A DNA stretch of 64,000 nt. Origin: Candidatus Spyradenecus sp. (GTDB taxonomy: Bacteria > Verrucomicrobiota > Verrucomicrobiia > Opitutales > UBA953). Within the stretch, counting starts at the first letter, position 1, and each line of letters starts with the position of its first letter. Positions 1-64,000 of this stretch are shown here, piece after piece. The notes beneath the pieces were generated by a model. It had not been told where the DNA came from and made no database searches. It saw only the letters and a list, made by a program, of their open reading frames with translations. The position numbers and the translations under genes were made by a program. The stretch is from positions 1-64,000 of the forward strand of contig JAZSKX010000017.1 of the NCBI GenBank assembly GCA_045535075.1, given 5' to 3'.

Positions 1-106
1 AAAAAAATAAATCCCCCAAGAAAAACAACCAAACCGCCAAAAGCCCCAACAAAACACCCCGACACACAAAAAACAAAACGTAAACAAAAATAAATTACAA
101 TATAAA

Positions 107-523
107 CTACAAAGATACAAATCGATGATGAATAACGCGAGAGATTGAGTCGTCGCGTGCAAGATAAACTTCAACGACATCGAAACGATGCGCTCTCGGA
201 CGTTCCCGCAAAGCCTTTAAATACGCACGGATCGCGCGTTTCTGTGCTCGCCGCTTGCGTGCGTCCACCGCCGCATATCCGCCGCGCAAATCACCTTCTG
301 CGCGTGTTTTTACTTCGACAAAAACAAGGCAATTCCCTTCCAGGGCAACAATATCCACCTCATCACGCCCGTGCCGCCAATTTCGCAGGAGAATTTTCAT
401 TCCCGACCGACGTAAAAATTTTGCAGCATGGCGCTCTCCTAAGTCGCCGCGCCGCTGGCGAAGCGTTCTCTTTTCCTTTCTGAAAAGGAACGAACGCAGT
501 TTCGCCAGCCATTCCCGCCACAT
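107..523 (-). CDS. YraN/UPF0102 family endonuclease-like protein
   Basis: G.LGE..A..FL, EVDIVA, LVFVEVKTR and RFDVV motifs; abuts ruvB. Confidence 0.9.
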   Translation of the reverse strand: MWREWLAKLRSFLFRKEKRTLRQRRGDLGERHAAKFLRRSGMKILLRNWRHGRDEVDIVALEGNCLVFVEVKTRAEGDLRGGYAAVDARKRRAQKRAIRAYLKALRERPRAHRFDVVEVYLARDDSISRVIHHRFVSL

Positions 524-1585
524 TTAGAACAGACTTCCCTGCTTGCCGAAAGTGCGCTCCACGTCGCACACGCCCCAGCCTTTTTCCGTAAGCACGCGTC
601 CTTGCGGCGTGCGCGCGATGTAGCCTTCCTGAATCAAATACGGCTCGTGAACTTCCTCAAGCGTGTGCTCGTCCTCGCCGACGGCGACGCCGATGGTGCC
701 GAGCCCGACGGGACCGCCGTTGTAATTCTGTGCGAGTGTGCGCAATATGCGCTTATCCATGTCGTCCAAGCCGTGGCGGTCGATTTCGAGCAATTCGAGC
801 GCAGCGGCAGCGGTTTTTTGGTCGATAGCGCCGTTCCCGCGTTCGAGAGCATAGTCGCGTGCGAAGCGGATAAGATTGTTCACAATACGCGGTGTGCCGC
901 GCGCACGACGTGCAATTTCCATCGCGCCGCCGTCGTCCGCCGCGATGCCGAGTTTCGCGCAGTTGCGTTTGACGATTTTAAACAAATCTTCGTGAGAGTA
1001 ATAATCAAGGCGCGTTTGAAGCGTGAAACGGGAACGCATCGGTGCGGTGAGCAAGCCCGTGCGCGTCGTTGCACCGACCAGCGTAAAGCGCGGAATCGAC
1101 AGGCGGACACTGCGCGCGTTCGGACCTTGGTCAATCATGATGTCGATACGAAAATCCTCCATCGCCGAGTAAAGAAATTCTTCCACGACCTTGGAAATGC
1201 GGTGGATTTCGTCGATAAAAAGAATTTCGCCCTCTTCAAGCGCCGTGAGCAAACCCGCAAGGTCGGCAGGTTTTTCAATGACGGGACCGGAAGTAATTTT
1301 CACTTTCGTTCCCATTTCTTCGGCAAGAATCAGCGCGAGTGTGGTTTTGCCCAAGCCGGGCGGACCGTGAAGCAAAATGTGGTCGAGAGCCCGGCGTTCC
1401 CGCCGCGCCGCACCGACCATCACGCGCAGACGCTCAATCGTGCGCGGTTGCCCGGTAAAATCGTCAAAATTCGGCGGGCGCAACGCCTGATCCAGCGTCG
1501 CATCCTTGCGCGCAAGCGCGTCTTCGAAATAACTGCGCGGCTCATCGTCCGCGTATCCGTTCTGCTCTGTTTTTTTCTTCGCCAT
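524..1585 (-). CDS. ruvB: Holliday junction branch migration helicase RuvB
   Basis: LRP..F.DF.GQ, GPPGLGKTTLA, FIDEIHR, GATTR.G, RGTPR and RTPQGR motifs. Confidence 0.98.
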   Translation of the reverse strand: MAKKKTEQNGYADDEPRSYFEDALARKDATLDQALRPPNFDDFTGQPRTIERLRVMVGAARRERRALDHILLHGPPGLGKTTLALILAEEMGTKVKITSGPVIEKPADLAGLLTALEEGEILFIDEIHRISKVVEEFLYSAMEDFRIDIMIDQGPNARSVRLSIPRFTLVGATTRTGLLTAPMRSRFTLQTRLDYYSHEDLFKIVKRNCAKLGIAADDGGAMEIARRARGTPRIVNNLIRFARDYALERGNGAIDQKTAAAALELLEIDRHGLDDMDKRILRTLAQNYNGGPVGLGTIGVAVGEDEHTLEEVHEPYLIQEGYIARTPQGRVLTEKGWGVCDVERTFGKQGSLF

Positions 1586-1853
1586 CAGGAATTTTCAAGA
1601 AAGATAGCGCGTTCCCGCAGAAAAAGGAACGCGAAATTCACCCAAGCGCAGCAAAATTAAACCTGAAATTAGAAACCGAAATGCCACGACAAAATACCGA
1701 TTAATTTAATCCGGGAAGGAAAATTTTACGCCGTAAAACAGCTTGCGGGCTTAGGCGCGTTAGCGCTTGTCGGCACACGTCGCCGCCGCAAATAAAGATG
1801 CCCTTAAAATCTATTCCGGCAACGCGGCTAAAACCGCTTTGCCTATAAAAAGG

Positions 1854-1888
1854 CGTTCCCGCGAAACCTAAATCGCGGGAACGTTTTT
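1854..1888. terminator. Intrinsic terminator made of an inverted pair of the CGTTCCCGC motif
   Basis: CGTTCCCGCGA-N8-TCGCGGGAACG with A/T runs on both sides, just after the def stop. Confidence 0.7.
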
Positions 1889-1890
1889 GT

Positions 1891-2484
1891 TTAAGCTTTG
1901 GCTCGGCGAGCGGCTTTAATTTCCGCAAGCGTATCGCGCTTGAGCGATTTAAGTTTTGCCGTGTTGCGCAGGCGGTCGCGGGCTTCCATCCGATCGACAA
2001 AAACAATGCCCTGACAATGGTCGTTTTCGTGTTGTGCGCATCGGGCAAGCATTCCCGTACACTCCAAAACATGCGGGTTGCCTTCGACGTCTTGGAATTT
2101 TACACGTACGTTCTCACAACGCGCGACTTCGCCGCGAATCCCCGGGAAGGAAAGGCAGCCCTCGCGGCACAGCCACTCTTCATCGTCAAGCAATTCAATC
2201 GTCGCATTTGCAAATGCCATCGGCATGGCAAGTTGCGCGGGAACGGGCTTGCCGTCGAGCACCAATTCGAAATCCTGCTCTTCCCCTGCGGGCGGGCGCA
2301 AATCGATGACAAAAAACTGCATCGCAAGTCCGACTTGCGGCGCGGCGAGCCCGATGCCGTTGGTCGCATGCATCGTTTCCACCATATCATCGGCAAGCTG
2401 CTTGAGTGCGGCATCAAAAACCGTAACCGCGTCACCTTTTTTTCGAAGTACGGGATCGCCGTAATGAACAACCGAGAGAGTCAT
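1891..2484 (-). CDS. def: Peptide deformylase
   Basis: GIGLAAPQVG, EGCLS and QHENDH motifs; start taken at MTLSVVHYGDPVL (ATG 2484). Confidence 0.96.
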   Translation of the reverse strand: MTLSVVHYGDPVLRKKGDAVTVFDAALKQLADDMVETMHATNGIGLAAPQVGLAMQFFVIDLRPPAGEEQDFELVLDGKPVPAQLAMPMAFANATIELLDDEEWLCREGCLSFPGIRGEVARCENVRVKFQDVEGNPHVLECTGMLARCAQHENDHCQGIVFVDRMEARDRLRNTAKLKSLKRDTLAEIKAARRAKA

Positions 2485-2497
2485 GATTTTTCGGATT

Positions 2498-3529
2498 TTA
2501 TTTTTCGTTGTCGGAATCTTCTTCCTCTTCTTTTTTGTCGGAAGAAAACAGGTTGAAAACTTTTTTTGCGCCGTCGCTAATTGCCTCGCCCGTCGCTCCC
2601 GCGACATCGGTAACGGCATTCGCGGTTACTCCGGCCGCTCCGGCGGCAAATCCTGCGGCATCGGAGACGACGGATGCCGTTCCCTTGGCGGCATCGGAAA
2701 ATACGTCTGCCGTGAAATTTGCGGCATCCGAGACTGCGTCTGCGGTCGCTCCCGCGAAATCTCCGACAGCAGATCCCCGAAACAGACGAATCACGCTCAT
2801 GTAATTGCCGACCAAACGAATTCCGAATTCAAGCGGCGTCAAATCCTCGTCCAGCCCGATTCCGTCTTTGAATTCGAATGAAATCGGCGGGAACGGCGCG
2901 GAAGGCATCCCGCGGATATACGCATAAACATTAATATTTTCGATGTCGATATAGTGAGCTCCGAGGTAAATTTCTTCCGTTTCCTCCTCGCTTTCGGAAG
3001 CGGTTTTTACTTCGGATTTTGATTCTCCCGAAACTCCAAAACGCTTTTCCAGATGTGCGCGCAATTCATCGACATTCACTTTCCCGTTAAGCGTTTGCTC
3101 ATAGGAGAGATCCAAATTTTTTAATTTGAGCAAATCGATAACTTTCTTCTGCGAAAGTGCCGTCCGCACGGCAAAATCAAATTCGAGATACTCCAGGCGG
3201 AGCAAGTCGCGGGAGAAATCGGCATCGGAATTTGTAATCGGTTTCCCGACAACAAGATTTTCAACGCGCACATAGCCGCCGAAAGGATAGAGAGTAATCG
3301 AGTCAACCGAAACCTTGTCCACGCCAAGCGTCGAAGCTCCAAATTTATTGACAAGTGTTTTAGCGATCGGCCCCAGGAAAAACGCGACGATAAGGATAAT
3401 CAGCCCCGTTCCCGCCAAAAGCGCCCAAAGGATGCGTTTCAGCCAAACGCGTTTTTTCTTGGGTTGAGATTTTTTTTCTGCGGTAAGCTCCGTCCCGGAT
3501 TCCGGATTAATGTCTGATTTTTCTTCCAT
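2498..3529 (-). CDS. Membrane-anchored hypothetical protein, possibly AsmA-like N-terminal region
   Basis: Long ORF with basic patch, one TM helix, beta-rich body and an Ala-rich amphipathic C-terminal tail. Confidence 0.6.
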   Translation of the reverse strand: MEEKSDINPESGTELTAEKKSQPKKKRVWLKRILWALLAGTGLIILIVAFFLGPIAKTLVNKFGASTLGVDKVSVDSITLYPFGGYVRVENLVVGKPITNSDADFSRDLLRLEYLEFDFAVRTALSQKKVIDLLKLKNLDLSYEQTLNGKVNVDELRAHLEKRFGVSGESKSEVKTASESEEETEEIYLGAHYIDIENINVYAYIRGMPSAPFPPISFEFKDGIGLDEDLTPLEFGIRLVGNYMSVIRLFRGSAVGDFAGATADAVSDAANFTADVFSDAAKGTASVVSDAAGFAAGAAGVTANAVTDVAGATGEAISDGAKKVFNLFSSDKKEEEEDSDNEK

Positions 3530-3644
3530 GTCTTGCAAGTGAGTCTAGCAAATAAGCGTCGCACGGCAAAATAAAACCGGAGGAAATTCTCTGAAACTCT
3601 TGTTTTCTTGCGTTCGGAAACACAATTTTTATGATTACGCGCAA

Positions 3645-4259
3645 ATGGATTGCTTACCTCTTTTCGCTTCACTAACCGAGCGCGTTCCCGCGTGGTGGAA
3701 CGCCCTGAATTGGGACATACAAATTTTTTATGCCGTCGGCGGAATCGCCTTTCTCATCGTCATCATCCAAGCATTACTGACTCTAATCGGGCTTGGCGAC
3801 GGAGCCGATCTTCCCGACGATATTGCGCCGGACGGCGACGTCTCGCACGATCTCGGGCTCGGCTTGATTTCCGTACGCACGCTCACGGCGTTTTTTATGG
3901 GCTTCGGGCTAACGGGCGGGCTGATGCTCGAAAACGGACACACGTTCCCGTGGGCGCTGGGAGCTGCCGCACTTGTCGGCTTCGCGTTCATGCTGGTTAT
4001 TTTCTGGATCATGAAAATGCTTTACGGTCTGCGCGCCTCGGGGAACATCCAACCCGCATCGGCAAAAGGCTCGACAGGAACCGTCTATGTCGCGCTCCCG
4101 CCGAATCGTGTCGCCGGCGGGCAAGTGGAATTGCTCGTTAGCGGGCGCCTTATGACTCTTCCTGCGATTACTTCGTCGGCGGATAAAATTCCCGCGGGAA
4201 CGCTCGTCCGCGTCCTCGAAGTGCTTCCGTCCAACATTCTTCTCGTCGAACCGGCTTAA
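3645..4259 (+). CDS. NfeD-like membrane protein
   Basis: Three hydrophobic segments plus C-terminal OB-like region (GTVYV.LP..GQV); directly upstream of a flotillin gene. Confidence 0.85.
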   Translation: MDCLPLFASLTERVPAWWNALNWDIQIFYAVGGIAFLIVIIQALLTLIGLGDGADLPDDIAPDGDVSHDLGLGLISVRTLTAFFMGFGLTGGLMLENGHTFPWALGAAALVGFAFMLVIFWIMKMLYGLRASGNIQPASAKGSTGTVYVALPPNRVAGGQVELLVSGRLMTLPAITSSADKIPAGTLVRVLEVLPSNILLVEPA

Positions 4260-4303
4260 ATCCGGTCGTTCCCGTAAATTTAATTGTAAATCAAACAAGC
4301 ATT

Positions 4304-5761
4304 ATGACCATCTACATCGGTATCGGAATTGTCATCCTCATTCTCACCACGTTTTTTGCGTTTTCGGCGCGCTACAAACGTTGTCCGTCCGACAGAATTC
4401 TCGTTGTTTACGGGAAAATCGAAGGCGGGCGTTCCGCTAAGTGCCTTCACGGCGGCGGCACGTTTATTTGGCCGATTGTCCAAGATTTTCAATATTTGGA
4501 TTTAACGCCGCTTCCGATTGATATTCGTCTCGAAGGAGCGCTTTCTAAACAAAATATCCGCGTGAACACGCCGTCAACGTTTACGGTCGGGATTTCAACC
4601 GAACCGGGCGTGATGGAAAATGCAGCCGAACGCCTGCTCGGGCTCGGGCTCGCCGAAATTAAAGATCTCGCCAAGGACATTATTTTCGGGCAAATGCGTG
4701 TCGTGTTGGCAACGATGGATATTGAAGAAATCAATGCCGACCGCGACAAACTCATTGCCAACATCTCCGGCGGCGTCGAAGTTGAATTGCGCAAAGTCGG
4801 GCTTCGTCTGATTAACGTTAACATTCAGGACATTACGGATGCTTCCGGCTACATCGACGCGCTCGGTCAGGAAGCAGCGTCCAAAGCAATCAACGAAGCG
4901 AAAGTCAAAGTCGCTCAAGCGCAACGCGACGGGGAAATCGGCGCAGCCGAAGCGCGTAAAGACCAGGCGATCCGCGTTGCCGCGGCGCAGGCAGAAGCGA
5001 CAAAAGGAGAGAATTTAGCGGCGATTGAAGTTGCCAACTCCAATGCGGATCGCCGCACGAAAGAAGCAGAGGCCAATCGCCTCGCAACGGCGGCGGAAAA
5101 AGTTGCTGCAGCAAAAGCGCTTGAAGAATCCTATGTCGCCGAAGCGGAAGCGGAAAAGCAACGTGCTTCCCGCGAAAAAGCCTCACAGGAAGCCAACATC
5201 ATCGTTCCCGCGGAAATCGACAAGCAGCGCATCATCGTCGAAGCGGAAGCCGAAGCGGAAAAAGTCCGCCGCACGCAACTCGGGGAAGCCGATGCCGTGC
5301 GTTACATGAAGCAAGCGGAAGCGGACGGGATTCGCTCCGTCAAAGAAGCCGAAGCCGCCGGCTTGCGCATGCAACTGCTCGCAGAAGCAGAAGGGACGGA
5401 AGCGCTTCTCACCAAAAAGGCAAAAGGCTTCGGCGATATTATTGCCGCCTGCCAAACACCCGAAGGCGCACAAAACCTTCTCCTCGTCGAACAACTCCCG
5501 ACAATCGTCGCCGAGCAGGTCAAAGCCATTTCAAATCTCAAAATCGACAAAATCACGGTTTGGGATTCCGGCAAAGGAGCCGACGGGAACGGCAAAGGGT
5601 CAACAGCCAACTTCCTTTCCGGCTTGGTTGGATCACTTCCGCCCTTGCACGAACTTGCAGGCAACGTCGGCGTCAAGCTTCCCGGATATCTCGGATCGCC
5701 CGAAGGAAAGCCCTCCGCGAGCCAAGCGGAAACATCCGAACCGGCTTCCGCGACAAAATAA
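4304..5761 (+). CDS. Flotillin/SPFH family protein
   Basis: N-terminal TM, GGGTFIWP SPFH domain, AEA-rich coiled coil, IDKITVWDSG tail. Confidence 0.95.
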   Translation: MTIYIGIGIVILILTTFFAFSARYKRCPSDRILVVYGKIEGGRSAKCLHGGGTFIWPIVQDFQYLDLTPLPIDIRLEGALSKQNIRVNTPSTFTVGISTEPGVMENAAERLLGLGLAEIKDLAKDIIFGQMRVVLATMDIEEINADRDKLIANISGGVEVELRKVGLRLINVNIQDITDASGYIDALGQEAASKAINEAKVKVAQAQRDGEIGAAEARKDQAIRVAAAQAEATKGENLAAIEVANSNADRRTKEAEANRLATAAEKVAAAKALEESYVAEAEAEKQRASREKASQEANIIVPAEIDKQRIIVEAEAEAEKVRRTQLGEADAVRYMKQAEADGIRSVKEAEAAGLRMQLLAEAEGTEALLTKKAKGFGDIIAACQTPEGAQNLLLVEQLPTIVAEQVKAISNLKIDKITVWDSGKGADGNGKGSTANFLSGLVGSLPPLHELAGNVGVKLPGYLGSPEGKPSASQAETSEPASATK

Positions 5762-5772
5762 TCCTCCGTTAT

Positions 5773-5832
5773 TTCCTAAAACAAAACGTTCCCGTGATTT
5801 ACTCACGGGAACGTTTTGTTTATTCCGAGAAA
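5773..5832. repeat. Direct repeat copy 1 flanking the TA module; contains a bidirectional terminator hairpin
   Basis: TTCCTAAAACAAAACGTTCCCGTGATTTACTCACGGGAACGTTTTGTTTATTCCGAGAAA, near-identical to 6531-6588. Confidence 0.9.
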
Positions 5833-5835
5833 GTC

Positions 5836-6126
5836 TCAAGCGCAAACTTTTAGACGCATCCCCAACGCATTAGAGACTCGTGCCGCCGTTCGAAACGTAA
5901 GACTCGAGTTTTGCGGGCTGATTACGCGAGAAACCGTCGCTCTCGTCGTGTTCATTCTACGCGCAAGCATCGCAATGCTAATATTATCCCGCTTCATTTT
6001 TTCTCGCCACTCCTGCGCCAGCACTTTGCAGAGTGCGGCGGCGTCAACCTCCTCACGAATGCTCTCTTCGTCGAGAAAATCTTCAAGTGAGCTTCCCACG
6101 TGTTTATTGCATTTATTTTTCTTCAT
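5836..6126 (-). CDS. XRE/HTH antitoxin
   Basis: HVGSSLEDFLDEE N-terminus and HTH (SIAMLARRMNTTRATVSR); overlaps the toxin gene 3' end. Confidence 0.85.
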   Translation of the reverse strand: MKKNKCNKHVGSSLEDFLDEESIREEVDAAALCKVLAQEWREKMKRDNISIAMLARRMNTTRATVSRVISPQNSSLTFRTAARVSNALGMRLKVCA

Positions 6127-6466
6127 TTTTCAGATCCTCAAATCGTTTTAATGCGGTTTCCAAATCTTGTCTCGGTGTCTGACGCGTCTTCTTAATAAAT
6201 CCGTGCAGCAACACGATTCTTTCGTCAAAATACACAAACAAAATACGGGAAATGCGATTCGGTAAAACAGAACGAATCTCAAAAATTCCGGAAGATAAAT
6301 GTCGCACCGTCGGCATTCCGAGAGGATAACGCCACTGAACCGCACGCAGATCCGATCCGATGATTCTTTTTTCGGTTTGCGTCAACGAGTTCAGCATTTC
6401 CCGCACCGGTTCTTTTCCGCTCCCGGAGCGATAAAACCTAACTTCGATTTCCTCTCCGTATTTCAT
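6113..6466 (-). CDS. RelE/HigB-like (Gp49/DUF891-type) toxin
   Basis: FYRS.SG.EPV, GMP.VR.L..GIFEIR and LLHGFIKKT..TP motifs; toxin-first order. Confidence 0.88.
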   Translation of the reverse strand: MKYGEEIEVRFYRSGSGKEPVREMLNSLTQTEKRIIGSDLRAVQWRYPLGMPTVRHLSSGIFEIRSVLPNRISRILFVYFDERIVLLHGFIKKTRQTPRQDLETALKRFEDLKNEEK

Positions 6467-6530
6467 TCTCCATTACCTGTATTAAAAATGATACAGGCAT
6501 TCAAGAATAATAAAATCCGACCTCATATCC

Positions 6531-6588
6531 TTCCTAAAACAAAACGTTCCCGCGATTTACTCACGGGAACGTTTTTTATTCCGAGAAA
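6531..6588. repeat. Direct repeat copy 2 flanking the TA module; contains a terminator hairpin
   Basis: Near-identical to 5773-5832. Confidence 0.9.
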
Positions 6589-6598
6589 CTCCGTACGG

Positions 6599-7891
6599 CT
6601 ACGCGCCGCGCCCAATCGAAGAATATTCGACTCCGGCGGCGACCATCGCTTCCGGCGGGAAGCAGTTGCGCCCGTCGAAAACCACCGGGATTTTCATCAA
6701 CGCGCGGAAGCCTGCAGGCGGGAACGCCTTCACTTCCTGCCATTCCGTGAAGATGAAGCAGACATCCGCATCTTTCAGCGCCTCTTCGATTGTGTCGCAA
6801 TACGTAATACCTTCCGGGAAAACCTTGCGGAAATTCTTCGCGCCGACCGGATCCCACGCAAAAATATTTGCGCCGTCGTCCAACAAAATCGGGACATTCG
6901 TCAACGCCGGGCCGTCGCGCAAGTCGTCCGTTCCCGGCTTAAAGGTTAAGCCGAGAATTGCGACTTTCTTTCCCGCGAAGCTTTCAAAATATTTACGCGA
7001 TTTTTTCAGTAATTTCAGCTTTTGGTTTTCGTTCACGTCAATTGCCGCCTTGACTGTTTTTAATTCACAATCGTGGAAATTCGCAAGCCAGTGAAGCGCT
7101 TTCGTGTCTTTCGGGAAACAGCTTCCGCCGTAGCCGATTCCCGCATTCAAGAAGCGGTTGCCGATACGCACGTCATAGCTCATTCCGCTCGCGACATCGT
7201 CGATATTCGCACCGACGATTTCACAAATATTCGCAATTTCGTTGATGTAAGAAATCTTCAGCGCCAAAAAGTCGTTCGACGCGTATTTGACCATTTCCGC
7301 GCTCCGGCGATTCATCACCAGCACGGGAGCGTTGAAGCCCGCGTACATCTCGCGAATCTTTGCCGCCGCCGCAGGATTTTCCGCACCGATGACAATGCGA
7401 TTCGGGTGAAGCGTGTCGCGCACCGCCGTCCCCTGCGCCAAAAATTCCGGATTCGATACCACGTCAATTTTCACGTTGTGCTTGAGATGCTGACGCAAGC
7501 GTAGCTCCACCTTGTCGTTCGTCCCGATCGGAACCGTCGATTTGATGATGACAACACAATCGCGCTCCGCCGTTGCCGCAATTTCGTCAACCACCGCATA
7601 AAGATAAGTAAGGTTTGCCGAACCGTCTTTTTTCTCCGGCGTCCCGACTCCGATAATAATGACTTCCGCATCGCGGTACGCCGCCGCACAATCCGTCATA
7701 AACGTCAGCCGCTCGCGGTTCTTGACGAGCAACTCGTCTAAGCCGTCTTCATAAATCGGCGATTTTCCCGCATTGAGCATCGCAATTTTATCAGCGACGA
7801 CATCGACGCAAGTTACATTATGCCCGTATTCGGCAAGGCAAACGCCCGTCACCAAACCCACATAACCCGTTCCCGCAACCGTAATCTTCAT
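6599..7891 (-). CDS. ugd: UDP-glucose 6-dehydrogenase
   Basis: GTGYVG, KSTVP.GT, NPEFL, GYGGSCFPKD and FKPGTDDLR motifs; alternative start at 7903. Confidence 0.95.
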   Translation of the reverse strand: MKITVAGTGYVGLVTGVCLAEYGHNVTCVDVVADKIAMLNAGKSPIYEDGLDELLVKNRERLTFMTDCAAAYRDAEVIIIGVGTPEKKDGSANLTYLYAVVDEIAATAERDCVVIIKSTVPIGTNDKVELRLRQHLKHNVKIDVVSNPEFLAQGTAVRDTLHPNRIVIGAENPAAAAKIREMYAGFNAPVLVMNRRSAEMVKYASNDFLALKISYINEIANICEIVGANIDDVASGMSYDVRIGNRFLNAGIGYGGSCFPKDTKALHWLANFHDCELKTVKAAIDVNENQKLKLLKKSRKYFESFAGKKVAILGLTFKPGTDDLRDGPALTNVPILLDDGANIFAWDPVGAKNFRKVFPEGITYCDTIEEALKDADVCFIFTEWQEVKAFPPAGFRALMKIPVVFDGRNCFPPEAMVAAGVEYSSIGRGA

Positions 7892-8049
7892 AGCAACGTC
7901 CATTCTAACGCACCGATTAAAAGAAAAAAAGGATTTAAAACGCTTTCTCGGACTAATTTCTGCGGAAACGACTGAAATCAAAATCAGTTTGCCGTGCTTA
8001 CGTCTTAACCCCGATTTTTCAATGATTTCTCAGCGTTCCCGCAAAACAA

Positions 8050-9897
8050 TCAGGATTTATTTCGCTTAAAACTCAAAATCCGCCCAAGCCTCCGGCGACA
8101 ACTAAGATCATCGCGAATCGACAATAAAACAAGATGCTCCAACGCAGGCTTTCGGCTTACAAAGTCGATAATATAGGTGAGCCTATTTTCCCCTTGGTGA
8201 TTTTTATCCTCTTCCCGGCTGATTTCCACTTTAACGACGGACTCATCAAAAAAAACGCTCATCGATTCTTTTCCGGCGTTTATTACGACATGATCCCGTT
8301 TCACTAAAGGCTTGTGCGGCGTGAGTAGTCTGTCAATGAAAGCAGACGGCTCATTGAAACAGCAATAATCTTTCAGAAAAACCGCATTATTTTGTCGATC
8401 GAAACGAATTTGTCTCGTCAGCTGATTCAGCTCGGGAGCGTCATAAGCGCCGGCAATATCCGCAGTAAGTCCGTCTTTTGTAATCACAACATTCCTCGCA
8501 GCAAATTTCGTTCCCGCCGATTGATATTTTCCGTTTACGATAGGAACTCCGTGTCCTCTCGAACTGCAACAGAAAATCTTTTCATATCGCTCCGGAGAAA
8601 AATAAGACTGATTGTATTCTCCGCCTCCGATATCTGCGATAATCGTCTCTCCGTTTTTAAATATCTGAAACACGCCGACATCATTGTGATTATGAGGCTC
8701 GCCGTTGTGTCCCGCCTTCGCCGCAATTCCGACATTCCCGTCGTTTGACGACGCAATATACCACTGCGCATCAGGGAAAACATGTGTCCCGTAGCATTCG
8801 GCTATATTATTTTCAACAGCGTCTGCAGCCCAAGCAATCTGCCTGACACCAAAGGCAAAGCGGAAGCATCCCGTTTTCGAATAACGAAGACGCATGTATT
8901 TCAGAGGCGGGATCGTCGACTCCGAATAAAGCTTGTTGAACAAGTTCATGGTCCCCAAGGAAAAATACGCATTTACCGGAGCATCAGAGAAACTGACAAT
9001 CCTTCCGCCCTTGAAGAAACACTTCCGGTAGAACATTGCAACGCTCCGCACCTTTGAGTCGTTAAACAGGTTGATTTCCCCGTCCGTCAAGCGAAGAAGC
9101 ATCTCCGCAAACGCAGAAAAATATCCGAATCCGTAGCTCCAATAGCCGAGACCTTCGAGACAAGCCCCGTCGTCCGAAAACCCGGAAAGATAATTTTTCA
9201 TGCAGGATAAAACCATGTTTATGATTTCAGTCAATCGGCGATTATCTTCGACTTGATATATCGCCGCCATTCCGATTGCGCCCGAGCAGACAGCCGCCCA
9301 GTTGTTGTTCCCGCGCTTCCAATGGAAACTCTCTCCGAGTCTGTCGAAAATCCGCTCTTTCACGAGAGACTTCACCCGCGCTACAATAATCGGGTGCAGT
9401 TTGTCGCCGAGCAACGCAAGCGTTTCCGCAAGAGCATGAGCCGTCTCCGCCGCAAAGAGATCCACCATGTAGCCATCCGACTGCAATACGGAAAGACCTT
9501 TTTTCTGCAAGTGAGCGGGAAGCGCCCATGTGTATTCATCCGCAATCGCCCATATGACATCCTCAAGCGCACAAATGTCTTCCCGCCTCCCGTAAAGCCA
9601 CGCCAGCAACGCAAACGTAAGCAAACGCTTTCTCCTCGGGAAATAACCGTTTTTACCAAACTCAAATTCACTCCTGTTCCCGTCTCCCGGAGTCTCAAAA
9701 CGGCGAAACGCCGAAAAAGGCAAAACCGTCAACGCTTCGCCTCTAAGCTTCTCCCCTTCTTCCTTGAGTGTTCTGAAATACTCCTTAAGGCAAGGATTGT
9801 TTAACGCCTTTTCCTTAACTTCATCCGTAAAACAAGCCTTCGCACGAGGCGACTTCTCTAAAACATCCAAAATTTCGACGACGGAATAATCTTTCAT
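8050..9897 (-). CDS. Heparinase II/III family (polysaccharide lyase-like) protein
   Basis: NNW.AVC, DGACLEG.GYWSYG and HNHNDVG.F motifs; no signal peptide seen. Confidence 0.8.
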   Translation of the reverse strand: MKDYSVVEILDVLEKSPRAKACFTDEVKEKALNNPCLKEYFRTLKEEGEKLRGEALTVLPFSAFRRFETPGDGNRSEFEFGKNGYFPRRKRLLTFALLAWLYGRREDICALEDVIWAIADEYTWALPAHLQKKGLSVLQSDGYMVDLFAAETAHALAETLALLGDKLHPIIVARVKSLVKERIFDRLGESFHWKRGNNNWAAVCSGAIGMAAIYQVEDNRRLTEIINMVLSCMKNYLSGFSDDGACLEGLGYWSYGFGYFSAFAEMLLRLTDGEINLFNDSKVRSVAMFYRKCFFKGGRIVSFSDAPVNAYFSLGTMNLFNKLYSESTIPPLKYMRLRYSKTGCFRFAFGVRQIAWAADAVENNIAECYGTHVFPDAQWYIASSNDGNVGIAAKAGHNGEPHNHNDVGVFQIFKNGETIIADIGGGEYNQSYFSPERYEKIFCCSSRGHGVPIVNGKYQSAGTKFAARNVVITKDGLTADIAGAYDAPELNQLTRQIRFDRQNNAVFLKDYCCFNEPSAFIDRLLTPHKPLVKRDHVVINAGKESMSVFFDESVVKVEISREEDKNHQGENRLTYIIDFVSRKPALEHLVLLSIRDDLSCRRRLGRILSFKRNKS

Positions 9898-9987
9898 TTG
9901 CTCCTCCGGCTCGACTGATTTTTACCAACGATTTCCCGGCGTTCCCGCAACACACGGGAACGCCGGCAAGCCTTATTCTCCCGAAGC

Positions 9988-12900
9988 TCAGTACAATTTA
10001 TCCGTTGCAACGCACAAAACGTCTTTCCCGCTCAAGAAGGCAATTTCTTTCGCCTGACGCTCCTCGGATTCCACGAAAAGCGTCGTTCTCTCGCGCGCCT
10101 TGTAAGCTTCCGCCTTGAACGCGGCATGGCAATTCGCCCGCCGACGCTCTTCCGCTGTCGCCATATTCAACATCACCAACTCGTCATACTGAACGCCGTG
10201 TTCCCGCAACCACGTCTCCGTCGGCTCGCGATACTTTTCGAGACGGCTGGTAACAATCGCTCGAATCTTGTAACTCGGGATATACAGCGGCTTTGCGTTT
10301 TTTATAAAATTCAGATACTTGGCTCCGTCGTCGTTTTCCTCCGGAGTCGGATCCGCACAAAGTACGCCGTCCATATCAAAACACGCACTTCCCGCTAAAG
10401 AATGATTTAAATAATTCCACTGCCAAACTCGCCGTCCGTCAACAAGCTCCAAGCAACAATCAAGCTTGTCCGCGCTCTCCGTTCGCCCGTAAACAGCCGC
10501 AAAAACAAACTCATACTTGCCGGCAACCGCCTTCAGCCGCTCTTTTGTCCGCGCCAACGCAGAGCCGCTAAAACAGGAATCATCAACAACCAAAACCTTG
10601 CGAATCGACATCGCCCCGACAGGACGCGCCCCGGTTGAAATCTCCGTATCGCTCAAAAATTCATCCAACGAGCAACAACGCTTGTTCATAAACAGCGCAA
10701 TCGTATAAGCCGGAATCATTCCCGAACGCGGGACGCCGACAACCAAATCCGCGTCCGCCGGCAGCTTATGCAGATTCGTGCGAATACAATGCGCTAAATC
10801 GCCGAAAGTACGAAACTCCAAGGAATTCGGCTTACACTTTTCCAACGCCGCATAGCTTTCAATCACCGAAGCCCGCAGAGCCTTTTGCGCCGACGCCAAA
10901 TTCGAAACCGCCGCCGTTTGCGACGACAGCCCCGCAGTCAACGCCGAACTCAAGCCGTCGAGTTCCCGCGAAAGCATTTCCGCGCGCTCCGCAAAAAACT
11001 TTTTCTGCGCATCCATCCTCGCAAGCTGTTCCCGCGAAACAACATCCGCGCGTTCCCGCACCTGATCAAGCTCGGTCTTAATATTCGCCGACAAGCCCTT
11101 CTGCGCACGGGCAATTTCCTGCTTCAACTCATTAAATCGCCGCTCCGACTGCGCTTGCGCGCCTTTAATCGCAGAAAGAATCTGTTGCGTCTGCCATTCC
11201 ATGTGGCGGATAATCCGCTTTTCCGTATGCGCCACTTTCGAACGCGACGCGGGAACGACTGCGTTGAATAAGCGCCGCAGCGGATTGCGTTCACGCTTCT
11301 TCTGTTTGCGCAGACGGCGTTCCTCCGGAGAAAGCGCATTCACGTCAACGCCGTTCTTCGGCGTCAAATCCATATGCCGCGCACGAAACGCCTTACGCTT
11401 CTTTTTAGAAAAAATAAACAGCGACACCACCCGCACGCCAAAACGCTTCAGTGCAGAGTCGCTCTTCGCACGTCCCCGCAGATTCACGTCAATCCCGTCG
11501 CGCGGAACAAGATTCAAATGCTTCGCACGAAACGCTTTACGTTTCGACTTCGAGAAAATAAACAACGCCGCGAAACGCACCGCAAAACGTTTCAACGCCG
11601 AGTCCCGACGCAGTTCCGGATGCGCATGAATATCGATTCCGTTTTTCGGCGTTAAATCCATGTGGCGTTCCCGCCAACGCTTCCGCGCCGCCTTGTTCCA
11701 AATAAACATCGCCCCAAGGCGAACCAACAATCGCGGAAGCTTTTTCGAGCATTCCGGAGTAGAAGCAACCACGGATGAACACGGTTTTTCACGGAGAGTG
11801 CTCGACGTTTCCCGTCCTGTATTCTTATCTGCAGGTTTCGGAATATAAATCCTTTCCAATTTGGGTAGAATCTGCGGGTACGCCTCTAAAACACGCCGTA
11901 AAGCTCTGTCGTTTTCGCCGTGAACATTCACTGTCTTCCACAGCCCGACTTCCTGTGTCCCGTCCGGATGCTTTAGTCGGAAAACACTCGGTGTAACACA
12001 AATTTTTGTTCCCGCGAGAACCGCCATCGCCCAAAACCAAATATCGTCCCCGTGCGGGCAAAGTTTTTGAAATTTTTCAATATCAAGAACATCTCCGTGC
12101 AGACAATTCGGAGGATATAGACAGCCTCCTCCTCCCGTTAAGAAATTATTAAACGATGCACGTTCCAGTTTAATTTCTTTTTTCCACATGGCATAAGGTG
12201 CAAGATCCCCTGCCGAATTAAACGAAATTTCGTGAGCTCTGTGTGTGTGAATGCAGTTAGGTGCTTTGAGGTAAGAGGAAACTAATTCTTCCAGCCATGT
12301 CGGTTCGAGAATCAGGTCGTCGTCGACAGTAACAAGCACGGCATCCGGAAACGCTTTCAGCGCAGGAATAAGCTTTTTGTATGATTTTAAATCCTCACAC
12401 CAACGAATTTCCAAGCCGCGATCCCGCAACGCAAGAAGCTCTTCGGGCAAATCTCCTTCTTTCTGCGGGAATTGAGAGTCCGCCAACCAAAGAACAATTC
12501 GATCCGCTTTCCACGTTTGAGAAAGTAATGTCTCAATCGTCAAATAAACCGTTTTGATGCGTGCAGGAAAGGAAGTAAGTGAAACAACTATTCGGAAAGA
12601 AGATTGGGACAAATGAGTCAAAAGTTTTACATCTATAGGTGCTAATTGAGCAGTAAGGACTCTTAACAAATCTTTGCTTTTTAATGCGGGGAAAAGAGAA
12701 ACAACATCACGCATTTTTTCACAAAAAACTCCTCCAGAAATATTCCCGCCAAAGCAGTATTTAAGTCTCCATTTTGCAATATTCCACAAACGCCAAATGA
12801 GAACATCCCCTTGCCTATCCATTAATCCTCTATCATTCCAAAAATCTCGAAGACTTGCACTCCCTTCAATAAATTCAAGCCAAGTCTTTTGAGGATCTCT

Positions 12901-14571
12901 TACAGTTTCGACAGATCCAACTCTCCCAAAGCAATAATGATAAAACTTATTTTCAATCCGCCGGAATTTCCGAACAAAAGGCATTACCTTCCATTGAAAA
13001 ATAGCATCCTCTCCTTTACGCAAATGGCCATCGAACGATAGATCAAGCTCTTCCAAAAATCTTCGATTGTAAATCTTGTTCCACAACACCGCGTGGAATC
13101 GTTGCTCCGTGAAAAATTTCCTCACTGGAACATCCATTTGCCATTCGACAAAGTCAAACGATCTCTGTTGAGAGCTAATGCTACTTGCTTCTGCCCCTCC
13201 CATATCCTCTACAATCGCCGAGCACTCGACGACATCTGCATTTATTTTCTGGGCTTCATCAAACAACGTCTCATACATTCGACAATTGACATAGTCATCC
13301 GAATCTACAAATCCGATGTAAATTCCTTTTGCAAGCCGCATTCCTATATTTCTAGCGGAAGCTTGACCTTGGTTTGGCTGAGAAACAATTTTTATCCGAG
13401 AATCTAAATTTGCGTAATCCTGTAAAATCTCCGCAGAACCATCTGTTGATCCGTCATTAACGCAAATAATTTCAATTTCTTTCAGTGTTTGCGCTCTGAC
13501 AGAATCAAGGCATCTCCGCAAATACGACTCAACATTGTAAACAGGGATAATGACCGACACTTTCACCTCAGGACTTTTCGGTTTCTGATTTAGAGGTGGC
13601 GTTGTCAAATTGCCGCGTTGGATAAAGTCTCCTGTAAATTTCAGCTCATTGCTCAAAAATACTTGCTCAATCTTCACACGAAAATCATTTGGGAGCTCGG
13701 GGAATTCGTTATAAATCATACCTAAAAAACGAATCGACGGGTTTTGCTTCAATTCGTACGAAACACTTCCCGCAAGAGCATATAGAAAGCTATTTTTAAA
13801 CTTCTCGTAAATTGACGCTGCGCACATACGAGATTTCAAATCTTTCCACGCTACAACATTAGTCTCTAAGAATTTTCCTCGTGTCGCAGAAATCGCCCCC
13901 TTTATCGCCCTACGATAGGAAAGAAGGGCTTCCGGCAAGATAGCAGTTCGCGATGACATGTAGAGAGCAAAAGAAACAAACGCAACGTCGTTAGAGCTCC
14001 GTGTTTCAGAAAACGTATTTCCGATAGACATCACAAACTCTCGCTTAAATAGCTTATTCCAAGGAGTAAAAGAAAAGCGCTCCACAGAGAAATCGACAAG
14101 CTCCGTCTCTGCAGAAAAAAGAGCCTGTGTCCTCAAGGCGATTTTAGGAGATCCAACCTTCCATATCCAATTCTTCTCTGGTGTACCTCCAAAGAAATTC
14201 CAAAAATCACAAACGACAATATCCGCATTAACCTCTTCCGCACGACGAACCATTTTTTCAAACATCGCTAGCTCGAAAAAATCATCCGAATCCAAAAAGC
14301 AAAGATACTTCCCGCGGGCGATTTTCATCCCGTTGTTACGGGCGACACCGGCGAATTGATTCTTTTGGTGCAGAATCGTAAATCGGGAATCCTTTGCCGC
14401 GTATTCTTCCAAAATTTGCGGAGTCGAATCCGTTGAGCCATCGTCAACGCAGATAATTTCAATCTCTTTCAACGTCTGATTGACGACGGAATCAAGGCAT
14501 TCCCGCAGGTATTTTTCGACGTTGTAACAGGGAATAATGACAGAGACTTTGACTGGTAATTCGTTGGTCAT
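9988..14571 (-). CDS. Giant multidomain glycosyltransferase: GT2-GT2-GT-like-basic repeats-coiled coil-PRTase-HAD
   Basis: Two VSVIIP.YN...DDGSTD/NDGSTD...DSDD domains; VSLTSFPARI...TVDDD domain; VLVVDDSCFSG PRPP-loop; CFDMDGVLC HAD motif I. Confidence 0.85.
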   Translation of the reverse strand: MTNELPVKVSVIIPCYNVEKYLRECLDSVVNQTLKEIEIICVDDGSTDSTPQILEEYAAKDSRFTILHQKNQFAGVARNNGMKIARGKYLCFLDSDDFFELAMFEKMVRRAEEVNADIVVCDFWNFFGGTPEKNWIWKVGSPKIALRTQALFSAETELVDFSVERFSFTPWNKLFKREFVMSIGNTFSETRSSNDVAFVSFALYMSSRTAILPEALLSYRRAIKGAISATRGKFLETNVVAWKDLKSRMCAASIYEKFKNSFLYALAGSVSYELKQNPSIRFLGMIYNEFPELPNDFRVKIEQVFLSNELKFTGDFIQRGNLTTPPLNQKPKSPEVKVSVIIPVYNVESYLRRCLDSVRAQTLKEIEIICVNDGSTDGSAEILQDYANLDSRIKIVSQPNQGQASARNIGMRLAKGIYIGFVDSDDYVNCRMYETLFDEAQKINADVVECSAIVEDMGGAEASSISSQQRSFDFVEWQMDVPVRKFFTEQRFHAVLWNKIYNRRFLEELDLSFDGHLRKGEDAIFQWKVMPFVRKFRRIENKFYHYCFGRVGSVETVRDPQKTWLEFIEGSASLRDFWNDRGLMDRQGDVLIWRLWNIAKWRLKYCFGGNISGGVFCEKMRDVVSLFPALKSKDLLRVLTAQLAPIDVKLLTHLSQSSFRIVVSLTSFPARIKTVYLTIETLLSQTWKADRIVLWLADSQFPQKEGDLPEELLALRDRGLEIRWCEDLKSYKKLIPALKAFPDAVLVTVDDDLILEPTWLEELVSSYLKAPNCIHTHRAHEISFNSAGDLAPYAMWKKEIKLERASFNNFLTGGGGCLYPPNCLHGDVLDIEKFQKLCPHGDDIWFWAMAVLAGTKICVTPSVFRLKHPDGTQEVGLWKTVNVHGENDRALRRVLEAYPQILPKLERIYIPKPADKNTGRETSSTLREKPCSSVVASTPECSKKLPRLLVRLGAMFIWNKAARKRWRERHMDLTPKNGIDIHAHPELRRDSALKRFAVRFAALFIFSKSKRKAFRAKHLNLVPRDGIDVNLRGRAKSDSALKRFGVRVVSLFIFSKKKRKAFRARHMDLTPKNGVDVNALSPEERRLRKQKKRERNPLRRLFNAVVPASRSKVAHTEKRIIRHMEWQTQQILSAIKGAQAQSERRFNELKQEIARAQKGLSANIKTELDQVRERADVVSREQLARMDAQKKFFAERAEMLSRELDGLSSALTAGLSSQTAAVSNLASAQKALRASVIESYAALEKCKPNSLEFRTFGDLAHCIRTNLHKLPADADLVVGVPRSGMIPAYTIALFMNKRCCSLDEFLSDTEISTGARPVGAMSIRKVLVVDDSCFSGSALARTKERLKAVAGKYEFVFAAVYGRTESADKLDCCLELVDGRRVWQWNYLNHSLAGSACFDMDGVLCADPTPEENDDGAKYLNFIKNAKPLYIPSYKIRAIVTSRLEKYREPTETWLREHGVQYDELVMLNMATAEERRRANCHAAFKAEAYKARERTTLFVESEERQAKEIAFLSGKDVLCVATDKLY

Positions 14572-14820
14572 GAGAAAGGTGTTTTGCGGGTTTAGCCGCG
14601 AGGTTAAAAGTTAGTTAATAGGGAACGGAAAAGGAGCGTAGCAATGACTCGGACGTTAAACCATTTCGCGCCTTTAATCAAGTTGAAGGCAATCACAAAA
14701 GCGACATCCTCTCGCAGAGAACGCCGAGTACGCAAAGATTTCGTTCCCGGCGCTCTTTGCAGACTCTGCGAGAGAAATAAGTCGCGGGAACGCGGAAACC
14801 AGAGCCTCCGAATTCCCGCT

Positions 14821-15813
14821 TTATTTGCCGGGATAGAGCATTTCCATAAGTTCTTTGTAGGCGTTTTGCTCCCATGCAGGAAATCGGGCGCAAACGTCTT
14901 CCGGAAGCCGTCGGGCAAAAAATCCGTTGCGTTCCCGCAACATCGCCTTAATCGCCGAAGCATTCTCCGAATCAGCTCTCTTCAAATACCACAGCGAATT
15001 GCAAACCGCCATCATTACAAACGATGCATTAAACGCCCCATCCGTTTTCTCGCACAAAAACGTATTTAAGGCTTCCTGTGCCTCGATAAAATCGGTCGGC
15101 GATTTTTCAAAACTTTCCTGAAGGCTTTTCCCTTTTCCGGTTCTGCGATAAAAGACCAGATATTTTTTCAAATAAGCGATTTTTTCAGCGATCGCCATTG
15201 CCGCGAAAACAAAATAGATGTCGTTGCTTGAACGCGTCTCGGAGAATTTCAGTTTGTTTTCTTCGACAAACGAACGCCGGAAAAGTTTGTTCCACGGCAC
15301 CCCCCACCCGAGTTGAAAAAGGCGTCCGCAAATCGCGTGCGGGAAGAGCAATTTTTTCTCCCAAAACCTGTGCTTCGGGAGCAATGAAAAATCCCAAATG
15401 CCTTTTGACATTTCTTTTTGCTTCAGCGAATCGGAAAAGACGTATCCGCCCCAAACCACGATATCCGCCGAATATTTTTCGGCTCGCTTAAAGGCTTTTT
15501 CGAGCATTGTTCTGTCAAAAACATCGTCGGCATCGAGGAAACAAAGATATTTTCCGCGTGCGATTTTCATGCCGTTGTTGCGGGCGACCCCGGCGAACTG
15601 ATTTTTTTGCCGCAGAATTTTAAGGCGGGAATCTCTCGCGGCGTATTCCTCCAATATTTGCGGCGACAAGTCCGTCGAACCGTCATCAACGCAAATAATT
15701 TCGATTGTTCTAAGGGTCTGATTGACGACGGAATCAAGGCATTCACGCAGATATTTTTCCGCGTTATAAACGGGAATAATGACAGAAATTTCGGCTGAAG
15801 GATCGTGTGTCAC
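14821..15813 (-). CDS. GT2 family glycosyltransferase
   Basis: ISVIIPVYN, DDGSTD, FLDADD and PWNKLFR motifs; GTG start. Confidence 0.92.
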   Translation of the reverse strand: MTHDPSAEISVIIPVYNAEKYLRECLDSVVNQTLRTIEIICVDDGSTDLSPQILEEYAARDSRLKILRQKNQFAGVARNNGMKIARGKYLCFLDADDVFDRTMLEKAFKRAEKYSADIVVWGGYVFSDSLKQKEMSKGIWDFSLLPKHRFWEKKLLFPHAICGRLFQLGWGVPWNKLFRRSFVEENKLKFSETRSSNDIYFVFAAMAIAEKIAYLKKYLVFYRRTGKGKSLQESFEKSPTDFIEAQEALNTFLCEKTDGAFNASFVMMAVCNSLWYLKRADSENASAIKAMLRERNGFFARRLPEDVCARFPAWEQNAYKELMEMLYPGK

Positions 15814-15983
15814 GAAAAAGTAATTGGCGTAAATCCGGGAAGAGCTTGAGCGGGTTTATCTCCGATGATTTCGAAACGATAAATCATTTCGTTCCCGCGT
15901 TCAAGCAAGCACAGGCATTGCGCTACGGGAACGTCAGGCGGCTTCGTGTTTTGCCTTCGGCGATTTTGTTGTGCTGCCCTTTT

Positions 15984-17096
15984 CTATTTTCTGCCGACTG
16001 CGAGAATTTTTTGCGACATGCCGGCTTTCTCGAAATAGCGTTCCCGTCGTTCTCCGCAGGCAAAATATTTGAGAAGCGAATATTTTAGCGCGGAGAATCG
16101 GGTAATCCATTTATCGAAAAAAGAAGCTTCGCCGAGAATGATGCGCGTGCAGGCGCGATCCTGTTCCGTGATAAGATTTGCGATAAGCTCCTTGCGTTCC
16201 CGCAACGGGAAAAGTTCGTCGAACGATTCGTACAGGCGTTTTTTGCAGGCGACAACCGTAGGCGTCGGGCTAATTCCGAGCGATTTCAGCAAATCGTGAA
16301 TATGCGCGACGACGCCTTCCTTGAGCAACTCCCTCGGTAAACCTTGTTCCCGCATACGCCGCAAAATCATTGCGCCCTGCTCAATATTATCGGCGAGATG
16401 CTTTCCTTTGGACGCGATGGTTGAATTCGGATTCAAGCAGTAGCGGTAAAGCGGCTCGTCGAGAATACCGACGCGTTCGGCAAGCGAAAACGCAAAGAAG
16501 AAAAACGGACGATCCTCGAAAAAGATTTTTTCCGGAAAGCGCAACTTGTTTTCTTCGAGAAACGCACGGGAATAGAACGTTCCCCAACAGGAGCAAGGCA
16601 TCCGCCAAAAAAGCTCCGGCGAACAATCTTTCCACGAAAAACATGTTTGCGGAAATCCGAGCGGAAGGAATTTGGAAAAATCGTGATAACTCCAACGATG
16701 CTCCCGTCCGTTCTGCTCAACGCGAACGCAGGAAAACATCAACATGTCAAGCGTTCCCGCGCGGGCGGTTTCATAAAGTTTTTCCAATGCGCCGGGAGCA
16801 AATGTATCGTCGGCATCGAGAAACGCGACATACTCGCCGCGCGCATGATTAAGCGCGCGATTGCGTGCGGCTCCCTGCTTGGCGTTTGCCTGAGAAAAAA
16901 CGCGAATTTTCGGATTTTTTTCCGCGTATTCCCGCAGGAGCTTCAGCGATCCGTCCGTCGATCCGTCGTCGACGCAGAGGATTTCGATTTCTCGGAGGGA
17001 CTGAGCCGAAACACTGTCGAGGCAAGTCGGCAGAAACGTTTCCGCGTTGTACACGGGAATGATAACGGAAACTTTGACTGGAGATTCTTCTGTCAT
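15984..17096 (-). CDS. GT2 family glycosyltransferase
   Basis: VSVIIPVYN, DDGSTDGS, FLDADD and FFED motifs. Confidence 0.92.
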   Translation of the reverse strand: MTEESPVKVSVIIPVYNAETFLPTCLDSVSAQSLREIEILCVDDGSTDGSLKLLREYAEKNPKIRVFSQANAKQGAARNRALNHARGEYVAFLDADDTFAPGALEKLYETARAGTLDMLMFSCVRVEQNGREHRWSYHDFSKFLPLGFPQTCFSWKDCSPELFWRMPCSCWGTFYSRAFLEENKLRFPEKIFFEDRPFFFFAFSLAERVGILDEPLYRYCLNPNSTIASKGKHLADNIEQGAMILRRMREQGLPRELLKEGVVAHIHDLLKSLGISPTPTVVACKKRLYESFDELFPLRERKELIANLITEQDRACTRIILGEASFFDKWITRFSALKYSLLKYFACGERRERYFEKAGMSQKILAVGRK

Positions 17097-17191
17097 GGAA
17101 AACGCGGATTGCTCAAGTTAAGCTTATGGGGGATGCTAAACCTTTTTGCCTGCCCTTTCAAGTAAGTCGAATCTCTCCGAATCTCCCCGGG

Positions 17192-17230
17192 AAAACAAAA
17201 AACGCTCCCGGGCGGGAGCGTTTTTGTTTT
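17192..17230. terminator. Bidirectional intrinsic terminator
   Basis: AAAACAAAAAACGCTCCCG-GG-CGGGAGCGTTTTTGTTTT; uses the CGCTCCCG motif variant. Confidence 0.8.
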
Positions 17231-17240
17231 GGAAGCCGAA

Positions 17241-18587
17241 TTAGCGCACTTTGCCGAATACTTCGTAGTATTCAGAAAGATTGTAGCGCCCGGAGCCGCT
17301 GATGCCCCATTCCGGAATGTCGTCCGAACCTTCCAAAGAGAACATCGGGAAGCTGTCATCGTTGTCGCGCCCCTTTTTCTGAATGCCGAGACACGCTCCC
17401 GCGAGACCGCCGGCGGCTTCGCCGAACGCCACTTGAATGCGGTAGCGGCGCTGTTTTTTCAGCTTCAGCCAATGTCCCTTGTAAATGGATGTACGCTGCC
17501 CGCGATTCGCGAGATTGGAACCGTCTTTTCCGCCTTTTCCGCAGTGATTCTTCGGCTCCCATTCGTCATGGCATTTTACCGCAGGTCCGTGACCTTCGCC
17601 CGGCCAATACGCGTAGAGAACCGTTTTGCGGTCAACACCGACGATCAGCGCATCGTCGCCCATGCCGACAAAGCGATATTCGCCGTCTTCGGGAACGCTA
17701 AAATAGCCTTCGTAGTAGCAAAGCCATCCCGGAGCCTTGAAAGGAATTTGTCCCTTATCGTCCTTGAACGCTTCGGTTGCGAGGTTCGCGTTCAGCGCCT
17801 GCCCGGTTTCATTAACGATGAAGATTCGGGCGTTATACAGCGTCGTCGGAGCTTTGTAATAAAGATCTTCCAACTTCTTGGCGTCCCAGCGATTTGAATC
17901 CAAAACTCCCATCGCCTTGTGAAGTTGCTCTTTACGGCGCGCTTGGTCATTCGGAGCAACCGTCCCCAACGTCGTCCCCTGTTTCCCGCGTTTGAGGTCG
18001 TATAAATACCCCTTCATGATACGGTTGTTCTTGATGCGGGAACCGAAGCCGGAGACAAGATTTTTTCCGCCGCCGACACCCATTCCTTTTCCGGTGCCGA
18101 CACCGCCGCCGGAACCGCCGCCGAAACCGGAGGAATCGCCGCCGGCGCTCATTCCGGACGAGAACGACGAACTCATCGCAACCGCCGGCATCTCCGGCAA
18201 GGCGATCGTTGAGTTAGAACTTTTCGACGTAATACGCGCCTTGGACTGCACCATGTTTTGGCGCGGTTTCATGCGGTGTTGCTGCATGCGCGCGTTATTA
18301 CCGTTGTTCCCGCCGCCGGCTCCGGTAACAAAGGCCTCGGGTTCTTCAACATCTACTTTAACGATATGGCGCACGACAAGGAAAAGCGCGATAACCAGCA
18401 AAACGCCGTGAAATACCAACGAAAACATGAAGCCGGGACCGCCGAAATCTTTCCAGGAAAACTTCTTTTTGTGGCGCTTCAGCGGGTCCATACTCCGGCT
18501 ATCGTCTTCCGGCTCGTTGCTTTTTAAGACAGGGACTTCGGCAACTTCTTCAATCGCCGTTGTGTCGGATGCTTGTTCTTCGTTCAT
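17241..18587 (-). CDS. Membrane-anchored protein with Gly-rich linker and PA14-like C-terminal domain
   Basis: SLVFH-containing TM helix, Gly/Ser-rich linker, YEGYF.VPEDGEYRFVGMGDD PA14-like motif. Confidence 0.65.
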   Translation of the reverse strand: MNEEQASDTTAIEEVAEVPVLKSNEPEDDSRSMDPLKRHKKKFSWKDFGGPGFMFSLVFHGVLLVIALFLVVRHIVKVDVEEPEAFVTGAGGGNNGNNARMQQHRMKPRQNMVQSKARITSKSSNSTIALPEMPAVAMSSSFSSGMSAGGDSSGFGGGSGGGVGTGKGMGVGGGKNLVSGFGSRIKNNRIMKGYLYDLKRGKQGTTLGTVAPNDQARRKEQLHKAMGVLDSNRWDAKKLEDLYYKAPTTLYNARIFIVNETGQALNANLATEAFKDDKGQIPFKAPGWLCYYEGYFSVPEDGEYRFVGMGDDALIVGVDRKTVLYAYWPGEGHGPAVKCHDEWEPKNHCGKGGKDGSNLANRGQRTSIYKGHWLKLKKQRRYRIQVAFGEAAGGLAGACLGIQKKGRDNDDSFPMFSLEGSDDIPEWGISGSGRYNLSEYYEVFGKVR

Positions 18588-18693
18588 CGTTATTACGAGA
18601 TTAGGGGTGAAAATTTCGAGTTTGGGGGATTCTCAAAAAAAAAGGAGTTGTTTTCAACCCCTTTTTTTCGTGTTCATCAACTTGCGAAAGCAC

Positions 18694-19917
18694 TCAAATT
18701 TTCACGGGAACGTCGAGCCCGAACGCGGTGTGAATAACGCGCACGGCTTCGTCCGCGCATTCCGGCGCGACGGCGACGGAGATTTTGATTTCGGAGGTTG
18801 TAATCAATTCGCTGTTGATGTTTGCGTCTGCGAGTGCGCGGAAGAGCGTTCCCGCAACACCCGGATGCGATGTCATCCCGACGCCGACAATGGACACCTT
18901 GGCGATTTCACCGGAGGAACGGAACGTCCCCGAGCCGAGGCGCTTGAGCACGTCGCCGATAACTTTTTCGGCGCGTTGCACTTGGTCGGTTACGACGGAA
19001 AATGTCAGATTCGCGACACCCTTGGCGAGATTCTTAACAATCATATCGACGCTGACGGAGGCTTCTCCGAGCGCATCGAAAATTGCGGAAATCGCCTGAG
19101 GCGTATCGGGCAAATCGCCGACGGTAACGCGCGTTTGTGTGCGATCGAGCGCGACGCCGGAAACGACGGCGTCTTCCATGGTTTTTTCAAATGATTTCAC
19201 GATAGTTCCGGGTTGGTTGTTAAAGGAGGAGCGTACTTCAAACGTAACGCCGTATTTTTGAGCAAATTCGACGGAGCGCGACTGCATGACTTTGGAGCCG
19301 CTCGACGCGAGTTCGAGCATTTCTTCGTAGCAGATACGTTCCAATTTTCGTGCGGGAAGCACAATACGCGGATCGGCGGTGTAAACCCCGTCCACATCCG
19401 TATAAATTTGGCAAATATCCGCTTTAATTGCAGCGGCAAGTGCAATTGCCGTCAGGTCGCTCCCGCCGCGCCCGAGCGTTGTAATTTCGTTTTCCGAAGA
19501 AAGCCCTTGGAAGCCGGCAACGATGACGACTTTGCCCTCCTCAAGACGGTCGAGAATATCTCCGCCGGTGAGCTTGGCGATTTGCGCGCGCGAATGCGAC
19601 GTATCGGTAATGATTCCCGCTTGCGCTCCCGTGCGCGAAACCGCGGGAACGCCGATTGCGTGAAGCGCCATTGCCGTCAGTGCGATTGTTTCCTGTTCTC
19701 CGGTCGCGAGCATCATATCCATTTCACGCTCGCTCGGATTCGGACAAATTGATTTGGCACGCGCAATCAGTTCGTTCGTTACACCGCTGCGAGCGGAAAC
19801 AACGACAACGACTTTGTCGCCGCGATCCCAAAAGCTTTTAATTTTTGCCGCAACATTTTTGATGCGGTCGACATTGCCGACGGAAGTTCCGCCGTATTTT
19901 TGAACAATGAGTGCCAT
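18694..19917 (-). CDS. lysC: Aspartate kinase
   Basis: VQKYGGTSVG, TTLGRGGSD and TDVDGVYTADPR motifs; two ACT domains. Confidence 0.97.
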   Translation of the reverse strand: MALIVQKYGGTSVGNVDRIKNVAAKIKSFWDRGDKVVVVVSARSGVTNELIARAKSICPNPSEREMDMMLATGEQETIALTAMALHAIGVPAVSRTGAQAGIITDTSHSRAQIAKLTGGDILDRLEEGKVVIVAGFQGLSSENEITTLGRGGSDLTAIALAAAIKADICQIYTDVDGVYTADPRIVLPARKLERICYEEMLELASSGSKVMQSRSVEFAQKYGVTFEVRSSFNNQPGTIVKSFEKTMEDAVVSGVALDRTQTRVTVGDLPDTPQAISAIFDALGEASVSVDMIVKNLAKGVANLTFSVVTDQVQRAEKVIGDVLKRLGSGTFRSSGEIAKVSIVGVGMTSHPGVAGTLFRALADANINSELITTSEIKISVAVAPECADEAVRVIHTAFGLDVPVKI

Positions 19918-20112
19918 TTTGTGAAAATTAGGGAGGAATATAATCCCTTTTGCCGCTTAAATCAAACAAAGAAGCAAGCCGATGCGCGGCGCGTTCCCGC
20001 CGCAGAATAAAGCTTGCCGAACAATCATTTTGCAGAAATATTAAAGATGCTTCGCGCCGGATTGAATTCGAGCGCAAAGACAAATTCAATAACTATCCAA
20101 CATCCAATACCA

Positions 20113-20433
20113 ATGAAAAAATACATCCTCCTCTCCGCTGCGGCTCTGCTCGCCGCTCTCGCTTCCGGTTGCGCCGGCTCCTATCCGCGCGGAACCTTCA
20201 TCACGGACATCACGGTTCCGCTCGCCGTTACCGAAGCTCCCTCGAAGGCTGACACGCTCAAAGTCGGCAAATCGCAATGCAAAGACTTCTTCTCCCTTGT
20301 TGCGTTCGGCGATGCTTCCATCAACGCCGCGATGAAAAGCGCCAACATCTCGAAAGTACACTACGTTGACTGGAAAGCTTACAACGTCCTCGGGATCACC
20401 GGCACTTACGAATGCACGGTTTACGGCGAATAA
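20113..20433 (+). CDS. TRL-like family lipoprotein
   Basis: Lipobox LASGC; KVG...C...LVAFGDASI..A....I..V..VD pattern. Confidence 0.75.
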   Translation: MKKYILLSAAALLAALASGCAGSYPRGTFITDITVPLAVTEAPSKADTLKVGKSQCKDFFSLVAFGDASINAAMKSANISKVHYVDWKAYNVLGITGTYECTVYGE

Positions 20434-20448
20434 TCCGTTCCCGCGCAG

Positions 20449-20482
20449 AAAAAGCGAACGCTGTCCGGCGTTCGCTTTTTTT
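20449..20482. terminator. Intrinsic terminator
   Basis: AAAAAGCGAACGC-N6-GCGTTCGCTTTTTTT. Confidence 0.85.
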
Positions 20483-20520
20483 GTCGTGAAAATTTTCCGT
20501 CTCGGTAAAAATTCCGCGTC

Positions 20521-21372
20521 ATGAATTCCCTCCTCGAACTGCTGCAAAAAAGCACGGAATTTTTGAATAAAAAAGGCATCGAAAACGCACGCCTGCAAAG
20601 CGAGCTGATTTTCGCGGGAACGTTGCGTTGCCGCCGCCTCGACTTATACCTGCAGTTCGAACGCCCGCTCACGCAAGAACAAACGGACATTCTGCGGGAA
20701 CGCATCCTGCGCCGCGCGCGACGCGAACCCGTACAATATATTGTCGGCGACACCGATTTCCGTTCACTCACGCTCAAGTGCGATCCGCGAGCGCTTGTCC
20801 CGCGTCCGGAGACGGAAGAACTTGTCGGCTACGTTCTCGACAAGCTCGAAGCGCTTCGCCCGGCGGGAACGCTCGCCAACGTTCTCGATTTAGGCACGGG
20901 AACGGGAGCAATTGCACTTTCTTTGGCGGCGGAGCGCCCGGGGACGCGAATCGTCGCCGTCGATAAATCCGCCGAAGCGCTTTCGCTCGCGAGCGAAAAT
21001 CTTGAAGCAACGGGCGTTTCTGCCGAAATCGAATTTTTGCAAAGTAACTGGTTTGAATCCATTACGGGAACGTTTGATGCGATTGTTTCCAACCCGCCCT
21101 ACCTGACTCAAGCCGAGTGGGAATGCGCACAGCCCGAAGTCCGCGACCACGAACCGCTTTCCGCGCTCGTCGCCGATAATGCCGGGCTTGCCGATCTTGA
21201 AAAAATCCTCCGCGGTGCGCGCGATCATCTCGCTCCCGGCGGCTTCGTTGCGCTTGAAACGGGAATTGCTCAACACGCAGAGCTTGCATCCGTCGCACGC
21301 TCCTGCGGCTTCGCGGCGACGGAATCCCGCAACGATCTTTCCGGGCGCCCGCGCTTTTTCTTCGCCTCCTAG
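20521..21372 (+). CDS. prmC: Release factor glutamine methyltransferase PrmC/HemK
   Basis: EPVQYIVG, LVPRPETEEL, DLGTGTGAIA and SNPPY motifs. Confidence 0.97.
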   Translation: MNSLLELLQKSTEFLNKKGIENARLQSELIFAGTLRCRRLDLYLQFERPLTQEQTDILRERILRRARREPVQYIVGDTDFRSLTLKCDPRALVPRPETEELVGYVLDKLEALRPAGTLANVLDLGTGTGAIALSLAAERPGTRIVAVDKSAEALSLASENLEATGVSAEIEFLQSNWFESITGTFDAIVSNPPYLTQAEWECAQPEVRDHEPLSALVADNAGLADLEKILRGARDHLAPGGFVALETGIAQHAELASVARSCGFAATESRNDLSGRPRFFFAS

Positions 21373-21405
21373 AAATACCTTAACCGACAAACGTTCCCGC
21401 GATTT

Positions 21406-21996
21406 ATGAAAAAAACATTACTCTTCCTCGGCGCTTCATGCGCATGGCTCTGCGGTTGTGCATCATTAACCGGACCGAATCTTGCCGGCGACCTTTCGCG
21501 GGAAGAAGCAATTCGCCTCTACAACGGAGAAATTGCGGAAAGCGCATGGCTCGAAAAGCTCGATACCGTTTCCCGCAACTTGCCGATTGCCGACACCTGC
21601 TCCGTGCAGCTCGCCGACGGATTTCTTTTTTACGAAACGCAATTGCGCGAAGGCGAAAGAATCGTCGTCAACGTCATTCCGCCGGCGGATGCGCCGGAAG
21701 CCTTAAAAGAGTTGGCAAAATCATTCCGGAGAAGTGCGCCGCCGCCCAAGCGTCTGTCCGTCTGCGGGAACGCGACCGCTCTTGACGGCAAGCCCGTTTC
21801 CGAGACGGAATTGCGTACGATGCTGGATGCAACGAAAACGTTGCCGCCGCAGGAACGCCCGAGTTGGGAAATTCTCGTTGCGCCGCAGGTACGCGCCGCC
21901 GAGCTTGCCGAATACATTTCGATGTTTGAGCAAAAGGGAATTAAACCCGAAATTATTTATCTTCAGACCGAAGACGAAACGGCAAAACCGCGCTAA
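21406..21996 (+). CDS. Hypothetical lipoprotein
   Basis: MKK signal with LCGC lipobox. Confidence 0.65.
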   Translation: MKKTLLFLGASCAWLCGCASLTGPNLAGDLSREEAIRLYNGEIAESAWLEKLDTVSRNLPIADTCSVQLADGFLFYETQLREGERIVVNVIPPADAPEALKELAKSFRRSAPPPKRLSVCGNATALDGKPVSETELRTMLDATKTLPPQERPSWEILVAPQVRAAELAEYISMFEQKGIKPEIIYLQTEDETAKPR

Positions 21997-22010
21997 GATT
22001 TCCGCGAACG

Positions 22011-23228
22011 CTATTCGCTGCGAAATATTTTTCGCCTCAGGAAAAAGAAAAACGCGAGGCAAAGACAAACAGCCGTGCTCACGCCAAGACACGGGACAAG
22101 GCCGATTTTTTCATTAAAATAGCCGAGCAAAAGCGTCCCGAACGGGAACGTTCCCGTAAAGGCCATCGTGTAGAGACTGATAACACGCCCGCGAAACCGC
22201 TCGTCGATATTGAGTTGAACTAAAGTATTGGAAGACGCTCCGACCAAAACGCTCCCGAAGCCTGCGGTAAACAACATGACGAAGAACAACGCAATCGGCG
22301 GCACGCAAGCGATAACGGCAAGCGAAGCTCCGACGATAAGATTTCCCGCAATCAGAAAAACCGGCAACAGCCGCGCCCGCTTGAGAAATGCAATCAGAAG
22401 AGCCGCGACAATTGCGCCCGCTCCGGTTACCGTCAACATCCGTCCGTAAAGTTCCGGCGTTCCCGCGTAAATTTTATCGGCAAACATCGGAAGCAAAACC
22501 GTGTAGCTGAACCCGAAAGTACTCAGCAAGGCGATACTGCAAATAACCGCGCGTAACACGGGAACGGAAAGCATGTAGCGAACGCCTTCGAGCAACGAGC
22601 ATAGCGGACCGCATTTGTGTTCTGCGGGAACGGGGCGTGCATCAAAGCGCATCGCGGCAAGCAGAAAAATCGTCGGAATCATTAAAATCGCATCCGTTGC
22701 AAAGCATGCGGCGGCTCCGGCGATTGCGTAGATTTCGCCGGCAAGCGCGGGAGCGAAGATACGAGTGAAATTAAACAGCGTGGAATTGAGCCCGATTGCC
22801 TGAGGAAGATGCGTGCGATCGTCAATAAACTTCGCGATGAGAGATTGGCGCGTCGGGATTTCGACGGCACCGACCAATCCGCGAAAGAAACAAAGCGCAA
22901 AAAGCAGAAAGATGTGTTTCCCGTCAGAAACCTGAAACGCCGTCAGCCCGACCGCCGACGCCAACGCGCCGAACTGAACCGCAATCAGCATTGTCCGACG
23001 GTTGACTCGGTCAATCATCACTCCGGCAACAGGCGTTACGACAAAATGCGAAACTTGCCCGAGGAACATCGCGACGCCGGACATTGCCGTCGACCCCGTC
23101 AACGCATAAACCAACCATCCGATTGCGGTTTGCGTCATCCACGTTCCCGTCAGCGAAATTGCGTGCCCGGAATAAAACAATCTGTAATTGCGGGAACGAA
23201 ACGGAGCTAATGCCTCGGGAATTTTCAT
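22011..23228 (-). CDS. MFS transporter
   Basis: About 12 hydrophobic segments; RNYRLF.G..ISL.GTWM and R.RGRV.S motifs; start MKIPEAL. Confidence 0.9.
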   Translation of the reverse strand: MKIPEALAPFRSRNYRLFYSGHAISLTGTWMTQTAIGWLVYALTGSTAMSGVAMFLGQVSHFVVTPVAGVMIDRVNRRTMLIAVQFGALASAVGLTAFQVSDGKHIFLLFALCFFRGLVGAVEIPTRQSLIAKFIDDRTHLPQAIGLNSTLFNFTRIFAPALAGEIYAIAGAAACFATDAILMIPTIFLLAAMRFDARPVPAEHKCGPLCSLLEGVRYMLSVPVLRAVICSIALLSTFGFSYTVLLPMFADKIYAGTPELYGRMLTVTGAGAIVAALLIAFLKRARLLPVFLIAGNLIVGASLAVIACVPPIALFFVMLFTAGFGSVLVGASSNTLVQLNIDERFRGRVISLYTMAFTGTFPFGTLLLGYFNEKIGLVPCLGVSTAVCLCLAFFFFLRRKIFRSE

Positions 23229-23463
23229 TGCTGGCTTGCGTTTTACGCCCGTTTTCTTCGGAAAGCGAGAATGTTTTAAGCGCGCTCCCGCGACATATTT
23301 TCTCTCGCGGCCCCTGCAAAGACTCATCGAAAACGAAGTCTTCGCGCGTGTCCCTAATACGTCCCGAATTTACGCGGGAACGAGAGAAGGCAGAGACAAA
23401 AAGCACATTTAAGCGGAATTCGCTCTTTAAGCTTTAAGCGTTAAGCTCTAAACTTTCGCCTTA

Positions 23464-24177
23464 ATGAAATTTTCCTTTTCCCGCATTCTTTTCTTTTTGA
23501 GTATTTTATCCGTTCCCGTAGCTTCACTTGCCGCGCCTTCCGGGCACCTCGGCAACGTCGACCCGAACTACGACGTTGAGCAAACTATAAGAAAAGGACG
23601 CGACGCGCGCCGTGCCGACGCGCAGTCGAAATTCGACAACGACCCGCGGGAAAGCACCTTGCGGCTCACGGTTGCACCGTCGTTGCTTTTCGGCATGCAC
23701 AGCGACCTTTCCGACGGAGACGGCTGGGGCTTAAATGCCTCGGTGCTTGTCCAAGCCAATTCCGACACACCGGACTTTAAATTTCTAATCGGCGGCGAAA
23801 TGCTTGCGCTCACGGCGGAAAGCGATTCCGGCGGGAACGACATCAGCATGGATACAATAAATCTCATGCTCTCACTCGGCTTTGCTTATGATTTTTCCCC
23901 GCACTTTGCGATGGGCGCACTTTGGGGCTACGGCTTAGTCGGCTTTACTTATATTGAAGAAAATTTTGCAAACGGTAGCGCCGAAGAAAGCGGAACCATG
24001 AGCACGGTTCTTTCGTTCAAACCTTATGTCGAATTCATGATGAATAAGAACTTCAGCGTCTACGCCGCCTATCGCTTCGTCTACATCGGCTCGTCATTTA
24101 TTTCGACGGCTGCCGATTGGGGCGACCTTGAAACGGCAACGCACGCTGTCGAATTCGGGTGTTGCTACCGTTTCTAA
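23464..24177 (+). CDS. Outer-membrane beta-barrel protein
   Basis: Signal peptide, alternating beta strands, C-terminal YRF. Confidence 0.7.
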   Translation: MKFSFSRILFFLSILSVPVASLAAPSGHLGNVDPNYDVEQTIRKGRDARRADAQSKFDNDPRESTLRLTVAPSLLFGMHSDLSDGDGWGLNASVLVQANSDTPDFKFLIGGEMLALTAESDSGGNDISMDTINLMLSLGFAYDFSPHFAMGALWGYGLVGFTYIEENFANGSAEESGTMSTVLSFKPYVEFMMNKNFSVYAAYRFVYIGSSFISTAADWGDLETATHAVEFGCCYRF

Positions 24178-24309
24178 AGCGCGTTCCCGAAAAGCCTTTC
24201 CGCAGAAATTTTAAATTGTCGCGGGAAGGTTTTTTATTTTTAATGCTTTGATAAAAACTAACGGTGTCCGACTAACCGGATGCTTTCCCCACTAATCCCC
24301 ACTCCATTT

Positions 24310-27300
24310 ATGCACAAAAAATCACGCACGTTTTCCATGGCGAGTGCCGCGTTGCTTGCGATTCTTGTCGCTCTCGGTTCTGTTGCCGCCACCCCGGAAA
24401 CTTTCGCCCAGCAAAAGCAGCTCACGATGCAGCAGCGCTTCGAAGACGGGATCGCCAAAATCGAAAAACAGGAATATCAAAAAGGCATCGAAGTCCTCGA
24501 AAAACTCAAAGTCGATCGTGGAGACCGCCTCAACGAAAACCAAAAAGCAACTATTGATTTTTGGAGAGCAACCGCCTACTACAACATGGAAAAGTGGGGC
24601 GAAACGGAAACGATTTTGCGCGACTTCCTGGTGCTCTATCCTCAAGACAAGCGGATGCCCCAGACGCAGATTTCTCTCGCCGACGTTTACATGCGCCAAT
24701 CCAAATGGCAGGAAGCCCAAGACCAACTTGCGAAAGTCAGCAAGCTCGCTTCCCTGAGCCAAGCGGAAAAAATGAAGTTGGAAATGGTTCGTGCCGATGT
24801 CATTCAAAAGAAAGCCGAAGCAACGGGAGATCCGGAAGCCGTTAAGAAAGGGCTCGCGACAGCGGAACAGCTTCTCAAAACGATTATCTCCGGCGTCGGA
24901 AACACCCCGGAAGCCATCGATGCGAAATTGCGCTTGGTTCAAGTTTACCTCAAACAAAAAAAGCGCAATGAAGCGGAAGCGCTGAAGGCGGAAATCGACA
25001 GTTCCGGGTCCAAGGATCCTGCGAGCATCATCCGCTCCAACATGCAGGGACTGAGCCTCGGGGATAATTATTTCCAGCAGGCGCTCGATTTGGAAGGAGC
25101 GGAAGAAGAACAGGCGCGGGAACTATTTCGCGATGCGCTCTCACGCTACCAGCGCGTGCTGCGCAAAAGCGCGCTCGTTGAATACTTCGCTCCCGCAATT
25201 GACGCTGCCCGCAAAAAGCTCGAAGACGTAAAAGCAAAGATTGCCGAAACCACGGAAGAGCCGAACGACGCCCAAGCAGCGGAAATCGAAAAATTACAGG
25301 ATGCGCTCGACGAGCTCGAAGGTTTTAAAAGCGATTTCGTCGACAACAAAGATTATGACGCCCTGATTTCGTTCCGTATCGGAGCCTGTCTTTTCTCGCT
25401 CAAGCGCCCGTGGGAAGCCTATGTCGCGTTCGGGGATGTCGTAAACAACCACAAGGAATTTGCGCAAATCACGATTTCGACTTACTACTACATTCTCTGC
25501 CTCCGCCAACTCGGACGCACGGAGGAAGCCCAAAACGCGTGTAAGGCGTTTATTGAGAAACACCCGAAGGCGGAAGAAATCGGCGAAGTCGCCCTCATGC
25601 TCGGACAGATTTCTTTCGAGCAAGGCGATTACATCGGCGCTATTGAAAATTTTGACTGGGCAAAGAAAAACGTCCCGACGCTTGAAATCGGAACCAAATG
25701 CGAGCTCGACTGGTACACGATTACGGCATGGTTCGCCCGTTGCCCGTGGGGACTTGGCGTAAAGGCGGAAGACATCGCGGGAATGGGGAAGCCCGGCTAT
25801 GTTCCGAAACTCACGCAAGCCACCCAAGACACCATTCAGCTAATCGACAAGTTTATCGCCGATTACGGAAAGAACAAAAGCTTCGCGGGAGCGGTCGAAG
25901 AAATGCAATACCGCAAGGGCTTGCTCTACTTTTATAGCGGCTTCTACCGGGAAACCGTCGATGCGATGGAAACTTACCTCAAAGACCATCCGAACGGGCG
26001 CTTCACTCCCGACGCGCGCTACCGCATGGCAATCACTAAATTCGGCGCTCGTTACAAAGACAAAAACAAAGACATGGAAAACCTTGAACAAGTCTTTGTC
26101 GATTGCCGCGATTGGCTGAAAGATTACTTCCAAAACACGGATGCCGATATTCTTAACGAACAGCGCATCGCGCCGCTTCGCGAAGACCTCGCATTCTCGA
26201 AGAGAGACATCGAAGAAGTTCGGGAAAACCTCATCTACCAGCGCCCGGAAATTTATACGCTCATGGGCGACGCCTATAAGCGCATTGCCGAAAGTATCAA
26301 ACCCGGAAAAAGACAGCGCAAACTCAGCGAAGCTGATGCCGCCCGCAAGGCAAACGCCAGCAACAACATGATTCGCGCTTACATCATTGCGGCGAAAACC
26401 TCCGGCAACAACGAAACGACCTTGGACTTCTCCCTCGGAGAAATCGACAAGCACCTCCCGCAACGCGGAGAATGGGAACGCCTGCTCGATGTTTATAACA
26501 CGCTTTACGACCGCAATCCGGATGCGCCGCAGGCACTTATGTATCTGAATAAAAAAATTCAGTATACGGAACGAGCCGCCCGCGCAAAAGGCGAAGCCGA
26601 ATATCAACAGGCGAAGCAGGAATCCAAAAAAATCCTCGCAGGCGCGATTCTGAAAAACTTCAACGATCCCGCGCAGGACAACGTCGAAGAACTGATTAAT
26701 CAACTTGCGCAAACACTCGCTTACGAAACCAAGCGCAAGAAAAAGACGATTATCACGACTGACGAAACCGGCGTTCCCGTCAAAACAACAGTCCCCAACG
26801 ACTACACGCCGGCAAAGGCCGCCGACGAAATGCTCGCCTTGCTCGAACTCGACAACGCACACACGACACCGGACAAAAAACCGACGCTTATCGGGCTCGC
26901 CCGCGGGACCTATGCACGGGCAACCATCTACGAATACCTCCGCAACAACGAGGAATGTGCACGTTATCTGCAAAACATCGCCACAACCTACAAGCCGGAT
27001 GAACTCAGCCCGACAATCCTCGGGAAAGTCGGGGAATTCCTCGAATTCAAAGGCGATGACGCCGCCGCCGAACCGTTCTATCGCTACCTGATGGACAACT
27101 ATCGCAGCTCCAGCTACGCAGACTACGGGTTCGCCGGCTACGGGAACATTCTTCTCCGTCAGAAAAACTACCGCAAAGCCTACGAAGTCTTCAACGACGC
27201 CATCGAAAATCAGGTTGCCTACATGAAGGAATTCGACCTTCGCCTCGGACGCGTTAAAGCGCTCATTAACATGCCGCAGGACGATTTGACGCAGCTTGAA

Positions 27301-27720
27301 ATTTCCGATCCGCTCGGGAAAGCCTATTCGGATCTTAATCTCATCGCTGCTGTAAAAGAATGGAAACCGTTTGGCGGGAACGCCGCAGCCCTCTTCTATA
27401 AAGGACAAATTGAAGAGCGCCGCAACAAGCCGAGCGAAGCCGTCACGAACTATCGTCTTTGCTATCTGACGCAAAAACGCCACGTCGAATATGCGGCTCC
27501 CGCGATGCTCCGCGCCGGCATTCTTTTTGAAGAAAAACTCGGGCAGCCGGACGCAGCAGCTCAGATTTATTACGAAATGACAATGCCGAAGAGCCGTTAC
27601 AAAGATACGCCTGCCGGCAAGGAAGCCGCTCGCCGAGCACTGAAGCTTCCCTACACGCCGCCGGCGGAACCGACTCCCGCCGCTCCCGCAACGGCGACGC
27701 AACAACCCGCAGCCAAGTAA
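24310..27720 (+). CDS. Large exported TPR-repeat protein
   Basis: Signal peptide and many helical repeats ending in YP/HP (e.g. FLVLYPQD, FIEKHPKA, YLKDHPNG). Confidence 0.85.
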   Translation: MHKKSRTFSMASAALLAILVALGSVAATPETFAQQKQLTMQQRFEDGIAKIEKQEYQKGIEVLEKLKVDRGDRLNENQKATIDFWRATAYYNMEKWGETETILRDFLVLYPQDKRMPQTQISLADVYMRQSKWQEAQDQLAKVSKLASLSQAEKMKLEMVRADVIQKKAEATGDPEAVKKGLATAEQLLKTIISGVGNTPEAIDAKLRLVQVYLKQKKRNEAEALKAEIDSSGSKDPASIIRSNMQGLSLGDNYFQQALDLEGAEEEQARELFRDALSRYQRVLRKSALVEYFAPAIDAARKKLEDVKAKIAETTEEPNDAQAAEIEKLQDALDELEGFKSDFVDNKDYDALISFRIGACLFSLKRPWEAYVAFGDVVNNHKEFAQITISTYYYILCLRQLGRTEEAQNACKAFIEKHPKAEEIGEVALMLGQISFEQGDYIGAIENFDWAKKNVPTLEIGTKCELDWYTITAWFARCPWGLGVKAEDIAGMGKPGYVPKLTQATQDTIQLIDKFIADYGKNKSFAGAVEEMQYRKGLLYFYSGFYRETVDAMETYLKDHPNGRFTPDARYRMAITKFGARYKDKNKDMENLEQVFVDCRDWLKDYFQNTDADILNEQRIAPLREDLAFSKRDIEEVRENLIYQRPEIYTLMGDAYKRIAESIKPGKRQRKLSEADAARKANASNNMIRAYIIAAKTSGNNETTLDFSLGEIDKHLPQRGEWERLLDVYNTLYDRNPDAPQALMYLNKKIQYTERAARAKGEAEYQQAKQESKKILAGAILKNFNDPAQDNVEELINQLAQTLAYETKRKKKTIITTDETGVPVKTTVPNDYTPAKAADEMLALLELDNAHTTPDKKPTLIGLARGTYARATIYEYLRNNEECARYLQNIATTYKPDELSPTILGKVGEFLEFKGDDAAAEPFYRYLMDNYRSSSYADYGFAGYGNILLRQKNYRKAYEVFNDAIENQVAYMKEFDLRLGRVKALINMPQDDLTQLEISDPLGKAYSDLNLIAAVKEWKPFGGNAAALFYKGQIEERRNKPSEAVTNYRLCYLTQKRHVEYAAPAMLRAGILFEEKLGQPDAAAQIYYEMTMPKSRYKDTPAGKEAARRALKLPYTPPAEPTPAAPATATQQPAAK

Positions 27721-27735
27721 ACAAAGGATTCTGTC

Positions 27736-28905
27736 ATGAAAAAAATCTTTCAATTCTTAGCCATCGCGGTTTTTGCCGCAACGCTCGCAGTTCCCGCCGT
27801 TGCCGATGATGCCGGCGCTCCCGCAGAGAAAAAAGAAAAAAAGCCTGCGAAGAAAAAAAAGGAACAAACTCCGAGCGCTTATTTTGAATTCCCGGGAAAA
27901 GTTACCTGGAAAGTCAATTATCCGCGTTTTCTTTTCCCGCCGGAAGAACAGAAAAAAGCCACCCGCTTCAAGGGCAACGCAAACGTCATCGAAGAACGCG
28001 GCGGCTACTACGTGGAGCAAAAGGAAGTTAAAGGCGGTGTAGAAGTCAATCGCTCGTTCCCGCTCTCACAGGTTCAGCGCATTTTATGGCCGGAGCAGGA
28101 TCCGCGCCTTGCGGAAGCCCAAGCAGAACTGGTACGCGGAAATCCGTCCGTTGCTCTTGAAATCGCAGAACGCTTTTTGATGTTCTTTAAGCCGATTAAA
28201 ACCGTGGAAGGCTCTCCGTGGATTCACGCCGCCGTAATCAAACTCGACGCCCTCGACCAACAGGCGAACGATACGATTTTGGACTCTTTCATTCGTGAAA
28301 TCGAAGCCACGCCCGGCTACCGCTCCATCGAAGAGCTCCCGCAAAAAATTGAGCTCGCCCGCCTGAATCAGTTAATCCGTCGCGGGGAAAACGCCAGCGT
28401 TCTCGCAAAATCGGACGAACTCATGAAGGGGCAAAACAACACGGAAATGCTCGCCCGGCTTCACATCATCAAAGGCAACGCCCTTTACAATCTTGCCCGC
28501 TACGAAGATGCACTCAACGTTTACTTGCGCATCCCCGTCTTCTACGGGAACGAAGCTACGTTCATGCCGCCGGCAAAACTCGCAATCGCACGCTGCCTCC
28601 GCCGCATGGACAGACCGGAACTGAAGGCAATGAACCTCGCCGGTTACGCCGAAGAATATCTCGTTGAAGTCATTAACGAATACCCGATGGCGCTTGAAGC
28701 CAAAACCGCATTCAACGAACTCCCGAAGCACAAACGCGATGCGCTCGAAGCCGCGGGAACACTCGAAGAACGCGCGGCACAGCGCGCGGACGTTACCTCG
28801 CAAATCGAAATCGAACAAAACGACGAAGAGCCCGGCGGAAGCGGCTCCGACGATGATTATTACACGGACGATTCGACGACCGTCGACGACTCCGACGACG
28901 AATAA
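27736..28905 (+). CDS. Exported TPR-like protein
   Basis: Signal peptide; AL..YLRIPVFYG helical repeat; acidic tail. Confidence 0.75.
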   Translation: MKKIFQFLAIAVFAATLAVPAVADDAGAPAEKKEKKPAKKKKEQTPSAYFEFPGKVTWKVNYPRFLFPPEEQKKATRFKGNANVIEERGGYYVEQKEVKGGVEVNRSFPLSQVQRILWPEQDPRLAEAQAELVRGNPSVALEIAERFLMFFKPIKTVEGSPWIHAAVIKLDALDQQANDTILDSFIREIEATPGYRSIEELPQKIELARLNQLIRRGENASVLAKSDELMKGQNNTEMLARLHIIKGNALYNLARYEDALNVYLRIPVFYGNEATFMPPAKLAIARCLRRMDRPELKAMNLAGYAEEYLVEVINEYPMALEAKTAFNELPKHKRDALEAAGTLEERAAQRADVTSQIEIEQNDEEPGGSGSDDDYYTDDSTTVDDSDDE

Positions 28906-28953
28906 CCAACAAAAAACTTTAGTTAAATACAGAAACCTTATTTAATTAGCCTT

Positions 28954-29826
28954 ATGAAACACAAATTACTCAAGCTTACCCAAACACTCTTGCCGCTGGT
29001 TGTCGTTCTCGCAATCGTGGCTCCCGTCATGGTCTTCGCACAAGAAGCCGCTGCCGACGCCGCCGATGTCGCGGCAGAAGGCGAACGCACCGAAACATTT
29101 CTCGACACGCTTAAGCAAGGCGGTTGGGTTATGTGGCCGCTTCTCTTCTGCTCCATCGCACTCGTTTGGCTTACGGTCGACGGATTCATGCGCTCCATGA
29201 TCAAACGCGTGTTCCCGCCGGAACACGTCTCGCAGATCCGAAGCCTCTTCCAAGCCGGCGATTATCGCGGCGTTTATGAATTCTGCAAAAACAATCCGTC
29301 CACACTCTCGGACGTCGTTCGTATGGGTGTCGCCTTCCTCCCCGACGGGAAGAACATGACGGAAGAAGCGATTTTCTCGGAAATTTCCCGCGTTAAAGCA
29401 GGCTTCGACGCACGAATTTCCTATCTCTCCGTTATTGGGGTCTGCGCGCCGATGGTCGGTCTGCTCGGAACCGTTACGGGGATGAAAGGCGCGTTCGGTG
29501 CTCTCGGGAAAGAAGGCGCAGGCGGAGGAGGCGCAGGCGAACTCGCTGCTCACATCGGGGAAGTTCTCGTCGCAACCGCATCCGGTCTCGCCGTATCCAT
29601 TCCCGCGTTCTTCTTCTTCTACCTGCTCCGCAACCGCATTACGACCGTGCTCCACGACCTCCAAGAAGTCGTTACCGGGCTCTTCCGTAAAATGCCGTAC
29701 GATCAGTTCCTCGACCGTCAAGTCGGCGACGAAGAAATTTACGCCAGCTCGCCGGTTTGGGATGTCGCTCCCGTAGCTGCCGCCCCCGAAGCGGAAGTTC
29801 CCGCTGAAGAAGAACAGCAGGCATAA
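28954..29826 (+). CDS. exbB: MotA/TolQ/ExbB proton channel protein
   Basis: GGWVMWPL, APMVGLLGTVTGM and LVATASGL.V.IPA motifs. Confidence 0.9.
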   Translation: MKHKLLKLTQTLLPLVVVLAIVAPVMVFAQEAAADAADVAAEGERTETFLDTLKQGGWVMWPLLFCSIALVWLTVDGFMRSMIKRVFPPEHVSQIRSLFQAGDYRGVYEFCKNNPSTLSDVVRMGVAFLPDGKNMTEEAIFSEISRVKAGFDARISYLSVIGVCAPMVGLLGTVTGMKGAFGALGKEGAGGGGAGELAAHIGEVLVATASGLAVSIPAFFFFYLLRNRITTVLHDLQEVVTGLFRKMPYDQFLDRQVGDEEIYASSPVWDVAPVAAAPEAEVPAEEEQQA

Positions 29827-29871
29827 TTTTATTCCCGCCAACGTTTTTAACCTTCCACACAAGGACAACTC

Positions 29872-30339
29872 ATGGCAAGCAGCGGAGGAGGAAACGGGGA
29901 ACCGGAATTCCAGATCGCGCCGATGCTCGACGTGCTCTTCGTCTTGCTCATCTTCTTCATGAGCATTTCGACGTCGCAGATGCTGAAAATCGACAGCAGC
30001 ATCAATCTGCCCGTCGCCGCCAACGGAGAACAGCCGGACCCGAAGACAAAGGCAAAAGCCGTGCTGTTCAACGTCGGTTGGGACAAGACCCTGGGCGCTC
30101 CCGTCGTAAAAATTGACGATAAACCCGTCAACATCGGAGACGAACAGGGTCGCGAAGCGGCAATCGAAGAAATCATCGCCCGCGCCAGCAACAGCAATAA
30201 AGAAATCGACCCCGAAATACGCTTCCTGATTCGTGCGGACAAACAGGTTACGGCAAAATACATCAGCCAAATCCTGGAACTCGCCGCCGAAGCCGGAATG
30301 GATAACATCGCATTCACGGGGATGAACAAGGAAGACTAA
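29872..30339 (+). CDS. exbD: ExbD/TolR family protein
   Basis: IAPMLDVLFVLLIFFM and IRADK motifs. Confidence 0.9.
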   Translation: MASSGGGNGEPEFQIAPMLDVLFVLLIFFMSISTSQMLKIDSSINLPVAANGEQPDPKTKAKAVLFNVGWDKTLGAPVVKIDDKPVNIGDEQGREAAIEEIIARASNSNKEIDPEIRFLIRADKQVTAKYISQILELAAEAGMDNIAFTGMNKED

Positions 30340-30342
30340 CCC

Positions 30343-30801
30343 ATGAAAAGAGTACCAGCAGAAGAAGCGCCCAATCTCGGCTTCCAAATCGCGCCGATGC
30401 TTGACGTCGTGTTCGTTATTCTCCTTTACTTCATGGTTTTGGCGGGAACGGTCAAGATCGAATTTGAAATCAAGACCACTCTTCCCGGAAGCGTCGAATC
30501 ATCGTCAAGCGCTTCCGCCGACGAGCCGCCGGAAGAAGTTACCATCGGTATCAACGAAGAAGGCGAAGTATCGCTCAACGAAGATCCGATCGGAATGCCT
30601 AACGACACGCACCTCAACGAACTCTACATTCAGATGCGCCAACTCGCCGATGCCGCAAGTCAGGCAAGTCAGAAGATCATCGTTACCGTCGCAGCCGAAG
30701 AAACCGTTAAATACGATCGCATCATGAACGTCCTGGACGTTCTTGCAAAAGCGAAAGTCTCCAACGTCACCTTCAGCGCCACCGGCGGCGAAGATTACTA
30801 A
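30343..30801 (+). CDS. exbD: ExbD/TolR family protein (second copy)
   Basis: IAPMLDVVFVILLYFMV motif. Confidence 0.9.
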   Translation: MKRVPAEEAPNLGFQIAPMLDVVFVILLYFMVLAGTVKIEFEIKTTLPGSVESSSSASADEPPEEVTIGINEEGEVSLNEDPIGMPNDTHLNELYIQMRQLADAASQASQKIIVTVAAEETVKYDRIMNVLDVLAKAKVSNVTFSATGGEDY

Positions 30802-30809
30802 AACCAATG

Positions 30810-30844
30810 AAAAAGGGCGGACAAACAAACGTCCGCCTTTTTTT
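30810..30844. terminator. Intrinsic terminator
   Basis: AAAAAGGGCGGAC-N8-GTCCGCCTTTTTT. Confidence 0.8.
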
Positions 30845-30883
30845 ATGCCTGCCGTTCCCGCGCCGAGCGAAACCGGATTTCCG

Positions 30884-32065
30884 ATGCCACGAAAAATCAC
30901 AGTCCTCGCCAATAAGCCCGCCGCCGACGCCGGTTCGGGCGCGACGGATTTTGCATTTCTTGAACTTTCGGAAACTCTCAAGCGCCTTCCTGACACGCAA
31001 ATTACGCTTTTCGGGAACGAAACATTCTGCGCTCCCCATTCATTTCAAACCAACCTTCTTGCCGCCTGCCGCCAACTCATGGCAAGCGGCGAAGCAAATG
31101 CGGAAAAAATCATCGCATCCGCCAAAAATTCGGACGCGCTCCTCCTCGGCGATGTCCGCGGACTTTCCACCGTCGAATGGATTCCGGCGCTCACGCTGAG
31201 CCGCTGCCCGACTCCGTGGATTTTCTCCGATTGGCCACGCGAATTTCCCGCCTGCGATCCCGTCCGCGATGCCGCCCGCCATGGCACGCTCCCGCGCCGA
31301 CTCATTGCGTCCGCGTGCCTTAAATTCGCCTACAAAAGCGACCCGACGCGGCGCGACCGCCTCACTCCCGTAACTCAGGCTATTTTCGCAAGCGCGCCAC
31401 TACGGGAACGCAATCGCCAATCGTTCCCGCAACTCGAACACGCCCATGTGATTCCCTTGCCCATCGACACCGGAGTTTTCAAATTTAAACCGACAAATTC
31501 CGCACGCGCCAAAGCTTGGGGCTGGATCGGCGACATCGAAAGCGACTCGGAAGATGCCGCCGTCGCGCTCAAAATTTTTGCCTTCGAGGCCCTCCAAAAT
31601 CCCGAATGCCGCTTTTATATCGCGACGGACATACTCGCTCCGGCAGCACAAAAAATGCTTGCACGCATCCGCGCACATCCAGCACTTGCGCCGCGCGTCA
31701 CGTTCCTGCAACCGCCTCAAAATAATGTTGCGCTCGCGGCAATGCTTCGCGATTTCGGAGTTCTCATCGAGCCGCGTCGTCGAAAAAAAAGCGAGTTCCC
31801 GCAACTCATCAGCGCCGCCCTCGCCTGCGGATGCCTCCCGCTCTGCGGGAAAGACGAGGAAACCGAGCATCTTCTCGAAAACGCGCCCGAAATGCTCTTT
31901 CACGCAGAAGCCCCCAGCTCTGCATTTTTACTCTGCGAAAAAATCAAAGCGATGACGCCGGAAACCCGCACGGAAATGCTTTGCGAGCGCGCACGTAAAA
32001 TTACGGAGAATGCGTCTTCGGAAAACGTTATCCGCCGCCTTCTTGAGGTTCTCGACAAGCCTTAA
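30884..32065 (+). CDS. Divergent GT-B (GT4-like) glycosyltransferase-related protein
   Basis: HVIPLPIDT..F and EFP.....ALACG.LP resemble GT4 motifs, but the second conserved Glu position appears replaced. Confidence 0.55.
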   Translation: MPRKITVLANKPAADAGSGATDFAFLELSETLKRLPDTQITLFGNETFCAPHSFQTNLLAACRQLMASGEANAEKIIASAKNSDALLLGDVRGLSTVEWIPALTLSRCPTPWIFSDWPREFPACDPVRDAARHGTLPRRLIASACLKFAYKSDPTRRDRLTPVTQAIFASAPLRERNRQSFPQLEHAHVIPLPIDTGVFKFKPTNSARAKAWGWIGDIESDSEDAAVALKIFAFEALQNPECRFYIATDILAPAAQKMLARIRAHPALAPRVTFLQPPQNNVALAAMLRDFGVLIEPRRRKKSEFPQLISAALACGCLPLCGKDEETEHLLENAPEMLFHAEAPSSAFLLCEKIKAMTPETRTEMLCERARKITENASSENVIRRLLEVLDKP

Positions 32066-32104
32066 GCTTTAAAAAAACTCGCGGCTGTGCTTTGATTAAG
32101 CGCA

Positions 32105-33361
32105 ATGAAAACGGACTTTCAAAATAAAGCCGCGCGCGTTCCCGCAAAATTTAAGCCGGAACCGTTCGCCTACCATCAGGAACTGGAACTCGAAATCGCG
32201 ACGCTGACCAACCTCGGCGAAGGCGTCGCGCGGCACGACGGCTGGGTCATTTTCGTTCCCGGCGCGCTTCCGGGCGAACGCATTCGCGCGCGCATCTGGC
32301 ACAACGCGAAAAATTTTTCCCGCGCGGATTTGGTCGAAGTTCTCGTTCCCGCAAAGGAACGCGTCGAGCCGCTCTGCCCGCTTTTCGGCACCTGCGGCGG
32401 TTGCCAGTATCAAAATTTTAATTACGAAGGACAACTCGCCTGGAAAACGCAGCAGGTTTCGGATTTGCTCGAACGCCTCGGGAAAATCTCGTTTCCCGTC
32501 AATCCGTGCCGCGGCTCGCCGAAGCAATACGGCTACCGCTCAAAAATCACGCCGCACTTCGAACGTCCGCGCCAAGGCGAAACGAATTTTCCCATCGGCT
32601 TCCTCGCCGCGGGAACGTCGCGCCGCATCGTCGATGTGCCCGCCTGCCCGATCGCGACCGACGCCGTCAACGCCGCGCTTCCGCGCCTGCGCGAGCAAAT
32701 GCGTTCCCGCGCCGCACGCGGAGAATTTCGTCGCGGCGTAACGATGCTCATTCGGGAAACGCTCGAAGGAATCGCGACCGACCACAAAGCGCCCGTTTCC
32801 GAGCGCGTCGGCGATTTGGTTTTAAAATTTGTTGCCGGAGATTTTTTCCAAAATAATCCGTTTATTCTTCCGGAATTTGTCGACTTCGGTGTTCGCGCCG
32901 CGCGCGGGAACGGCGAGTGTAAATATCTTGTGGATACATATTGCGGGAGCGGGCTTTTCGCGCTTTCCGCCGCCAAGTATTTTGAAAAAGTGCTCGGCGT
33001 GGAAGTCAGCGAAGACGCCGTTGTCAAAGCGCGCGAGAACGCAAAATCCAACAGGCTGAGCAACTGCGAATTTACGGCGGGTTCCTCGGAAATTATTTTC
33101 GCGAAAGTACCGTTTTCGCCGGACGAAACCGCGCTCATCATCGACCCTCCGCGCAAAGGCTGCGACGAAGCGTTTATCTCGCAGCTGCTCGCGTTCGCGC
33201 CGCGCCGCGTCGTTTACGTTTCCTGCGGGCCGGACACACAGGCGCGCGACCTGCAGATGATTCTCGCAAGCGGGAAATACGCGCTTGAGGAAGTCCAGCC
33301 CTTCGACTTGTTCCCGCAAACGCGCCACATCGAAAATATCGCCGTTCTTGTGCGAAAATAA
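32105..33361 (+). CDS. TRAM-domain RNA (uracil-C5)-methyltransferase, RlmD/TrmA family
   Basis: TRAM domain, CxxFxxCGGC Fe-S motif, FFQNN, DPPRKG, YVSC and FDLFPQTRHIE motifs. Confidence 0.93.
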   Translation: MKTDFQNKAARVPAKFKPEPFAYHQELELEIATLTNLGEGVARHDGWVIFVPGALPGERIRARIWHNAKNFSRADLVEVLVPAKERVEPLCPLFGTCGGCQYQNFNYEGQLAWKTQQVSDLLERLGKISFPVNPCRGSPKQYGYRSKITPHFERPRQGETNFPIGFLAAGTSRRIVDVPACPIATDAVNAALPRLREQMRSRAARGEFRRGVTMLIRETLEGIATDHKAPVSERVGDLVLKFVAGDFFQNNPFILPEFVDFGVRAARGNGECKYLVDTYCGSGLFALSAAKYFEKVLGVEVSEDAVVKARENAKSNRLSNCEFTAGSSEIIFAKVPFSPDETALIIDPPRKGCDEAFISQLLAFAPRRVVYVSCGPDTQARDLQMILASGKYALEEVQPFDLFPQTRHIENIAVLVRK

Positions 33362-33737
33362 CAAAAATCGTTCCCGCAAAATCAATCACGGGAACACATT
33401 CGAAATAGAAATTAACTCCGACTAAGCCGATTCCTGTACGGCTAACGCCTTACTCATTTTGAAGCGTTAGCGGGAAAATCGGCTTAATCGGAGTTTTCCC
33501 GTCTCGGATTAATTTTTCCGCTTAAACAATAACTCTGCGGCATTGTTAATAATTTCCTCTTGGAAAAAATACATTTGCGGATTTATAAATTCGGAACTCG
33601 CCGTACGAGAAAGCGGCGAATTCGGATTGGGAGATTAAAAGAATCACTATTCGTTGCGGGAACGTGGGTTCCGGCCGGATTTTTGTCGTCTCATTTCCGG
33701 AAGATTTTCTCGGCAAAACAACAAACTTCCTTCTCTT

Positions 33738-36700
33738 ATGAACCACATTCTTTTTACCGGCTCAACATTTCTAATACTCACAACTACGGCCTTTAGCACC
33801 GATTCCGCAAGCGCCGTCCCTCCCGCACAAGCTTCCCAACAGGAAGCGCCGAAGCAAGCACTTCTGTTGGAAAATTCAAGCCGATCCGGGAACACGGTTT
33901 ATTTTCGTTTTTCCGATGCGGTAACTAAGGAAGACTTTGATAAAAGCCTCTCCGTCGAACCGGCGCTCAAAGTCGAAACCACGCAACAATACTCAAGCGG
34001 ATTTAGTGTTCACGCGGACTTTGAGCCGGGCGAAACCTACGCTATCCGCATTGCCCCGTCGCTTGCGGGAACGAAAACAAAATCGCTCGGCCAGGAAGCC
34101 GTTTTTACATTCATCGCGCCGAATCGCAGTACGGAAATCAATTTTCTGACGAACGGCAGACTCTTTCCGCTTTCCGCTCCGGATTTTTCGCTTCCCGTTC
34201 AAGCGTGCAACTCCGAAAAAATCGTTGTTACCGTCCGCCAAGCTTACGCGGATTCCGTCATTCCCTTCCTGTTTACGTCGGGAACCCGCAATTATTCGCA
34301 GGAAATTTTCTCCGGCGAAGCCCGCCCGAAAATGCGACCGAATCAACGCGAACGCTACGCGATTGATTTGGAGAAAATCGGAATTCCCCGAAAACCGGGC
34401 GTTTACGAAATCGAAGCGGAAGCCAAGCACGGGAACATGTATTATACCCCTTGGTCTTCCCGTATCGTCGTTGTCACGGATTTGGCGATTCAGGCGGTTC
34501 GCAACGGCGACGAACTTGCCGTTGCCGTTAAAACGATTTCGGAGAACACTGCCGTTCCCGCAAAAATCAGCATCTATTCCTCTAAAAACAGACTCATTGC
34601 AAAAGCACAATGCGATGCCGAAGGATTTGCCGAAATTGCAATTCCGCCGCTGAGCGACTCGGAGGATTCCGCCTGCTCGATTCTTGCCGAATACGGCGAA
34701 GACAAAAGCGTGCTGAGGCTCGACGACTTGTCTACTCAGCGCCAAAAATACGGATTCGAAAAACACGGCGCGAAAGCCCACGTTTTCCCCGAACGCGGAA
34801 TTTGCCGCCCCGGTGAAGAAATCAGCCTTTTCGCAAATCTGCGCAACGGCGAAGACAAACGGGCACAAGGAAACGTTCCCGCAGAATTCCACATTAAAGA
34901 CCCGAGCGGAAACAGCCTAACGCGAATTCCCGTCGTCGGCGACGAATTCGGTTTTTACAAAACGTCCGTCAAGATCCCAGATTTCGCGGCAACCGGCACA
35001 TACCACGCCGATTTGCGCATCCCCGGGCAGGAAGAAAGCACATTCGGGAGCACGCGCTTCTCCGTCGGCGAATACGTTCCCGACACGCTGGCAGTTTCGC
35101 TCAAAACGCAAAAAGACGGCATAGGCATTCGCGCGCGCGGGAACGCGGCGTATTATTTCGGCATGCCGCTCGACGGCGGGAAAATCCAAGTCAGTCTTTC
35201 TCTGAGCCACACACGCTTTGTCGCCAAAGATGAGGACTTGAAGGATTTTCTCTTCGGATTGCCCGGGAAGGAATTCGCCGACGGCATTTCGAAATCGGAT
35301 AAAAATCTCGTCTCCGATGCCCAAGGCAATTTTGAAACGTTTTTCGAGCTTCCGAGCTCCGTAAGCTACGCCGCCCCGATTCTTGCGAACGTAACCGCAA
35401 GCGCGGCATCAAGCGCCGGCGGGCGCAATGTCTCCGCAGGCGATTCGACGGAAATTCACACGGAAAAATTTTATCTCGGCACCCGAGAAAAATCGGTCGG
35501 CGAGAAGGAACGTGTTTTTGAAATCCGTACCGTCGCACCGGATTCTTCCAATATCTCCCTCGCGGGAACGCGGCTCAAAGCAACGCTCACCAGAAGCGAA
35601 TGGAATTACGTCGTGAGGGAAACCAACGGGCGCACAAGCTATAATTGGCAGGAAGAACACGTTCCCGTCGGAGAATTCGAGTTCGACGCCTCCGCGGAAA
35701 CCATCCGCGTTCCCGTGCCGAACGGCGGCAACTACACGCTGACGATTGCGCTCGCCGACGGAGAAAAAAACATTCTCCACAAGCGCGAATTTTGGCATTA
35801 CTACGGCGAAACGGGAAGCCGCTCCCGCAATACCGCACAGCTTTCTTTCCGGCTCGACAACAAAAAATACCTTCCCGGCGAAACCGCAAAAATTGCCTTC
35901 GATTCTCCGTTTTCCGGAAAGGCGGTTTTACTCATCGGTGAGAGCAGAATCGAAACGATGCAAGCGCTCGATGTTCGTGTCGGCGAAAACGTTTTCGAGA
36001 TTCCGATTCCCGCGGGAACGAACTCCGGAAGCCGGTTTTTCTCGGTAACGGCAAGCGGAAAAACGGAAGCCGGATCTCCGGACCTCATTCAACGCACCTT
36101 CGGAGTCGGTGTAATTCCCGTGAATCAGGACGCCCGGAAAATTTTTGTAAAAACCGATCTTCCCGGCATCATTCGCCCCGGCGAGAAAGCAAAAATTCGC
36201 GTCTCGCTTTCGGATGCCACGGGAAAACCCGTTGCCGGTAAAATCCAACTCTGGGCAGTTGATCGCGGCGTACTTGCACTAAGCGGATTCAAAACGCCGA
36301 ATACGTTTTCGTATTTTTTCGGTACATACGATTGCCCGTACGAATTCGGCGACAATTACACAAATTTCTACCCCTTACTTTCGCTCGACAAAAGACTCTT
36401 CGGCGGCGGAGCGGGAACGAATCGAAGCAAATTCCTCGACGCGACAGATCAATCCGAAAAAAGCGCGGTCGTTGTCCTCGAGACACTAAACGTTCCCGCA
36501 AGCGGCGAAGCAACGGCGGAGATTACACCGCCGGATTTTGACGGCGGGATGCGCCTCATGGCATTTGCGCTCAACGAAGAAAAAGTCGGCTCGGGAGAAA
36601 TCGATTTCATCGTTCGCGAACCGGTTTCGATACAACTTACCGCCCCGCGCGCCATCGCGCCGGGCGATGAATTCGAGCTCGTTGCCGAAATTTTCAACAC

Positions 36701-38408
36701 CGATTTACCGAAACAAAATTTCTCATGGGAATTAATTTACGACGGGAAACAAGTTGCCTCCGGCGGCGGGATTTCGTTGAACCGGAACGAAAAATACGCA
36801 TTGCGGAAACGCCTGACGGCGGAAAGCGACTGCGCCGCCCAAACCGCCGAATTGCTCGTTCGCGACGAAAGCGGAAATCTCTGCTCCCGCGAAGACGTCT
36901 GCGTTTCCGTACGCTCCCCGTTCCCGCAACGCGACAATGTCGTGATTTCGGAACTCGCGCCGGGAAGCGAAGCTCATTTTGAAAACGCCAATCCGGCAGG
37001 CGAAGTCTCGCTCGGTTCTCCCGCACTCACAATCGCCGGCGCGCTCCAATGGCTTGAGAATTATCCTTACGGATGTCTCGAACAGGTTTCGGCAGCGACG
37101 TTCCCGCTTCTTGCCGCAAGATCCCTCGCGGAAAACGGTGCCATTCCCGCCGCGTTCGCGGAAAGCGCCGCGACAAAAATTCGGGCCGGGCTCGCCCAAA
37201 TCGCAACAATGCGTTGCTACGACGGCGCATACGCGATGTGGCCTGACGGACGCACAGTTTGGGAAGCCGGCTCGCTGTTCGCATGGCACCTTGAATTGGA
37301 AGCCGATGCCTCCGGATTTCCGCTTTCGGAAAAACGGCAAAACGAAATTCGGGGAAACCTCATGCGATTCGCAGATTCCGCTAAAAAGCCGATCGCACAA
37401 CGCGCCTACGCGATCTACCTACTCGCCCTTACCGGAGAGCCCAAAGCGGCTGCTTTTGCAAAGTTGTTTTTATTCGGGAAAAAAGGCGACGACTTCTCAC
37501 GATTCCTCGTCGCAGCCGCGTTAGTAGAATCCGGATATGCTGCAGAAGGAATGAAAAACCTGCTCCCGCTACTTGAAAAAGATTTTTGGTCCGAGGAAAA
37601 ATCTCATTGGGATTCGTGCTTGGATTCTCCCATCCGCCGTGCGGGATTTGCCCTTCACATCCTCTCAAAAATCGCTCCGGACGCTCCCGCGAACAAAATG
37701 ATTGCACATTATCTTTGCAAAAAAATCCGCGACGACGGGCATTGGGGATCGACCCAAAAGAACGCGTGGGCAAGCTTCGGTCTCGCCGCCTATTTCGGGA
37801 AAAGCGCAGCCGGAGCGGAACGCGGAATCCTTAAAATTGACGGAGTCGAAACCGAGCTCAAAGGCTCAATGCGTATTCCCGGCGGAAAGCGCGTCAGCCT
37901 GAAAAATATCGGAGAACGCCCGATTCTTTGCTTTGTGCGTTCCCGCGAAAAAGCAAAATCATTTGAGCCGATCGCAAACGGGTTTGAAATCTCGCGAAGC
38001 TATCTCGATGCGACGGGAACGCCCGTAACGTCATGCAAGACCGGAGATTTACTGACCGTAAAAATTCGCGTCCGCGCAACAGAAACCGTCCCCAGCTCCG
38101 TCATTTGCGACCTGCTCCCCGGCGGACTTGAAATCGAAGACGAAACACTGCTGACGCGTGTTCGCTCAAACAATTCAATTCCGACCCAAGCTGCCGGATT
38201 CTTCGAACTCATGCGGGAACGCCGTTTCGATCGCTTCCTCGCGTTCGGAACCTTTTACCCGGGCGACAACTGGCATGAACTGACTTATCGCGTTCGAGCC
38301 ACGGCGCGCGGAAAATTCGTTATTCCTCCGATTCAAATCGAATCCATGTACGAAGGCGAAAAACGCGCAACATGGATGCCGGAAAATACAATTTTCGAAG
38401 TCCAATAA
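33738..38408 (+). CDS. Bacterial alpha-2-macroglobulin
   Basis: YPYGCLEQ thioester motif, RGI.RPGE, WAVDRGVL.L, STQ.NAW and DLLPGGLEIE; adjacent to pbpC. Confidence 0.95.
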   Translation: MNHILFTGSTFLILTTTAFSTDSASAVPPAQASQQEAPKQALLLENSSRSGNTVYFRFSDAVTKEDFDKSLSVEPALKVETTQQYSSGFSVHADFEPGETYAIRIAPSLAGTKTKSLGQEAVFTFIAPNRSTEINFLTNGRLFPLSAPDFSLPVQACNSEKIVVTVRQAYADSVIPFLFTSGTRNYSQEIFSGEARPKMRPNQRERYAIDLEKIGIPRKPGVYEIEAEAKHGNMYYTPWSSRIVVVTDLAIQAVRNGDELAVAVKTISENTAVPAKISIYSSKNRLIAKAQCDAEGFAEIAIPPLSDSEDSACSILAEYGEDKSVLRLDDLSTQRQKYGFEKHGAKAHVFPERGICRPGEEISLFANLRNGEDKRAQGNVPAEFHIKDPSGNSLTRIPVVGDEFGFYKTSVKIPDFAATGTYHADLRIPGQEESTFGSTRFSVGEYVPDTLAVSLKTQKDGIGIRARGNAAYYFGMPLDGGKIQVSLSLSHTRFVAKDEDLKDFLFGLPGKEFADGISKSDKNLVSDAQGNFETFFELPSSVSYAAPILANVTASAASSAGGRNVSAGDSTEIHTEKFYLGTREKSVGEKERVFEIRTVAPDSSNISLAGTRLKATLTRSEWNYVVRETNGRTSYNWQEEHVPVGEFEFDASAETIRVPVPNGGNYTLTIALADGEKNILHKREFWHYYGETGSRSRNTAQLSFRLDNKKYLPGETAKIAFDSPFSGKAVLLIGESRIETMQALDVRVGENVFEIPIPAGTNSGSRFFSVTASGKTEAGSPDLIQRTFGVGVIPVNQDARKIFVKTDLPGIIRPGEKAKIRVSLSDATGKPVAGKIQLWAVDRGVLALSGFKTPNTFSYFFGTYDCPYEFGDNYTNFYPLLSLDKRLFGGGAGTNRSKFLDATDQSEKSAVVVLETLNVPASGEATAEITPPDFDGGMRLMAFALNEEKVGSGEIDFIVREPVSIQLTAPRAIAPGDEFELVAEIFNTDLPKQNFSWELIYDGKQVASGGGISLNRNEKYALRKRLTAESDCAAQTAELLVRDESGNLCSREDVCVSVRSPFPQRDNVVISELAPGSEAHFENANPAGEVSLGSPALTIAGALQWLENYPYGCLEQVSAATFPLLAARSLAENGAIPAAFAESAATKIRAGLAQIATMRCYDGAYAMWPDGRTVWEAGSLFAWHLELEADASGFPLSEKRQNEIRGNLMRFADSAKKPIAQRAYAIYLLALTGEPKAAAFAKLFLFGKKGDDFSRFLVAAALVESGYAAEGMKNLLPLLEKDFWSEEKSHWDSCLDSPIRRAGFALHILSKIAPDAPANKMIAHYLCKKIRDDGHWGSTQKNAWASFGLAAYFGKSAAGAERGILKIDGVETELKGSMRIPGGKRVSLKNIGERPILCFVRSREKAKSFEPIANGFEISRSYLDATGTPVTSCKTGDLLTVKIRVRATETVPSSVICDLLPGGLEIEDETLLTRVRSNNSIPTQAAGFFELMRERRFDRFLAFGTFYPGDNWHELTYRVRATARGKFVIPPIQIESMYEGEKRATWMPENTIFEVQ

Positions 38409-38415
38409 ATCGAAA

Positions 38416-40572
38416 ATGCATCATCGTTTTTCGATGAGATTTTCCGGGAAATTCCTGCGAAACATCGTAATGCTTGGCGGCATTGCGATGTTTTTTGCAG
38501 GCGCATTTTGGCACTGGGCGTTCCCGCATCTTTTCGTTTTTGATGAAAAACAACTCAACGCGCAAATCCCCGCAACGATTTTTACCGATTCCCGCGAGAA
38601 CGCCGTTCATACCGAAGCCGGAAGCGATTACGCACTACGTTTCCCCGTAAGCTTGGGAGATCTTCCGAAGCATTTAATCGATGTCACGCTTGCCGCTGAG
38701 GACAGGCGCTTCTTCGAACACGACGGCGTGGACTTGTGCGCCGTCGCTCGAGCGGGAGCGCAACTGCTTACAAGCGGGCGTATCATTTCCGGTGCGTCAA
38801 CTGTAACGATGCAATTAGTTGCTCTCGGCGACGAACGACGGGAACGTTCTTTCCTGCGGAAAATTGTTCAAATGGGCAAAGCGCGAAATTTGGAACTGCG
38901 TCGGAGCAAAGAAGAAATTCTCGAAGAATATTTTAACCGACTCCCCTACGGCGGAAAAATTTACGGAATCGAAGCCGCCGCCAACTACTATTTCGGGCGT
39001 TCGGCACGAGAACTCAATCTCGGCGAATCCGTCCTGCTCGCAGGAATTCCGCAACGGCCGAACCGATTCCGCCCCGATCGCTTTCCCGAAGCCTCTCTTG
39101 CGCGACGGGAACGCGTCCTTCAAATGCTCATCAATCAAGGCATTTTCACAAAAGAAAAAGCGGACGCTATTCGACACGAGCCGCTGAGATTTCGGGATTT
39201 TGAACAGCCCGCGTTCCCGCGCGCCGAAGATCCGCAATTTTTTCTTTGGGCGAGAAGTAAACATCCCGAAATCCGAGGAAAATTCACGACAACCCTGGAT
39301 ATGACAACACAGAAAATTGTCAAATCGGTTGTTGCAGCTCAATTAAGGGAACTTTTTTCCGTCCGCGACGGAGCCGTAATTGTTATTGAAAACAAATTAC
39401 ATGCCATCCGTGCATTTCTGGGAACAACGGATTTTTATAATCCGCGGGACGGACAAGTTAATGCCGCGACTTCCCGGCGATCACCGGGTTCTTTGCTCAA
39501 GCCGTTTATCTTCGGCGAGGCTGTCAACGGCGGACTGATTGTTTCGGAAACACTCATGGACGACTCGCCGATTTCCGTCGGAGAATATCGCCCGGAAAAT
39601 TTTTCGGGAAAATTTCTCGGAAAAGTTCCGGCAGAAATCGCATTGTCAAAATCTCTGAACGTTCCCGCAGTGCGCTTACTCGAAGAACTCGGTGTCGAGC
39701 GCAACATCGAAATGCTTAAACAGTTCGGAATTCATTTTTCCGAAGGCAAAACTGCCGAAAGCATCGGACTTTCGTTGGCGCTCGGCGGTGCGGAAACAAC
39801 GCTTCTCCAACTTGCCGAAGCCTACTCTGCGCTTGCAAACGATAGCGTTCCCGCAAAGCTTCAATGCCTAAAAAAAGAGAATCCGCCGGAAAGCGAAAAA
39901 GCGATTTGGAATCCGGGAAGCGCCGAAATGGTTTTGCAAATGCTTCGCCTGAGCCCGCTTCCGGAAGCGGAAAATTTGGAAGTCGCATGGAAAACGGGAA
40001 CGTCCAACGGTTTGCGCGACGCATGGTGCATCGCCGTTACGCGCGAATGGACGGTTGCCGTCTGGTTCGGGAATAAGGACGGTTCTCCCGCGCCCGAACT
40101 TGTCGGTGCCGAAGTCGCCGCGCCCGTCGCCGGACGAATCATAAACGCACTCTACCGCGGAAAAATTCCTGATAATTCCGGGCGCGGTCTGCATTTCCGC
40201 TCCGCTCTTCTGTGCGCCGAAAGCGGCTTGGCGGCGAGTTCGTTCTGCTCCAAAACGTTCCCGGCAAAAGCAGTCGTAGGCATTCCGCTGAAAACGTGCC
40301 GCCGATGCAAAAGCCTCGCTCCGAAAAGTCTTTTCTTGCAGGAAACTCGAATTGTTCAACCCGTCAGCGGAACTTACCGTCGAGGCTTCAACGGAAAAGC
40401 ACGCTTTATTCTTAAAAGCATTCCCCCAAAATCGCACTGGTATTTAAACAGTAATTACATCGGCTTTCTCAACTCGGGAACGCCCTTGGAAATTCCGCCC
40501 GGGAAACACCGACTCTTCGCGTGGGGAGGCGAGAAATATTCCGCCGCCAAACTCGAAATCGAAGTGAAATAA
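38416..40572 (+). CDS. pbpC: Penicillin-binding protein 1C
   Basis: EDRRFFEHDGVD and SGASTVTMQL transglycosylase motifs; SLLK, SLN and KTGTS transpeptidase motifs. Confidence 0.93.
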   Translation: MHHRFSMRFSGKFLRNIVMLGGIAMFFAGAFWHWAFPHLFVFDEKQLNAQIPATIFTDSRENAVHTEAGSDYALRFPVSLGDLPKHLIDVTLAAEDRRFFEHDGVDLCAVARAGAQLLTSGRIISGASTVTMQLVALGDERRERSFLRKIVQMGKARNLELRRSKEEILEEYFNRLPYGGKIYGIEAAANYYFGRSARELNLGESVLLAGIPQRPNRFRPDRFPEASLARRERVLQMLINQGIFTKEKADAIRHEPLRFRDFEQPAFPRAEDPQFFLWARSKHPEIRGKFTTTLDMTTQKIVKSVVAAQLRELFSVRDGAVIVIENKLHAIRAFLGTTDFYNPRDGQVNAATSRRSPGSLLKPFIFGEAVNGGLIVSETLMDDSPISVGEYRPENFSGKFLGKVPAEIALSKSLNVPAVRLLEELGVERNIEMLKQFGIHFSEGKTAESIGLSLALGGAETTLLQLAEAYSALANDSVPAKLQCLKKENPPESEKAIWNPGSAEMVLQMLRLSPLPEAENLEVAWKTGTSNGLRDAWCIAVTREWTVAVWFGNKDGSPAPELVGAEVAAPVAGRIINALYRGKIPDNSGRGLHFRSALLCAESGLAASSFCSKTFPAKAVVGIPLKTCRRCKSLAPKSLFLQETRIVQPVSGTYRRGFNGKARFILKSIPPKSHWYLNSNYIGFLNSGTPLEIPPGKHRLFAWGGEKYSAAKLEIEVK

Positions 40573-40610
40573 AAAAAAGAGCCGACTCATCTTACGTGAA
40601 TCGGCTCTTT
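40571..40610. terminator. Bidirectional terminator between pbpC and phoU
   Basis: AAAAAAAAGAGCCGA...TCGGCTCTTT between convergent genes. Confidence 0.75.
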
Positions 40611-40629
40611 CGTTCCCTTATAAAAACCT

Positions 40630-41292
40630 TTATCCGGCGTTCCCGTGGCGGACGATGGTGCCGCATTCGAGATAAATGACGTCTTCGCAGATATTGGTTG
40701 CGACGTCGCCGATGCGCTCCAGATTTTTCGAAATCGTCATGCACGAAAGATAATACGCGGCACGGGCGGGGTCGCTCGCAATGTCTGTTTGAATTTGCCT
40801 GATGTTAGCGGCGTGGAGCGCATCCACTTCGTCGTCGCGGCGGATCACGGCGCGCGCGGCGTCGGGATCGCGATACGCAAACGCATCAAGCGCGTCTTTG
40901 AGCATCGCGGTCGCAACGTTTGCCATCTTCGTAAAATCAATGCGCTTTTCCGCGGGAACGCCGCTTTCGGCGACGGATTTTGTGCGCTCTGCGATATTGA
41001 CCGCCATGTCGGCGACGCGCTCAATTTCCGAATTAATTTTCAAAACGGTTACAATCGTGCGCAGATCCGAGGCAACCGGCTGGTAAAGCGCAAGAATTTT
41101 CAAACAATCTTCTTCTATGCGGATTTCCTCGCAATCGATCGCGTAATCGTTTTCCGCGACCTGCGCGGCGAGCGCGGCATCAAAGGTTGCAATCGCCTGC
41201 AAAGCTTTTCCCAAAGCCGCTTCCGCCTCCGTCGCCTGTCGCGCCAAATGCCGCTTCAGCTGTGATATTTCTTGCGTAAAATGTTCTTTCAT
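40630..41292 (-). CDS. phoU: Phosphate signalling protein PhoU
   Basis: QPVASDLR, ERVADMAVNIA and LERIGD.ATNICE motifs. Confidence 0.96.
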   Translation of the reverse strand: MKEHFTQEISQLKRHLARQATEAEAALGKALQAIATFDAALAAQVAENDYAIDCEEIRIEEDCLKILALYQPVASDLRTIVTVLKINSEIERVADMAVNIAERTKSVAESGVPAEKRIDFTKMANVATAMLKDALDAFAYRDPDAARAVIRRDDEVDALHAANIRQIQTDIASDPARAAYYLSCMTISKNLERIGDVATNICEDVIYLECGTIVRHGNAG

Positions 41293-41383
41293 CGTCTAAC
41301 TTTCTCTTTAATTTTTTTACGGACAATCGATAGTTTTGACAGCAAATCCACCTATCACCTATCAGTTATTCCCTATCAACCAT

Positions 41384-42145
41384 CTACCCGAATCGTCCCG
41401 TGATGTATTCTTCGGTCTTCTTACTTTTCGGATTGGAAAACAGAGTTCTCGTATCGGAAAATTCCACGATTTTCCCCTTGTAAAAAAACGCCGTGTCGTC
41501 GCTGACGCGTGCCGCCTGTTGCATGTTGTGCGTAACAATAACAATCGTAAAACGCTCTTTTAATTCGAGAAGCAGCTCTTCAATTTTCAGCGTCGCAACG
41601 GGATCGATGGCGCTCGTCGGCTCGTCCATGAGCAGCACTTCCGGCTCCGCCGCAATTGCACGCGCAATGCAAAGGCGTTGCTGTTGTCCGCCGGAAAGCG
41701 CAAGCCCGCTTGCCGAAAGCTTGTCTTTAACTTCGTCCCAAAGCGACGCGCCGCGCAAGGCGCGCTCAACATCGTCCTCAATTTCGCTTCGCGTCTTTTT
41801 AAAATGCAGTCGCAAAGGATAGGCGACATTGTCGAAAACGGACATCGGGAACGGCGTCGGCTTTTGAAAAATCATTCCGACCTTGCGGCGCAACTCCAAG
41901 ACATCGACGCTTTTATCGAGAATATTTACGCCGTCGAGCAGAATTTCGCCCTCGCAACGCTGTTCCCGGTAAAGCTCGAAAATCCGGTTGTAAGTCCGCA
42001 AGTGCGTGGATTTCCCGCAACCGGACGGACCGATGACCGCAGTGATGCGGTTCGCTCCGATATCCAAACTGTTTTCAAAAAGCGCCTGATGATTTCCGTA
42101 GAAAAAATTCAGATTCTTTGCGGAGATTTTCGGTATCGTATTCAT
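41384..42145 (-). CDS. pstB: Phosphate ABC transporter ATPase
   Basis: [32 protein letters not shown] and YITGRFG motifs. Confidence 0.98.
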
Positions 42146-42182
42146 TTTATCATTACAATTTTTTTGTTTTCTGAATTTTAAT

Positions 42183-43064
42183 TTAGCGTTCCCGCGCGCG
42201 TTCCCGGAAAGCGATGCGCGTGAAAATATTCACGGCAAGAATGGCAAGCATAATGACGAGTGCCGCGCCCCAGCCCGCCGTGTGCATTTCTTCGAACGGT
42301 GAATTTGTCGCGTATTCCGTGATCAAAACCGGCATATTTGCCGTCGGCTCGGAGAAAAATCTGTCCGGCCAGGCGTCGGCAAACATCGCGGTAAAAAGCA
42401 GCGGAGCGGTTTCGCCGGAAACGCGCGCGAGCGAAAGCAAAATTCCCGTGAGCAAACCGTTTTTTGCCGCGCGGCAAACAATGCAAAGCGTCGTTCGCGC
42501 ACGCGACATGCCGAGCGCGAGCCCGCTTTCGCGCAACGCGTCCGGCACCATCGCAAGCATATCTTCCGTCGTCCGCATAATCAGCGGGAACATGATAATC
42601 GCCAGCGCGACCGCTCCCGCGAATCCGGAAAAATGTCCCGTCGTTACCACAAGAATCGTGTAAACGAAAAGCCCGACGATGATCGACGGCAGGCCCATCA
42701 TGACGTTTGCGCTGAAACGCAACATCGCGCCGAGCTTGCTCTTTCGCCCGAATTCCGAAAGATAAATTCCGGCGGCAACGGCGAGCGGGACCGCGAGCGC
42801 AGCGGCGCAGAGCGTGATGAAAAGCGTTCCGAGCAAAGCGTTGGCAATGCCGGAATCGGAAACGCCGTAGGGCTTGGACGGATTGGTCAAAAAAACCCAG
42901 TCAATCGCGGGAACGCCGCGCGAGACCACCATGAAAAGAATCCACGCCATCGCAGCGACTGCAAGCGCAACCGCGAAAACGGAAAACACGCGGACTCCGA
43001 AATCCGCCGTTTTGCGGAAAAACAATGGTCTGCGACGAACAGTGTTAAGCGGAATCGTATTCAT
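42183..43064 (-). CDS. pstA: Phosphate ABC transporter permease
   Basis: PSIIVGLF and [13 protein letters not shown] motifs; operon position. Confidence 0.95.
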
Positions 43065-43087
43065 AAAATTTATTTGTTTTGATGAGA

Positions 43088-43178
43088 GATGAGAGCTCAG
43101 GGCTTAGAGGTAAGTGCGTTTTGCCAAGGGCAAAAAAGGTTTTTAAAATGCTTCTTCCGGAAATACCTCTCATCTCTA
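43088..43178. repeat. About 90-bp dispersed hairpin element, copy 1
   Basis: GATGAGAG...CTTAGAGGTAA.TGCG.TTTGCC...GGCAAAA...CGGAAATACCTCTCATCTCTA, shared with 47812-47902. Confidence 0.8.
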
Positions 43179-43194
43179 AAATTTCACCTTTAAT

Positions 43195-44136
43195 CTAACT
43201 TCTTTCTCCGCGCTTGGAGGAAGTAAGGTGCAAGTAATATTGCGCGAAAACCTGAATACCGAACGCCATCACGAGCAACACGAGCCCGAGCGCGAAAAGC
43301 GCGCTGCGCTGAAGCCCGTCCGCTTCCGCAAAGTTGTTTGCGAGCGTCGCGGCAATCGTCGTTCCCGAGTCAAAAAGTGCCGCGGGAACGTCCATAATAT
43401 TTCCGATGACGAAAAGCACCGCCATCGTTTCGCCGAGTGCGCGCCCGAGCCCGACAAACACGCCGCCGAGCAAGCCGCGTATCCCGTATTTCATTACAAC
43501 ATCTTTCGCGCATTCCCACTTTGTGCAACCGATCCCGTAAGCGGATTCGCGCAAAACGGCGGGCGTCATTTTAAAAACATCGCGCATAATCGCGCAGACA
43601 TACGGCAAAATCATCAGCGCAAGAATCAACCCCGCCGTAAAAAAACCGAATCCGTTGAAACCGTGTTCGCCGACCAAAAGCCCGTCGAGCACGGGAACGG
43701 CTTGCAGATTTAAAGTTTCCGCAAGAAACGGCTGAACGTGATTTTGCATCAGCGGCGCGAGCACGAAAAGCCCCCACATGCCGTAAATCACACTCGGAAT
43801 CGCCGCGAGCAAATCAATCGCCTGCGAGAGCACGCGCCCGATTGCCGGCGGCGCATCCGTCAGATAAAGCGCGGAAACGAACGCAAGCGGAAGCGCGACG
43901 GCAAGCGCAATCGCCGTTGTCAGGAGCGTTCCCGCGATCGACGGGAACGCTCCGAATTTTCCGGCAACGGGATCCCATTCCGAGGAAAATAAAAACCCGA
44001 GCCCGAACTCGCGCCACGCCTCGCTCGAATTGACAAAGAGCTGAACGAAAAAGCTCAGCATCAGCAAACCGATCAGGCAAGCGCATGCGAGGCAAAACGT
44101 TTTGAAAAAGGAATCTGTAGCTTTTGGCGGATTCAT
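43195..44136 (-). CDS. pstC: Phosphate ABC transporter permease
   Basis: LLAAIPSVIYGMWG and GRALGETMAV motifs. Confidence 0.96.
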   Translation of the reverse strand: MNPPKATDSFFKTFCLACACLIGLLMLSFFVQLFVNSSEAWREFGLGFLFSSEWDPVAGKFGAFPSIAGTLLTTAIALAVALPLAFVSALYLTDAPPAIGRVLSQAIDLLAAIPSVIYGMWGLFVLAPLMQNHVQPFLAETLNLQAVPVLDGLLVGEHGFNGFGFFTAGLILALMILPYVCAIMRDVFKMTPAVLRESAYGIGCTKWECAKDVVMKYGIRGLLGGVFVGLGRALGETMAVLFVIGNIMDVPAALFDSGTTIAATLANNFAEADGLQRSALFALGLVLLVMAFGIQVFAQYYLHLTSSKRGERS

Positions 44137-44194
44137 TGCTTGTGTATTTCTGCAAACATTTTCGCCGAAGAATATTTAGCCGATATTCGGACTT

Positions 44195-44212
44195 CGTTAG
44201 TTTTTCGTTAAA
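44195..44212 (-). promoter_or_regulatory. Candidate Pho-box-like site upstream of pstC
   Basis: Minus strand TTTAACGAAAAACTAACG; half-sites 11 nt apart; matching site upstream of the porin gene. Confidence 0.4.
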
Positions 44213-44450
44213 TCGCTTTTTTCATTAACCGCGGAACGCACAGAACAAACACGGAAGTTTTGTTTTTCCCACAGATGAAACCGGATTTCTCTTACCAGCC
44301 CGCAACACCATAAAGTTTTTTCGGGAGCGCGAATGAAAACGCTTGCTTCGCGTTTTTTTTTGCAGAATCACCTCTGACAACTGAGTCAAAAATTCATCGA
44401 AACAGATTTTCGACGAACCAAACGCACTAACCCACGATCAATAAAAACAA

Positions 44451-45269
44451 ATGATTCCCTCAAAGCATACCCTAATTTTATGTATTTTATCGTTAGTTCC
44501 CTCGCTTTCCGCATTTGCAATTAGCGGCACGACGACCGACGAATGGTTGTCCTCCACAAATACAAGTGTTCATCAAAATCAAACATGGATTGATACTGGA
44601 CGTGCTCGCTTACAGCCAAATTCAAGTAAACAATCTGTTTTACACGTTTATGGTACAGCAATTTTAAATGAAGTCGTAACTGGATTTAGCGGAAACAATG
44701 CAATGATTTACATTTACGATGGCGGACATATCTCAGCAAACGACATAAGATGTGTTGACGTGATGGCGGATGCAGAGCATAAGGCTTGGATTGGAGTACA
44801 AGAAGGTGGCACGTTTACACTTAAAGCAACATCACAAAAAATGCCGACGATGCTTGCCCCAAAACAAGGAAGTGGAGACTATGGTGTCTATATTGAAGAT
44901 TTGAGCGGGTTTAAAATTGACCTCTCTGATTACCCGGAACCTACAGATACTGATATTTTCCTTATAAACCTAATAACAAATACTGAAAATGCGTTTGTAA
45001 GCCTTATTTCCTCTGGGAGTGCAGTAGAACGGGGGGGTAAGAGTGCCTCATCGTTTGAATTCTCAGAAAAAGGCATGCAAAAGTGGAATACGTCATTCAT
45101 TGAGAATATTTCTGGGTTTGAAGAATGGCAAAAAGAGTTTGTATTTAGTAGCGAAAACAATGGCACTCTTGTTTTAAAGCTTTCGAAAATTCCGGAGCCG
45201 TCGGCATTCGGGTTGCTCGCCGGATTGGGAGCTTTGGCGCTTGTTGGTGCGCGTCGCCGCCGTCGCTAA
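44451..45269 (+). CDS. PEP-CTERM sorted exported protein
   Basis: Signal peptide and C-terminal IPEPSAFGLLAGLGALALVGARRRRR; AT-rich body. Confidence 0.92.
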   Translation: MIPSKHTLILCILSLVPSLSAFAISGTTTDEWLSSTNTSVHQNQTWIDTGRARLQPNSSKQSVLHVYGTAILNEVVTGFSGNNAMIYIYDGGHISANDIRCVDVMADAEHKAWIGVQEGGTFTLKATSQKMPTMLAPKQGSGDYGVYIEDLSGFKIDLSDYPEPTDTDIFLINLITNTENAFVSLISSGSAVERGGKSASSFEFSEKGMQKWNTSFIENISGFEEWQKEFVFSSENNGTLVLKLSKIPEPSAFGLLAGLGALALVGARRRRR

Positions 45270-45290
45270 TGAGAGCTTAACACCTAAAAG

Positions 45291-45330
45291 AAGAGCGTTC
45301 CCGCAATTTGTTTTGCGGGAACGCTCTTTT
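45291..45330. terminator. Bidirectional terminator made of an inverted CGTTCCCGC pair
   Basis: AAGAGCGTTCCCGCAA-N6-TTGCGGGAACGCTCTT between convergent genes. Confidence 0.85.
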
Positions 45331-45379
45331 ATTTCCGTGGGTTCGGTGTATTCCGCGGGTAATTAGAATTTCCCGCGGT

Positions 45380-46423
45380 TTATTGAAGTTTTTCGCGGAT
45401 GAGCGAAACGACGTTTTCGGGAATCGGGACGTAATTCAGGCGCGCCGCCGAAGAAGCGCCTTCGGTGAAGCACCAGTTGAAATAATCTTTCAATGCCGCC
45501 TGCGTTCCCGCGTCCGCATCTTTTCGTATCAGGATATACGTTACGCCGGTGATCGGCCACGATTCCGCTCCGGGCTGGTCGGTGAGCATCATCAGAAATC
45601 CGGGTGCGTTTTTCCAATCGGCGTTTGCCGCGCTTGCCGCAAAGCTCTTTGCCGTCGGTGCGATGAACGTTCCCGCGCGGTTTTCAAGCTGCGCACAATT
45701 TAATTTCGCTTCCACGGCGTAAGTGTATTCGGTGTAGCCGATGCTTCCGCGAATTTTGGCGACGTTGTTGCACACGCCGGGATTTTTCTGTCCGCCGATG
45801 CCGACCGGCCATTTGACGGACGATCCCGCGCCGATTGTGTTTTTCCACTCGCCGGAAATTTTGCTCAGGTAATCCGTGAAAATAAACGTCGTTCCCGAGG
45901 AATCCGAGCGACGCACGACCGTGATTTTCAAATCTTTCGGAAGCCGCACGCCGGGATTGATTTTCGCGATCGCGGGATCGTTCCAGTTCGTGATTTTTCC
46001 GAGAAAGATATCCGAGAGCACAGCACGGCTGAGCTTGAGTTCGCCGGATTTTACGCCGGGAACATTGACGATGACAACCACGCCGCCCGTAAGCATCGGG
46101 AACTGAACGAGCCCCGTCTCCGCCTGTTGCTCCGCGGTGAGCGGGCTGTCCGTTCCCGCGAAATCCACCGTTCCCGCCTTAATTTGGCTGAGCCCCGCGC
46201 CGGAGCCGAGGCTTTGGTAGTTCACGGTTGCCTTGCCCGACTGCGTATAGGCGTAAGTCCACAGCTGATAAACCGGAGCCGGGAACGACGCGCCCGCGCC
46301 GTTGAGAGTTATTGCGTTTTTTGCAGGTGTGTTCGGCGTTCCCGCGTCGCCGCAACCCGAGCTGAGAAATACCGATGCCGCCAAAGCCGAGGCGAGCGTT
46401 CCTATGAGCATTTTTTTAATCAT
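45380..46423 (-). CDS. pstS: Phosphate-binding lipoprotein PstS
   Basis: GAGASFPAP, NYQSLGSGAG and RSDSSGTT motifs; SSGC lipobox. Confidence 0.97.
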   Translation of the reverse strand: MIKKMLIGTLASALAASVFLSSGCGDAGTPNTPAKNAITLNGAGASFPAPVYQLWTYAYTQSGKATVNYQSLGSGAGLSQIKAGTVDFAGTDSPLTAEQQAETGLVQFPMLTGGVVVIVNVPGVKSGELKLSRAVLSDIFLGKITNWNDPAIAKINPGVRLPKDLKITVVRRSDSSGTTFIFTDYLSKISGEWKNTIGAGSSVKWPVGIGGQKNPGVCNNVAKIRGSIGYTEYTYAVEAKLNCAQLENRAGTFIAPTAKSFAASAANADWKNAPGFLMMLTDQPGAESWPITGVTYILIRKDADAGTQAALKDYFNWCFTEGASSAARLNYVPIPENVVSLIREKLQ

Positions 46424-46506
46424 AATTTTTTTGATGAATTTTGATTTTGTTTCTTTATTTTCGCGTTCCCGCGTTTAGAGATTATTCGGGAATCATTAGT
46501 TTTCGG

Positions 46507-47694
46507 TTAGAATGTTGCCTGAAGTTGAAGCCTAAACGCGCTCGCGTATTCGTCGCGTTGCCCGCCGTCGAAGTCCGTGTATTCGTAGCCTGCGGAAATT
46601 TTGATGTGCTTGTTCGCGTAGAAATTCGCGCCAAGGTAGATTCCGCGTGCCGAGTCGTAATCTTTGCTGCCGTCCGTCGGAATGTTTTTGAGTTTCGACG
46701 GATCAATGTTCCGGTTGTCGCCAACGTCGAGACTGGAAAATCGAACAACCGGCTCGATGTTGTTTTCGAATCTGTAAGCGAAGGTCGCGTTCACGCCCCA
46801 AGCGGAGTCCGACATCACTTCGGAATCGCCGTCGGCAAAAAGCCCGTCGAAAATAGCCTGAAAACCGCCGGAGGAAAATTTTACATAAGGCTCCAATCCG
46901 TAAACGGCGCCGGGAACGCGTTTTGATGCGCGGCTGGTTTCATCGTCGTTTCCGGGATTGTAAACGCCGTTGACGCCGAATTCCAATTTATCGTCGCCGA
47001 ATTTAAACTCGTAAGCGACGTTCCCGTAGAATGCGACGCCGTCGTTTTGGTCGCCGTTAATGTCTTCCTTGTATTGGTTGGAGATCGCGAATCCGTATTT
47101 GAAGTCGGAAACTTTTCCGTCCCACCACACACCGCCGTGGCGTCCGGCGAGCGAGCCGTTTGCGAGGTTTGTAAAATAAACCGTTGCGACGGACTGCTCG
47201 ATGCAAAGTTGCGTTTTGGACGAGGAATATTCCTCCATCACAAAGCTCGGTTTTTGATAACCGGCGGTGAGTTTTCCGGCGGCGTTTTTGTAAGCGATAA
47301 TCGCCTTATCGACAAAGATCGTGCTGTTGTCGGCTCCGAGCTTTCCGCCTTTGTTCCCGCTGTCGATTTCAAAACCGACTTCAGCGCTCCACGCTTCGGA
47401 GATTTCCCCCTTTACGGAAATTGCCGCGCGGCGAATCGCGAATCCGGAATTGGCGTTGGCGGAATTGTTTTTACTGTCGTTGTAAAAATACTGCGCCTGC
47501 GCGTAGCCGGAGACTTTTATTTTCGCCGCATCGAGTTTTTTCTTGAGATCGGGAAGCTTGATGACGAGCTCGTCGTCCGCGCCGGCGGCGGGAACGTTTT
47601 TCGCGGGAACGTCTTGGGCTTCGGCGGCAGCAAATCCGCAAATAAGCATCGCCGCCGCAGTTAGTGTTTGTCGTGTCAGTTTTCGGTTCATCAT
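46507..47694 (-). CDS. Phosphate-selective porin (OprO/OprP-like)
   Basis: Signal peptide, GFAIRRA.I...G motif, C-terminal RLQLQATF; directly upstream of pstS. Confidence 0.8.
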   Translation of the reverse strand: MMNRKLTRQTLTAAAMLICGFAAAEAQDVPAKNVPAAGADDELVIKLPDLKKKLDAAKIKVSGYAQAQYFYNDSKNNSANANSGFAIRRAAISVKGEISEAWSAEVGFEIDSGNKGGKLGADNSTIFVDKAIIAYKNAAGKLTAGYQKPSFVMEEYSSSKTQLCIEQSVATVYFTNLANGSLAGRHGGVWWDGKVSDFKYGFAISNQYKEDINGDQNDGVAFYGNVAYEFKFGDDKLEFGVNGVYNPGNDDETSRASKRVPGAVYGLEPYVKFSSGGFQAIFDGLFADGDSEVMSDSAWGVNATFAYRFENNIEPVVRFSSLDVGDNRNIDPSKLKNIPTDGSKDYDSARGIYLGANFYANKHIKISAGYEYTDFDGGQRDEYASAFRLQLQATF

Positions 47695-47756
47695 TTTTTG
47701 AATGAATTAAAGTCCCGATAATCTACACGTGCTTTGTTCAGAGCTTATTCGCCTCA

Positions 47757-47774
47757 GATTAGAAATTTGTTAAA
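47757..47774 (-). promoter_or_regulatory. Candidate Pho-box-like site upstream of porin-pstS
   Basis: Minus strand TTTAACAAATTTCTAATC; same pattern and similar distance to start as the pstC site. Confidence 0.4.
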
Positions 47775-47811
47775 ACACAAAAGCAGGCTAAAAATTGTTT
47801 TTGAGGGAACC

Positions 47812-47902
47812 GATGAGAGCTGAGAGCTTAGAGGTAAATGCGCTTTGCCTACGGCAAAATGAGGTTTTTGAAATTCTTTTTCGGAAATACCTCTCATCTC
47901 TA
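47812..47902. repeat. About 90-bp dispersed hairpin element, copy 2
   Basis: Aligns with 43088-43178. Confidence 0.8.
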
Positions 47903-47953
47903 TCATCTTTCTACCGGAAACTCTATTTATGGAGCTTCCCTTAAAGATTAAAG

Positions 47954-47993
47954 AAAGCGTTCCCGCGAAAACAAATTGCGGGAACGCTTTTTT
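47954..47993. terminator. atp operon terminator made of an inverted CGTTCCCGC pair
   Basis: AAAGCGTTCCCGC-N11-GCGGGAACGCTTT after the atpC stop. Confidence 0.8.
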
Positions 47994-48012
47994 CGGAATT
48001 GAAACGCCAAGC

Positions 48013-48426
48013 TTAGTGCTTGGATTTGACGAGCTTTTGAGCGATGGCAAAGCGGGCGACGGCTTCGAGGCGTTCGAGCTCGGCGGGATCGATTTCCTTT
48101 TGGTGGCGCGCCGCTTCGAGCGCGGCTTCGGCGCGTTTCTGTGCATCTTCCACGGCGGAAAGATCGATCGCCTTGACGTCGATGGCGGCTTCGGCGAGCA
48201 CGCTCACGCGGTCGGCGAGCACGCGCGCGTAGCCTTTATCGACGGCGAGCTTGGTCGTTCCCGCGCTTGTTTCCACGTCGATTTCGCCGGGTTCGATTTC
48301 CGCCGTCAGCGGAATGTGCCCGGGAAGAATCCCGAGTTCGCCACTCGTCGTCGGAAGCGTCACGGAATTGACGTTTTCTGCCTGATAAACAATGCCTGTG
48401 GGAGTGATAATTTCAAAACTTAGCAT
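48013..48426 (-). CDS. atpC: ATP synthase epsilon subunit
   Basis: EIITP and GELGILPGH.P motifs; operon position. Confidence 0.96.
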   Translation of the reverse strand: MLSFEIITPTGIVYQAENVNSVTLPTTSGELGILPGHIPLTAEIEPGEIDVETSAGTTKLAVDKGYARVLADRVSVLAEAAIDVKAIDLSAVEDAQKRAEAALEAARHQKEIDPAELERLEAVARFAIAQKLVKSKH

Positions 48427-48490
48427 TTTAAAAAGGTAAAACTGATAACTGATAGTGGATAGGTTTCGTATGTTAAAACTGATAACAAAT

Positions 48491-48844
48491 TTATTCTTCC
48501 AGCTTTTTCTTGGTTGTTTTTACGGAGGAAGTAAGAAGCTTAGCCAATTCAACCACGTCCGGATAAATCGCATCATGCTCACGTGCAGACAAATACTCTC
48601 CGGCAAAAAGCAGTGTTAGCCAATATTGCGTTTCGTTTGCCTCTTTCAATGCAATATTGAGTTTGTGCACAAAATCCCGGCGACTTTGTGCATTCCACGC
48701 CTCATGAACATTCGCCCCTATACTGGTTGCGCTACGCAAAAACTGCTTGGACAGAACAAACTCTTTTTTTTCGTCAGTAAGATAACGATAGAGTTTTACC
48801 GCGCGCATTGCGAAAGCCATAGATTTTTCTCTCAACAAACTCAT
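48491..48844 (-). CDS. Four-helix-bundle (23S rRNA IVP-like) protein
   Basis: KS..FA, LSKQFLRSATSIGAN..EA, S..DF..KL.IALKEA.ET.YWL family motifs. Confidence 0.93.
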   Translation of the reverse strand: MSLLREKSMAFAMRAVKLYRYLTDEKKEFVLSKQFLRSATSIGANVHEAWNAQSRRDFVHKLNIALKEANETQYWLTLLFAGEYLSAREHDAIYPDVVELAKLLTSSVKTTKKKLEE

Positions 48845-48892
48845 GGTAAAACCTATCAGTTATCAGTTATCAGTTTTCCCTTATCGGCGAAG

Positions 48893-50329
<1,437 letters not shown>

Positions 50330-50460
50330 TTATAAAAAAAGAAGTGTTCCCGCAGATAGATACAAACGTTTCCGGATATTTTTCAAAAGCTTCGCGTTAA
50401 AAACATTCGTGGCGGGTTGTGTTCATTTCTTTAAGCTTTAAGCCCTAAGCACTCAACTTT

Positions 50461-51360
50461 CTATCCTGCGTTGGAGGCGGCGAGTTCGTTGATTTCGTTG
50501 GTGATGGCGGCTTGGCGCGCCTTGTTGTATTCGAGCGAGAGGGAATCGACGAGGTTTTTCGCGTTGTCCGTCGCGGCTTTCATCGCGACCATGCGCGCGG
50601 ACTGTTCGGACGCTTTCGCCTCCAAAATCGCCTGATACAAGCTCTGCTTGAAAAACAGCGCGGGAAGCCCGTCGAGAATCGTTCCCGCGTCGGGCGCGAA
50701 CGACATTTCGCGGTCGTCTTCGAGCAGCTTAAATTCTTCTTTTTTGCCCTGCGCGGCGAACTGCGCCTGCATGCGTTCTTCCAAGTTCCCGAGCGGCACG
50801 AGCGTCGCCATTGTCGGCACCTGCACAATCGTGTTCTTAAACTGCGAAAGCACAATTTCGATCGTGTCGATCGTTCCCGCGAGGTATTCCTTGATCAAAA
50901 ATTCCCCGATCGGGCGCACTTCGGAAAAGTTCACGCGGTCGCTCACGGAAAAGTCCGCCACGAGGTCGCGTTTCGACCGCGCCACGAACTGCGTCGCTTT
51001 TTTCCCGACGGTAAAAAACTTTGCCGGCGTTCCCGCGGGAACGTTTTTGTTCAAAAAGCGAAACAGATTGGAATTAAGCCCGCCGCACAGTCCTTTGTCG
51101 GTTGCGATGACGACGATCCCGCGCGTTTTCACGGGGCGTTCCTGCATGAGCGGATGCGAAAAATCGCCCGACAAATCGAGCCCGCGCAACGCCGTCGCAA
51201 GAATCCGCGAAAGCAGAACCGCGTAAGGTCGCCCGGAAGTTGCGGCGTCCTGCGCGCGGCGCATTTTCGACGATGCAACCAGCTGCATCGCGCGCGTGAT
51301 TTGCCCGGTGTTCGTCACCGAACGAATACGATTTCGAATTTCTCTCAGACCCTTAGCCAT
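50461..51360 (-). CDS. atpG: ATP synthase gamma subunit
   Basis: ITRAMQLVASSK, DKGLCGGLN and YNKARQAAITNEI motifs. Confidence 0.98.
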   Translation of the reverse strand: MAKGLREIRNRIRSVTNTGQITRAMQLVASSKMRRAQDAATSGRPYAVLLSRILATALRGLDLSGDFSHPLMQERPVKTRGIVVIATDKGLCGGLNSNLFRFLNKNVPAGTPAKFFTVGKKATQFVARSKRDLVADFSVSDRVNFSEVRPIGEFLIKEYLAGTIDTIEIVLSQFKNTIVQVPTMATLVPLGNLEERMQAQFAAQGKKEEFKLLEDDREMSFAPDAGTILDGLPALFFKQSLYQAILEAKASEQSARMVAMKAATDNAKNLVDSLSLEYNKARQAAITNEINELAASNAG

Positions 51361-51427
51361 TTTTGAAAAAAGATTAAAGCTTAATGCTTAAAGCTTAAAG
51401 AAAGTGTAAGTTTTAAGAAAAAGCAGT

Positions 51428-51808
51428 TTAAGATTGAATTGATTGTTTGTTGCGACGAAGCCCGCTAAGCATTCTCGCAATTTCCTGAATGAGAGCCCCT
51501 AAGTCCTCAAAGCGTTCCCGCGAAACGTACCCCAAATCCTCCGCCAGTTGAAGTTGGCAAAAAACTTCCATCAACGAACCGTAAGCGATTTCGATAAAAC
51601 GGATTTGATCTTTCGGGGATTCCTTTGCACTTCCTTCAGCAATGTTTGAAGGGACGGAAATCACGGCTCGCCGCAATTGATCCGCAAGCGAAAAACGCTC
51701 CGCTTGCGGGAACGATTCCAACACGGAGTAGACGCGTTTCACCAGCGCGCGCGACTTCTGCCACACAAGCAACTTTTGAAACGAGAAAAATGTGTTGGGA
51801 CTTTCCAT
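51428..51808 (-). CDS. Four-helix-bundle (23S rRNA IVP-like) protein
   Basis: FQKLLVWQKS, FP..ERF.L.DQLRRA.ISVPSNIAEG and IAYGSL.E motifs. Confidence 0.94.
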   Translation of the reverse strand: MESPNTFFSFQKLLVWQKSRALVKRVYSVLESFPQAERFSLADQLRRAVISVPSNIAEGSAKESPKDQIRFIEIAYGSLMEVFCQLQLAEDLGYVSRERFEDLGALIQEIARMLSGLRRNKQSIQS

Positions 51809-51850
51809 CTTCAAACTCTCTTTAAGCTTTAAGCATTAAGCTCTAAGCTT

Positions 51851-53377
51851 TCAGCCGGCATAAGCCGCTTTCCACTGCGAGCAAGCGGCTTTGATTTTGC
51901 CTTCGAGCTCGTCGTCGAGTTTCGCTTTAGTGCGGATCTCCGTGAGCGTTTCCTTGGCGGAAGTTTCCAAAAATTCCTGAAGCGCGAGCGAGGCGGCGAG
52001 CGTCTTTTCCCGGGGAATGTCCGCAAAGAAATCGTGCTGCATCGCCCAAATCAACGCGATTTGCGAGGCAACCGGTTTCGGTTCGCCGGGACCTTGTTTG
52101 AAGAGCTCGACGAAGCGGTCGCCCTTGTCGAGAATCATTTTCGTCGCCGCATCAAGATCGCTCCCGAACTGCGCAAACGCCGCCATTTCGCGATACTGCG
52201 CAAGCTCGCCTTTGACCTTCCCCGCGACTTGCTTAAACGCCTTGATCTGCGCAGAAGAACCGACGCGGGAAACCGACAAACCGACGGAAATCGCCGGGCG
52301 CACGCCTTGGTTGAACAAGTCCGTTTGCAGGAAGATTTGCCCGTCCGTAATCGAAATAACGTTGGTCGGAATGTAAGCGGAAACGTCGCCCGCCTGCGTT
52401 TCGATAATCGGGAGCGCGGTGAGCGAGCCTTTTCCCGTAAGGCGTGCGGCGCGTTCGAGCAGGCGGGAATGCAGGTAAAAAACGTCGCCCGGATACGCTT
52501 CGCGCCCGGAAGGACGTTTCAGAATCAAAGAAATCTGGCGATAGGCGGCGGCGTGCTTCGACAAGTCGTCGTAAACGACGAGCGCGTCCATGCCGTTTTC
52601 CATAAACCATTCGCCGATTGCCGCTCCCGCGAAAGGAGCATACATCTGGTTCGCGGCGTTTTCCGACGCTCCCGCGACGACGATCACGCAGTATTCGAGC
52701 GCTCCCGCCTTTTCGAGTGTCGCAATCAGGCGCGCCACGCTGGAATTTTTCTGCCCGACGGCAACGTAAATTGAGTAAACCGGACGGAAATTCGGGTCGC
52801 CCGAAGCCAAGCCTTCGCGGTTGATGCGCGCTTGGTTGATGATGGTGTCGGTCGCGATCGTTGTTTTGCCCGTCGAGCGGTCGCCGATGATGAGTTCGCG
52901 TTGCCCGCGCCCGATCGGAATCATCGCGTCGATCGGCATAATGCCGGTTTGGAGTGCCTGATTGACGGGCTCGCGCGGCATGATGCCGGGAGCGATTTTT
53001 TCAATCGGCGCGCGTTCGGCGGCGTTGATCGGACCTTTGCCGTCCACCGGATTGCCGAGCGTATCGACAACGCGCCCGAGCAATTCCTTGCCCACGGGAA
53101 CGCTGAGCAGGCGTCCCGTCGTCTTGCAAGTCATGCCTTCTTTGAGCGTCGAAGTATCGCCCATGACAACGACGCCGACAATGTCCTGCTCCAAGTTGAA
53201 CGCGATGCCTTCGAGCCCGTTTTCAAACGCGAGCATTTCCGTCATTTGCGTTTTGGAAAGCCCGTCCACTTTCGCCACGCCGTCGGCGAGCTCAATAATC
53301 GTGCCGACGTTCGACTTTTCGGGTTTAGCGTCGAGCGAAGCAATCGCCGACCGGATATCTTCAAGAATCTGACTCAT
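51851..53377 (-). CDS. atpA: ATP synthase alpha subunit
   Basis: [17 protein letters not shown] and [19 protein letters not shown] motifs. Confidence 0.99.
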
Positions 53378-53418
53378 AGTTGTGATTTCGTTTTAAGTTT
53401 TTTGTTTTTGTTAAAGGG
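53375..53418 (-). repeat. atpA leader plus ATG, repeated at about 55877-55915 and 56910-56954
   Basis: Plus strand CATAGTTGTGATTTCGTTTTAAGTTTTTT(G..)TTAAAGGG occurs three times. Confidence 0.9.
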
Positions 53419-53426
53419 ATTGAAAA

Positions 53427-54350
53427 TTAACAGCCGCCGCCGCATCCTCCACGGAAACGGGATTTCGATTTCTTTGCCGTTAGCCAATAAGCAATTAATG
53501 TTTTTTGGAGTTCGGAAAACTGATCCTGCAATTTAACGCTAATCGGAGGCGTTGCCAAAAAATAAAGGAGTGCATGGAAATCGCGATCACCTTGAAGTTC
53601 CAACGGGACTTTGAGAATGTCTGATTCACGGGAACGCCACCGGGAAACACTCCTTAGCAGGAGAAAGTATTCGTAAATTTTTTGAGGATTATTTTCCGCC
53701 CAGCCGAGCAAGGCATCGCGCTCCCGTGCGAGAAGACGCTCGCGTTTCCCGATTAAATATTTTTGGCGAATATACATAAATTTCGCCATTTCTAATGCCA
53801 AGTTCCCATCTCGAATTTTCGTTGTTTTGGGAAGTTCGAGAATCGGTTTGTATAATTCTTCCGGCGAGTCATTTTCCGCTTCCGAGAAAATATCGGCTAC
53901 AATTTTCAGACTCATCTCGAATTGCTCCCTGGCAAGCTCCGGTGCCAAATTTTTCATTTCGGAAGAAAGTAATTCTTCGAGAAAACGCTCTTTCGCCTGG
54001 ATGTCAACAAGGGCGATTGACTCCAACCACCGATTTCCGCTCTTACAAAAATCGTCAAACGGCATACGCCACCCAAGCAACTCATTGTAAGTTTTCTTAT
54101 TTTTTTCAAATCGTTCCCGCGCTTTTTCCTGCGTTTTTAAACTCGGAATCTCAACAACAACATTTCCGGAAGAAACTTCGCGGGAAACCGGCTCATCTTC
54201 GTCGTAGAAATAACCAAACCGCAACGCCTTTTTCTCGTATTTTTGCGTTTTCGCGGTTTTTTCTCCGTACATAACAGGACCTGCCGGACGCGCAAAAAGC
54301 AAACTGCATCCGACAAAGAAAAAAGCCAAGATCGTTGAGAGATTATTCAC
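53427..54350 (-). CDS. Hypothetical exported protein (cassette gene B3)
   Basis: 307-aa ORF, GTG start overlapping the upstream gene end, hydrophobic N-terminus, C-terminal GGCGGGC. Confidence 0.7.
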   Translation of the reverse strand: MNNLSTILAFFFVGCSLLFARPAGPVMYGEKTAKTQKYEKKALRFGYFYDEDEPVSREVSSGNVVVEIPSLKTQEKARERFEKNKKTYNELLGWRMPFDDFCKSGNRWLESIALVDIQAKERFLEELLSSEMKNLAPELAREQFEMSLKIVADIFSEAENDSPEELYKPILELPKTTKIRDGNLALEMAKFMYIRQKYLIGKRERLLARERDALLGWAENNPQKIYEYFLLLRSVSRWRSRESDILKVPLELQGDRDFHALLYFLATPPISVKLQDQFSELQKTLIAYWLTAKKSKSRFRGGCGGGC

Positions 54351-55725
54351 TGGATTGCCCCGGACAAAAATCTTTTTTCACTGAAATACTTAATCCTGTT
54401 CCAGACCACAGTACGCCATCAGAATCAACGCTTACGAGTTTAATTTTTTTACACGTTGCAACCTGAACACTCTTCGGTGAAATCTCTTTCTTGTAGTCTC
54501 TCTCATCATTCTCTGTTTTCTCTATTTCAACTAATTCCTCTTCAGAAGCGACCGTCCACCTAACAGGAATTTTCCACGTTAACGTCCCAAGTATAGCTCC
54601 TTCTTCTGCATCCAAAAAATCCTTACTATTAAAGAAATCGTAAGGAAATTCAAATATGCCAAACCCGACAGTATCTTCCCAATCGTTTTCTTTCTTTAAA
54701 GCCATAAGTTCAGTTCCAGGTTCATGGACTGTCCCCGACATTCCCGAAAATATTCCTGTCGCACTCCTCTCTCCAATGCATTCCCAAAATCGAGCACCGG
54801 CGAATGAAACATCAGTAGGGTGTACTACTACTTTATATTTTGTTGTCATTCCTACCTCGGCTCGGACAGTCACTTTTTCTCCCGAATCAAGCTTACTAAC
54901 CGTTTCATAGAACGCATTTCGTTCATCAATAATTTCCTCGCCTATTTGGAATTCCGGACAGACAACAGAAATAAAATCCTTTAAAACCTCTCCGTCCGCA
55001 AACATCGCAAGTAACACAACATCCCCATCCACATAAAACCTATCCCCTAGAATTTCAATATTCCCCGCAGTTGGCGGAGTAATCGTCAACACGCTTCCAT
55101 CGGCAAACTCAAGTCGTACAGACGAAGGTCCTTCCAACTCCAAACTTTCATCATCTTTAGAGCGAATCCAAATTTTTAAAGATTCCCCGACTCCAATTTT
55201 TCGGCGCTCTGAAATCGGATAATTTTCTGTTAGCCCCGCATTTCCCGCATTCGGAGGGGCATAGAGAAAGCCTATGTGTAGCTTCCTTAAAGACCGTTTC
55301 AGAATAATTGTTACGTTAAGAGAATATGGACCGCCGATGGTTTCGTAATTCCCACTAAGAGAAAGGCTGTCAGAGGGAGAGCTTATCCATTGCTTTGTTT
55401 CATCCTCGCTCGGATTATGCAAGGTTGAACTCGCTGAAATTTCCCCGATATTCACAGTTGCGGTATCATCAGAAGAAACACGTACGGAATAAAGATTCGC
55501 GGAGTATTTAATGCTACAGGAAAATGCTGCCGTAAATTTTTGTTGGTAATAGGGTGCTGTTCCTGAAAACCCAAACGAAATCGTTGTTATTTCATACGCG
55601 CCGGAAATCTCCCGTGTAACAGCAGGAATTATGCTTTCCGCCAAGCCTTCAGGCGGGTTTTCTCCTCCACTCACAAAGCGCCAATCGGATATAAAACTCT
55701 GCCAATTTAATGTTTCCGTGCTCAT
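54343..55725 (-). CDS. Hypothetical protein (cassette gene A3), paralog of 57701-59383
   Basis: Starts MSTETLNWQSFISDWRFVSGGENPPEGL; shares SSDDTATV, GGPYSL, VHPTDVSFA and PVRW motifs. Confidence 0.8.
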   Translation of the reverse strand: MSTETLNWQSFISDWRFVSGGENPPEGLAESIIPAVTREISGAYEITTISFGFSGTAPYYQQKFTAAFSCSIKYSANLYSVRVSSDDTATVNIGEISASSTLHNPSEDETKQWISSPSDSLSLSGNYETIGGPYSLNVTIILKRSLRKLHIGFLYAPPNAGNAGLTENYPISERRKIGVGESLKIWIRSKDDESLELEGPSSVRLEFADGSVLTITPPTAGNIEILGDRFYVDGDVVLLAMFADGEVLKDFISVVCPEFQIGEEIIDERNAFYETVSKLDSGEKVTVRAEVGMTTKYKVVVHPTDVSFAGARFWECIGERSATGIFSGMSGTVHEPGTELMALKKENDWEDTVGFGIFEFPYDFFNSKDFLDAEEGAILGTLTWKIPVRWTVASEEELVEIEKTENDERDYKKEISPKSVQVATCKKIKLVSVDSDGVLWSGTGLSISVKKDFCPGQSSE

Positions 55726-55769
55726 TGTTTTATCCTTTTGGGTTATTTGTTCGTAGAGGGAAAAACATT

Positions 55770-55802
55770 CTACGCGGAAGCGAGAGAGGCGCGGAGGCGG
55801 GC
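55770..55802 (-). pseudogene. Orphan copy of the atpH 3' end (ARLRASLASA-stop)
   Basis: GCC CGC CTC CGC GCC TCT CTC GCT TCC GCG TAG versus native GCT CGC CTC CGA GCC TCC CTC GCT TCC GCG TAG, followed by a near-identical UTR. Confidence 0.85.
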
Positions 55803-55971
55803 GCTCTCCGAAATCGCATCGTCTGAACACGATCCGCCAACACTCCGCCTTCTTTAATCGGCTCATCTTCGTCGTTCATAGTTGTGATTTCGTTTTAAGT
55901 TTTTTTGTTAAAGGGGGGTTAGATCCATTTTGTTTTTCTCGACGCGCCTCCGCCTCACAAATCGCATTATA
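55801..55971. repeat. About 170-bp direct repeat, copy 1 (B-gene 3' end, atpA leader, A-gene C-terminal fragment)
   Basis: Near-identical to 56834-57009. Confidence 0.92.
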
Positions 55972-56766
55972 GATTGGGATAAGACTTTGATGGATACATC
56001 CTTCTTCATTTTTGTGTTCTTTGAGATAACGCTCCGACATTTTTCCAAAGTTTGTTTTTTGGAGAATTCGGCTCTTTTCGAAAAGCTCAAGGGGTTTATC
56101 CATGTCATCCGGATACGCTCTGATAAGCAATGAAATAAAATCGTCGACCACTACTAACAACGCCGTCATGTTGGTACGATATCTTATTCGACGCAATCTG
56201 TAAGAGTAAAAATCTTCACGACGTTTTAATTGTGCAACGACGTCCGCTTCGGTAAGATTCCGCGCACGAAGCGCATCTCCTTCAATTTTCAGCTGAACAC
56301 GCCCCCAATCGTCCTCACTTAAAAAATCCGCAATGAGCGCAGATGCCATTTCCGCGTTTTGGCGTAAAGATTCCATAGAAGCCCCTCGGAAGGGCGGACG
56401 ACAAAGCTCCTTCATGAAACGAAGCTTTGCAATTATCTCTTTCTCAATTTTCGGATTAGGTCTGAGCGGATTCCCCTCGTAGTAGAAGGATCCGTATCGA
56501 GGATTGCTGTATTGAGGATTATTAAATTCATCATAAGAAACGCGGCGTTTATACAAAATTCGGAATCGTTCTTCCCGAGGCAAAGCTAAAAAATCTTTGT
56601 TTTCCGGGAAAATAATGGCCCCCGGATGAGCTTCACGCATCATAATATTCGCCAACCACCGGCTATCTTCCTCTCGCGAAGGAAGATTCTCTCCCCTTTG
56701 TTCTTCCGCATGAACAACCACACAGAAAAAGCAAAAAAGAATTACCAACAATCGCCGCAAAAACAT
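55876..56766 (-). CDS. Hypothetical exported protein (cassette gene B2), paralog of B1
   Basis: Signal peptide; EER..IL..R.VSY.E, LR.NAE.ASAL.AD.LSE..WG and IYNAICEAEARREKQNGSNP shared with B1. Confidence 0.8.
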   Translation of the reverse strand: MFLRRLLVILFCFFCVVVHAEEQRGENLPSREEDSRWLANIMMREAHPGAIIFPENKDFLALPREERFRILYKRRVSYDEFNNPQYSNPRYGSFYYEGNPLRPNPKIEKEIIAKLRFMKELCRPPFRGASMESLRQNAEMASALIADFLSEDDWGRVQLKIEGDALRARNLTEADVVAQLKRREDFYSYRLRRIRYRTNMTALLVVVDDFISLLIRAYPDDMDKPLELFEKSRILQKTNFGKMSERYLKEHKNEEGCIHQSLIPIYNAICEAEARREKQNGSNPPLTKKLKTKSQL

Positions 56767-56768
56767 TA

Positions 56769-56912
56769 TTAAGAAATCCTTTCGCTCTTAAATTCCTTGG
56801 AAACATGAACTTCGAGCAACGGCGACGGTGGAAGCGCTCTCCGAAATCGCATCGTCTGAACACGATCCGCCAACGCTCCGTCTTCTTTAATCGGCTCATC
56901 TTCGTCGTTCAT
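56769..56912 (-). pseudogene. 47-codon orphan C-terminal fragment of an A-family gene, fused to an atpA-leader copy
   Basis: MNDEDEPIKEDGALADRVQTMRFRRALPPSPLLEVHVSKEF aligns with the A1 end ..DGCLPDRVQTMTLYKNQTPPPLLTVVVKKVF. Confidence 0.75.
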
Positions 56913-57009
56913 AGTTGTGATTTCGTTTTAAGTTTTTTTGTTTTTGTTAAAGGGGGTTAGATCCATTTTGTTTTTCTCGACGCGCCTCCGCCTCACAAAT
57001 CGCATTATA
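56834..57009. repeat. About 175-bp direct repeat, copy 2
   Basis: Near-identical to 55801-55971. Confidence 0.92.
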
Positions 57010-57717
57010 AATACATTGTTCCTCAGATCTCCATCTCGAAAATCCTTTTTTATACTCGTCGGACATCTTCCCTTTATGTGTTCTTTGGGGAATCAAACTT
57101 TTCTCGTAGAGGGCAACTGCCGCATCCCAATCGTCCGAATAAGCCTCAATAAGCAACTGATGAAACTCCCCCATGTCGTTAGGTCCGGTGTTGCTAAAAC
57201 TTCTCTCCACTAAAAACAGTCTGGCTTCATAAAACGAGCGTATCGCCTTCAAGCGCTTAGTAAATACGTCCTTATCAAGGTTTAGAGCTTGGAGTCGTTG
57301 CTCAGCTCTTTTCAACTGCTGCTCGCCCCATTCTTTTTCACTCAAAAGATCGGCAAACAATGCAGACGCTTTTTCTGCGTTACTTCTCAACTCATCCCGC
57401 GTTACATGTTTTTTACAATAGGCCCTGCACAGGGAATACGCCAGATAGCGCTTAGCACGAATCTCACATCGAACAGAGACGATTCCAGGCCCCCGGGGAT
57501 ATTTGTCTTCTTCATAAGAAACTTTGCGCCCAAGCAAGATTTTGTAGCGCTCCTCAACGGGAAGGCTCCAATATTCCTCTATCGTTCCCGCATAAATAAT
57601 TTTTCCGGGAAAAAATCGTTCTTCCAATATTTTCGCCATGGAAACCTCTTCTGCAGTAGCGGCATTCCCGCAAAAAAGCAACAAGGTCCATAAAACTAAT
57701 TTAAACAGGATATTCAT
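56947..57717 (-). CDS. Hypothetical exported protein (cassette gene B1)
   Basis: Signal peptide MNILFKLVLWTLLLFCGNAATA; start overlaps the A1 end. Confidence 0.8.
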   Translation of the reverse strand: MNILFKLVLWTLLLFCGNAATAEEVSMAKILEERFFPGKIIYAGTIEEYWSLPVEERYKILLGRKVSYEEDKYPRGPGIVSVRCEIRAKRYLAYSLCRAYCKKHVTRDELRSNAEKASALFADLLSEKEWGEQQLKRAEQRLQALNLDKDVFTKRLKAIRSFYEARLFLVERSFSNTGPNDMGEFHQLLIEAYSDDWDAAVALYEKSLIPQRTHKGKMSDEYKKGFSRWRSEEQCIYNAICEAEARREKQNGSNPL

Positions 57718-59383
57718 TTCCAAAAACTTTTTTTACCACAACTGTAAGTAGCGGCGGCGGAGTTTGATTTTTATACAAAGTCATGGTTTGAACTCGATCG
57801 GGCAAGCAACCATCCGCACGTATCATCGAATTTTGCCCTTCCTCGCCCGGATTATTCATGCTCCATCTTACCGGACAAACCCACTTCAAGACTCCAACAT
57901 CGCCAGCCTCCGACACAATCGCGGACTCGATTGTGTCGTCTGAAAAATTTGCAGCATAAAACGCACAATCCGTCCATTGGTTTTCACCATACAATTGGCA
58001 GGGTTCAGCCGGCAAATGAGCTGTATCAAGTCCAGGCTCCAAAAACAATCCGGATTTTTCCTCCGGGTGTTCATTCTCCCAAAAATATAAGTACGCAAAC
58101 GAAACGTCCGTCGGATGAACCGTTATCAAATAATAGTTCCCGTCGTAATAAGGATTTCCTTTATAGTCAATTCGTCGTTTAGCGATCTGTTCTTCTGTCT
58201 CCCCGTGCCACTTCAAAAAATTCACAAATTCTTCTTCCGTTAGCTTTTTTACCGTCTCGTGCGTAGGGTATTTAATTGTAAATTTCAACGGAATTTCTTC
58301 TCCATCGTCAAAACAAGCAATAAGTTGACACTCCCGCTCCGACTCCCCGTTTTTGGGAAGAAGACTTGTCTTTGCGCAAACCTCGTCTTTGTACAAATCA
58401 TAAGACTCCGCCCAAGAATCAGGCGCTCCTAGGAGTTTTTTTGTGTATTTATGCCTTAGTCGAACATGGGCAACCTCTGATACGCCAAACACATTACGTT
58501 CAGCAAGCTTCCCCTTAAGCTCCTCCTCAGAGTATTCCGGAACATGCATTAGCTCATCCGGCGTGTTTAAGAGAGTTTCAAAATAAACTTCCCGTAACGA
58601 CCGTTTTACGGTAATGGTTACAGAAAGACGATACGGACCACCGGCGTTGTGATAGGAAACGGAGATTGGGAACGTATTCGGGACTTTCTCTATCCAACCG
58701 GAATCATACCTCGCAGGATTGTTCAAGGTTGCCCTCACGAGATAATCTCCGACGGAAACCGTCGCCTCGTCGTCAGCTTCGACGCTGATTTCCACCCAAC
58801 TCCCACCGTCAATTTCAAGCGGAAGACTATCCCACGAAAATCCCAACGTATCAGATCGGGCGTTCCCGCTAAACGAAAGTCTCGCCGTTTTTATTTCATA
58901 GGGACCGGACTCTGTCCATGCTTCACTGACAACCCATTTTGCGCCAATTAAACGCTTTAAAGTAATCGTTACCGAAAGTGAATACGGACCGCCTATTGTT
59001 TCAAATGTTCCCGAGACTGCCGGAAGATTGCCTGCGGTGTCGCTCCACGCGGACGAAGCAATACCTCCGGCGTTAAGCCGCGACGAAACAAAATCCACTC
59101 CTCCAAGTTGCACGGTTGCGGTATCATCCGACGAAACAGATACTTCGTAAAAATTTACAGCTCCCAAAACACGAAACGAAAATTCCGCCGTGAATTTCTG
59201 CTGATGATACGGAGCCGTTCCCGAAAAACCGAACGAGATGGTTGTAATTTCAAAAAGTCCGTCCGAACTTCTTGTAACCGCCGGAACAACACTTTCCCCC
59301 AAGCCTTCCGGCGGGTTTTCTCCTCCACTCACAAAGCGCCAATCGGATATAAAACTCTGCCAATTTAATGTTTCTGTGCTCAT
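57701..59383 (-). CDS. Hypothetical protein (cassette gene A1) with a duplicated beta-rich N-terminal domain
   Basis: 560-aa ORF; two units with DD.ATV and GGPY.LSVTIT.KR; no signal peptide. Confidence 0.8.
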   Translation of the reverse strand: MSTETLNWQSFISDWRFVSGGENPPEGLGESVVPAVTRSSDGLFEITTISFGFSGTAPYHQQKFTAEFSFRVLGAVNFYEVSVSSDDTATVQLGGVDFVSSRLNAGGIASSAWSDTAGNLPAVSGTFETIGGPYSLSVTITLKRLIGAKWVVSEAWTESGPYEIKTARLSFSGNARSDTLGFSWDSLPLEIDGGSWVEISVEADDEATVSVGDYLVRATLNNPARYDSGWIEKVPNTFPISVSYHNAGGPYRLSVTITVKRSLREVYFETLLNTPDELMHVPEYSEEELKGKLAERNVFGVSEVAHVRLRHKYTKKLLGAPDSWAESYDLYKDEVCAKTSLLPKNGESERECQLIACFDDGEEIPLKFTIKYPTHETVKKLTEEEFVNFLKWHGETEEQIAKRRIDYKGNPYYDGNYYLITVHPTDVSFAYLYFWENEHPEEKSGLFLEPGLDTAHLPAEPCQLYGENQWTDCAFYAANFSDDTIESAIVSEAGDVGVLKWVCPVRWSMNNPGEEGQNSMIRADGCLPDRVQTMTLYKNQTPPPLLTVVVKKVFGNEYPV

Positions 59384-59431
59384 TGCTTTATCCTTTCGTT
59401 TGAGTTATTTGTTTGTAGAGGGAAAAACATT

Positions 59432-59842
59432 CTACGCGGAAGCGAGGGAGGCTCGGAGGCGAGCGAGCGTTCCCGCAAGCGAGGCATCGTAAACATCGTC
59501 GCCGACCTGGACGCGCAAGCCGCCGAGAAGTGCGGCGTTTTCCGTGGCGACGGGCACAATCGGGCGATTATAAATTTCGGAAAAATGCGCAGCGATGGCA
59601 TTTACCGTTCCCGCAGCGAGCGTTCCCGCGTATTCAATGCGAGCTTCGGAAAAACGCAGTTCGCGGGCGACGGCGGCGTAAAACGCCTCAAGAATCGGAC
59701 GCAATTGCGCCGACGGGAACGCCTTGGGGAGTTCCGAGAGCACGGCTTTGACGCGCGCGGCATCGATGTTCCCGTCCGCCCCGCGCGAAAGCTCCGTGAG
59801 CCGCGCCGTCACTTTCTGCAAATTTTTATCTTTCTTAGCCAT
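59432..59842 (-). CDS. atpH: ATP synthase delta subunit (short form)
   Basis: LLGGLRVQVGDDVYDASL motif; operon position. Confidence 0.92.
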   Translation of the reverse strand: MAKKDKNLQKVTARLTELSRGADGNIDAARVKAVLSELPKAFPSAQLRPILEAFYAAVARELRFSEARIEYAGTLAAGTVNAIAAHFSEIYNRPIVPVATENAALLGGLRVQVGDDVYDASLAGTLARLRASLASA

Positions 59843-59900
59843 TTTCTTTTAAAAATTTATTTTTTAGAGAAACCACGAATTTCACGAATGAACACGAATT

Positions 59901-60761
59901 TTATTCCGAAGATTCGAGCGTAAAATTTTCATTGCTTAAAAGCATTCGCCGTTCCCGCTCGATTTGCGGAATGCCTTTCGGCGGACACGGCAAATCTTCC
60001 GGTAAAGTTCCGCCGAGATCTTTAATCGTTTCGCGAACTTTTTTGCCGACTTCGTAATGAGCGGAATTTGCGGCGGTTTTTCCCGTGATGTTTTCCCGAC
60101 GGATTTTCTCCTCCGCTTGCGTCGCACGGAAAAGGTTCGCGGCAAGTTCCGTGCTACCCATGTGATCGAGAATTTTTTGATTTTTCTTCAACCCTTTGTG
60201 CGCGTGGATCGCTTTCGCGTCCATGCCGCCGTAAAGCCCTTTGTAGCCATGATTTTGGAATATTGCGTAGTCCAATTCCGTGCGAACTCCGGCTTGTTTG
60301 GCTGTTTCGACAAGAGCTTTATTGTGTTCCCGCAACTCGTTGCGCAAAAACAATCGTCGATCCTCTTCGCTGAGAGCCTTAAAGGCAGCATCATCCGCAA
60401 GCTCCTGTCTCCGCGTTTGAATCGCGAAATACGTTTGTCCAAGCGCGATAACGGGCTTCGTCGGATCGCCGTTTTGAACGATAAGGTAACATGCGTAGCG
60501 CGAGAGGTGATAATCTTCGATTTCGCGTTGAGCACCTTTCGCGGCAGTGATCAATTTCACCTTGAGGTGAAAATGATCCGAAGCCTTTGCCCCCGCGGTT
60601 TCGCAGGCGGTTTGGGCTCGAACGATTAGCTCTTTGAATTTTTCCCAGCGGCTGTATTCCAGTGCGGGGAAAAGCTCTCGCGCAGACCAATACTCCCCGC
60701 CTTCGGCAGTGGTGTGTCGGAGCGCTTCAAACGTTTGATTATGTTTTTCGGGAACGGTCAT
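59901..60761 (-). CDS. dinD: DNA damage-inducible protein D family
   Basis: EYWSAREL, LSRYACYLIVQNGDP.K, QTYFAIQTRRQE and HMGSTELAANLFRATQ motifs. Confidence 0.92.
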   Translation of the reverse strand: MTVPEKHNQTFEALRHTTAEGGEYWSARELFPALEYSRWEKFKELIVRAQTACETAGAKASDHFHLKVKLITAAKGAQREIEDYHLSRYACYLIVQNGDPTKPVIALGQTYFAIQTRRQELADDAAFKALSEEDRRLFLRNELREHNKALVETAKQAGVRTELDYAIFQNHGYKGLYGGMDAKAIHAHKGLKKNQKILDHMGSTELAANLFRATQAEEKIRRENITGKTAANSAHYEVGKKVRETIKDLGGTLPEDLPCPPKGIPQIERERRMLLSNENFTLESSE

Positions 60762-60907
60762 GTGTTTTTATTTTTCGGAGAAGAAACCACGAATTTCACG
60801 AATGAACACAAATGTTTTTAACGCAAAGTAAAAAAAGAATTCCGTGGTTAAAATCATTCGTGGAATTTGTGTAATTCGTGGATTCTCCTTTCTTTAAGCA
60901 TTAAGCT

Positions 60908-61465
60908 CTAATCTTTCTTTATCTCTTTTGCGGCGGCTTCGGCGAGGCGGGATTTTTCCGCGGCGGGAAGGTCTCGAGCGAGGAGCTTGGCGGTTGTTTC
61001 GACAACGAGCGCGGCGACTTCGCCTTTCAGATCGGCGAGCATTTTTTCGCGTTCCCGCGCGATGTTTTCGGCGGCACGCTTTTCGGTTTCCTCAGCGCGG
61101 GAAATCGCGTCTTGCGCGGCTTTTTCCACCGTTTCCTTAGCGGCTTTGCGGGCGGATTCGATGACGGCGGCGGCTTCCTGCGCGGCTTGCGTCATTTTCG
61201 CCTTGTAGTCGGCTTCGGACTGCGCGAGCTTCGCCTTCATTTCATCGGAAAACTGCAAGCCTTCCGCAATTTTTGCCTGTCGCTCGGCAATCGTTTTCAT
61301 CAGCGGGCGGAAGCCGAAATACCACACGACGAGCGCGAGCACGGCAAAGCTGATAATTTGGACGACGAGCGGGCCGGCTTCGATGCCGAATTTCGTTGTT
61401 ACCTGTGTAAATTTGTTTCCGCCTTCAGCGGCGGGAACGGCACTGGCTAAAATTTGAGCAAACAT
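60908..61465 (-). CDS. atpF: ATP synthase subunit b
   Basis: TM helix followed by PL...I.ERQ.KI..GL coiled coil; start MFAQILAS. Confidence 0.94.
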   Translation of the reverse strand: MFAQILASAVPAAEGGNKFTQVTTKFGIEAGPLVVQIISFAVLALVVWYFGFRPLMKTIAERQAKIAEGLQFSDEMKAKLAQSEADYKAKMTQAAQEAAAVIESARKAAKETVEKAAQDAISRAEETEKRAAENIAREREKMLADLKGEVAALVVETTAKLLARDLPAAEKSRLAEAAAKEIKKD

Positions 61466-61504
61466 TTTTACGTTGGGGAAAATTGGATAGATAACCGGTA
61501 GGGG

Positions 61505-61615
61505 TAGTGAATAATGAATAGTGAATAATAAATGGTTCATTGCTAAAGTTTTTGCACGAATGAGCAAAAACTTTGAACACTGCGTTATTCGTTATTCACT
61601 ATTCATTATTCACTA
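61505..61615. repeat. Empty heptamer-repeat hairpin with perfect 24-bp arms
   Basis: TAGTGAATAATGAATAGTGAATAA (61505-61528) and its exact reverse complement (61592-61615). Confidence 0.9.
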
Positions 61616-61621
61616 ACTTTC

Positions 61622-61843
61622 TTACGCCAGGAAGAGCACGTAGAACGCGATAGCTTCCGCAAGCGCCATGCCGAGAATCGCGAGAACGAGAATTTTCCCG
61701 AACGCGCCCGGATTGCGCCCGACGGCTTCGACAGCCTTGCTGCCGACCCATCCGACGCCGATAGCTGCCGCCGCGCAACCGAGTGCGACGTGGAGGCTTC
61801 CGTCAACGGCTGCTGCCGCTTGTGCGAGGAGTGCTGTAATCAT
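61622..61843 (-). CDS. atpE: ATP synthase subunit c
   Basis: GRNP loop and conserved Glu in ALAEAIAFY. Confidence 0.96.
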   Translation of the reverse strand: MITALLAQAAAAVDGSLHVALGCAAAAIGVGWVGSKAVEAVGRNPGAFGKILVLAILGMALAEAIAFYVLFLA

Positions 61844-61998
61844 GTTGTTATACCTTTTGTTATTGTGGGTTATTGTGGGTTATTGTGGATTCCGGCGTGG
61901 ACGCTCTCGGCATCCTCCCGCACGGAAAAAGGGAATAAATAAGGCAGACGTGATAGTTGATAACTGATAGGGCACTTATCCGTTTTCAGATTTGCCTT

Positions 61999-62874
61999 TT
62001 AACTTTCCTCTTCGTGCTCGTGGCTGTCGTCGTGGTTCGTAATCAGCCCGATGTAAACCGCCGAAAGTAGCGTAAACACGAGGGCTTGAACAACGCCGAC
62101 GAGGATTTCCAGGAAGTAAAAAGCCGTAAAGTAGCCGGTCGAGTGCATCAGCGTTTCGCCGCCGAAAACGTTCCCGAAGAGACGGAACGACAGCGAAACC
62201 GGACGGAATACAATCGAGATAATTTCAATAAATCCGACTGCGAAAAACACGAGCGAGAGAAAGTAGTAAACCGCCGCGGGAACGTCGCGCTTGTCCGCCT
62301 TGTTCCCGAACCAATCAAAGAAAACCGCCTTCGGTCCGGCGTATTTAAAAATCAAAATCGCCCACGCACCGAAGGAAACGAGCGCAAGTCCGAGCGTGCC
62401 GTTCATGTCCGCACCGAGCGCGCGAAACAGCGGGACGAAATGCTCGGTTTCCGTGCCGTCGGCGGCGATTGCCGTTTCGTGCCAACCGATAGTGCCGACA
62501 CCCGGAATCAGCCCCGCCCAATTCTGCGCGAGAATGAAAAAGAAAAGGCAAATCAGCAGCGGGAACGCCGCCGGGAACGCTTTTTTCCCGAGAATCGGCT
62601 CCAAAATTTCTTTAAACATTCCGATGACGGTTTCGATCGCGTATTGCCCTTTTGAGGGAATCAGCTTCGGCTTTCCGCAGGCGAGGCGAATCAGCACAAT
62701 CAGCAAAATCGCCACGATCCACGCCGTTACGATACTGTTCGTAATCGGCAACGAAAATCCGTCCCAAAGCGGAATCTCGAAGAGTTTTTCTGCGGCTTCC
62801 GTTGCCGCCGAAGCCGCGGGCGCCGCCATCAGCAACGCCGCAATACAGGGGAAAAATTTCATCAAACGAGTCAT
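61999..62874 (-). CDS. atpB: ATP synthase subunit a
   Basis: RPVSLSFRLFGN and QALVFTLLSAVYI motifs. Confidence 0.97.
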   Translation of the reverse strand: MTRLMKFFPCIAALLMAAPAASAATEAAEKLFEIPLWDGFSLPITNSIVTAWIVAILLIVLIRLACGKPKLIPSKGQYAIETVIGMFKEILEPILGKKAFPAAFPLLICLFFFILAQNWAGLIPGVGTIGWHETAIAADGTETEHFVPLFRALGADMNGTLGLALVSFGAWAILIFKYAGPKAVFFDWFGNKADKRDVPAAVYYFLSLVFFAVGFIEIISIVFRPVSLSFRLFGNVFGGETLMHSTGYFTAFYFLEILVGVVQALVFTLLSAVYIGLITNHDDSHEHEEES

Positions 62875-62936
62875 AAGTTTTCGAATTTTATTTTAAGCGC
62901 TACGGGCGATTTGTAAAACGTGTTTTCTCCGGCAAA

Positions 62937-63266
62937 TTAGCGACAGCTCGGGTTCCGGCACACCGCCCAAGCGCCCACAGGACAATAATTGCTAAGCGTT
63001 CCCGGCTCCGAAACTGCAACATCGATGACATTTTCGTCGGGCAGGAACATCAATTCAACACAAACGGGCTTCCCGCCGAGGAGCCGTTCCCGCACAACAA
63101 TTTCTTTCGGATTCTCCCGAAAATACGCTTGGATTTCGAGATTCGCTTCAATGATTTTCGCGATACGATTTGCGTAGCGTTTCAAAACTTTACGACGCTC
63201 CCAAGCGCGTTTTACGAAAACGCCTCCGCATGTCATCGCCAAGGAACTGAAGAAAACGACACCCAT
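62937..63266 (-). CDS. Small hypothetical membrane-anchored protein
   Basis: 109-aa ORF whose start overlaps the trmL stop; hydrophobic N-terminus. Confidence 0.5.
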   Translation of the reverse strand: MGVVFFSSLAMTCGGVFVKRAWERRKVLKRYANRIAKIIEANLEIQAYFRENPKEIVVRERLLGGKPVCVELMFLPDENVIDVAVSEPGTLSNYCPVGAWAVCRNPSCR

Positions 63267-63730
63267 TATTTTCCGCGTGTGATTTGGCGGAGCGCTTCGT
63301 AGGCGGCGATTCCGGCGGCAGTGGAAAGATTCAGCGAACGCAAAGTTTCCGCAGGTTGCGGGATTTTGATTTCAAAATCTTTCCCGATAAAATCGTGGAG
63401 CCACGCGGGAGCGCCATGACCTTCATTGCCGAAAACGAGTCCGTCGCCGTCGCGAAAATCTGCGTCCCAAAGCCCTTTTTCCGCCTTGGTCGTCAACAGC
63501 CAAAGCCGAGTCGGGCGTTGCGGGAACGCCAAAAATGCGTCCCAGTTTTCGTGGTGCACGACATCGAGCGACTTCCAATAATCCATGCCGGAGCGGCGCA
63601 AATGCGCGTCGGTAATTGTAAATCCGAGCGGATGAATCAGGTGCAGGCGGGAACGCGTAATCGCACACATGCGCCCGATGTTGCCCGTATTTTGCGGAAT
63701 TTCCGGATTAAAAAGAATGAGGTGGAGCAT
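63266..63730 (-). CDS. trmL: tRNA (cytidine/uridine-34-2'-O)-methyltransferase
   Basis: PEIPQNTGNIGR.C, LRRSGMDYW and RSLNLS SPOUT motifs. Confidence 0.95.
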   Translation of the reverse strand: MLHLILFNPEIPQNTGNIGRMCAITRSRLHLIHPLGFTITDAHLRRSGMDYWKSLDVVHHENWDAFLAFPQRPTRLWLLTTKAEKGLWDADFRDGDGLVFGNEGHGAPAWLHDFIGKDFEIKIPQPAETLRSLNLSTAAGIAAYEALRQITRGK

Positions 63731-63872
63731 TTTGAAAGTAAGTTTAAAAGCTGAGGAGCTGAAAAGTTTGGTCGGCGAGCCGAGATGTTTTCCTTTATAT
63801 GGTTAAAACAAGATTCTTTTTCTACAAGCAAAACAACTAAACTTCTCAGCTCTTAAGCTCTTCAGCCTCTCT

Positions 63873-64000
63873 CTACTGCGGATAAACCATCATGCACGCC
63901 ATACCGGCGGCTTCGGCAGCATCAAAACCTTTCGGGCTGTCTTCGACGACAAGGCATTCCCGCGCGGGAACGCCGAGCTTTTCCGCCGCAAGCAGAAACA
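63873..64000 (-). CDS. HAD-family phosphatase (beta-PGM-like), 3' end only
   Basis: My translation: FLLAAEKLGVPARECLVVEDSPKGFDAAEAAGMACMMVYPQ-stop; runs off the window edge. Confidence 0.85.
   Translation of the reverse strand, partial: FLLAAEKLGVPARECLVVEDSPKGFDAAEAAGMACMMVYPQ

Follow-up and report, generated by a model that had tools for sequence, protein, structure and literature searches.

Sequence-specific DNA uptake has been described for two proteobacterial families only, according to the preprint bioRxiv 10.1101/2025.10.24.684340. The DUS of Neisseriaceae is a short non-palindromic word found in thousands of copies on both strands, in genes and in intergenic DNA; it is common to related species, depleted in acquired islands and present in mosaic genomes. 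The USS of Pasteurellaceae has a core of about 9 bases with a stringency that varies by position, and it forms pairs in terminators. Graded specificity was measured for the USS of H. influenzae, as reported in PMC3458573, and PMC2817400 describes USS copies in several frames of coding regions, at some cost to proteins. The USS receptor is still without experimental proof, as stated in PMC12616744. The HIP1 word of cyanobacteria (GCGATCGC) is presented in PMC4390886 as a palindrome tied to two orphan methyltransferases.

Here, a word with the core CGTTCCCG(C/T) was analysed in Candidatus Spyradenecus sp. (assembly GCA_045535075.1), starting from a window, i.e., the whole stretch of positions 1-64,000 of contig JAZSKX010000017.1. 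The word shares the listed properties of DUS and USS, including the use of several coding frames at some cost to proteins, and it resembles HIP1 in its degree of over-representation, its conservation in place and its occurrence inside genes. However, it is unrelated to the DUS of Neisseriaceae (given as GCCGTCTGAA in PMC1852404) and belongs to another phylum; with 8-9 bases it is also shorter than the DUS, and 2-4 times as dense. Compared with all described DUS and USS, it is several times as dense. In contrast to the USS, the AT-rich extended flank is absent and the '+-' bias of inverted pairs is stronger, the lineage and the word also being different. Unlike HIP1, the word is asymmetric, and none of the three methyltransferases tested is conserved. 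It is accompanied by neither a ComP_DUS domain nor a ComEA match, unlike the DUS/ComP system of Neisseriaceae. A literature search found no work on an uptake sequence in Verrucomicrobia, judged by title, and a search for the word itself gave only unrelated sequence matches among the matches listed. By analogy with the described systems, CGTTCCCG(C/T) is probably a genus-specific DNA-uptake-type self word, a functional analogue of DUS and USS in a gut genus of Verrucomicrobiota.

Abundance and form of the word

The first-pass annotation of the window had pointed to an excess of GTTCCCG on both strands, and the following features were located.

202..63971, 111 on the plus strand and 85 on the minus strand: 196 copies of GTTCCCG/CGGGAAC
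51029..51042, unstranded: abutting pair of GTTCCCG and CGGGAAC, a 14-base palindrome in atpG; most of the genus keeps the pair (atpG alignment columns 324/331)

In 100 dinucleotide-preserving shuffles of the window, 13.0 ± 3.7 copies were expected (maximum 24), and 0/100 shuffles reached 196. The earlier hand counts were exact (29 copies in the first 10000 bases, 23 in bases 10001-20000), and most copies indeed extend, 163/196 to CGTTCCCG and 109/196 to CGTTCCCGC. The variant that had been said to recur, CGCTCCCG, is real, with 39 copies vs 4.6 ± 2.2 expected. The strand split of about 2:1 seen in the counted part was also reproduced (35:17, plus to minus, in the first 20 kb); it goes with gene orientation, and the split is 111:85 in the whole window and 3359:3169 in the genome.

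The genome (1.95 Mb) contains 6528 copies of the 7-mer GTTCCCG and 3244 of the 9-mer, and the spacing in genes of the whole genus is about one word per 300 bases. The core given above was confirmed by the genome-wide logo, in which flank information is limited to g-C on the 5' side and C/T-(g/a) on the 3' side and is flat beyond ±2 bases. The proposed check of the flanks thus found them uninformative, so the word is not part of a longer repeat. A REP/MITE-type repeat was considered and rejected on the flat flanks and on the location of copies (5784 in called ORFs vs 751 intergenic). The spacing of copies is random, not even (CV 1.09 in the genome). One-mismatch variants are at background at three positions (3-59 copies) and number 49-1266 at the other positions, which suggests a specificity graded across positions, as for a binding protein.

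Codon, frame and strand analysis

ORFs were called as the greedy longest ORFs of at least 70 aa, which covered 92% of the genome, and 20 synonymous-codon shuffles within each gene served as a conservative null. The ORFs contained 2365 sense and 3419 antisense copies, vs 403 ± 19 and 587 ± 19 in the null (5-6 fold), and six of six frames were enriched, 3.4-8.6 fold. Since the enrichment outlives the codon-preserving null in all six frames, the word is not a protein or codon effect, in agreement with the first-pass annotation. Its density is 4.95/kb in intergenic DNA vs 3.21/kb within genes.

The sense to antisense ratio (41:59) is the same as in the null, and the two genome strands are near equal. 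With replichores assigned by GC skew, the leading strand holds 46.9% of copies (2473/5278) and 48.4% of the intergenic ones, coding bases being 57%; the replichore check that had been proposed therefore found no polarity. Because sense and antisense copies in genes stand in the proportion of the null, the strands are equal and replichore polarity is absent, the word acts at the DNA level and not at the level of RNA or protein. An abundant non-palindromic 8-mer in core genes would suit a polar signal of the Chi or KOPS type, acting in recombination or in segregation of the chromosome. The absence of polarity removes that possibility, and such signals need far fewer copies than one per 300 bases; this reading is scarcely credible.

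Inverted pairs and predicted terminators

Closely spaced inverted copies in the window include the following.

5788..5812, unstranded: '+-' pair forming an A-tailed/U-tailed hairpin (fold of 5774-5826: -29.7 kcal/mol, z -10.6)
6546..6570, unstranded: second, near-identical copy of the 5788-5812 hairpin (fold of 6532-6584: -19.3 kcal/mol, z -5.1)
9941..9961, unstranded: inverted-pair hairpin between two minus-strand genes (-25.1 kcal/mol, z -5.4)
33370..33395, unstranded: inverted pair just past rlmD, where a recombinant patch has its right edge (from word positions and patch comparison)
45297..45322, unstranded: inverted pair separating a plus-strand gene from pstS, predicted to form a terminator hairpin (-32.4 kcal/mol, z -9.3)
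47959..47985, unstranded: inverted pair, predicted terminator hairpin that has both an A-run and a T-run (-27.6 kcal/mol, z -6.5)

RNA folding gave z <= -5 in 5/6 window pairs, and the hairpin at 5788..5812 is read as a putative bidirectional intrinsic terminator. In the genome, 227 '+-' pairs were found at 7-30 bases, with a peak at 19, and about 60 '-+' pairs. The consensus of the '+-' pairs, aaaaaaGC-GTTCCCGC-loop-GCGGGAAC-GCtttttt, corresponds to an A-tailed/T-tailed hairpin, and intergenic pairs occupy 52/261 tail-to-tail regions vs 8/257 head-to-head regions. The same phenomenon was described by Kingsford et al. (2007) for the DUS, with 226 '+-' vs 5 '-+' pairs in N. meningitidis Z2491 (PMC1852404, Table 5), and the A/T-tailed '+-' terminators are a further likeness between the two words.

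The 227 pairs make good predicted terminator hairpins, as would be expected if the word were mainly a terminator stem or an RNA-level element. However, only about 450 of the 6528 copies stand in close '+-' pairs, and the copies in called ORFs are mostly single, with a strand ratio equal to the null and all frames enriched. The word is also abundant in 19 separately assembled genomes, and the window is 98-99% alike in independent contigs. Hence a terminator or RNA-level origin, as well as a codon, peptide or assembly artefact, is extremely improbable.

Taxonomic range, conservation in place and mosaic genome

The word is hyper-abundant in 19/19 genomes of one Verrucomicrobiota genus, with 340-5581 9-mers vs 34-88 for the reversed-word control. 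In the sister genera (four, 102 genomes) it is at or below control, 0/102 being above, and it is at background in another 12 families of the order. Within the genus, G001, G002, G013 and G014 represent low-density species. No dialects of the word were seen within the genus or the sister genera, only density differences. To our knowledge, the genus has no cultured member; the window is covered by near-identical contigs from metagenomes of sheep, gut and faeces.

Conservation at orthologous positions, another check suggested earlier, was confirmed in relatives. The genome and G016 share 156 kb of orthologous DNA at 73.5% identity, in which 228/434 motif 7-mers (52.5%) were identical in place, vs 16.8% of all 7-mers and 17.3% of 7-mers of the same composition, i.e., the word is kept about three times better. 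In the atp genes, 44/56 words were conserved in place vs 33%.

Gene-sized patches with 96-99% identity to another species make the genome a mosaic. Patches at least 93% identical to G016 number 43 (median 1477 bases, 80.5 kb in total); outside them the mean identity is 73.5%, with almost nothing at 85-95%. In the window, the patches are as follows.

537..1618, unstranded: ruvB patch, 99% to G016, flanks 75-82% to the best relatives
32105..33380, unstranded: rlmD patch, 98% to G016 and 95% to G007 over a background of 80%; junctions bridged by independent contigs
40600..53400, unstranded: pst-atp tract, 97-98% to G016, G007 and G010; left junction bridged by independent contigs
59394..63900, unstranded: remainder of the atp operon, 94-98% to G007/G016 vs 83-85% to G001/G013

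Three patch junctions were bridged by Logan contigs, assembled independently from the runs of other studies.

Motif-free DNA and methyltransferases

In the genome, 10 gaps longer than 3 kb lack the word vs 0.3 expected. The 18 gaps of at least 2.5 kb are mostly of low GC, and five of these gaps touch genes for restriction-modification or helicases. Two such regions lie in the window.

12015..14742, unstranded: motif-free 2.7-kb stretch in a gene for a 1527-aa multi-glycosyltransferase, GC 0.43
53427..59383, minus strand: five-gene island between atpA and atpH, GC 0.445, 1.18 motifs/kb, none in 54120-57583

None of the five island genes had a Pfam or NCBIfam match, and a DNA search found no match to 54,351-58,580 in five relatives. 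The 3' 800 bases of the island match G007 at 68%, and 56,027-56,629 matches G016 at 69%. Thus, foreign DNA is without the word, low-GC restriction and defence islands being depleted.

A screen of the genome by simple sequence motifs found genes for one MmeI-family enzyme, one C5 methyltransferase, one D12-class enzyme and three HsdM, and it missed a second C5-like gene at C8:21575-22063. This set would suit a restriction-modification or defence target site, over-represented as a protected self mark, and MmeI-family enzymes recognise short asymmetric sites. However, restriction sites are normally avoided, not enriched. Moreover, the MmeI-like, C5 and D12-class genes, whose distribution was followed apart from the three HsdM, are not conserved across the genus: the MmeI-like gene was found in 8/18 other genus genomes, the C5 gene in 8/18, and the D12-class gene is missing from G003 and G016. 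These sporadic genes do not track the word and look recently acquired, since they lie in or beside motif-free low-GC islands. A defence target site is therefore very unlikely.

It is possible, but rather improbable, that the word resembles HIP1 in having another DNA-level reader (stimulation of recombination or repair, chromosome organisation or an orphan methyltransferase pair) and no role in uptake. PMC5861425 and PMC4390886 describe HIP1 as likewise conserved and 15-300 fold over-represented, with a function that stayed obscure for a long time; in addition, conservation in place and restriction to one genus fit any sequence-specific reader. Against this stand the non-palindromic form of the word and the sporadic occurrence of the three tested methyltransferase genes. 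The '+-' terminator pairs together with motif-free islands form the uptake-sequence signature published in PMC1852404, and even HIP1 has recently been tied to transformation, according to the preprint bioRxiv 10.1101/2024.09.10.611283.

Competence and pilus genes

The search for competence genes suggested by the first-pass annotation was successful in part. The genome carries ComEC, DprA, two PilB-like ATPases, a PilT-like ATPase, PilC, a PilQ secretin and six pilin-like genes; for three genes adjoining that of PilQ, a PilM/N/O role was guessed from position only. ComEA was not found in the genome, HHH_3 matches being Tex and DnaE only. A ComP-type domain was absent from the six pilin-like proteins (N_methyl only in the Pfam scan), and the whole-genome search with PF16732 (ComP_DUS) gave no match, as did the controls. 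All six pilin-like proteins are acidic (pI 4.3-5.1). Known DNA-binding pilins are unlike such proteins.

Each of the 19 genus genomes, the low-density G001, G002, G013 and G014 among them, has ComEC (as a stop-free open frame), the two orphan pilins and the DNA of the pilin cluster; for one orphan pilin, the G002 copy is cut by contig ends and the G014 copy is read through. This retention of competence genes by low-density species would suit a driver other than the uptake machine, such as a HIP1-like reader. The same word is used genus-wide although ComEC and the pilins diverge strongly, the ComEC identity between the genome and the G016 group being 33-37%. Sister genera that lack the word also carry full-length homologues of the two orphan pilins. 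Matches to ComEC, DprA and the pilus ATPases were obtained in the majority of control genomes as well, which makes these genes weak evidence.

Proposed mechanism and significance

The uptake-signal reading offered by the first-pass annotation is thus consistent with the codon null, strand balance, positional conservation, the ComEC, DprA and pilus genes, the hairpins, the motif-free islands, restriction to one genus and the mosaic genome. Its expectation of ComEA and a ComP domain did not hold, and pilus and competence genes also occur where the word is rare or absent.

We infer both the reading of the word during uptake and the nature of its reader. Double-stranded DNA bearing the word in either orientation would most likely be bound, at the surface or in the periplasm, by a pilus subunit or a secretin-associated protein. 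Retraction driven by PilT would then bring the DNA through the PilQ secretin, one strand would be passed into the cell by ComEC, and DprA with RecA would recombine it. Fragments bearing the word would be taken up and recombined more often, so that the word would spread and be kept by molecular drive, as proposed here, despite less preferred codons and some amino-acid changes, and DNA from outside the genus would be disfavoured. Close inverted copies may secondarily have come to serve as the stems of bidirectional intrinsic terminators.

On balance, we lean slightly towards regarding this as the first uptake self-recognition system outside Proteobacteria and the densest known, with an 8-9-base word and a non-ComP receptor, which channels gene-sized exchange between species about 73% identical and which two lineages of the genus are losing. 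If true, it would be a third independent origin in another phylum, making the tagging of self-DNA a recurrent solution, and its receptor could not be ComP, which bears on the uptake-receptor question. The lineages losing the word would offer a natural experiment for finding the receptor. The word could be built into constructs for trial transformation of these organisms, and its density could flag foreign DNA and mis-binned contigs in metagenome-assembled genomes. If true, the system would also explain the exchange of core genes across deep divergence in uncultured gut Verrucomicrobia.

Abundance and structure of the word

In the window, the 7-mer GTTCCCG or its complement CGGGAAC occurs 196 times, against 13.0 ± 3.7 in dinucleotide-preserving shuffles, and 196 was reached in 0 of 100 shuffles. 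The hand counts of the first-pass annotation (29 copies for the first 10 kb, 23 for the second) proved exact. The whole genome under study (G000; 18 contigs, with the window at C16:1–64000; 1.95 Mb, 52% G+C, completeness 99.45% according to marker genes) contains 6528 copies, which places GTTCCCG first among all 7-mers, and the extended forms CGTTCCCG and CGTTCCCGC are present in 5159 and 3244 copies, respectively. The logo of the copies reads g-C-GTTCCCG-(C/T)-(g/a) and the further flanks are flat, which indicates that the word stands by itself and not within a longer repeat. Stringency is graded among the one-mismatch variants of CGTTCCCGC: changes of the second T, of the last C or of the last G remain at background level (3–59 copies), and those at the remaining positions give 49–1266 copies. 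The variant CGCTCCCG, previously said to recur, belongs to the latter group (39 in the window, 4.6 expected). The maximal-order Markov expectation was dropped as a null model, since the sub-words themselves are dominated by the motif and make it uninformative.

Codon, strand and polarity tests

Gene calls were crude (longest ORFs chosen greedily, minimum 70 aa) and covered 92% of the genome. Within them, 2365 sense and 3419 antisense copies were found, compared with 403 ± 19 and 587 ± 19 in synonymous-codon shuffles within each gene (n = 20); this null is conservative because it retains amino acid sequences and codon usage that are both already shaped by the word. Enrichment was observed in all six frames (3.4–8.6-fold). 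Thus, the earlier statement that the word is not a protein or codon effect is confirmed. The sense to antisense ratio was 41:59 in the data and in the null alike, which means that there is no preference for the transcript strand. The 2:1 excess on the forward strand that had been reported holds locally, where it follows gene orientation; the overall ratios are 111:85 in the window and 3359:3169 in the genome. Word density was 4.95/kb in intergenic DNA versus 3.21/kb within the ORF calls.

The leading strand was assigned by GC skew in 20-kb windows and carries 57% of the coding bases. It contained 2473 of 5278 copies (46.9%), and among intergenic copies 294 of 607 (48.4%), so the comparison of leading and lagging strands proposed earlier revealed no replichore polarity, and a Chi- or KOPS-like signal is thereby excluded. 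The codon, RNA-level and Chi/KOPS explanations of the word are contradicted by the data.

Distribution among relatives

Every one of the 19 genomes of the genus contained the 9-mer, in 340–5581 copies versus 34–88 for a reversed-word control. In 102 genomes from four sister genera of the family it had 6–176 copies, with the control equal or higher, and in 12 other families of the order (one genome each) the 10-mer was at background. In the four sister genera, one genome each was sampled (57–100 kb) and no comparable word was found; the CGTACCCG-like 8-mers of the sister-genus genome G031 dissolved into codon periodicity. AtpD was at most 77% identical to that of Opitutales-type Verrucomicrobiota MAGs (1/64 of the named collection scanned), and the 16S rRNA gene is absent from the assembly. 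Contigs 98–99% alike cover the stretch in four runs from four studies (faeces, sheep gut, sheep and gut metagenomes), and an assembly explanation of the word is contradicted as well. A search of IMG/VR with the hairpin pattern matched three loci, none of them motif-rich (0.2–0.3/kb).

The copy number is 4–10-fold lower in G001, G002, G013 and G014, the low-density species of the genus; the other 15 are high-density. In samples of 58–98 kb per species, the same word was present at 0.5–0.9/kb versus 3.3/kb in G000; it ranked with the commonest 8- and 9-mers of G001, G002 and G013, but not of G014. No replacement word was seen in these four samples, so the low-density species do not represent dialects: their word is identical and rarer. 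Other repeated words were AAAGATTAAAG-type units in the G013 sample (28–38 per 63 kb) and CACCACCAACC-type units in the G014 sample (about 30 per 58 kb), which may be arrays or repetitive genes.

Conservation and decay of sites

In orthologous blocks of G000 and the high-density relative G016 (156 kb, mean identity 73.5%), 228 of 434 motif words (52.5%) were identical in place, compared with 16.8% of all 7-mers and 17.3% of 7-mers of the same composition; inspection of orthologous positions, suggested in the first-pass annotation, thus showed the word to be conserved in place. In atpD, atpG and atpA, the motif 8-mers of G000 were kept in 44 of 56 cases in eight distant high-density species (33% for other words), in 12 of 21 in three low-density relatives (47%) and in 0 of 7 in G014 (20%). 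Some sites were gained by several simultaneous base changes with an altered protein, e.g., at atpA column 348 in G005.

A backbone stretch of 8.6 kb contains 19 sites in G000; of those that align, 1 of 18 is retained in G013 and 6 of 13 in the outgroup G018. Five sites have the word in G000 and G018 and lack it in G013. At four sites G013 has CGGCAAC where G000 has CGGGAAC, a synonymous change of GGG to GGC in the G-N reading frame. These data indicate that the word is decaying in the G013 lineage, and decay concerns two lineages of the genus in all.

Terminator hairpins

Among neighbouring copies 7–30 bases apart, 227 inverted pairs GTTCCCG...CGGGAAC ('+-') were found, with a peak at 19, versus about 60 in the '-+' arrangement; at a separation of at most 10 bases the numbers were 85 and 16. 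The '+-' consensus is aaaaaaGC-GTTCCCGC-loop-GCGGGAAC-GCtttttt. Pairs were located in 52 of 261 tail-to-tail, 82 of 837 co-directional and 8 of 257 head-to-head intergenic regions, and 78 pairs lay inside ORF calls. RNA folding of six pairs from the window gave −19 to −32 kcal/mol with z ≤ −5 for five of them; the sixth was weak. Paired, '+-'-biased uptake sequences are described as terminators in Neisseria and Pasteurellaceae by Kingsford et al. 2007 (PMC1852404), and the pairs found here are exactly as in that description; Table 5 of the same paper gives 226 '+-' versus 5 for N. meningitidis Z2491, with 958 and 934 copies per strand. Two near-identical hairpins with shared flanks, 758 bases apart (window 5774–5826 and 6532–6584), bracket two small overlapping ORFs (5816–6151, forward strand; 6113–6466, reverse strand).

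Motif-poor islands

The spacing between copies is near random (CV 1.09; median 208, expected 205), but 10 gaps longer than 3 kb were observed versus 0.3 expected. Such stretches are read as foreign DNA, and their lack of the word matches the behaviour of uptake sequences. Eighteen gaps measure 2.5 kb or more; most of these have a low G+C content, and five touch an MmeI-like gene, a C5 methyltransferase gene, two hsdM genes and a gene for a 1609-aa helicase fusion. The MmeI-family restriction-modification enzyme (contig 2, C2:15779–18766) and the 1609-aa DEAD/UvrD double helicase (contig 5, C5:229513–234342) are in or beside motif-free low-GC islands. The following regions were noted in the window:

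12015–14742, motif-poor part of a giant glycosyltransferase gene
53427–59383, five-gene island in the atpA–atpH interval, GC 0.445, few motifs
59901–60761, dinD-like gene in the atpH–atpF interval

The five island genes had no Pfam or NCBIfam match, and a DNA search in five relatives matched the ends of the island and two short stretches (68–69%) only. Together with the dinD-like gene, this island means that accessory DNA interrupts the ATP synthase operon twice. The giant gene (9988–14571) encodes a protein of 1527 aa that has two glycosyltransferase modules of the GT2 type, and is followed by two further glycosyltransferase genes and a UDP-glucose dehydrogenase gene; since part of it is low-GC and motif-free, this is likely an acquired polysaccharide locus. 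At 33654–40572, a bacterial alpha-2-macroglobulin gene (1584 aa) lies immediately upstream of that for penicillin-binding protein 1C, a known gene pair.

Candidate readers of the word

A methylation or restriction system could lie behind the word, and the genome encodes three HsdM proteins, a C5 methyltransferase and one enzyme each of the MmeI family and the D12 class. However, the MmeI-like and C5 genes each occur in 8 of the 18 other genomes and are lacking in several high-density ones, and G003 and G016 lack the D12 gene; these three, compared across the genus after a motif-based screen that may miss enzymes, are sporadic and were rejected as drivers. The word contains GAAC/GTTC (cf. Dnd-type phosphorothioation), and a crude look revealed two PP-loop proteins of about 355 aa.

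The competence genes named in the first-pass annotation were found in part. ComEC (570 aa, Competence domain only; C11:3775–5487) and DprA are present. ComEA was not found, the HHH_3 matches being Tex and DnaE only, and neither was a ComP-type pilin: the ComP_DUS domain was detected neither in six pilin-like proteins nor in a whole-genome search whose controls gave no match anywhere. An operon encodes two PilB-like ATPases, a PilT-like ATPase and PilC; the PilQ secretin is preceded by three genes that may, from position, be PilM/N/O. The six pilin-like genes (C1:259100–262331, C2:45148–45813 and C16:99151–99864), four of them consecutive, encode acidic pilins, and PDB sequence searches with three showed likeness to solved pilins in the N-terminal helix only.

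Nine candidates were compared (the three methyltransferases, ComEC, two orphan pilins, the pilin cluster, the pilus operon and ComP), and the distribution of the word is followed by no gene tested. All 19 genomes, including the four low-density ones, contain ComEC (as a stop-free open frame), the two orphan pilins and the DNA of the pilin cluster; the pilus operon also had a DNA match in each of those four. No loss of competence genes that would explain low density was seen in these species; an apparent in-frame TGA in a G014 pilin is that pilin's own stop codon, and the G002 copy of one pilin is split by contig ends. The orphan pilins have full-length homologues in sister genera and were rejected as word-specific receptors, being ancestral to the family. 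Within the genus, two deeply divergent classes were distinguished for ComEC and for every pilin-like gene, with an identical word in both; ComEC of G000 is 63–64% identical to that of G001, G002 and G013 and 33–37% to that of the G016 group. The pilin divergence roughly follows the genome backbone, ComEC being the most extreme case.

Mosaic genome and gene exchange

For most of the window, as for a 20-kb region of another contig, the best matches are G001, G002 and G013 (75–88%), versus 72–79% for the G016 group. The following tracts are close to the G016 group:

537–1618, ruvB tract, 99% identical to G016
32105–33380, rlmD tract, 98% identical
40600–53400, pst–atp tract, 97–98% identical
rest of the atp operon, 94–98% identical

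As the atp region of G000 is a recombinant import, the atp-gene tree was rejected as a species tree. A survey of 400 kb of G016 (C11:1–400000) against the whole G000 genome gave 147 diverged blocks (156 kb, mean identity 73.5%) and 43 blocks of at least 93% identity, mostly 96–99% (80.5 kb; median length 1477 bases, range 374–5115), scattered over many contigs. Only 5.6 kb fell in the 85–95% class. This bimodal distribution indicates that about one third of the aligned DNA was exchanged recently between the two species. A 101.5-kb contig from run X1, possibly the sample of origin, spans 30001–44234 with 191 differences, and contigs from run X2, which belongs to a different study, bridge the junction at 40600 and the two at rlmD; both sets were assembled independently by Logan. 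The mosaic is thus no artefact of the G000 assembly, and a chimera was rejected at the three junctions tested.

Comparison with known uptake sequences

In appearance, the word agrees with the DUS and USS (uptake sequences of Neisseriaceae and Pasteurellaceae, respectively) in every in silico hallmark examined here. It belongs to neither family, being an unrelated, shorter and denser word of another phylum, and ComP and ComEA were not found. For Pasteurellaceae, a candidate has been modelled by protein–DNA co-folding (PMC12616744). A preprint (bioRxiv 10.1101/2025.10.24.684340), where it speaks of sequence-specific uptake signals, places them in two proteobacterial families only, and a literature search for an uptake word in Verrucomicrobia gave nothing on the subject by title or among the matches listed. 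A reader like that of the cyanobacterial HIP1 remains the main alternative. HIP1 is described as similarly over-represented and conserved (PMC5861425, PMC4390886), but as palindromic and methyltransferase-linked (PMC4390886).

Motif density was 3.69/kb in the blocks exchanged between G016 and G000 versus 2.78/kb in the diverged ones, a difference confounded by composition and a weak hint of word-linked exchange. Gene transfer agents or other routes may lie behind the replacements. Short, gene-sized replacements between species sharing the word are what transformation would give, and the likeness to the DUS and USS makes it rather probable that the word is read at DNA uptake.

Follow-up and report, generated by a model that had tools for sequence, protein, structure and literature searches.

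The window analysed, a stretch of 64,000 nt from Candidatus Spyradenecus sp., a gut bacterium of the Opitutales, carries a cassette stack on its minus strand, in a gap of 6,057 nt between the ATP-synthase genes atpH and atpA. The gap holds an A1-B1 gene pair, a 47-codon tail of an A gene with an intact B2, and an A3-B3 pair. All elements listed by the original prediction are present, almost to the base. In transcription order they are:

atpH, 59432..59842, minus strand: F1 delta subunit, 136 aa; upstream conserved anchor
A1, 57701..59383, minus strand: 560 aa, without an N-terminal hydrophobic segment
B1, 56947..57717, minus strand: 256 aa from its ATG; type 1 B, helical, with an N-terminal hydrophobic export signal that includes a conserved Cys
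Leader copy 1 with ATG, 56909..56953, minus strand: 98% identical to 53374-53418, the native atpA leader
Orphan A tail, 56769..56912, minus strand: 47 codons, left over from an A gene of class I that was displaced
B2, 55876..56766, minus strand: 296 aa, intact orphan B, type 1
Leader copy 2 with ATG, 55876-55920, minus strand: followed by a 25-codon A-tail fragment (55804-55879); the unit 55804..55920 duplicates join J1 (see below)
atpH 3' copy with spacer, 55729..55803, minus strand: repeats the final ~34 nt of atpH and the spacer found ahead of A genes
A3, 54343..55725, minus strand: 460 aa, with a single PA14-like domain and a C-terminal half of class II (an alternative 507-aa frame begins upstream in non-conserved sequence; the 460-aa frame is used here)
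B3, 53427..54350, minus strand: 307 aa, type 2 B whose signal is lipoprotein-like (FFFVGC) and whose tail is rich in Cys and Gly
Native leader, 53378-53418, minus strand: directly before atpA
atpA, 51851-53377, minus strand: downstream conserved anchor, 95-100% identical across the genus

The assignment of atpH rests on a Pfam OSCP match (E 5.5e-14) confined to profile positions 84-172 and on matches to NCBIfam delta models; the gene is 86-98% identical among close relatives. Within the modules, the stop codon of A and the start codon of B overlap, by 17 nt for A1 and B1, in agreement with the tight coupling noted earlier.

Copies of two sequences mark the module boundaries, the native atpH-atpA spacer (the “leader”) and the 3' end of atpH. 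Repeats in the stack are 45-179 nt long with 94-98% identity, far above chance: positions 55801-55974 match 56834-57012 at 94% over 179 nt, 109 of them at 98%. The atpH 3' copy (55737-55803) matches the native sequence (59399-59465) at 93%. At join J1, the ATG of leader copy 1 is fused to the A codon for an invariant asparagine, Asn518. The orphan tail is 46% identical to A1 residues 517-557 (tblastn), and its best match, at 73%, is to residues 529-565 of the protein P0002, the last 37 of that protein. At the 3' end of B2, one extra C extends the frame into the leader, to a TGA overlapping the next ATG, and at join J3 the end of the second, 25-codon A-tail fragment meets the atpH 3' copy. The orphan module that had been proposed is present as an A remnant before an intact B gene, but the remnant comprises only the last 47 residues of A and is not a reserve toxin domain.

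Assembly and origin of the stack

The genome (99.45% complete) is a de Bruijn assembly of 18 contigs whose ends overlap by 141 nt, and the modules have repeats of 45-179 nt in common, at which the independent Logan contigs end, none of them bridging the whole stack. The triple stack might therefore be an assembly mix of coexisting strain alleles with one module per strain. We consider this highly improbable. The longest exact repeat, at 55652-55716 within the 5' end of A3, has 65 nt and is shorter than the 141-nt overlap, so that each join must be spanned by unique assembly words. Moreover, the joins between ATG and Asn518 and between the A tail and the atpH 3' copy are novel sequence, which single-module alleles could not have supplied. 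A1, B1, B2, A3 and B3 were all found at 92-100% identity and similar depth in the Logan contigs of four out of four runs from four studies (in run X3, depth was 12-20 across all 30 bins), and direct atpH-A3 or B1-atpA junctions were absent from the contigs of these runs. The A1-derived patch at the A3 5' end also recurs in independent contigs of three runs, and another genome of the genus, G028, has an independent stack of two cassettes. The stack is real and was built by recombination; a chance origin is excluded.

The native spacer has about 47 nt. Each cassette is made up of a spacer of 48 nt and the genes A and B, with the 3' end of B running into the native leader. Stacking proceeded via non-homologous joins that duplicated these boundaries. 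The first join fused the atpA ATG to A codon Asn518, leaving the A tail and the intact B2 behind a newer A1-B1 pair, and was later duplicated. The second, fusing the A tail to an atpH 3' end, brought in A3-B3, and a short gene-conversion patch has since homogenised the 5' ends of A1 and A3. The joins probably arose when the conserved atp genes served as the homologous anchor of one-sided (illegitimate) recombination, the mechanism put forward for effector/immunity arrays of Vibrio cholerae. No convincing terminator was found in the spacers within the atp operon, and the cassettes are presumably transcribed together with it.

The A and B protein families

No Pfam or NCBIfam family matches A1 above threshold. 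Its AF2 model (pLDDT 85.3) suggests that two PA14-like domains (residues ~3-145 and 147-261) are followed by an Ig-like domain (~262-372) and, at the C-terminus, by a conserved β domain (~373-560). Against a background that the tool itself states as 7-8, the PA14 structure matches reach Z-scores of 8.8 (3ac0_B, 114 aligned residues, rmsd 3.5), 8.6 (7kmp) and 7.3 (5j6y), and residues 147-261 score 7.2 (8okh_B); residues 262-373 match SbsB/SbsC (Z 5.6). The Pfam PA14 model has no match in A at an E-value of 0.1 or lower. The A profile also finds, at low E-values, the Pfam-PA14 protein P0105 and the protein P0085, whose GLEYA match is sub-threshold (E 7.5e-4, 20.2 bits versus a cut-off of 26.2). 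From the models, the family is predicted to combine one or two PA14-like domains with an Ig-like and a conserved C-terminal domain.

The original prediction had seen in A a constant N-terminus and a variable C-terminus. A1 and A3 do begin with 28 identical residues, but there is no sharp boundary: identity is 64% over residues 1-144 and 28% over the remainder, and divergence is spread over the full length, interrupted by residues that are invariant in both classes (His456, Asp472, Trp-Glu 435-436, Asn518 and others). The first ~75 nt of A3 are A1-like, 65 nt of them exactly, and the identical segment is a local gene-conversion patch and not a long constant domain. Whole-length variation around invariant residues would suit a scaffold for binding or enzymatic activity no less than a toxin.

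None of the 18 A proteins has a hydrophobic N-terminal stretch (maximum KD 1.61 or lower), which bears out the reported lack of a signal peptide. In other organisms, remote homologues of the C-terminal module have signal peptides or TSP3 repeats, and a further one is a 2,518-aa protein with CHB_HEX_C, Fn3_assoc, Laminin_G_3 and CARDB domains; these contexts suggest that the module is normally extracellular. Profile searches with Pfam, NCBIfam, PADLOC, PHROGs and PDB sequence profiles did not recognise any toxin, nuclease, pore-forming, peptidase or trafficking domain in A, in line with the first reading, and neither a T6SS sheath (PF05943) nor a phage-type sheath (PF04984) was found in the 99.45%-complete genome. 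Of the polymorphic system postulated in the atp operon, the location inside the operon holds, whereas a toxin domain, a trafficking domain and a secretion system were not found in these searches.

B1 and B2, both of type 1, are paralogs as predicted, with 38.5% identity (tblastn). B3 had been taken for an unrelated protein, yet a profile-profile comparison aligns it to B1/B2 over 97 columns (probability 88.8%, E 2.5e-6): the two types are distant homologues. The AF2 model of B2 (pLDDT 82.2) is all-helical and the N-terminus is hydrophobic in 16 of 16 B proteins (KD 2.07 or higher); B is probably an exported, lipid-anchored helical protein. Of the 13 A genes examined, 11 have a B homologue downstream; for the other two, A-like genes, no B could be detected within 1.5 kb. 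In all nine classed pairs, among them a recombinant at locus L011 that joins a two-PA14 head to a class II tail and has a B of type 2, the type of B tracks the class of the C-terminal half of A. In evolutionary terms this agreement represents only one or two independent contrasts. B genes outlive their A gene: B2 is intact behind the 47-codon tail, at L009 a frameshifted A is followed by an open B of 474 aa, and L007 and L011 contain additional B genes, or pieces of B genes, that belong to the other type.

The spacer across the genus

We searched 19 genomes of the genus, 15 of which have atpH and atpA on one contig; G028, with a partial atpA, was added as the sixteenth. The spacer has ~45-53 nt in six of these genomes, including the closest relative (G014, with a native spacer of 47 nt), 121 and 236 nt in two, and 788-1116 nt in four, where it contains an unrelated pair of small membrane-protein genes. 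Two genomes have a single A-B pair, and G028 has an A-B pair plus the membrane-protein cassette, divided by a join of atpA codon 44 to the atpH 3' end; the 6,057-nt spacer of the window is the remaining case. In this genus the spacer is best explained as a recombination hot spot for horizontally exchanged two-gene cassettes, three of which are stacked in the window. Because it also takes the unrelated cassette, the spacer is a general hot spot for cargo, not one specific to A-B, and position alone is uninformative on function.

The A3-B3 pair is closer to its allele at L013, in another species, than the surrounding genes are. A3 is 97.4% and B3 99.3% identical in nucleotide sequence (dS 0.067 and 0.020), whereas dS is 0.20-0.24 for atpB, atpF, DinD and atpH and 0.147-0.168 for atpA, atpG and atpD; measured in steps of 200-nt windows, identity is 97.5-100% within the cassette body and 92-98.5% along the atp flank. 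This points to a recent exchange of A3-B3 with another species, after the atp genes had diverged. With dN/dS of ~0.2 for A3 and ~0.15 for B3, both genes are under constraint. The suggestion that the locus is polymorphic is well supported: it varies between close relatives, B type follows the A C-terminal class and cassettes move horizontally.

Possible functions and related systems

Our best guess for the A-B cassettes, with a probability of about 0.4, is a toxin/immunity function. A would be a released receptor-binding antagonist, a bacteriocin-like effector with a PA14-type lectin-like head and the conserved C-terminal module, and B an immunity factor working outside the cytoplasm and matched to the C-terminal class of A, which would explain why B persists after the destruction of A. 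Full-length A is restricted to one genus, with matches in 13 of 18 of its genomes and in none of 118 from the family's other four genera; such a narrow range is typical of bacteriocins.

A less probable alternative is that A and B form a variable, adhesin-like pair that binds glycans at the cell surface, the lipoprotein B anchoring or exporting A, with variation driven by phage or host-immune pressure and not by the killing of competitors. The PA14-like domains, which match the PA14 modules of glycosidases and of an RTX adhesin with Z 7.3-8.8, the resemblance of the Ig-like domain to S-layer domains, the remote homologues of the C-terminal module, the Trp, His, Asp and Asn residues invariant in both A classes and the lack of a toxin domain in Pfam and NCBIfam searches are all compatible with it. 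However, all 18 A proteins are without a signal peptide, and the intact B genes next to deleted or frameshifted A genes (B2 and L009), together with the piling up of extra B genes, are not easily reconciled with a B that acts for its own A alone. The cassettes could also be modules of anti-phage defence or exclusion, the atp operon spacers forming a small defence island that is hard to delete. A DinD-like gene in the neighbouring spacer is a match (E 7e-115) to PDC-S13, a candidate system of PADLOC, relatives have DinD-like genes in other atp spacers, and defence genes typically show turnover at strain level and horizontal exchange, as seen here. We nevertheless regard this as unlikely, as A, B and the proteins of the other cassette match no PADLOC model, Pfam and NCBIfam searches did not find a nuclease, an NTPase or another of the usual defence domains, and a cytoplasmic lectin-like protein with an exported partner is not known as a defence architecture.

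Among described systems, VARTIG modules of Thermococcales share with A-B a hypervariable β-sandwich/Ig-domain protein followed by variable genes, recombination between genomes and a polymorphic-toxin-like organisation of unknown function, but they are archaeal, encode a large multi-Ig protein, belong to other protein families and lie outside a housekeeping operon (PMC8416519). CDI, Rhs and MafB loci (PMC3482391) likewise have a strain-variable first gene tightly coupled to a downstream partner, orphan fragments with partner genes and recombination-driven diversification. A differs from them in that it lacks a signal peptide and any TPS, PAAR, RHS/YD or MafB-type trafficking region at its N-terminus, in that no toxin domain was recognised in it, in diverging over the whole protein and in an orphan of only 47 residues. 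PA14 carbohydrate-binding domains, known from glycosidase inserts and from RTX and yeast adhesins, resemble the fold predicted for A residues ~3-145 and 147-261, although Pfam PA14 misses A, Z-scores barely exceed the background of 7-8 and sugar binding by A is putative. LlpA and L-type pyocins are not known to carry signal peptides, which A lacks too. They are protein antagonists built from tandem lectin-type domains and active on close relatives (PMC6240691, PMC6465234 and PMC13463100); the domains of LlpA are B-lectins (MMBL) and not PA14-like, LlpA is described in PMC6465234 as needing no cognate immunity factor, while B follows A in nearly every case, and killing by A is putative.

A precedent for the mechanism is offered by the orphan immunity arrays of Vibrio cholerae T6SS effector/immunity clusters. 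These differ in that no T6SS (no TssC) was found in the genome studied here, that its anchors are ATP-synthase genes and not secretion-system genes, and that its A and B families are uncharacterised, with putative toxicity and immunity. According to PMC5361080, horizontally acquired two-gene modules are added there beside a conserved anchor; the older effector is displaced while its shifted 3' end and the old immunity gene are kept, giving arrays of orphan partners, and one-sided illegitimate recombination, facilitated by homology, is the proposed mechanism. In its anatomy, the atpH-atpA stack matches such effector/immunity arrays built by one-sided recombination.

Architecture and integrity of the cassette stack

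The original prediction had described, between atpH and atpA, an array of two-gene cassettes, and its element map was borne out by ORF listing, repeat finding and a self-BLAST of 53,300-59,900. The flanking genes encode the delta (atpH) and alpha (atpA) subunits and stand in the canonical F1Fo order atpB-E-F-H-A-G-D; atpH is matched by the OSCP and delta models and atpF by ATP-synt_B, and atpA, atpG and atpD are 98-100% identical to those of relatives, in conserved order.

Features of the locus in transcription order (A, first-gene protein; B, exported partner; leader, copy of the native atpH-atpA spacer; A tail, C-terminal remnant of a displaced A gene)
5' of atpH, minus strand: atpB, atpE, atpF, then a DinD-like gene
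59842-59432, minus strand: atpH
59383-57701, minus strand: A1, 560 aa
57717-56947, minus strand: B1
56953-56909, minus strand: atpA leader copy 1, 45 nt, ending in ATG, 98% identical to 53418-53374
56912-56769, minus strand: A tail, 47 codons
56766-55876, minus strand: B2
55920-55804, minus strand: leader and ATG, copy 2, with the first 25 tail codons
55803-55729, minus strand: copy of the atpH 3' terminus (~34 nt) and of the spacer preceding A genes
55725-54343, minus strand: A3, 460 aa
54350-53427, minus strand: B3
53377-51851, minus strand: atpA, preceded by its native leader
3' of atpA, minus strand: four-helix-bundle (IVP) gene, then atpG and atpD

The genes are tightly packed, with overlaps of 17 nt between A1 and B1 and of 8 nt between A3 and B3, and a gap of 2 nt from the A tail to B2. 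Repeat finding in the locus returned copies of 45-179 nt at 94-98% identity, a length and identity not attributable to chance; the second leader-ATG-tail join is 98% identical to the first over 109 nt. A stretch of B3 (54186-54205) that resembles the start of the A tail in 19 of 20 nt was taken as chance. A terminator scan returned 30 sites against 21.9 ± 4.4 expected, none of them convincing in the cassette spacers, and the sequencing runs holding the stretch include no RNA run.

That the triple stack is an assembly chimera seems to us highly improbable. The window makes up the opening 64 kb of a contig of 286,859 nt, in a genome of 1.95 Mb (18 contigs, 99.45% complete). Contig ends overlap by exactly 141 nt, indicating a de Bruijn assembly with k=141, and the longest exact repeat within the locus is 65 nt, so that each join is crossed by unique words. 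Further, the joins are new sequence that cannot be obtained from any single-cassette allele: at one, the ATG runs directly into the A codon for the invariant Asn518, and at the other the tail fragment runs into the 3' end of atpH. When Logan contigs from four runs of four studies were aligned to 53,000-60,000, A1, B1, B2, A3 and B3 were found in all four runs at 92-100% identity and at similar depth along the locus (12-20 in all 30 bins of run X3), and direct atpH-A3 or B1-atpA junctions were absent from them. None of these contigs bridges the whole stack; they end at the repeats, as short-word unitigs must.

Two contigs of genome G000 (C8:1-300 and C9:1-300) share their first 141 nt, which lie inside another A-like gene with a PA14-type N-terminus, ~45% identical to residues 39-96 of A1. 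Their 5' contexts differ, so that at least two further A-like genes were not separated by the assembly.

Cargo and exchange in the atp operons of the genus

We searched 19 genomes of the genus and found atpH and atpA on one contig in 15; in a further one, G028, atpA is partial and cut off by the end of the contig. This survey of atpH-atpA spacers in relatives, suggested by the original prediction, uncovered strain-variable cargo. In six of the 16 genomes the spacer measures only ~45-53 nt. They include the closest relative, G014 (atpH 98% and atpA 100% identical to the window), whose 47-nt spacer reappears in the window as the leader. Two genomes have spacers of 121 and 236 nt, two hold a single A-B pair, and four have spacers of 788-1116 nt with a different cassette. 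G028 carries A3-B3, followed by a join of atpA codon 44 to the 3' end of atpH and then by this other cassette; the last of the 16 is the window with its triple stack.

The other cassette
L036, 364-1334 (genome G016); also L035 (G022), L037 (G021), L038 (G017) and L041 (G028)

The product of its first gene (194 aa) has a proline-rich N-terminus and a single N-terminal membrane helix; that of its second (116-129 aa) has several hydrophobic stretches, and this second gene is present in three of the four genomes and absent from G021. Neither protein has a Pfam, PADLOC or PHROGs match. At ~1400-1558 of L035, an ORF ending in VFFLVGCGGGC fuses the start of the B3 signal peptide to the Cys/Gly tail of B3, apparently the deletion scar of a former B3 gene adjoining the other cassette.

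A-B pairs also lie outside atp loci (L007, L009, L011, L030, L031). The A family is narrowly distributed: only 21 relatives were found in a collection of 5.8 billion proteins, all labelled ones from Opitutales. Whole-genome searches matched A in 13 of 18 further genomes from the genus, but in none of 118 from the family's other four genera. No relative was found in viral contigs, and a scan of metagenome contigs gave one distant PA14-type match (L047).

A single A3-B3 pair occupies the same place in L013, a locus of another species, and allows the divergence of cassette and operon to be compared. Synonymous divergence (dS) from L013 is 0.067 for A3 and 0.020 for B3, against 0.20-0.24 for atpB, atpF, DinD and atpH and 0.147-0.168 for atpA, atpG and atpD. 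Compared in steps of 200 nt, identity is 97.5-100% along the cassette body (55610-53411) and 92-98.5% along the atp flank. Since A3-B3 is less diverged than the atp genes, it was exchanged between the two species-level lineages after their atp genes had diverged. An identity step at 55803 against L013 (90.6% upstream, 97% downstream) was rejected as a donor breakpoint; G014 shows a similar difference (94% and 97%), for which reason we relied on dS and on sliding windows. Over its first ~75 nt, A3 of the window agrees with the window's A1 and departs from the L013 allele; this stretch is a conversion patch between stacked copies, and it is present in independent Logan contigs of three runs (records 3, 11 and 20). 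Both A3 and B3 are under purifying selection, with a dN/dS of ~0.15-0.2, above the 0.02-0.05 of most atp genes.

The stack may have arisen when an incoming atpH-A1-B1-leader fragment, anchored upstream by homology, was joined illegitimately inside a resident A gene; such a one-sided join would yield the order A1-B1, then leader-ATG-tail-B2. The same pattern, in which the displaced effector leaves behind its 3' end and its immunity gene, is proposed for effector/immunity arrays of Vibrio cholerae (PMC5361080). The second copy of the join and the tail-atpH join before A3-B3 call for a minimum of one duplication plus another illegitimate join, whose exact order we infer.

Other cargo lies elsewhere in the operon, and somewhere in the genus four atp spacers are occupied: atpF-atpH, atpH-atpA, atpA-atpG and atpG-atpD. 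The DinD-like gene of the window (59901-60761, minus strand, between atpF and atpH) matches NCBIfam PRK11525 (E 2.5e-128) and the PADLOC candidate defence family PDC-S13 (E 7e-115), and is flanked by 38-nt direct repeats of 92% identity (59868-59905, 60782-60819). In L008 (35% identical) and G014 (290 aa), a DinD-like gene occupies the atpG-atpD spacer; L008 also carries a gene for a 71-aa Zn-ribbon protein (7298-7513, PF09855, E 2.5e-30) between atpF and atpH. Between atpA and atpG, a gene for a '23S rRNA intervening sequence protein' (IVP; 51428-51814, minus strand, PF05635, E 1.8e-38) has on either side a 37-nt inverted repeat (51369-51405, 51815-51851; 92% complementary), and together they look like a small mobile insertion; a related 26-28-nt copy lies just past atpF (60892-60919). 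Between atpE and atpF, a 49-nt imperfect palindrome (61505-61553/61567-61615, 78% complementary, 13-nt loop) has related copies in L013, L008, L012 and L046. The OSCP profile matches the 136-aa atpH product only over profile positions 84-172 of 172, and its delta N-terminal domain appears shortened; near-full-length matches in 17 other genomes of the genus mark this as a lineage trait and not as cassette damage.

We conclude, at a probability of roughly 85-90%, that the atpH-atpA spacer is a cassette hot spot, polymorphic and horizontally exchanged, with cassettes stacked here by illegitimate joins. Irrespective of cassette function, the locus is a clear case from nature of horizontally exchanged cargo settling in an essential housekeeping operon: among relatives the site is seen empty, with one cassette, with a deletion scar and with stacked cassettes, and the joins are well enough preserved for the order of events to be read.

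The A and B proteins

Profile and structure searches, which the original prediction had named as a check, assigned A and B to no Pfam, NCBIfam, PADLOC or PHROGs family. The AF2 model of A1 is all-beta (pLDDT 85.3). Its residues ~3-145 are PA14-like (Z 8.8, rmsd 3.5 over 114 aligned residues to 3ac0_B; Z 8.6 to 7kmp; Z 7.3 to 5j6y and 6xa5, with an adhesin PA14 domain among these), as are residues 147-261 (Z 7.2, 8okh_B), and residues 262-372 are Ig-like (Z 5.6). The model thus predicts a PA14-type β-barrel fold, at Z-scores only modestly above the background stated for the tool. VIA-align searches of A1 were dominated by residues 4-261 and barely covered 373-560. The Pfam PA14 model (PF07691) did not match A1 or A3, nor did any Pfam family at E 0.1 or lower, and a PDB profile search of A gave one chance-level match (E 0.85). 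Whole-A1 Foldseek matches in PDB and BFVD to complement C3/C5 and to phage tail and structural proteins, some of the phage proteins named for PA14, were set aside as generic multi-β-sandwich similarity (TM 0.1-0.2). ESM Atlas look-ups with A1 265-560 and with protein P0074 reached 0.83-0.84, below the 0.9 lead level.

Among 1.84 billion representatives, 96 matched an A profile with an E-value of at most 0.001. We scanned 27 remote matches (profile positions ~270-556) with Pfam; bacterial TSP3 repeats occur in seven, and another is a multi-domain protein of 2,518 aa with CHB_HEX_C, Fn3_assoc, Laminin_G_3 and CARDB domains. Several of the remote matches have an N-terminal signal peptide, as judged by eye. 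A hydrophobic N-terminus is found in none of 18 A proteins and in all 16 B proteins. Divergence between A1 and A3 is graded (64% identity N-terminally, 28% elsewhere), and the second PA14-like domain is absent from A3 and its kin.

B proteins are of two types, type 1 (B1, B2) and type 2 (B3); a comparison of their profiles shows a distant relationship (probability 88.8%, E 2.5e-6). The B2 model is helical (pLDDT 82.2); its similarity to a helical region of Munc13-4 (Z 8.2) is under the level the tool regards as meaningful for helical proteins and was discarded. Almost all type 1 proteins have a Cys close to where the hydrophobic segment ends; in type 2 it occurs in B3 of the window (FFFVGC) and in three of the four other close homologues that retain the N-terminus, and is missing from the two distant members. 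The conserved Cys suggests that B proteins are lipoproteins.

Of 13 A genes, 11 are followed by a homologue of B. The C-terminal half of A falls into two classes with common invariant residues, and in all nine classed pairs class I accompanies type 1 B and class II type 2 B, although these pairs are kin and offer only one or two independent contrasts; one of them, L011, is a recombinant of a two-PA14 head and a class II tail. B is also retained where A is damaged: B2 is intact behind the 47-codon tail, and in L009 A is frameshifted and B open (474 aa). L007 and L011 have additional B genes, or pieces of them, that belong to the other type, and L030 and L031 have two B genes each. With both partners entered as alignments, complex prediction for A1 262-560 with B1 24-256 gave scores of 0.00 and 0.01, where the mark is 0.32; these are counted neither way.

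Functional readings and comparison with known systems

The case for a hot spot is much firmer than any functional reading, and killing, export and binding by A-B are putative roles. The leading reading, which we favour only tentatively and at somewhat less than even odds, is that A-B is an effector/immunity pair: a signal-less, lectin-headed antagonist with an exported partner that would stay useful after loss of the effector. It draws on an anatomy and dynamics like those of effector/immunity arrays. The original prediction of a polymorphic toxin locus stands in part: the cognate-style downstream B and the orphan tail with B2 speak for it, but no toxin or trafficking domain was found in A with Pfam, NCBIfam, PDB profiles, PADLOC or PHROGs. 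The effector/immunity reading is further weakened by the absence of T6SS and sheath matches in the genome and by the conserved residues common to both A classes. A doubtful, more specific proposal is a new class of bacteriocin and immunity protein in gut Verrucomicrobiota, with a signal-less, PA14-lectin-headed toxin A carrying an undescribed C-terminal killing module, a cognate lipoprotein B as immunity factor, and spacers of the essential and strongly expressed atp operon as the colonised sites. Such a site would provide constitutive expression, protection from deletion and homology arms for interspecies exchange.

It is rather unlikely that A and B instead form a glycan-binding pair that varies at the cell surface. 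A role in defence or exclusion is improbable; this reading draws mainly on the neighbouring DinD-like gene, the PADLOC candidate, and PADLOC-DB 2.0 assigned no family to A1, A3, B1, B2, B3 or the two proteins of the other cassette. Were the effector/immunity reading true, the locus would be a first inter-bacterial antagonism system of Opitutales of the animal gut, and two unannotated protein families would yield a toxin module and an immunity fold that are both new. A full-text literature search, with subscription journals outside its scope, returned nothing on cassettes within the atp operon or on the A-B pair.

Among known systems, CDI, Rhs and Maf loci share the arrangement, with an immunity gene immediately downstream and orphan modules, the immunity role being putative for B. 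In contrast to their N-terminal signal peptide, TPS, PAAR, RHS/YD or MafB N-domain, A1 and A3 have none of these in Pfam or NCBIfam. The toxin domain of such systems is sharply set off from the constant region; in A, divergence is graded, with invariant residues in both classes, and the sequence models and profiles searched (Pfam, NCBIfam, PDB, PADLOC, PHROGs) matched no toxin family. The window's own genome has no match to PF05943 (TssC/VipB) of type VI secretion, with a positive E. coli control, or to the sheath family PF04984 of contractile injection systems and tailocins, with positive controls in three genomes. Lectin-like bacteriocins (LlpA) have tandem B-lectin (MMBL) domains, unlike A, which has no B_lectin match in Pfam; they also need no immunity factor (PMC6465234), whereas A has B downstream. 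The kind of locus, a polymorphic two-gene array with orphan partners, is already known; new are its proteins, its host clade and its position inside an essential operon.
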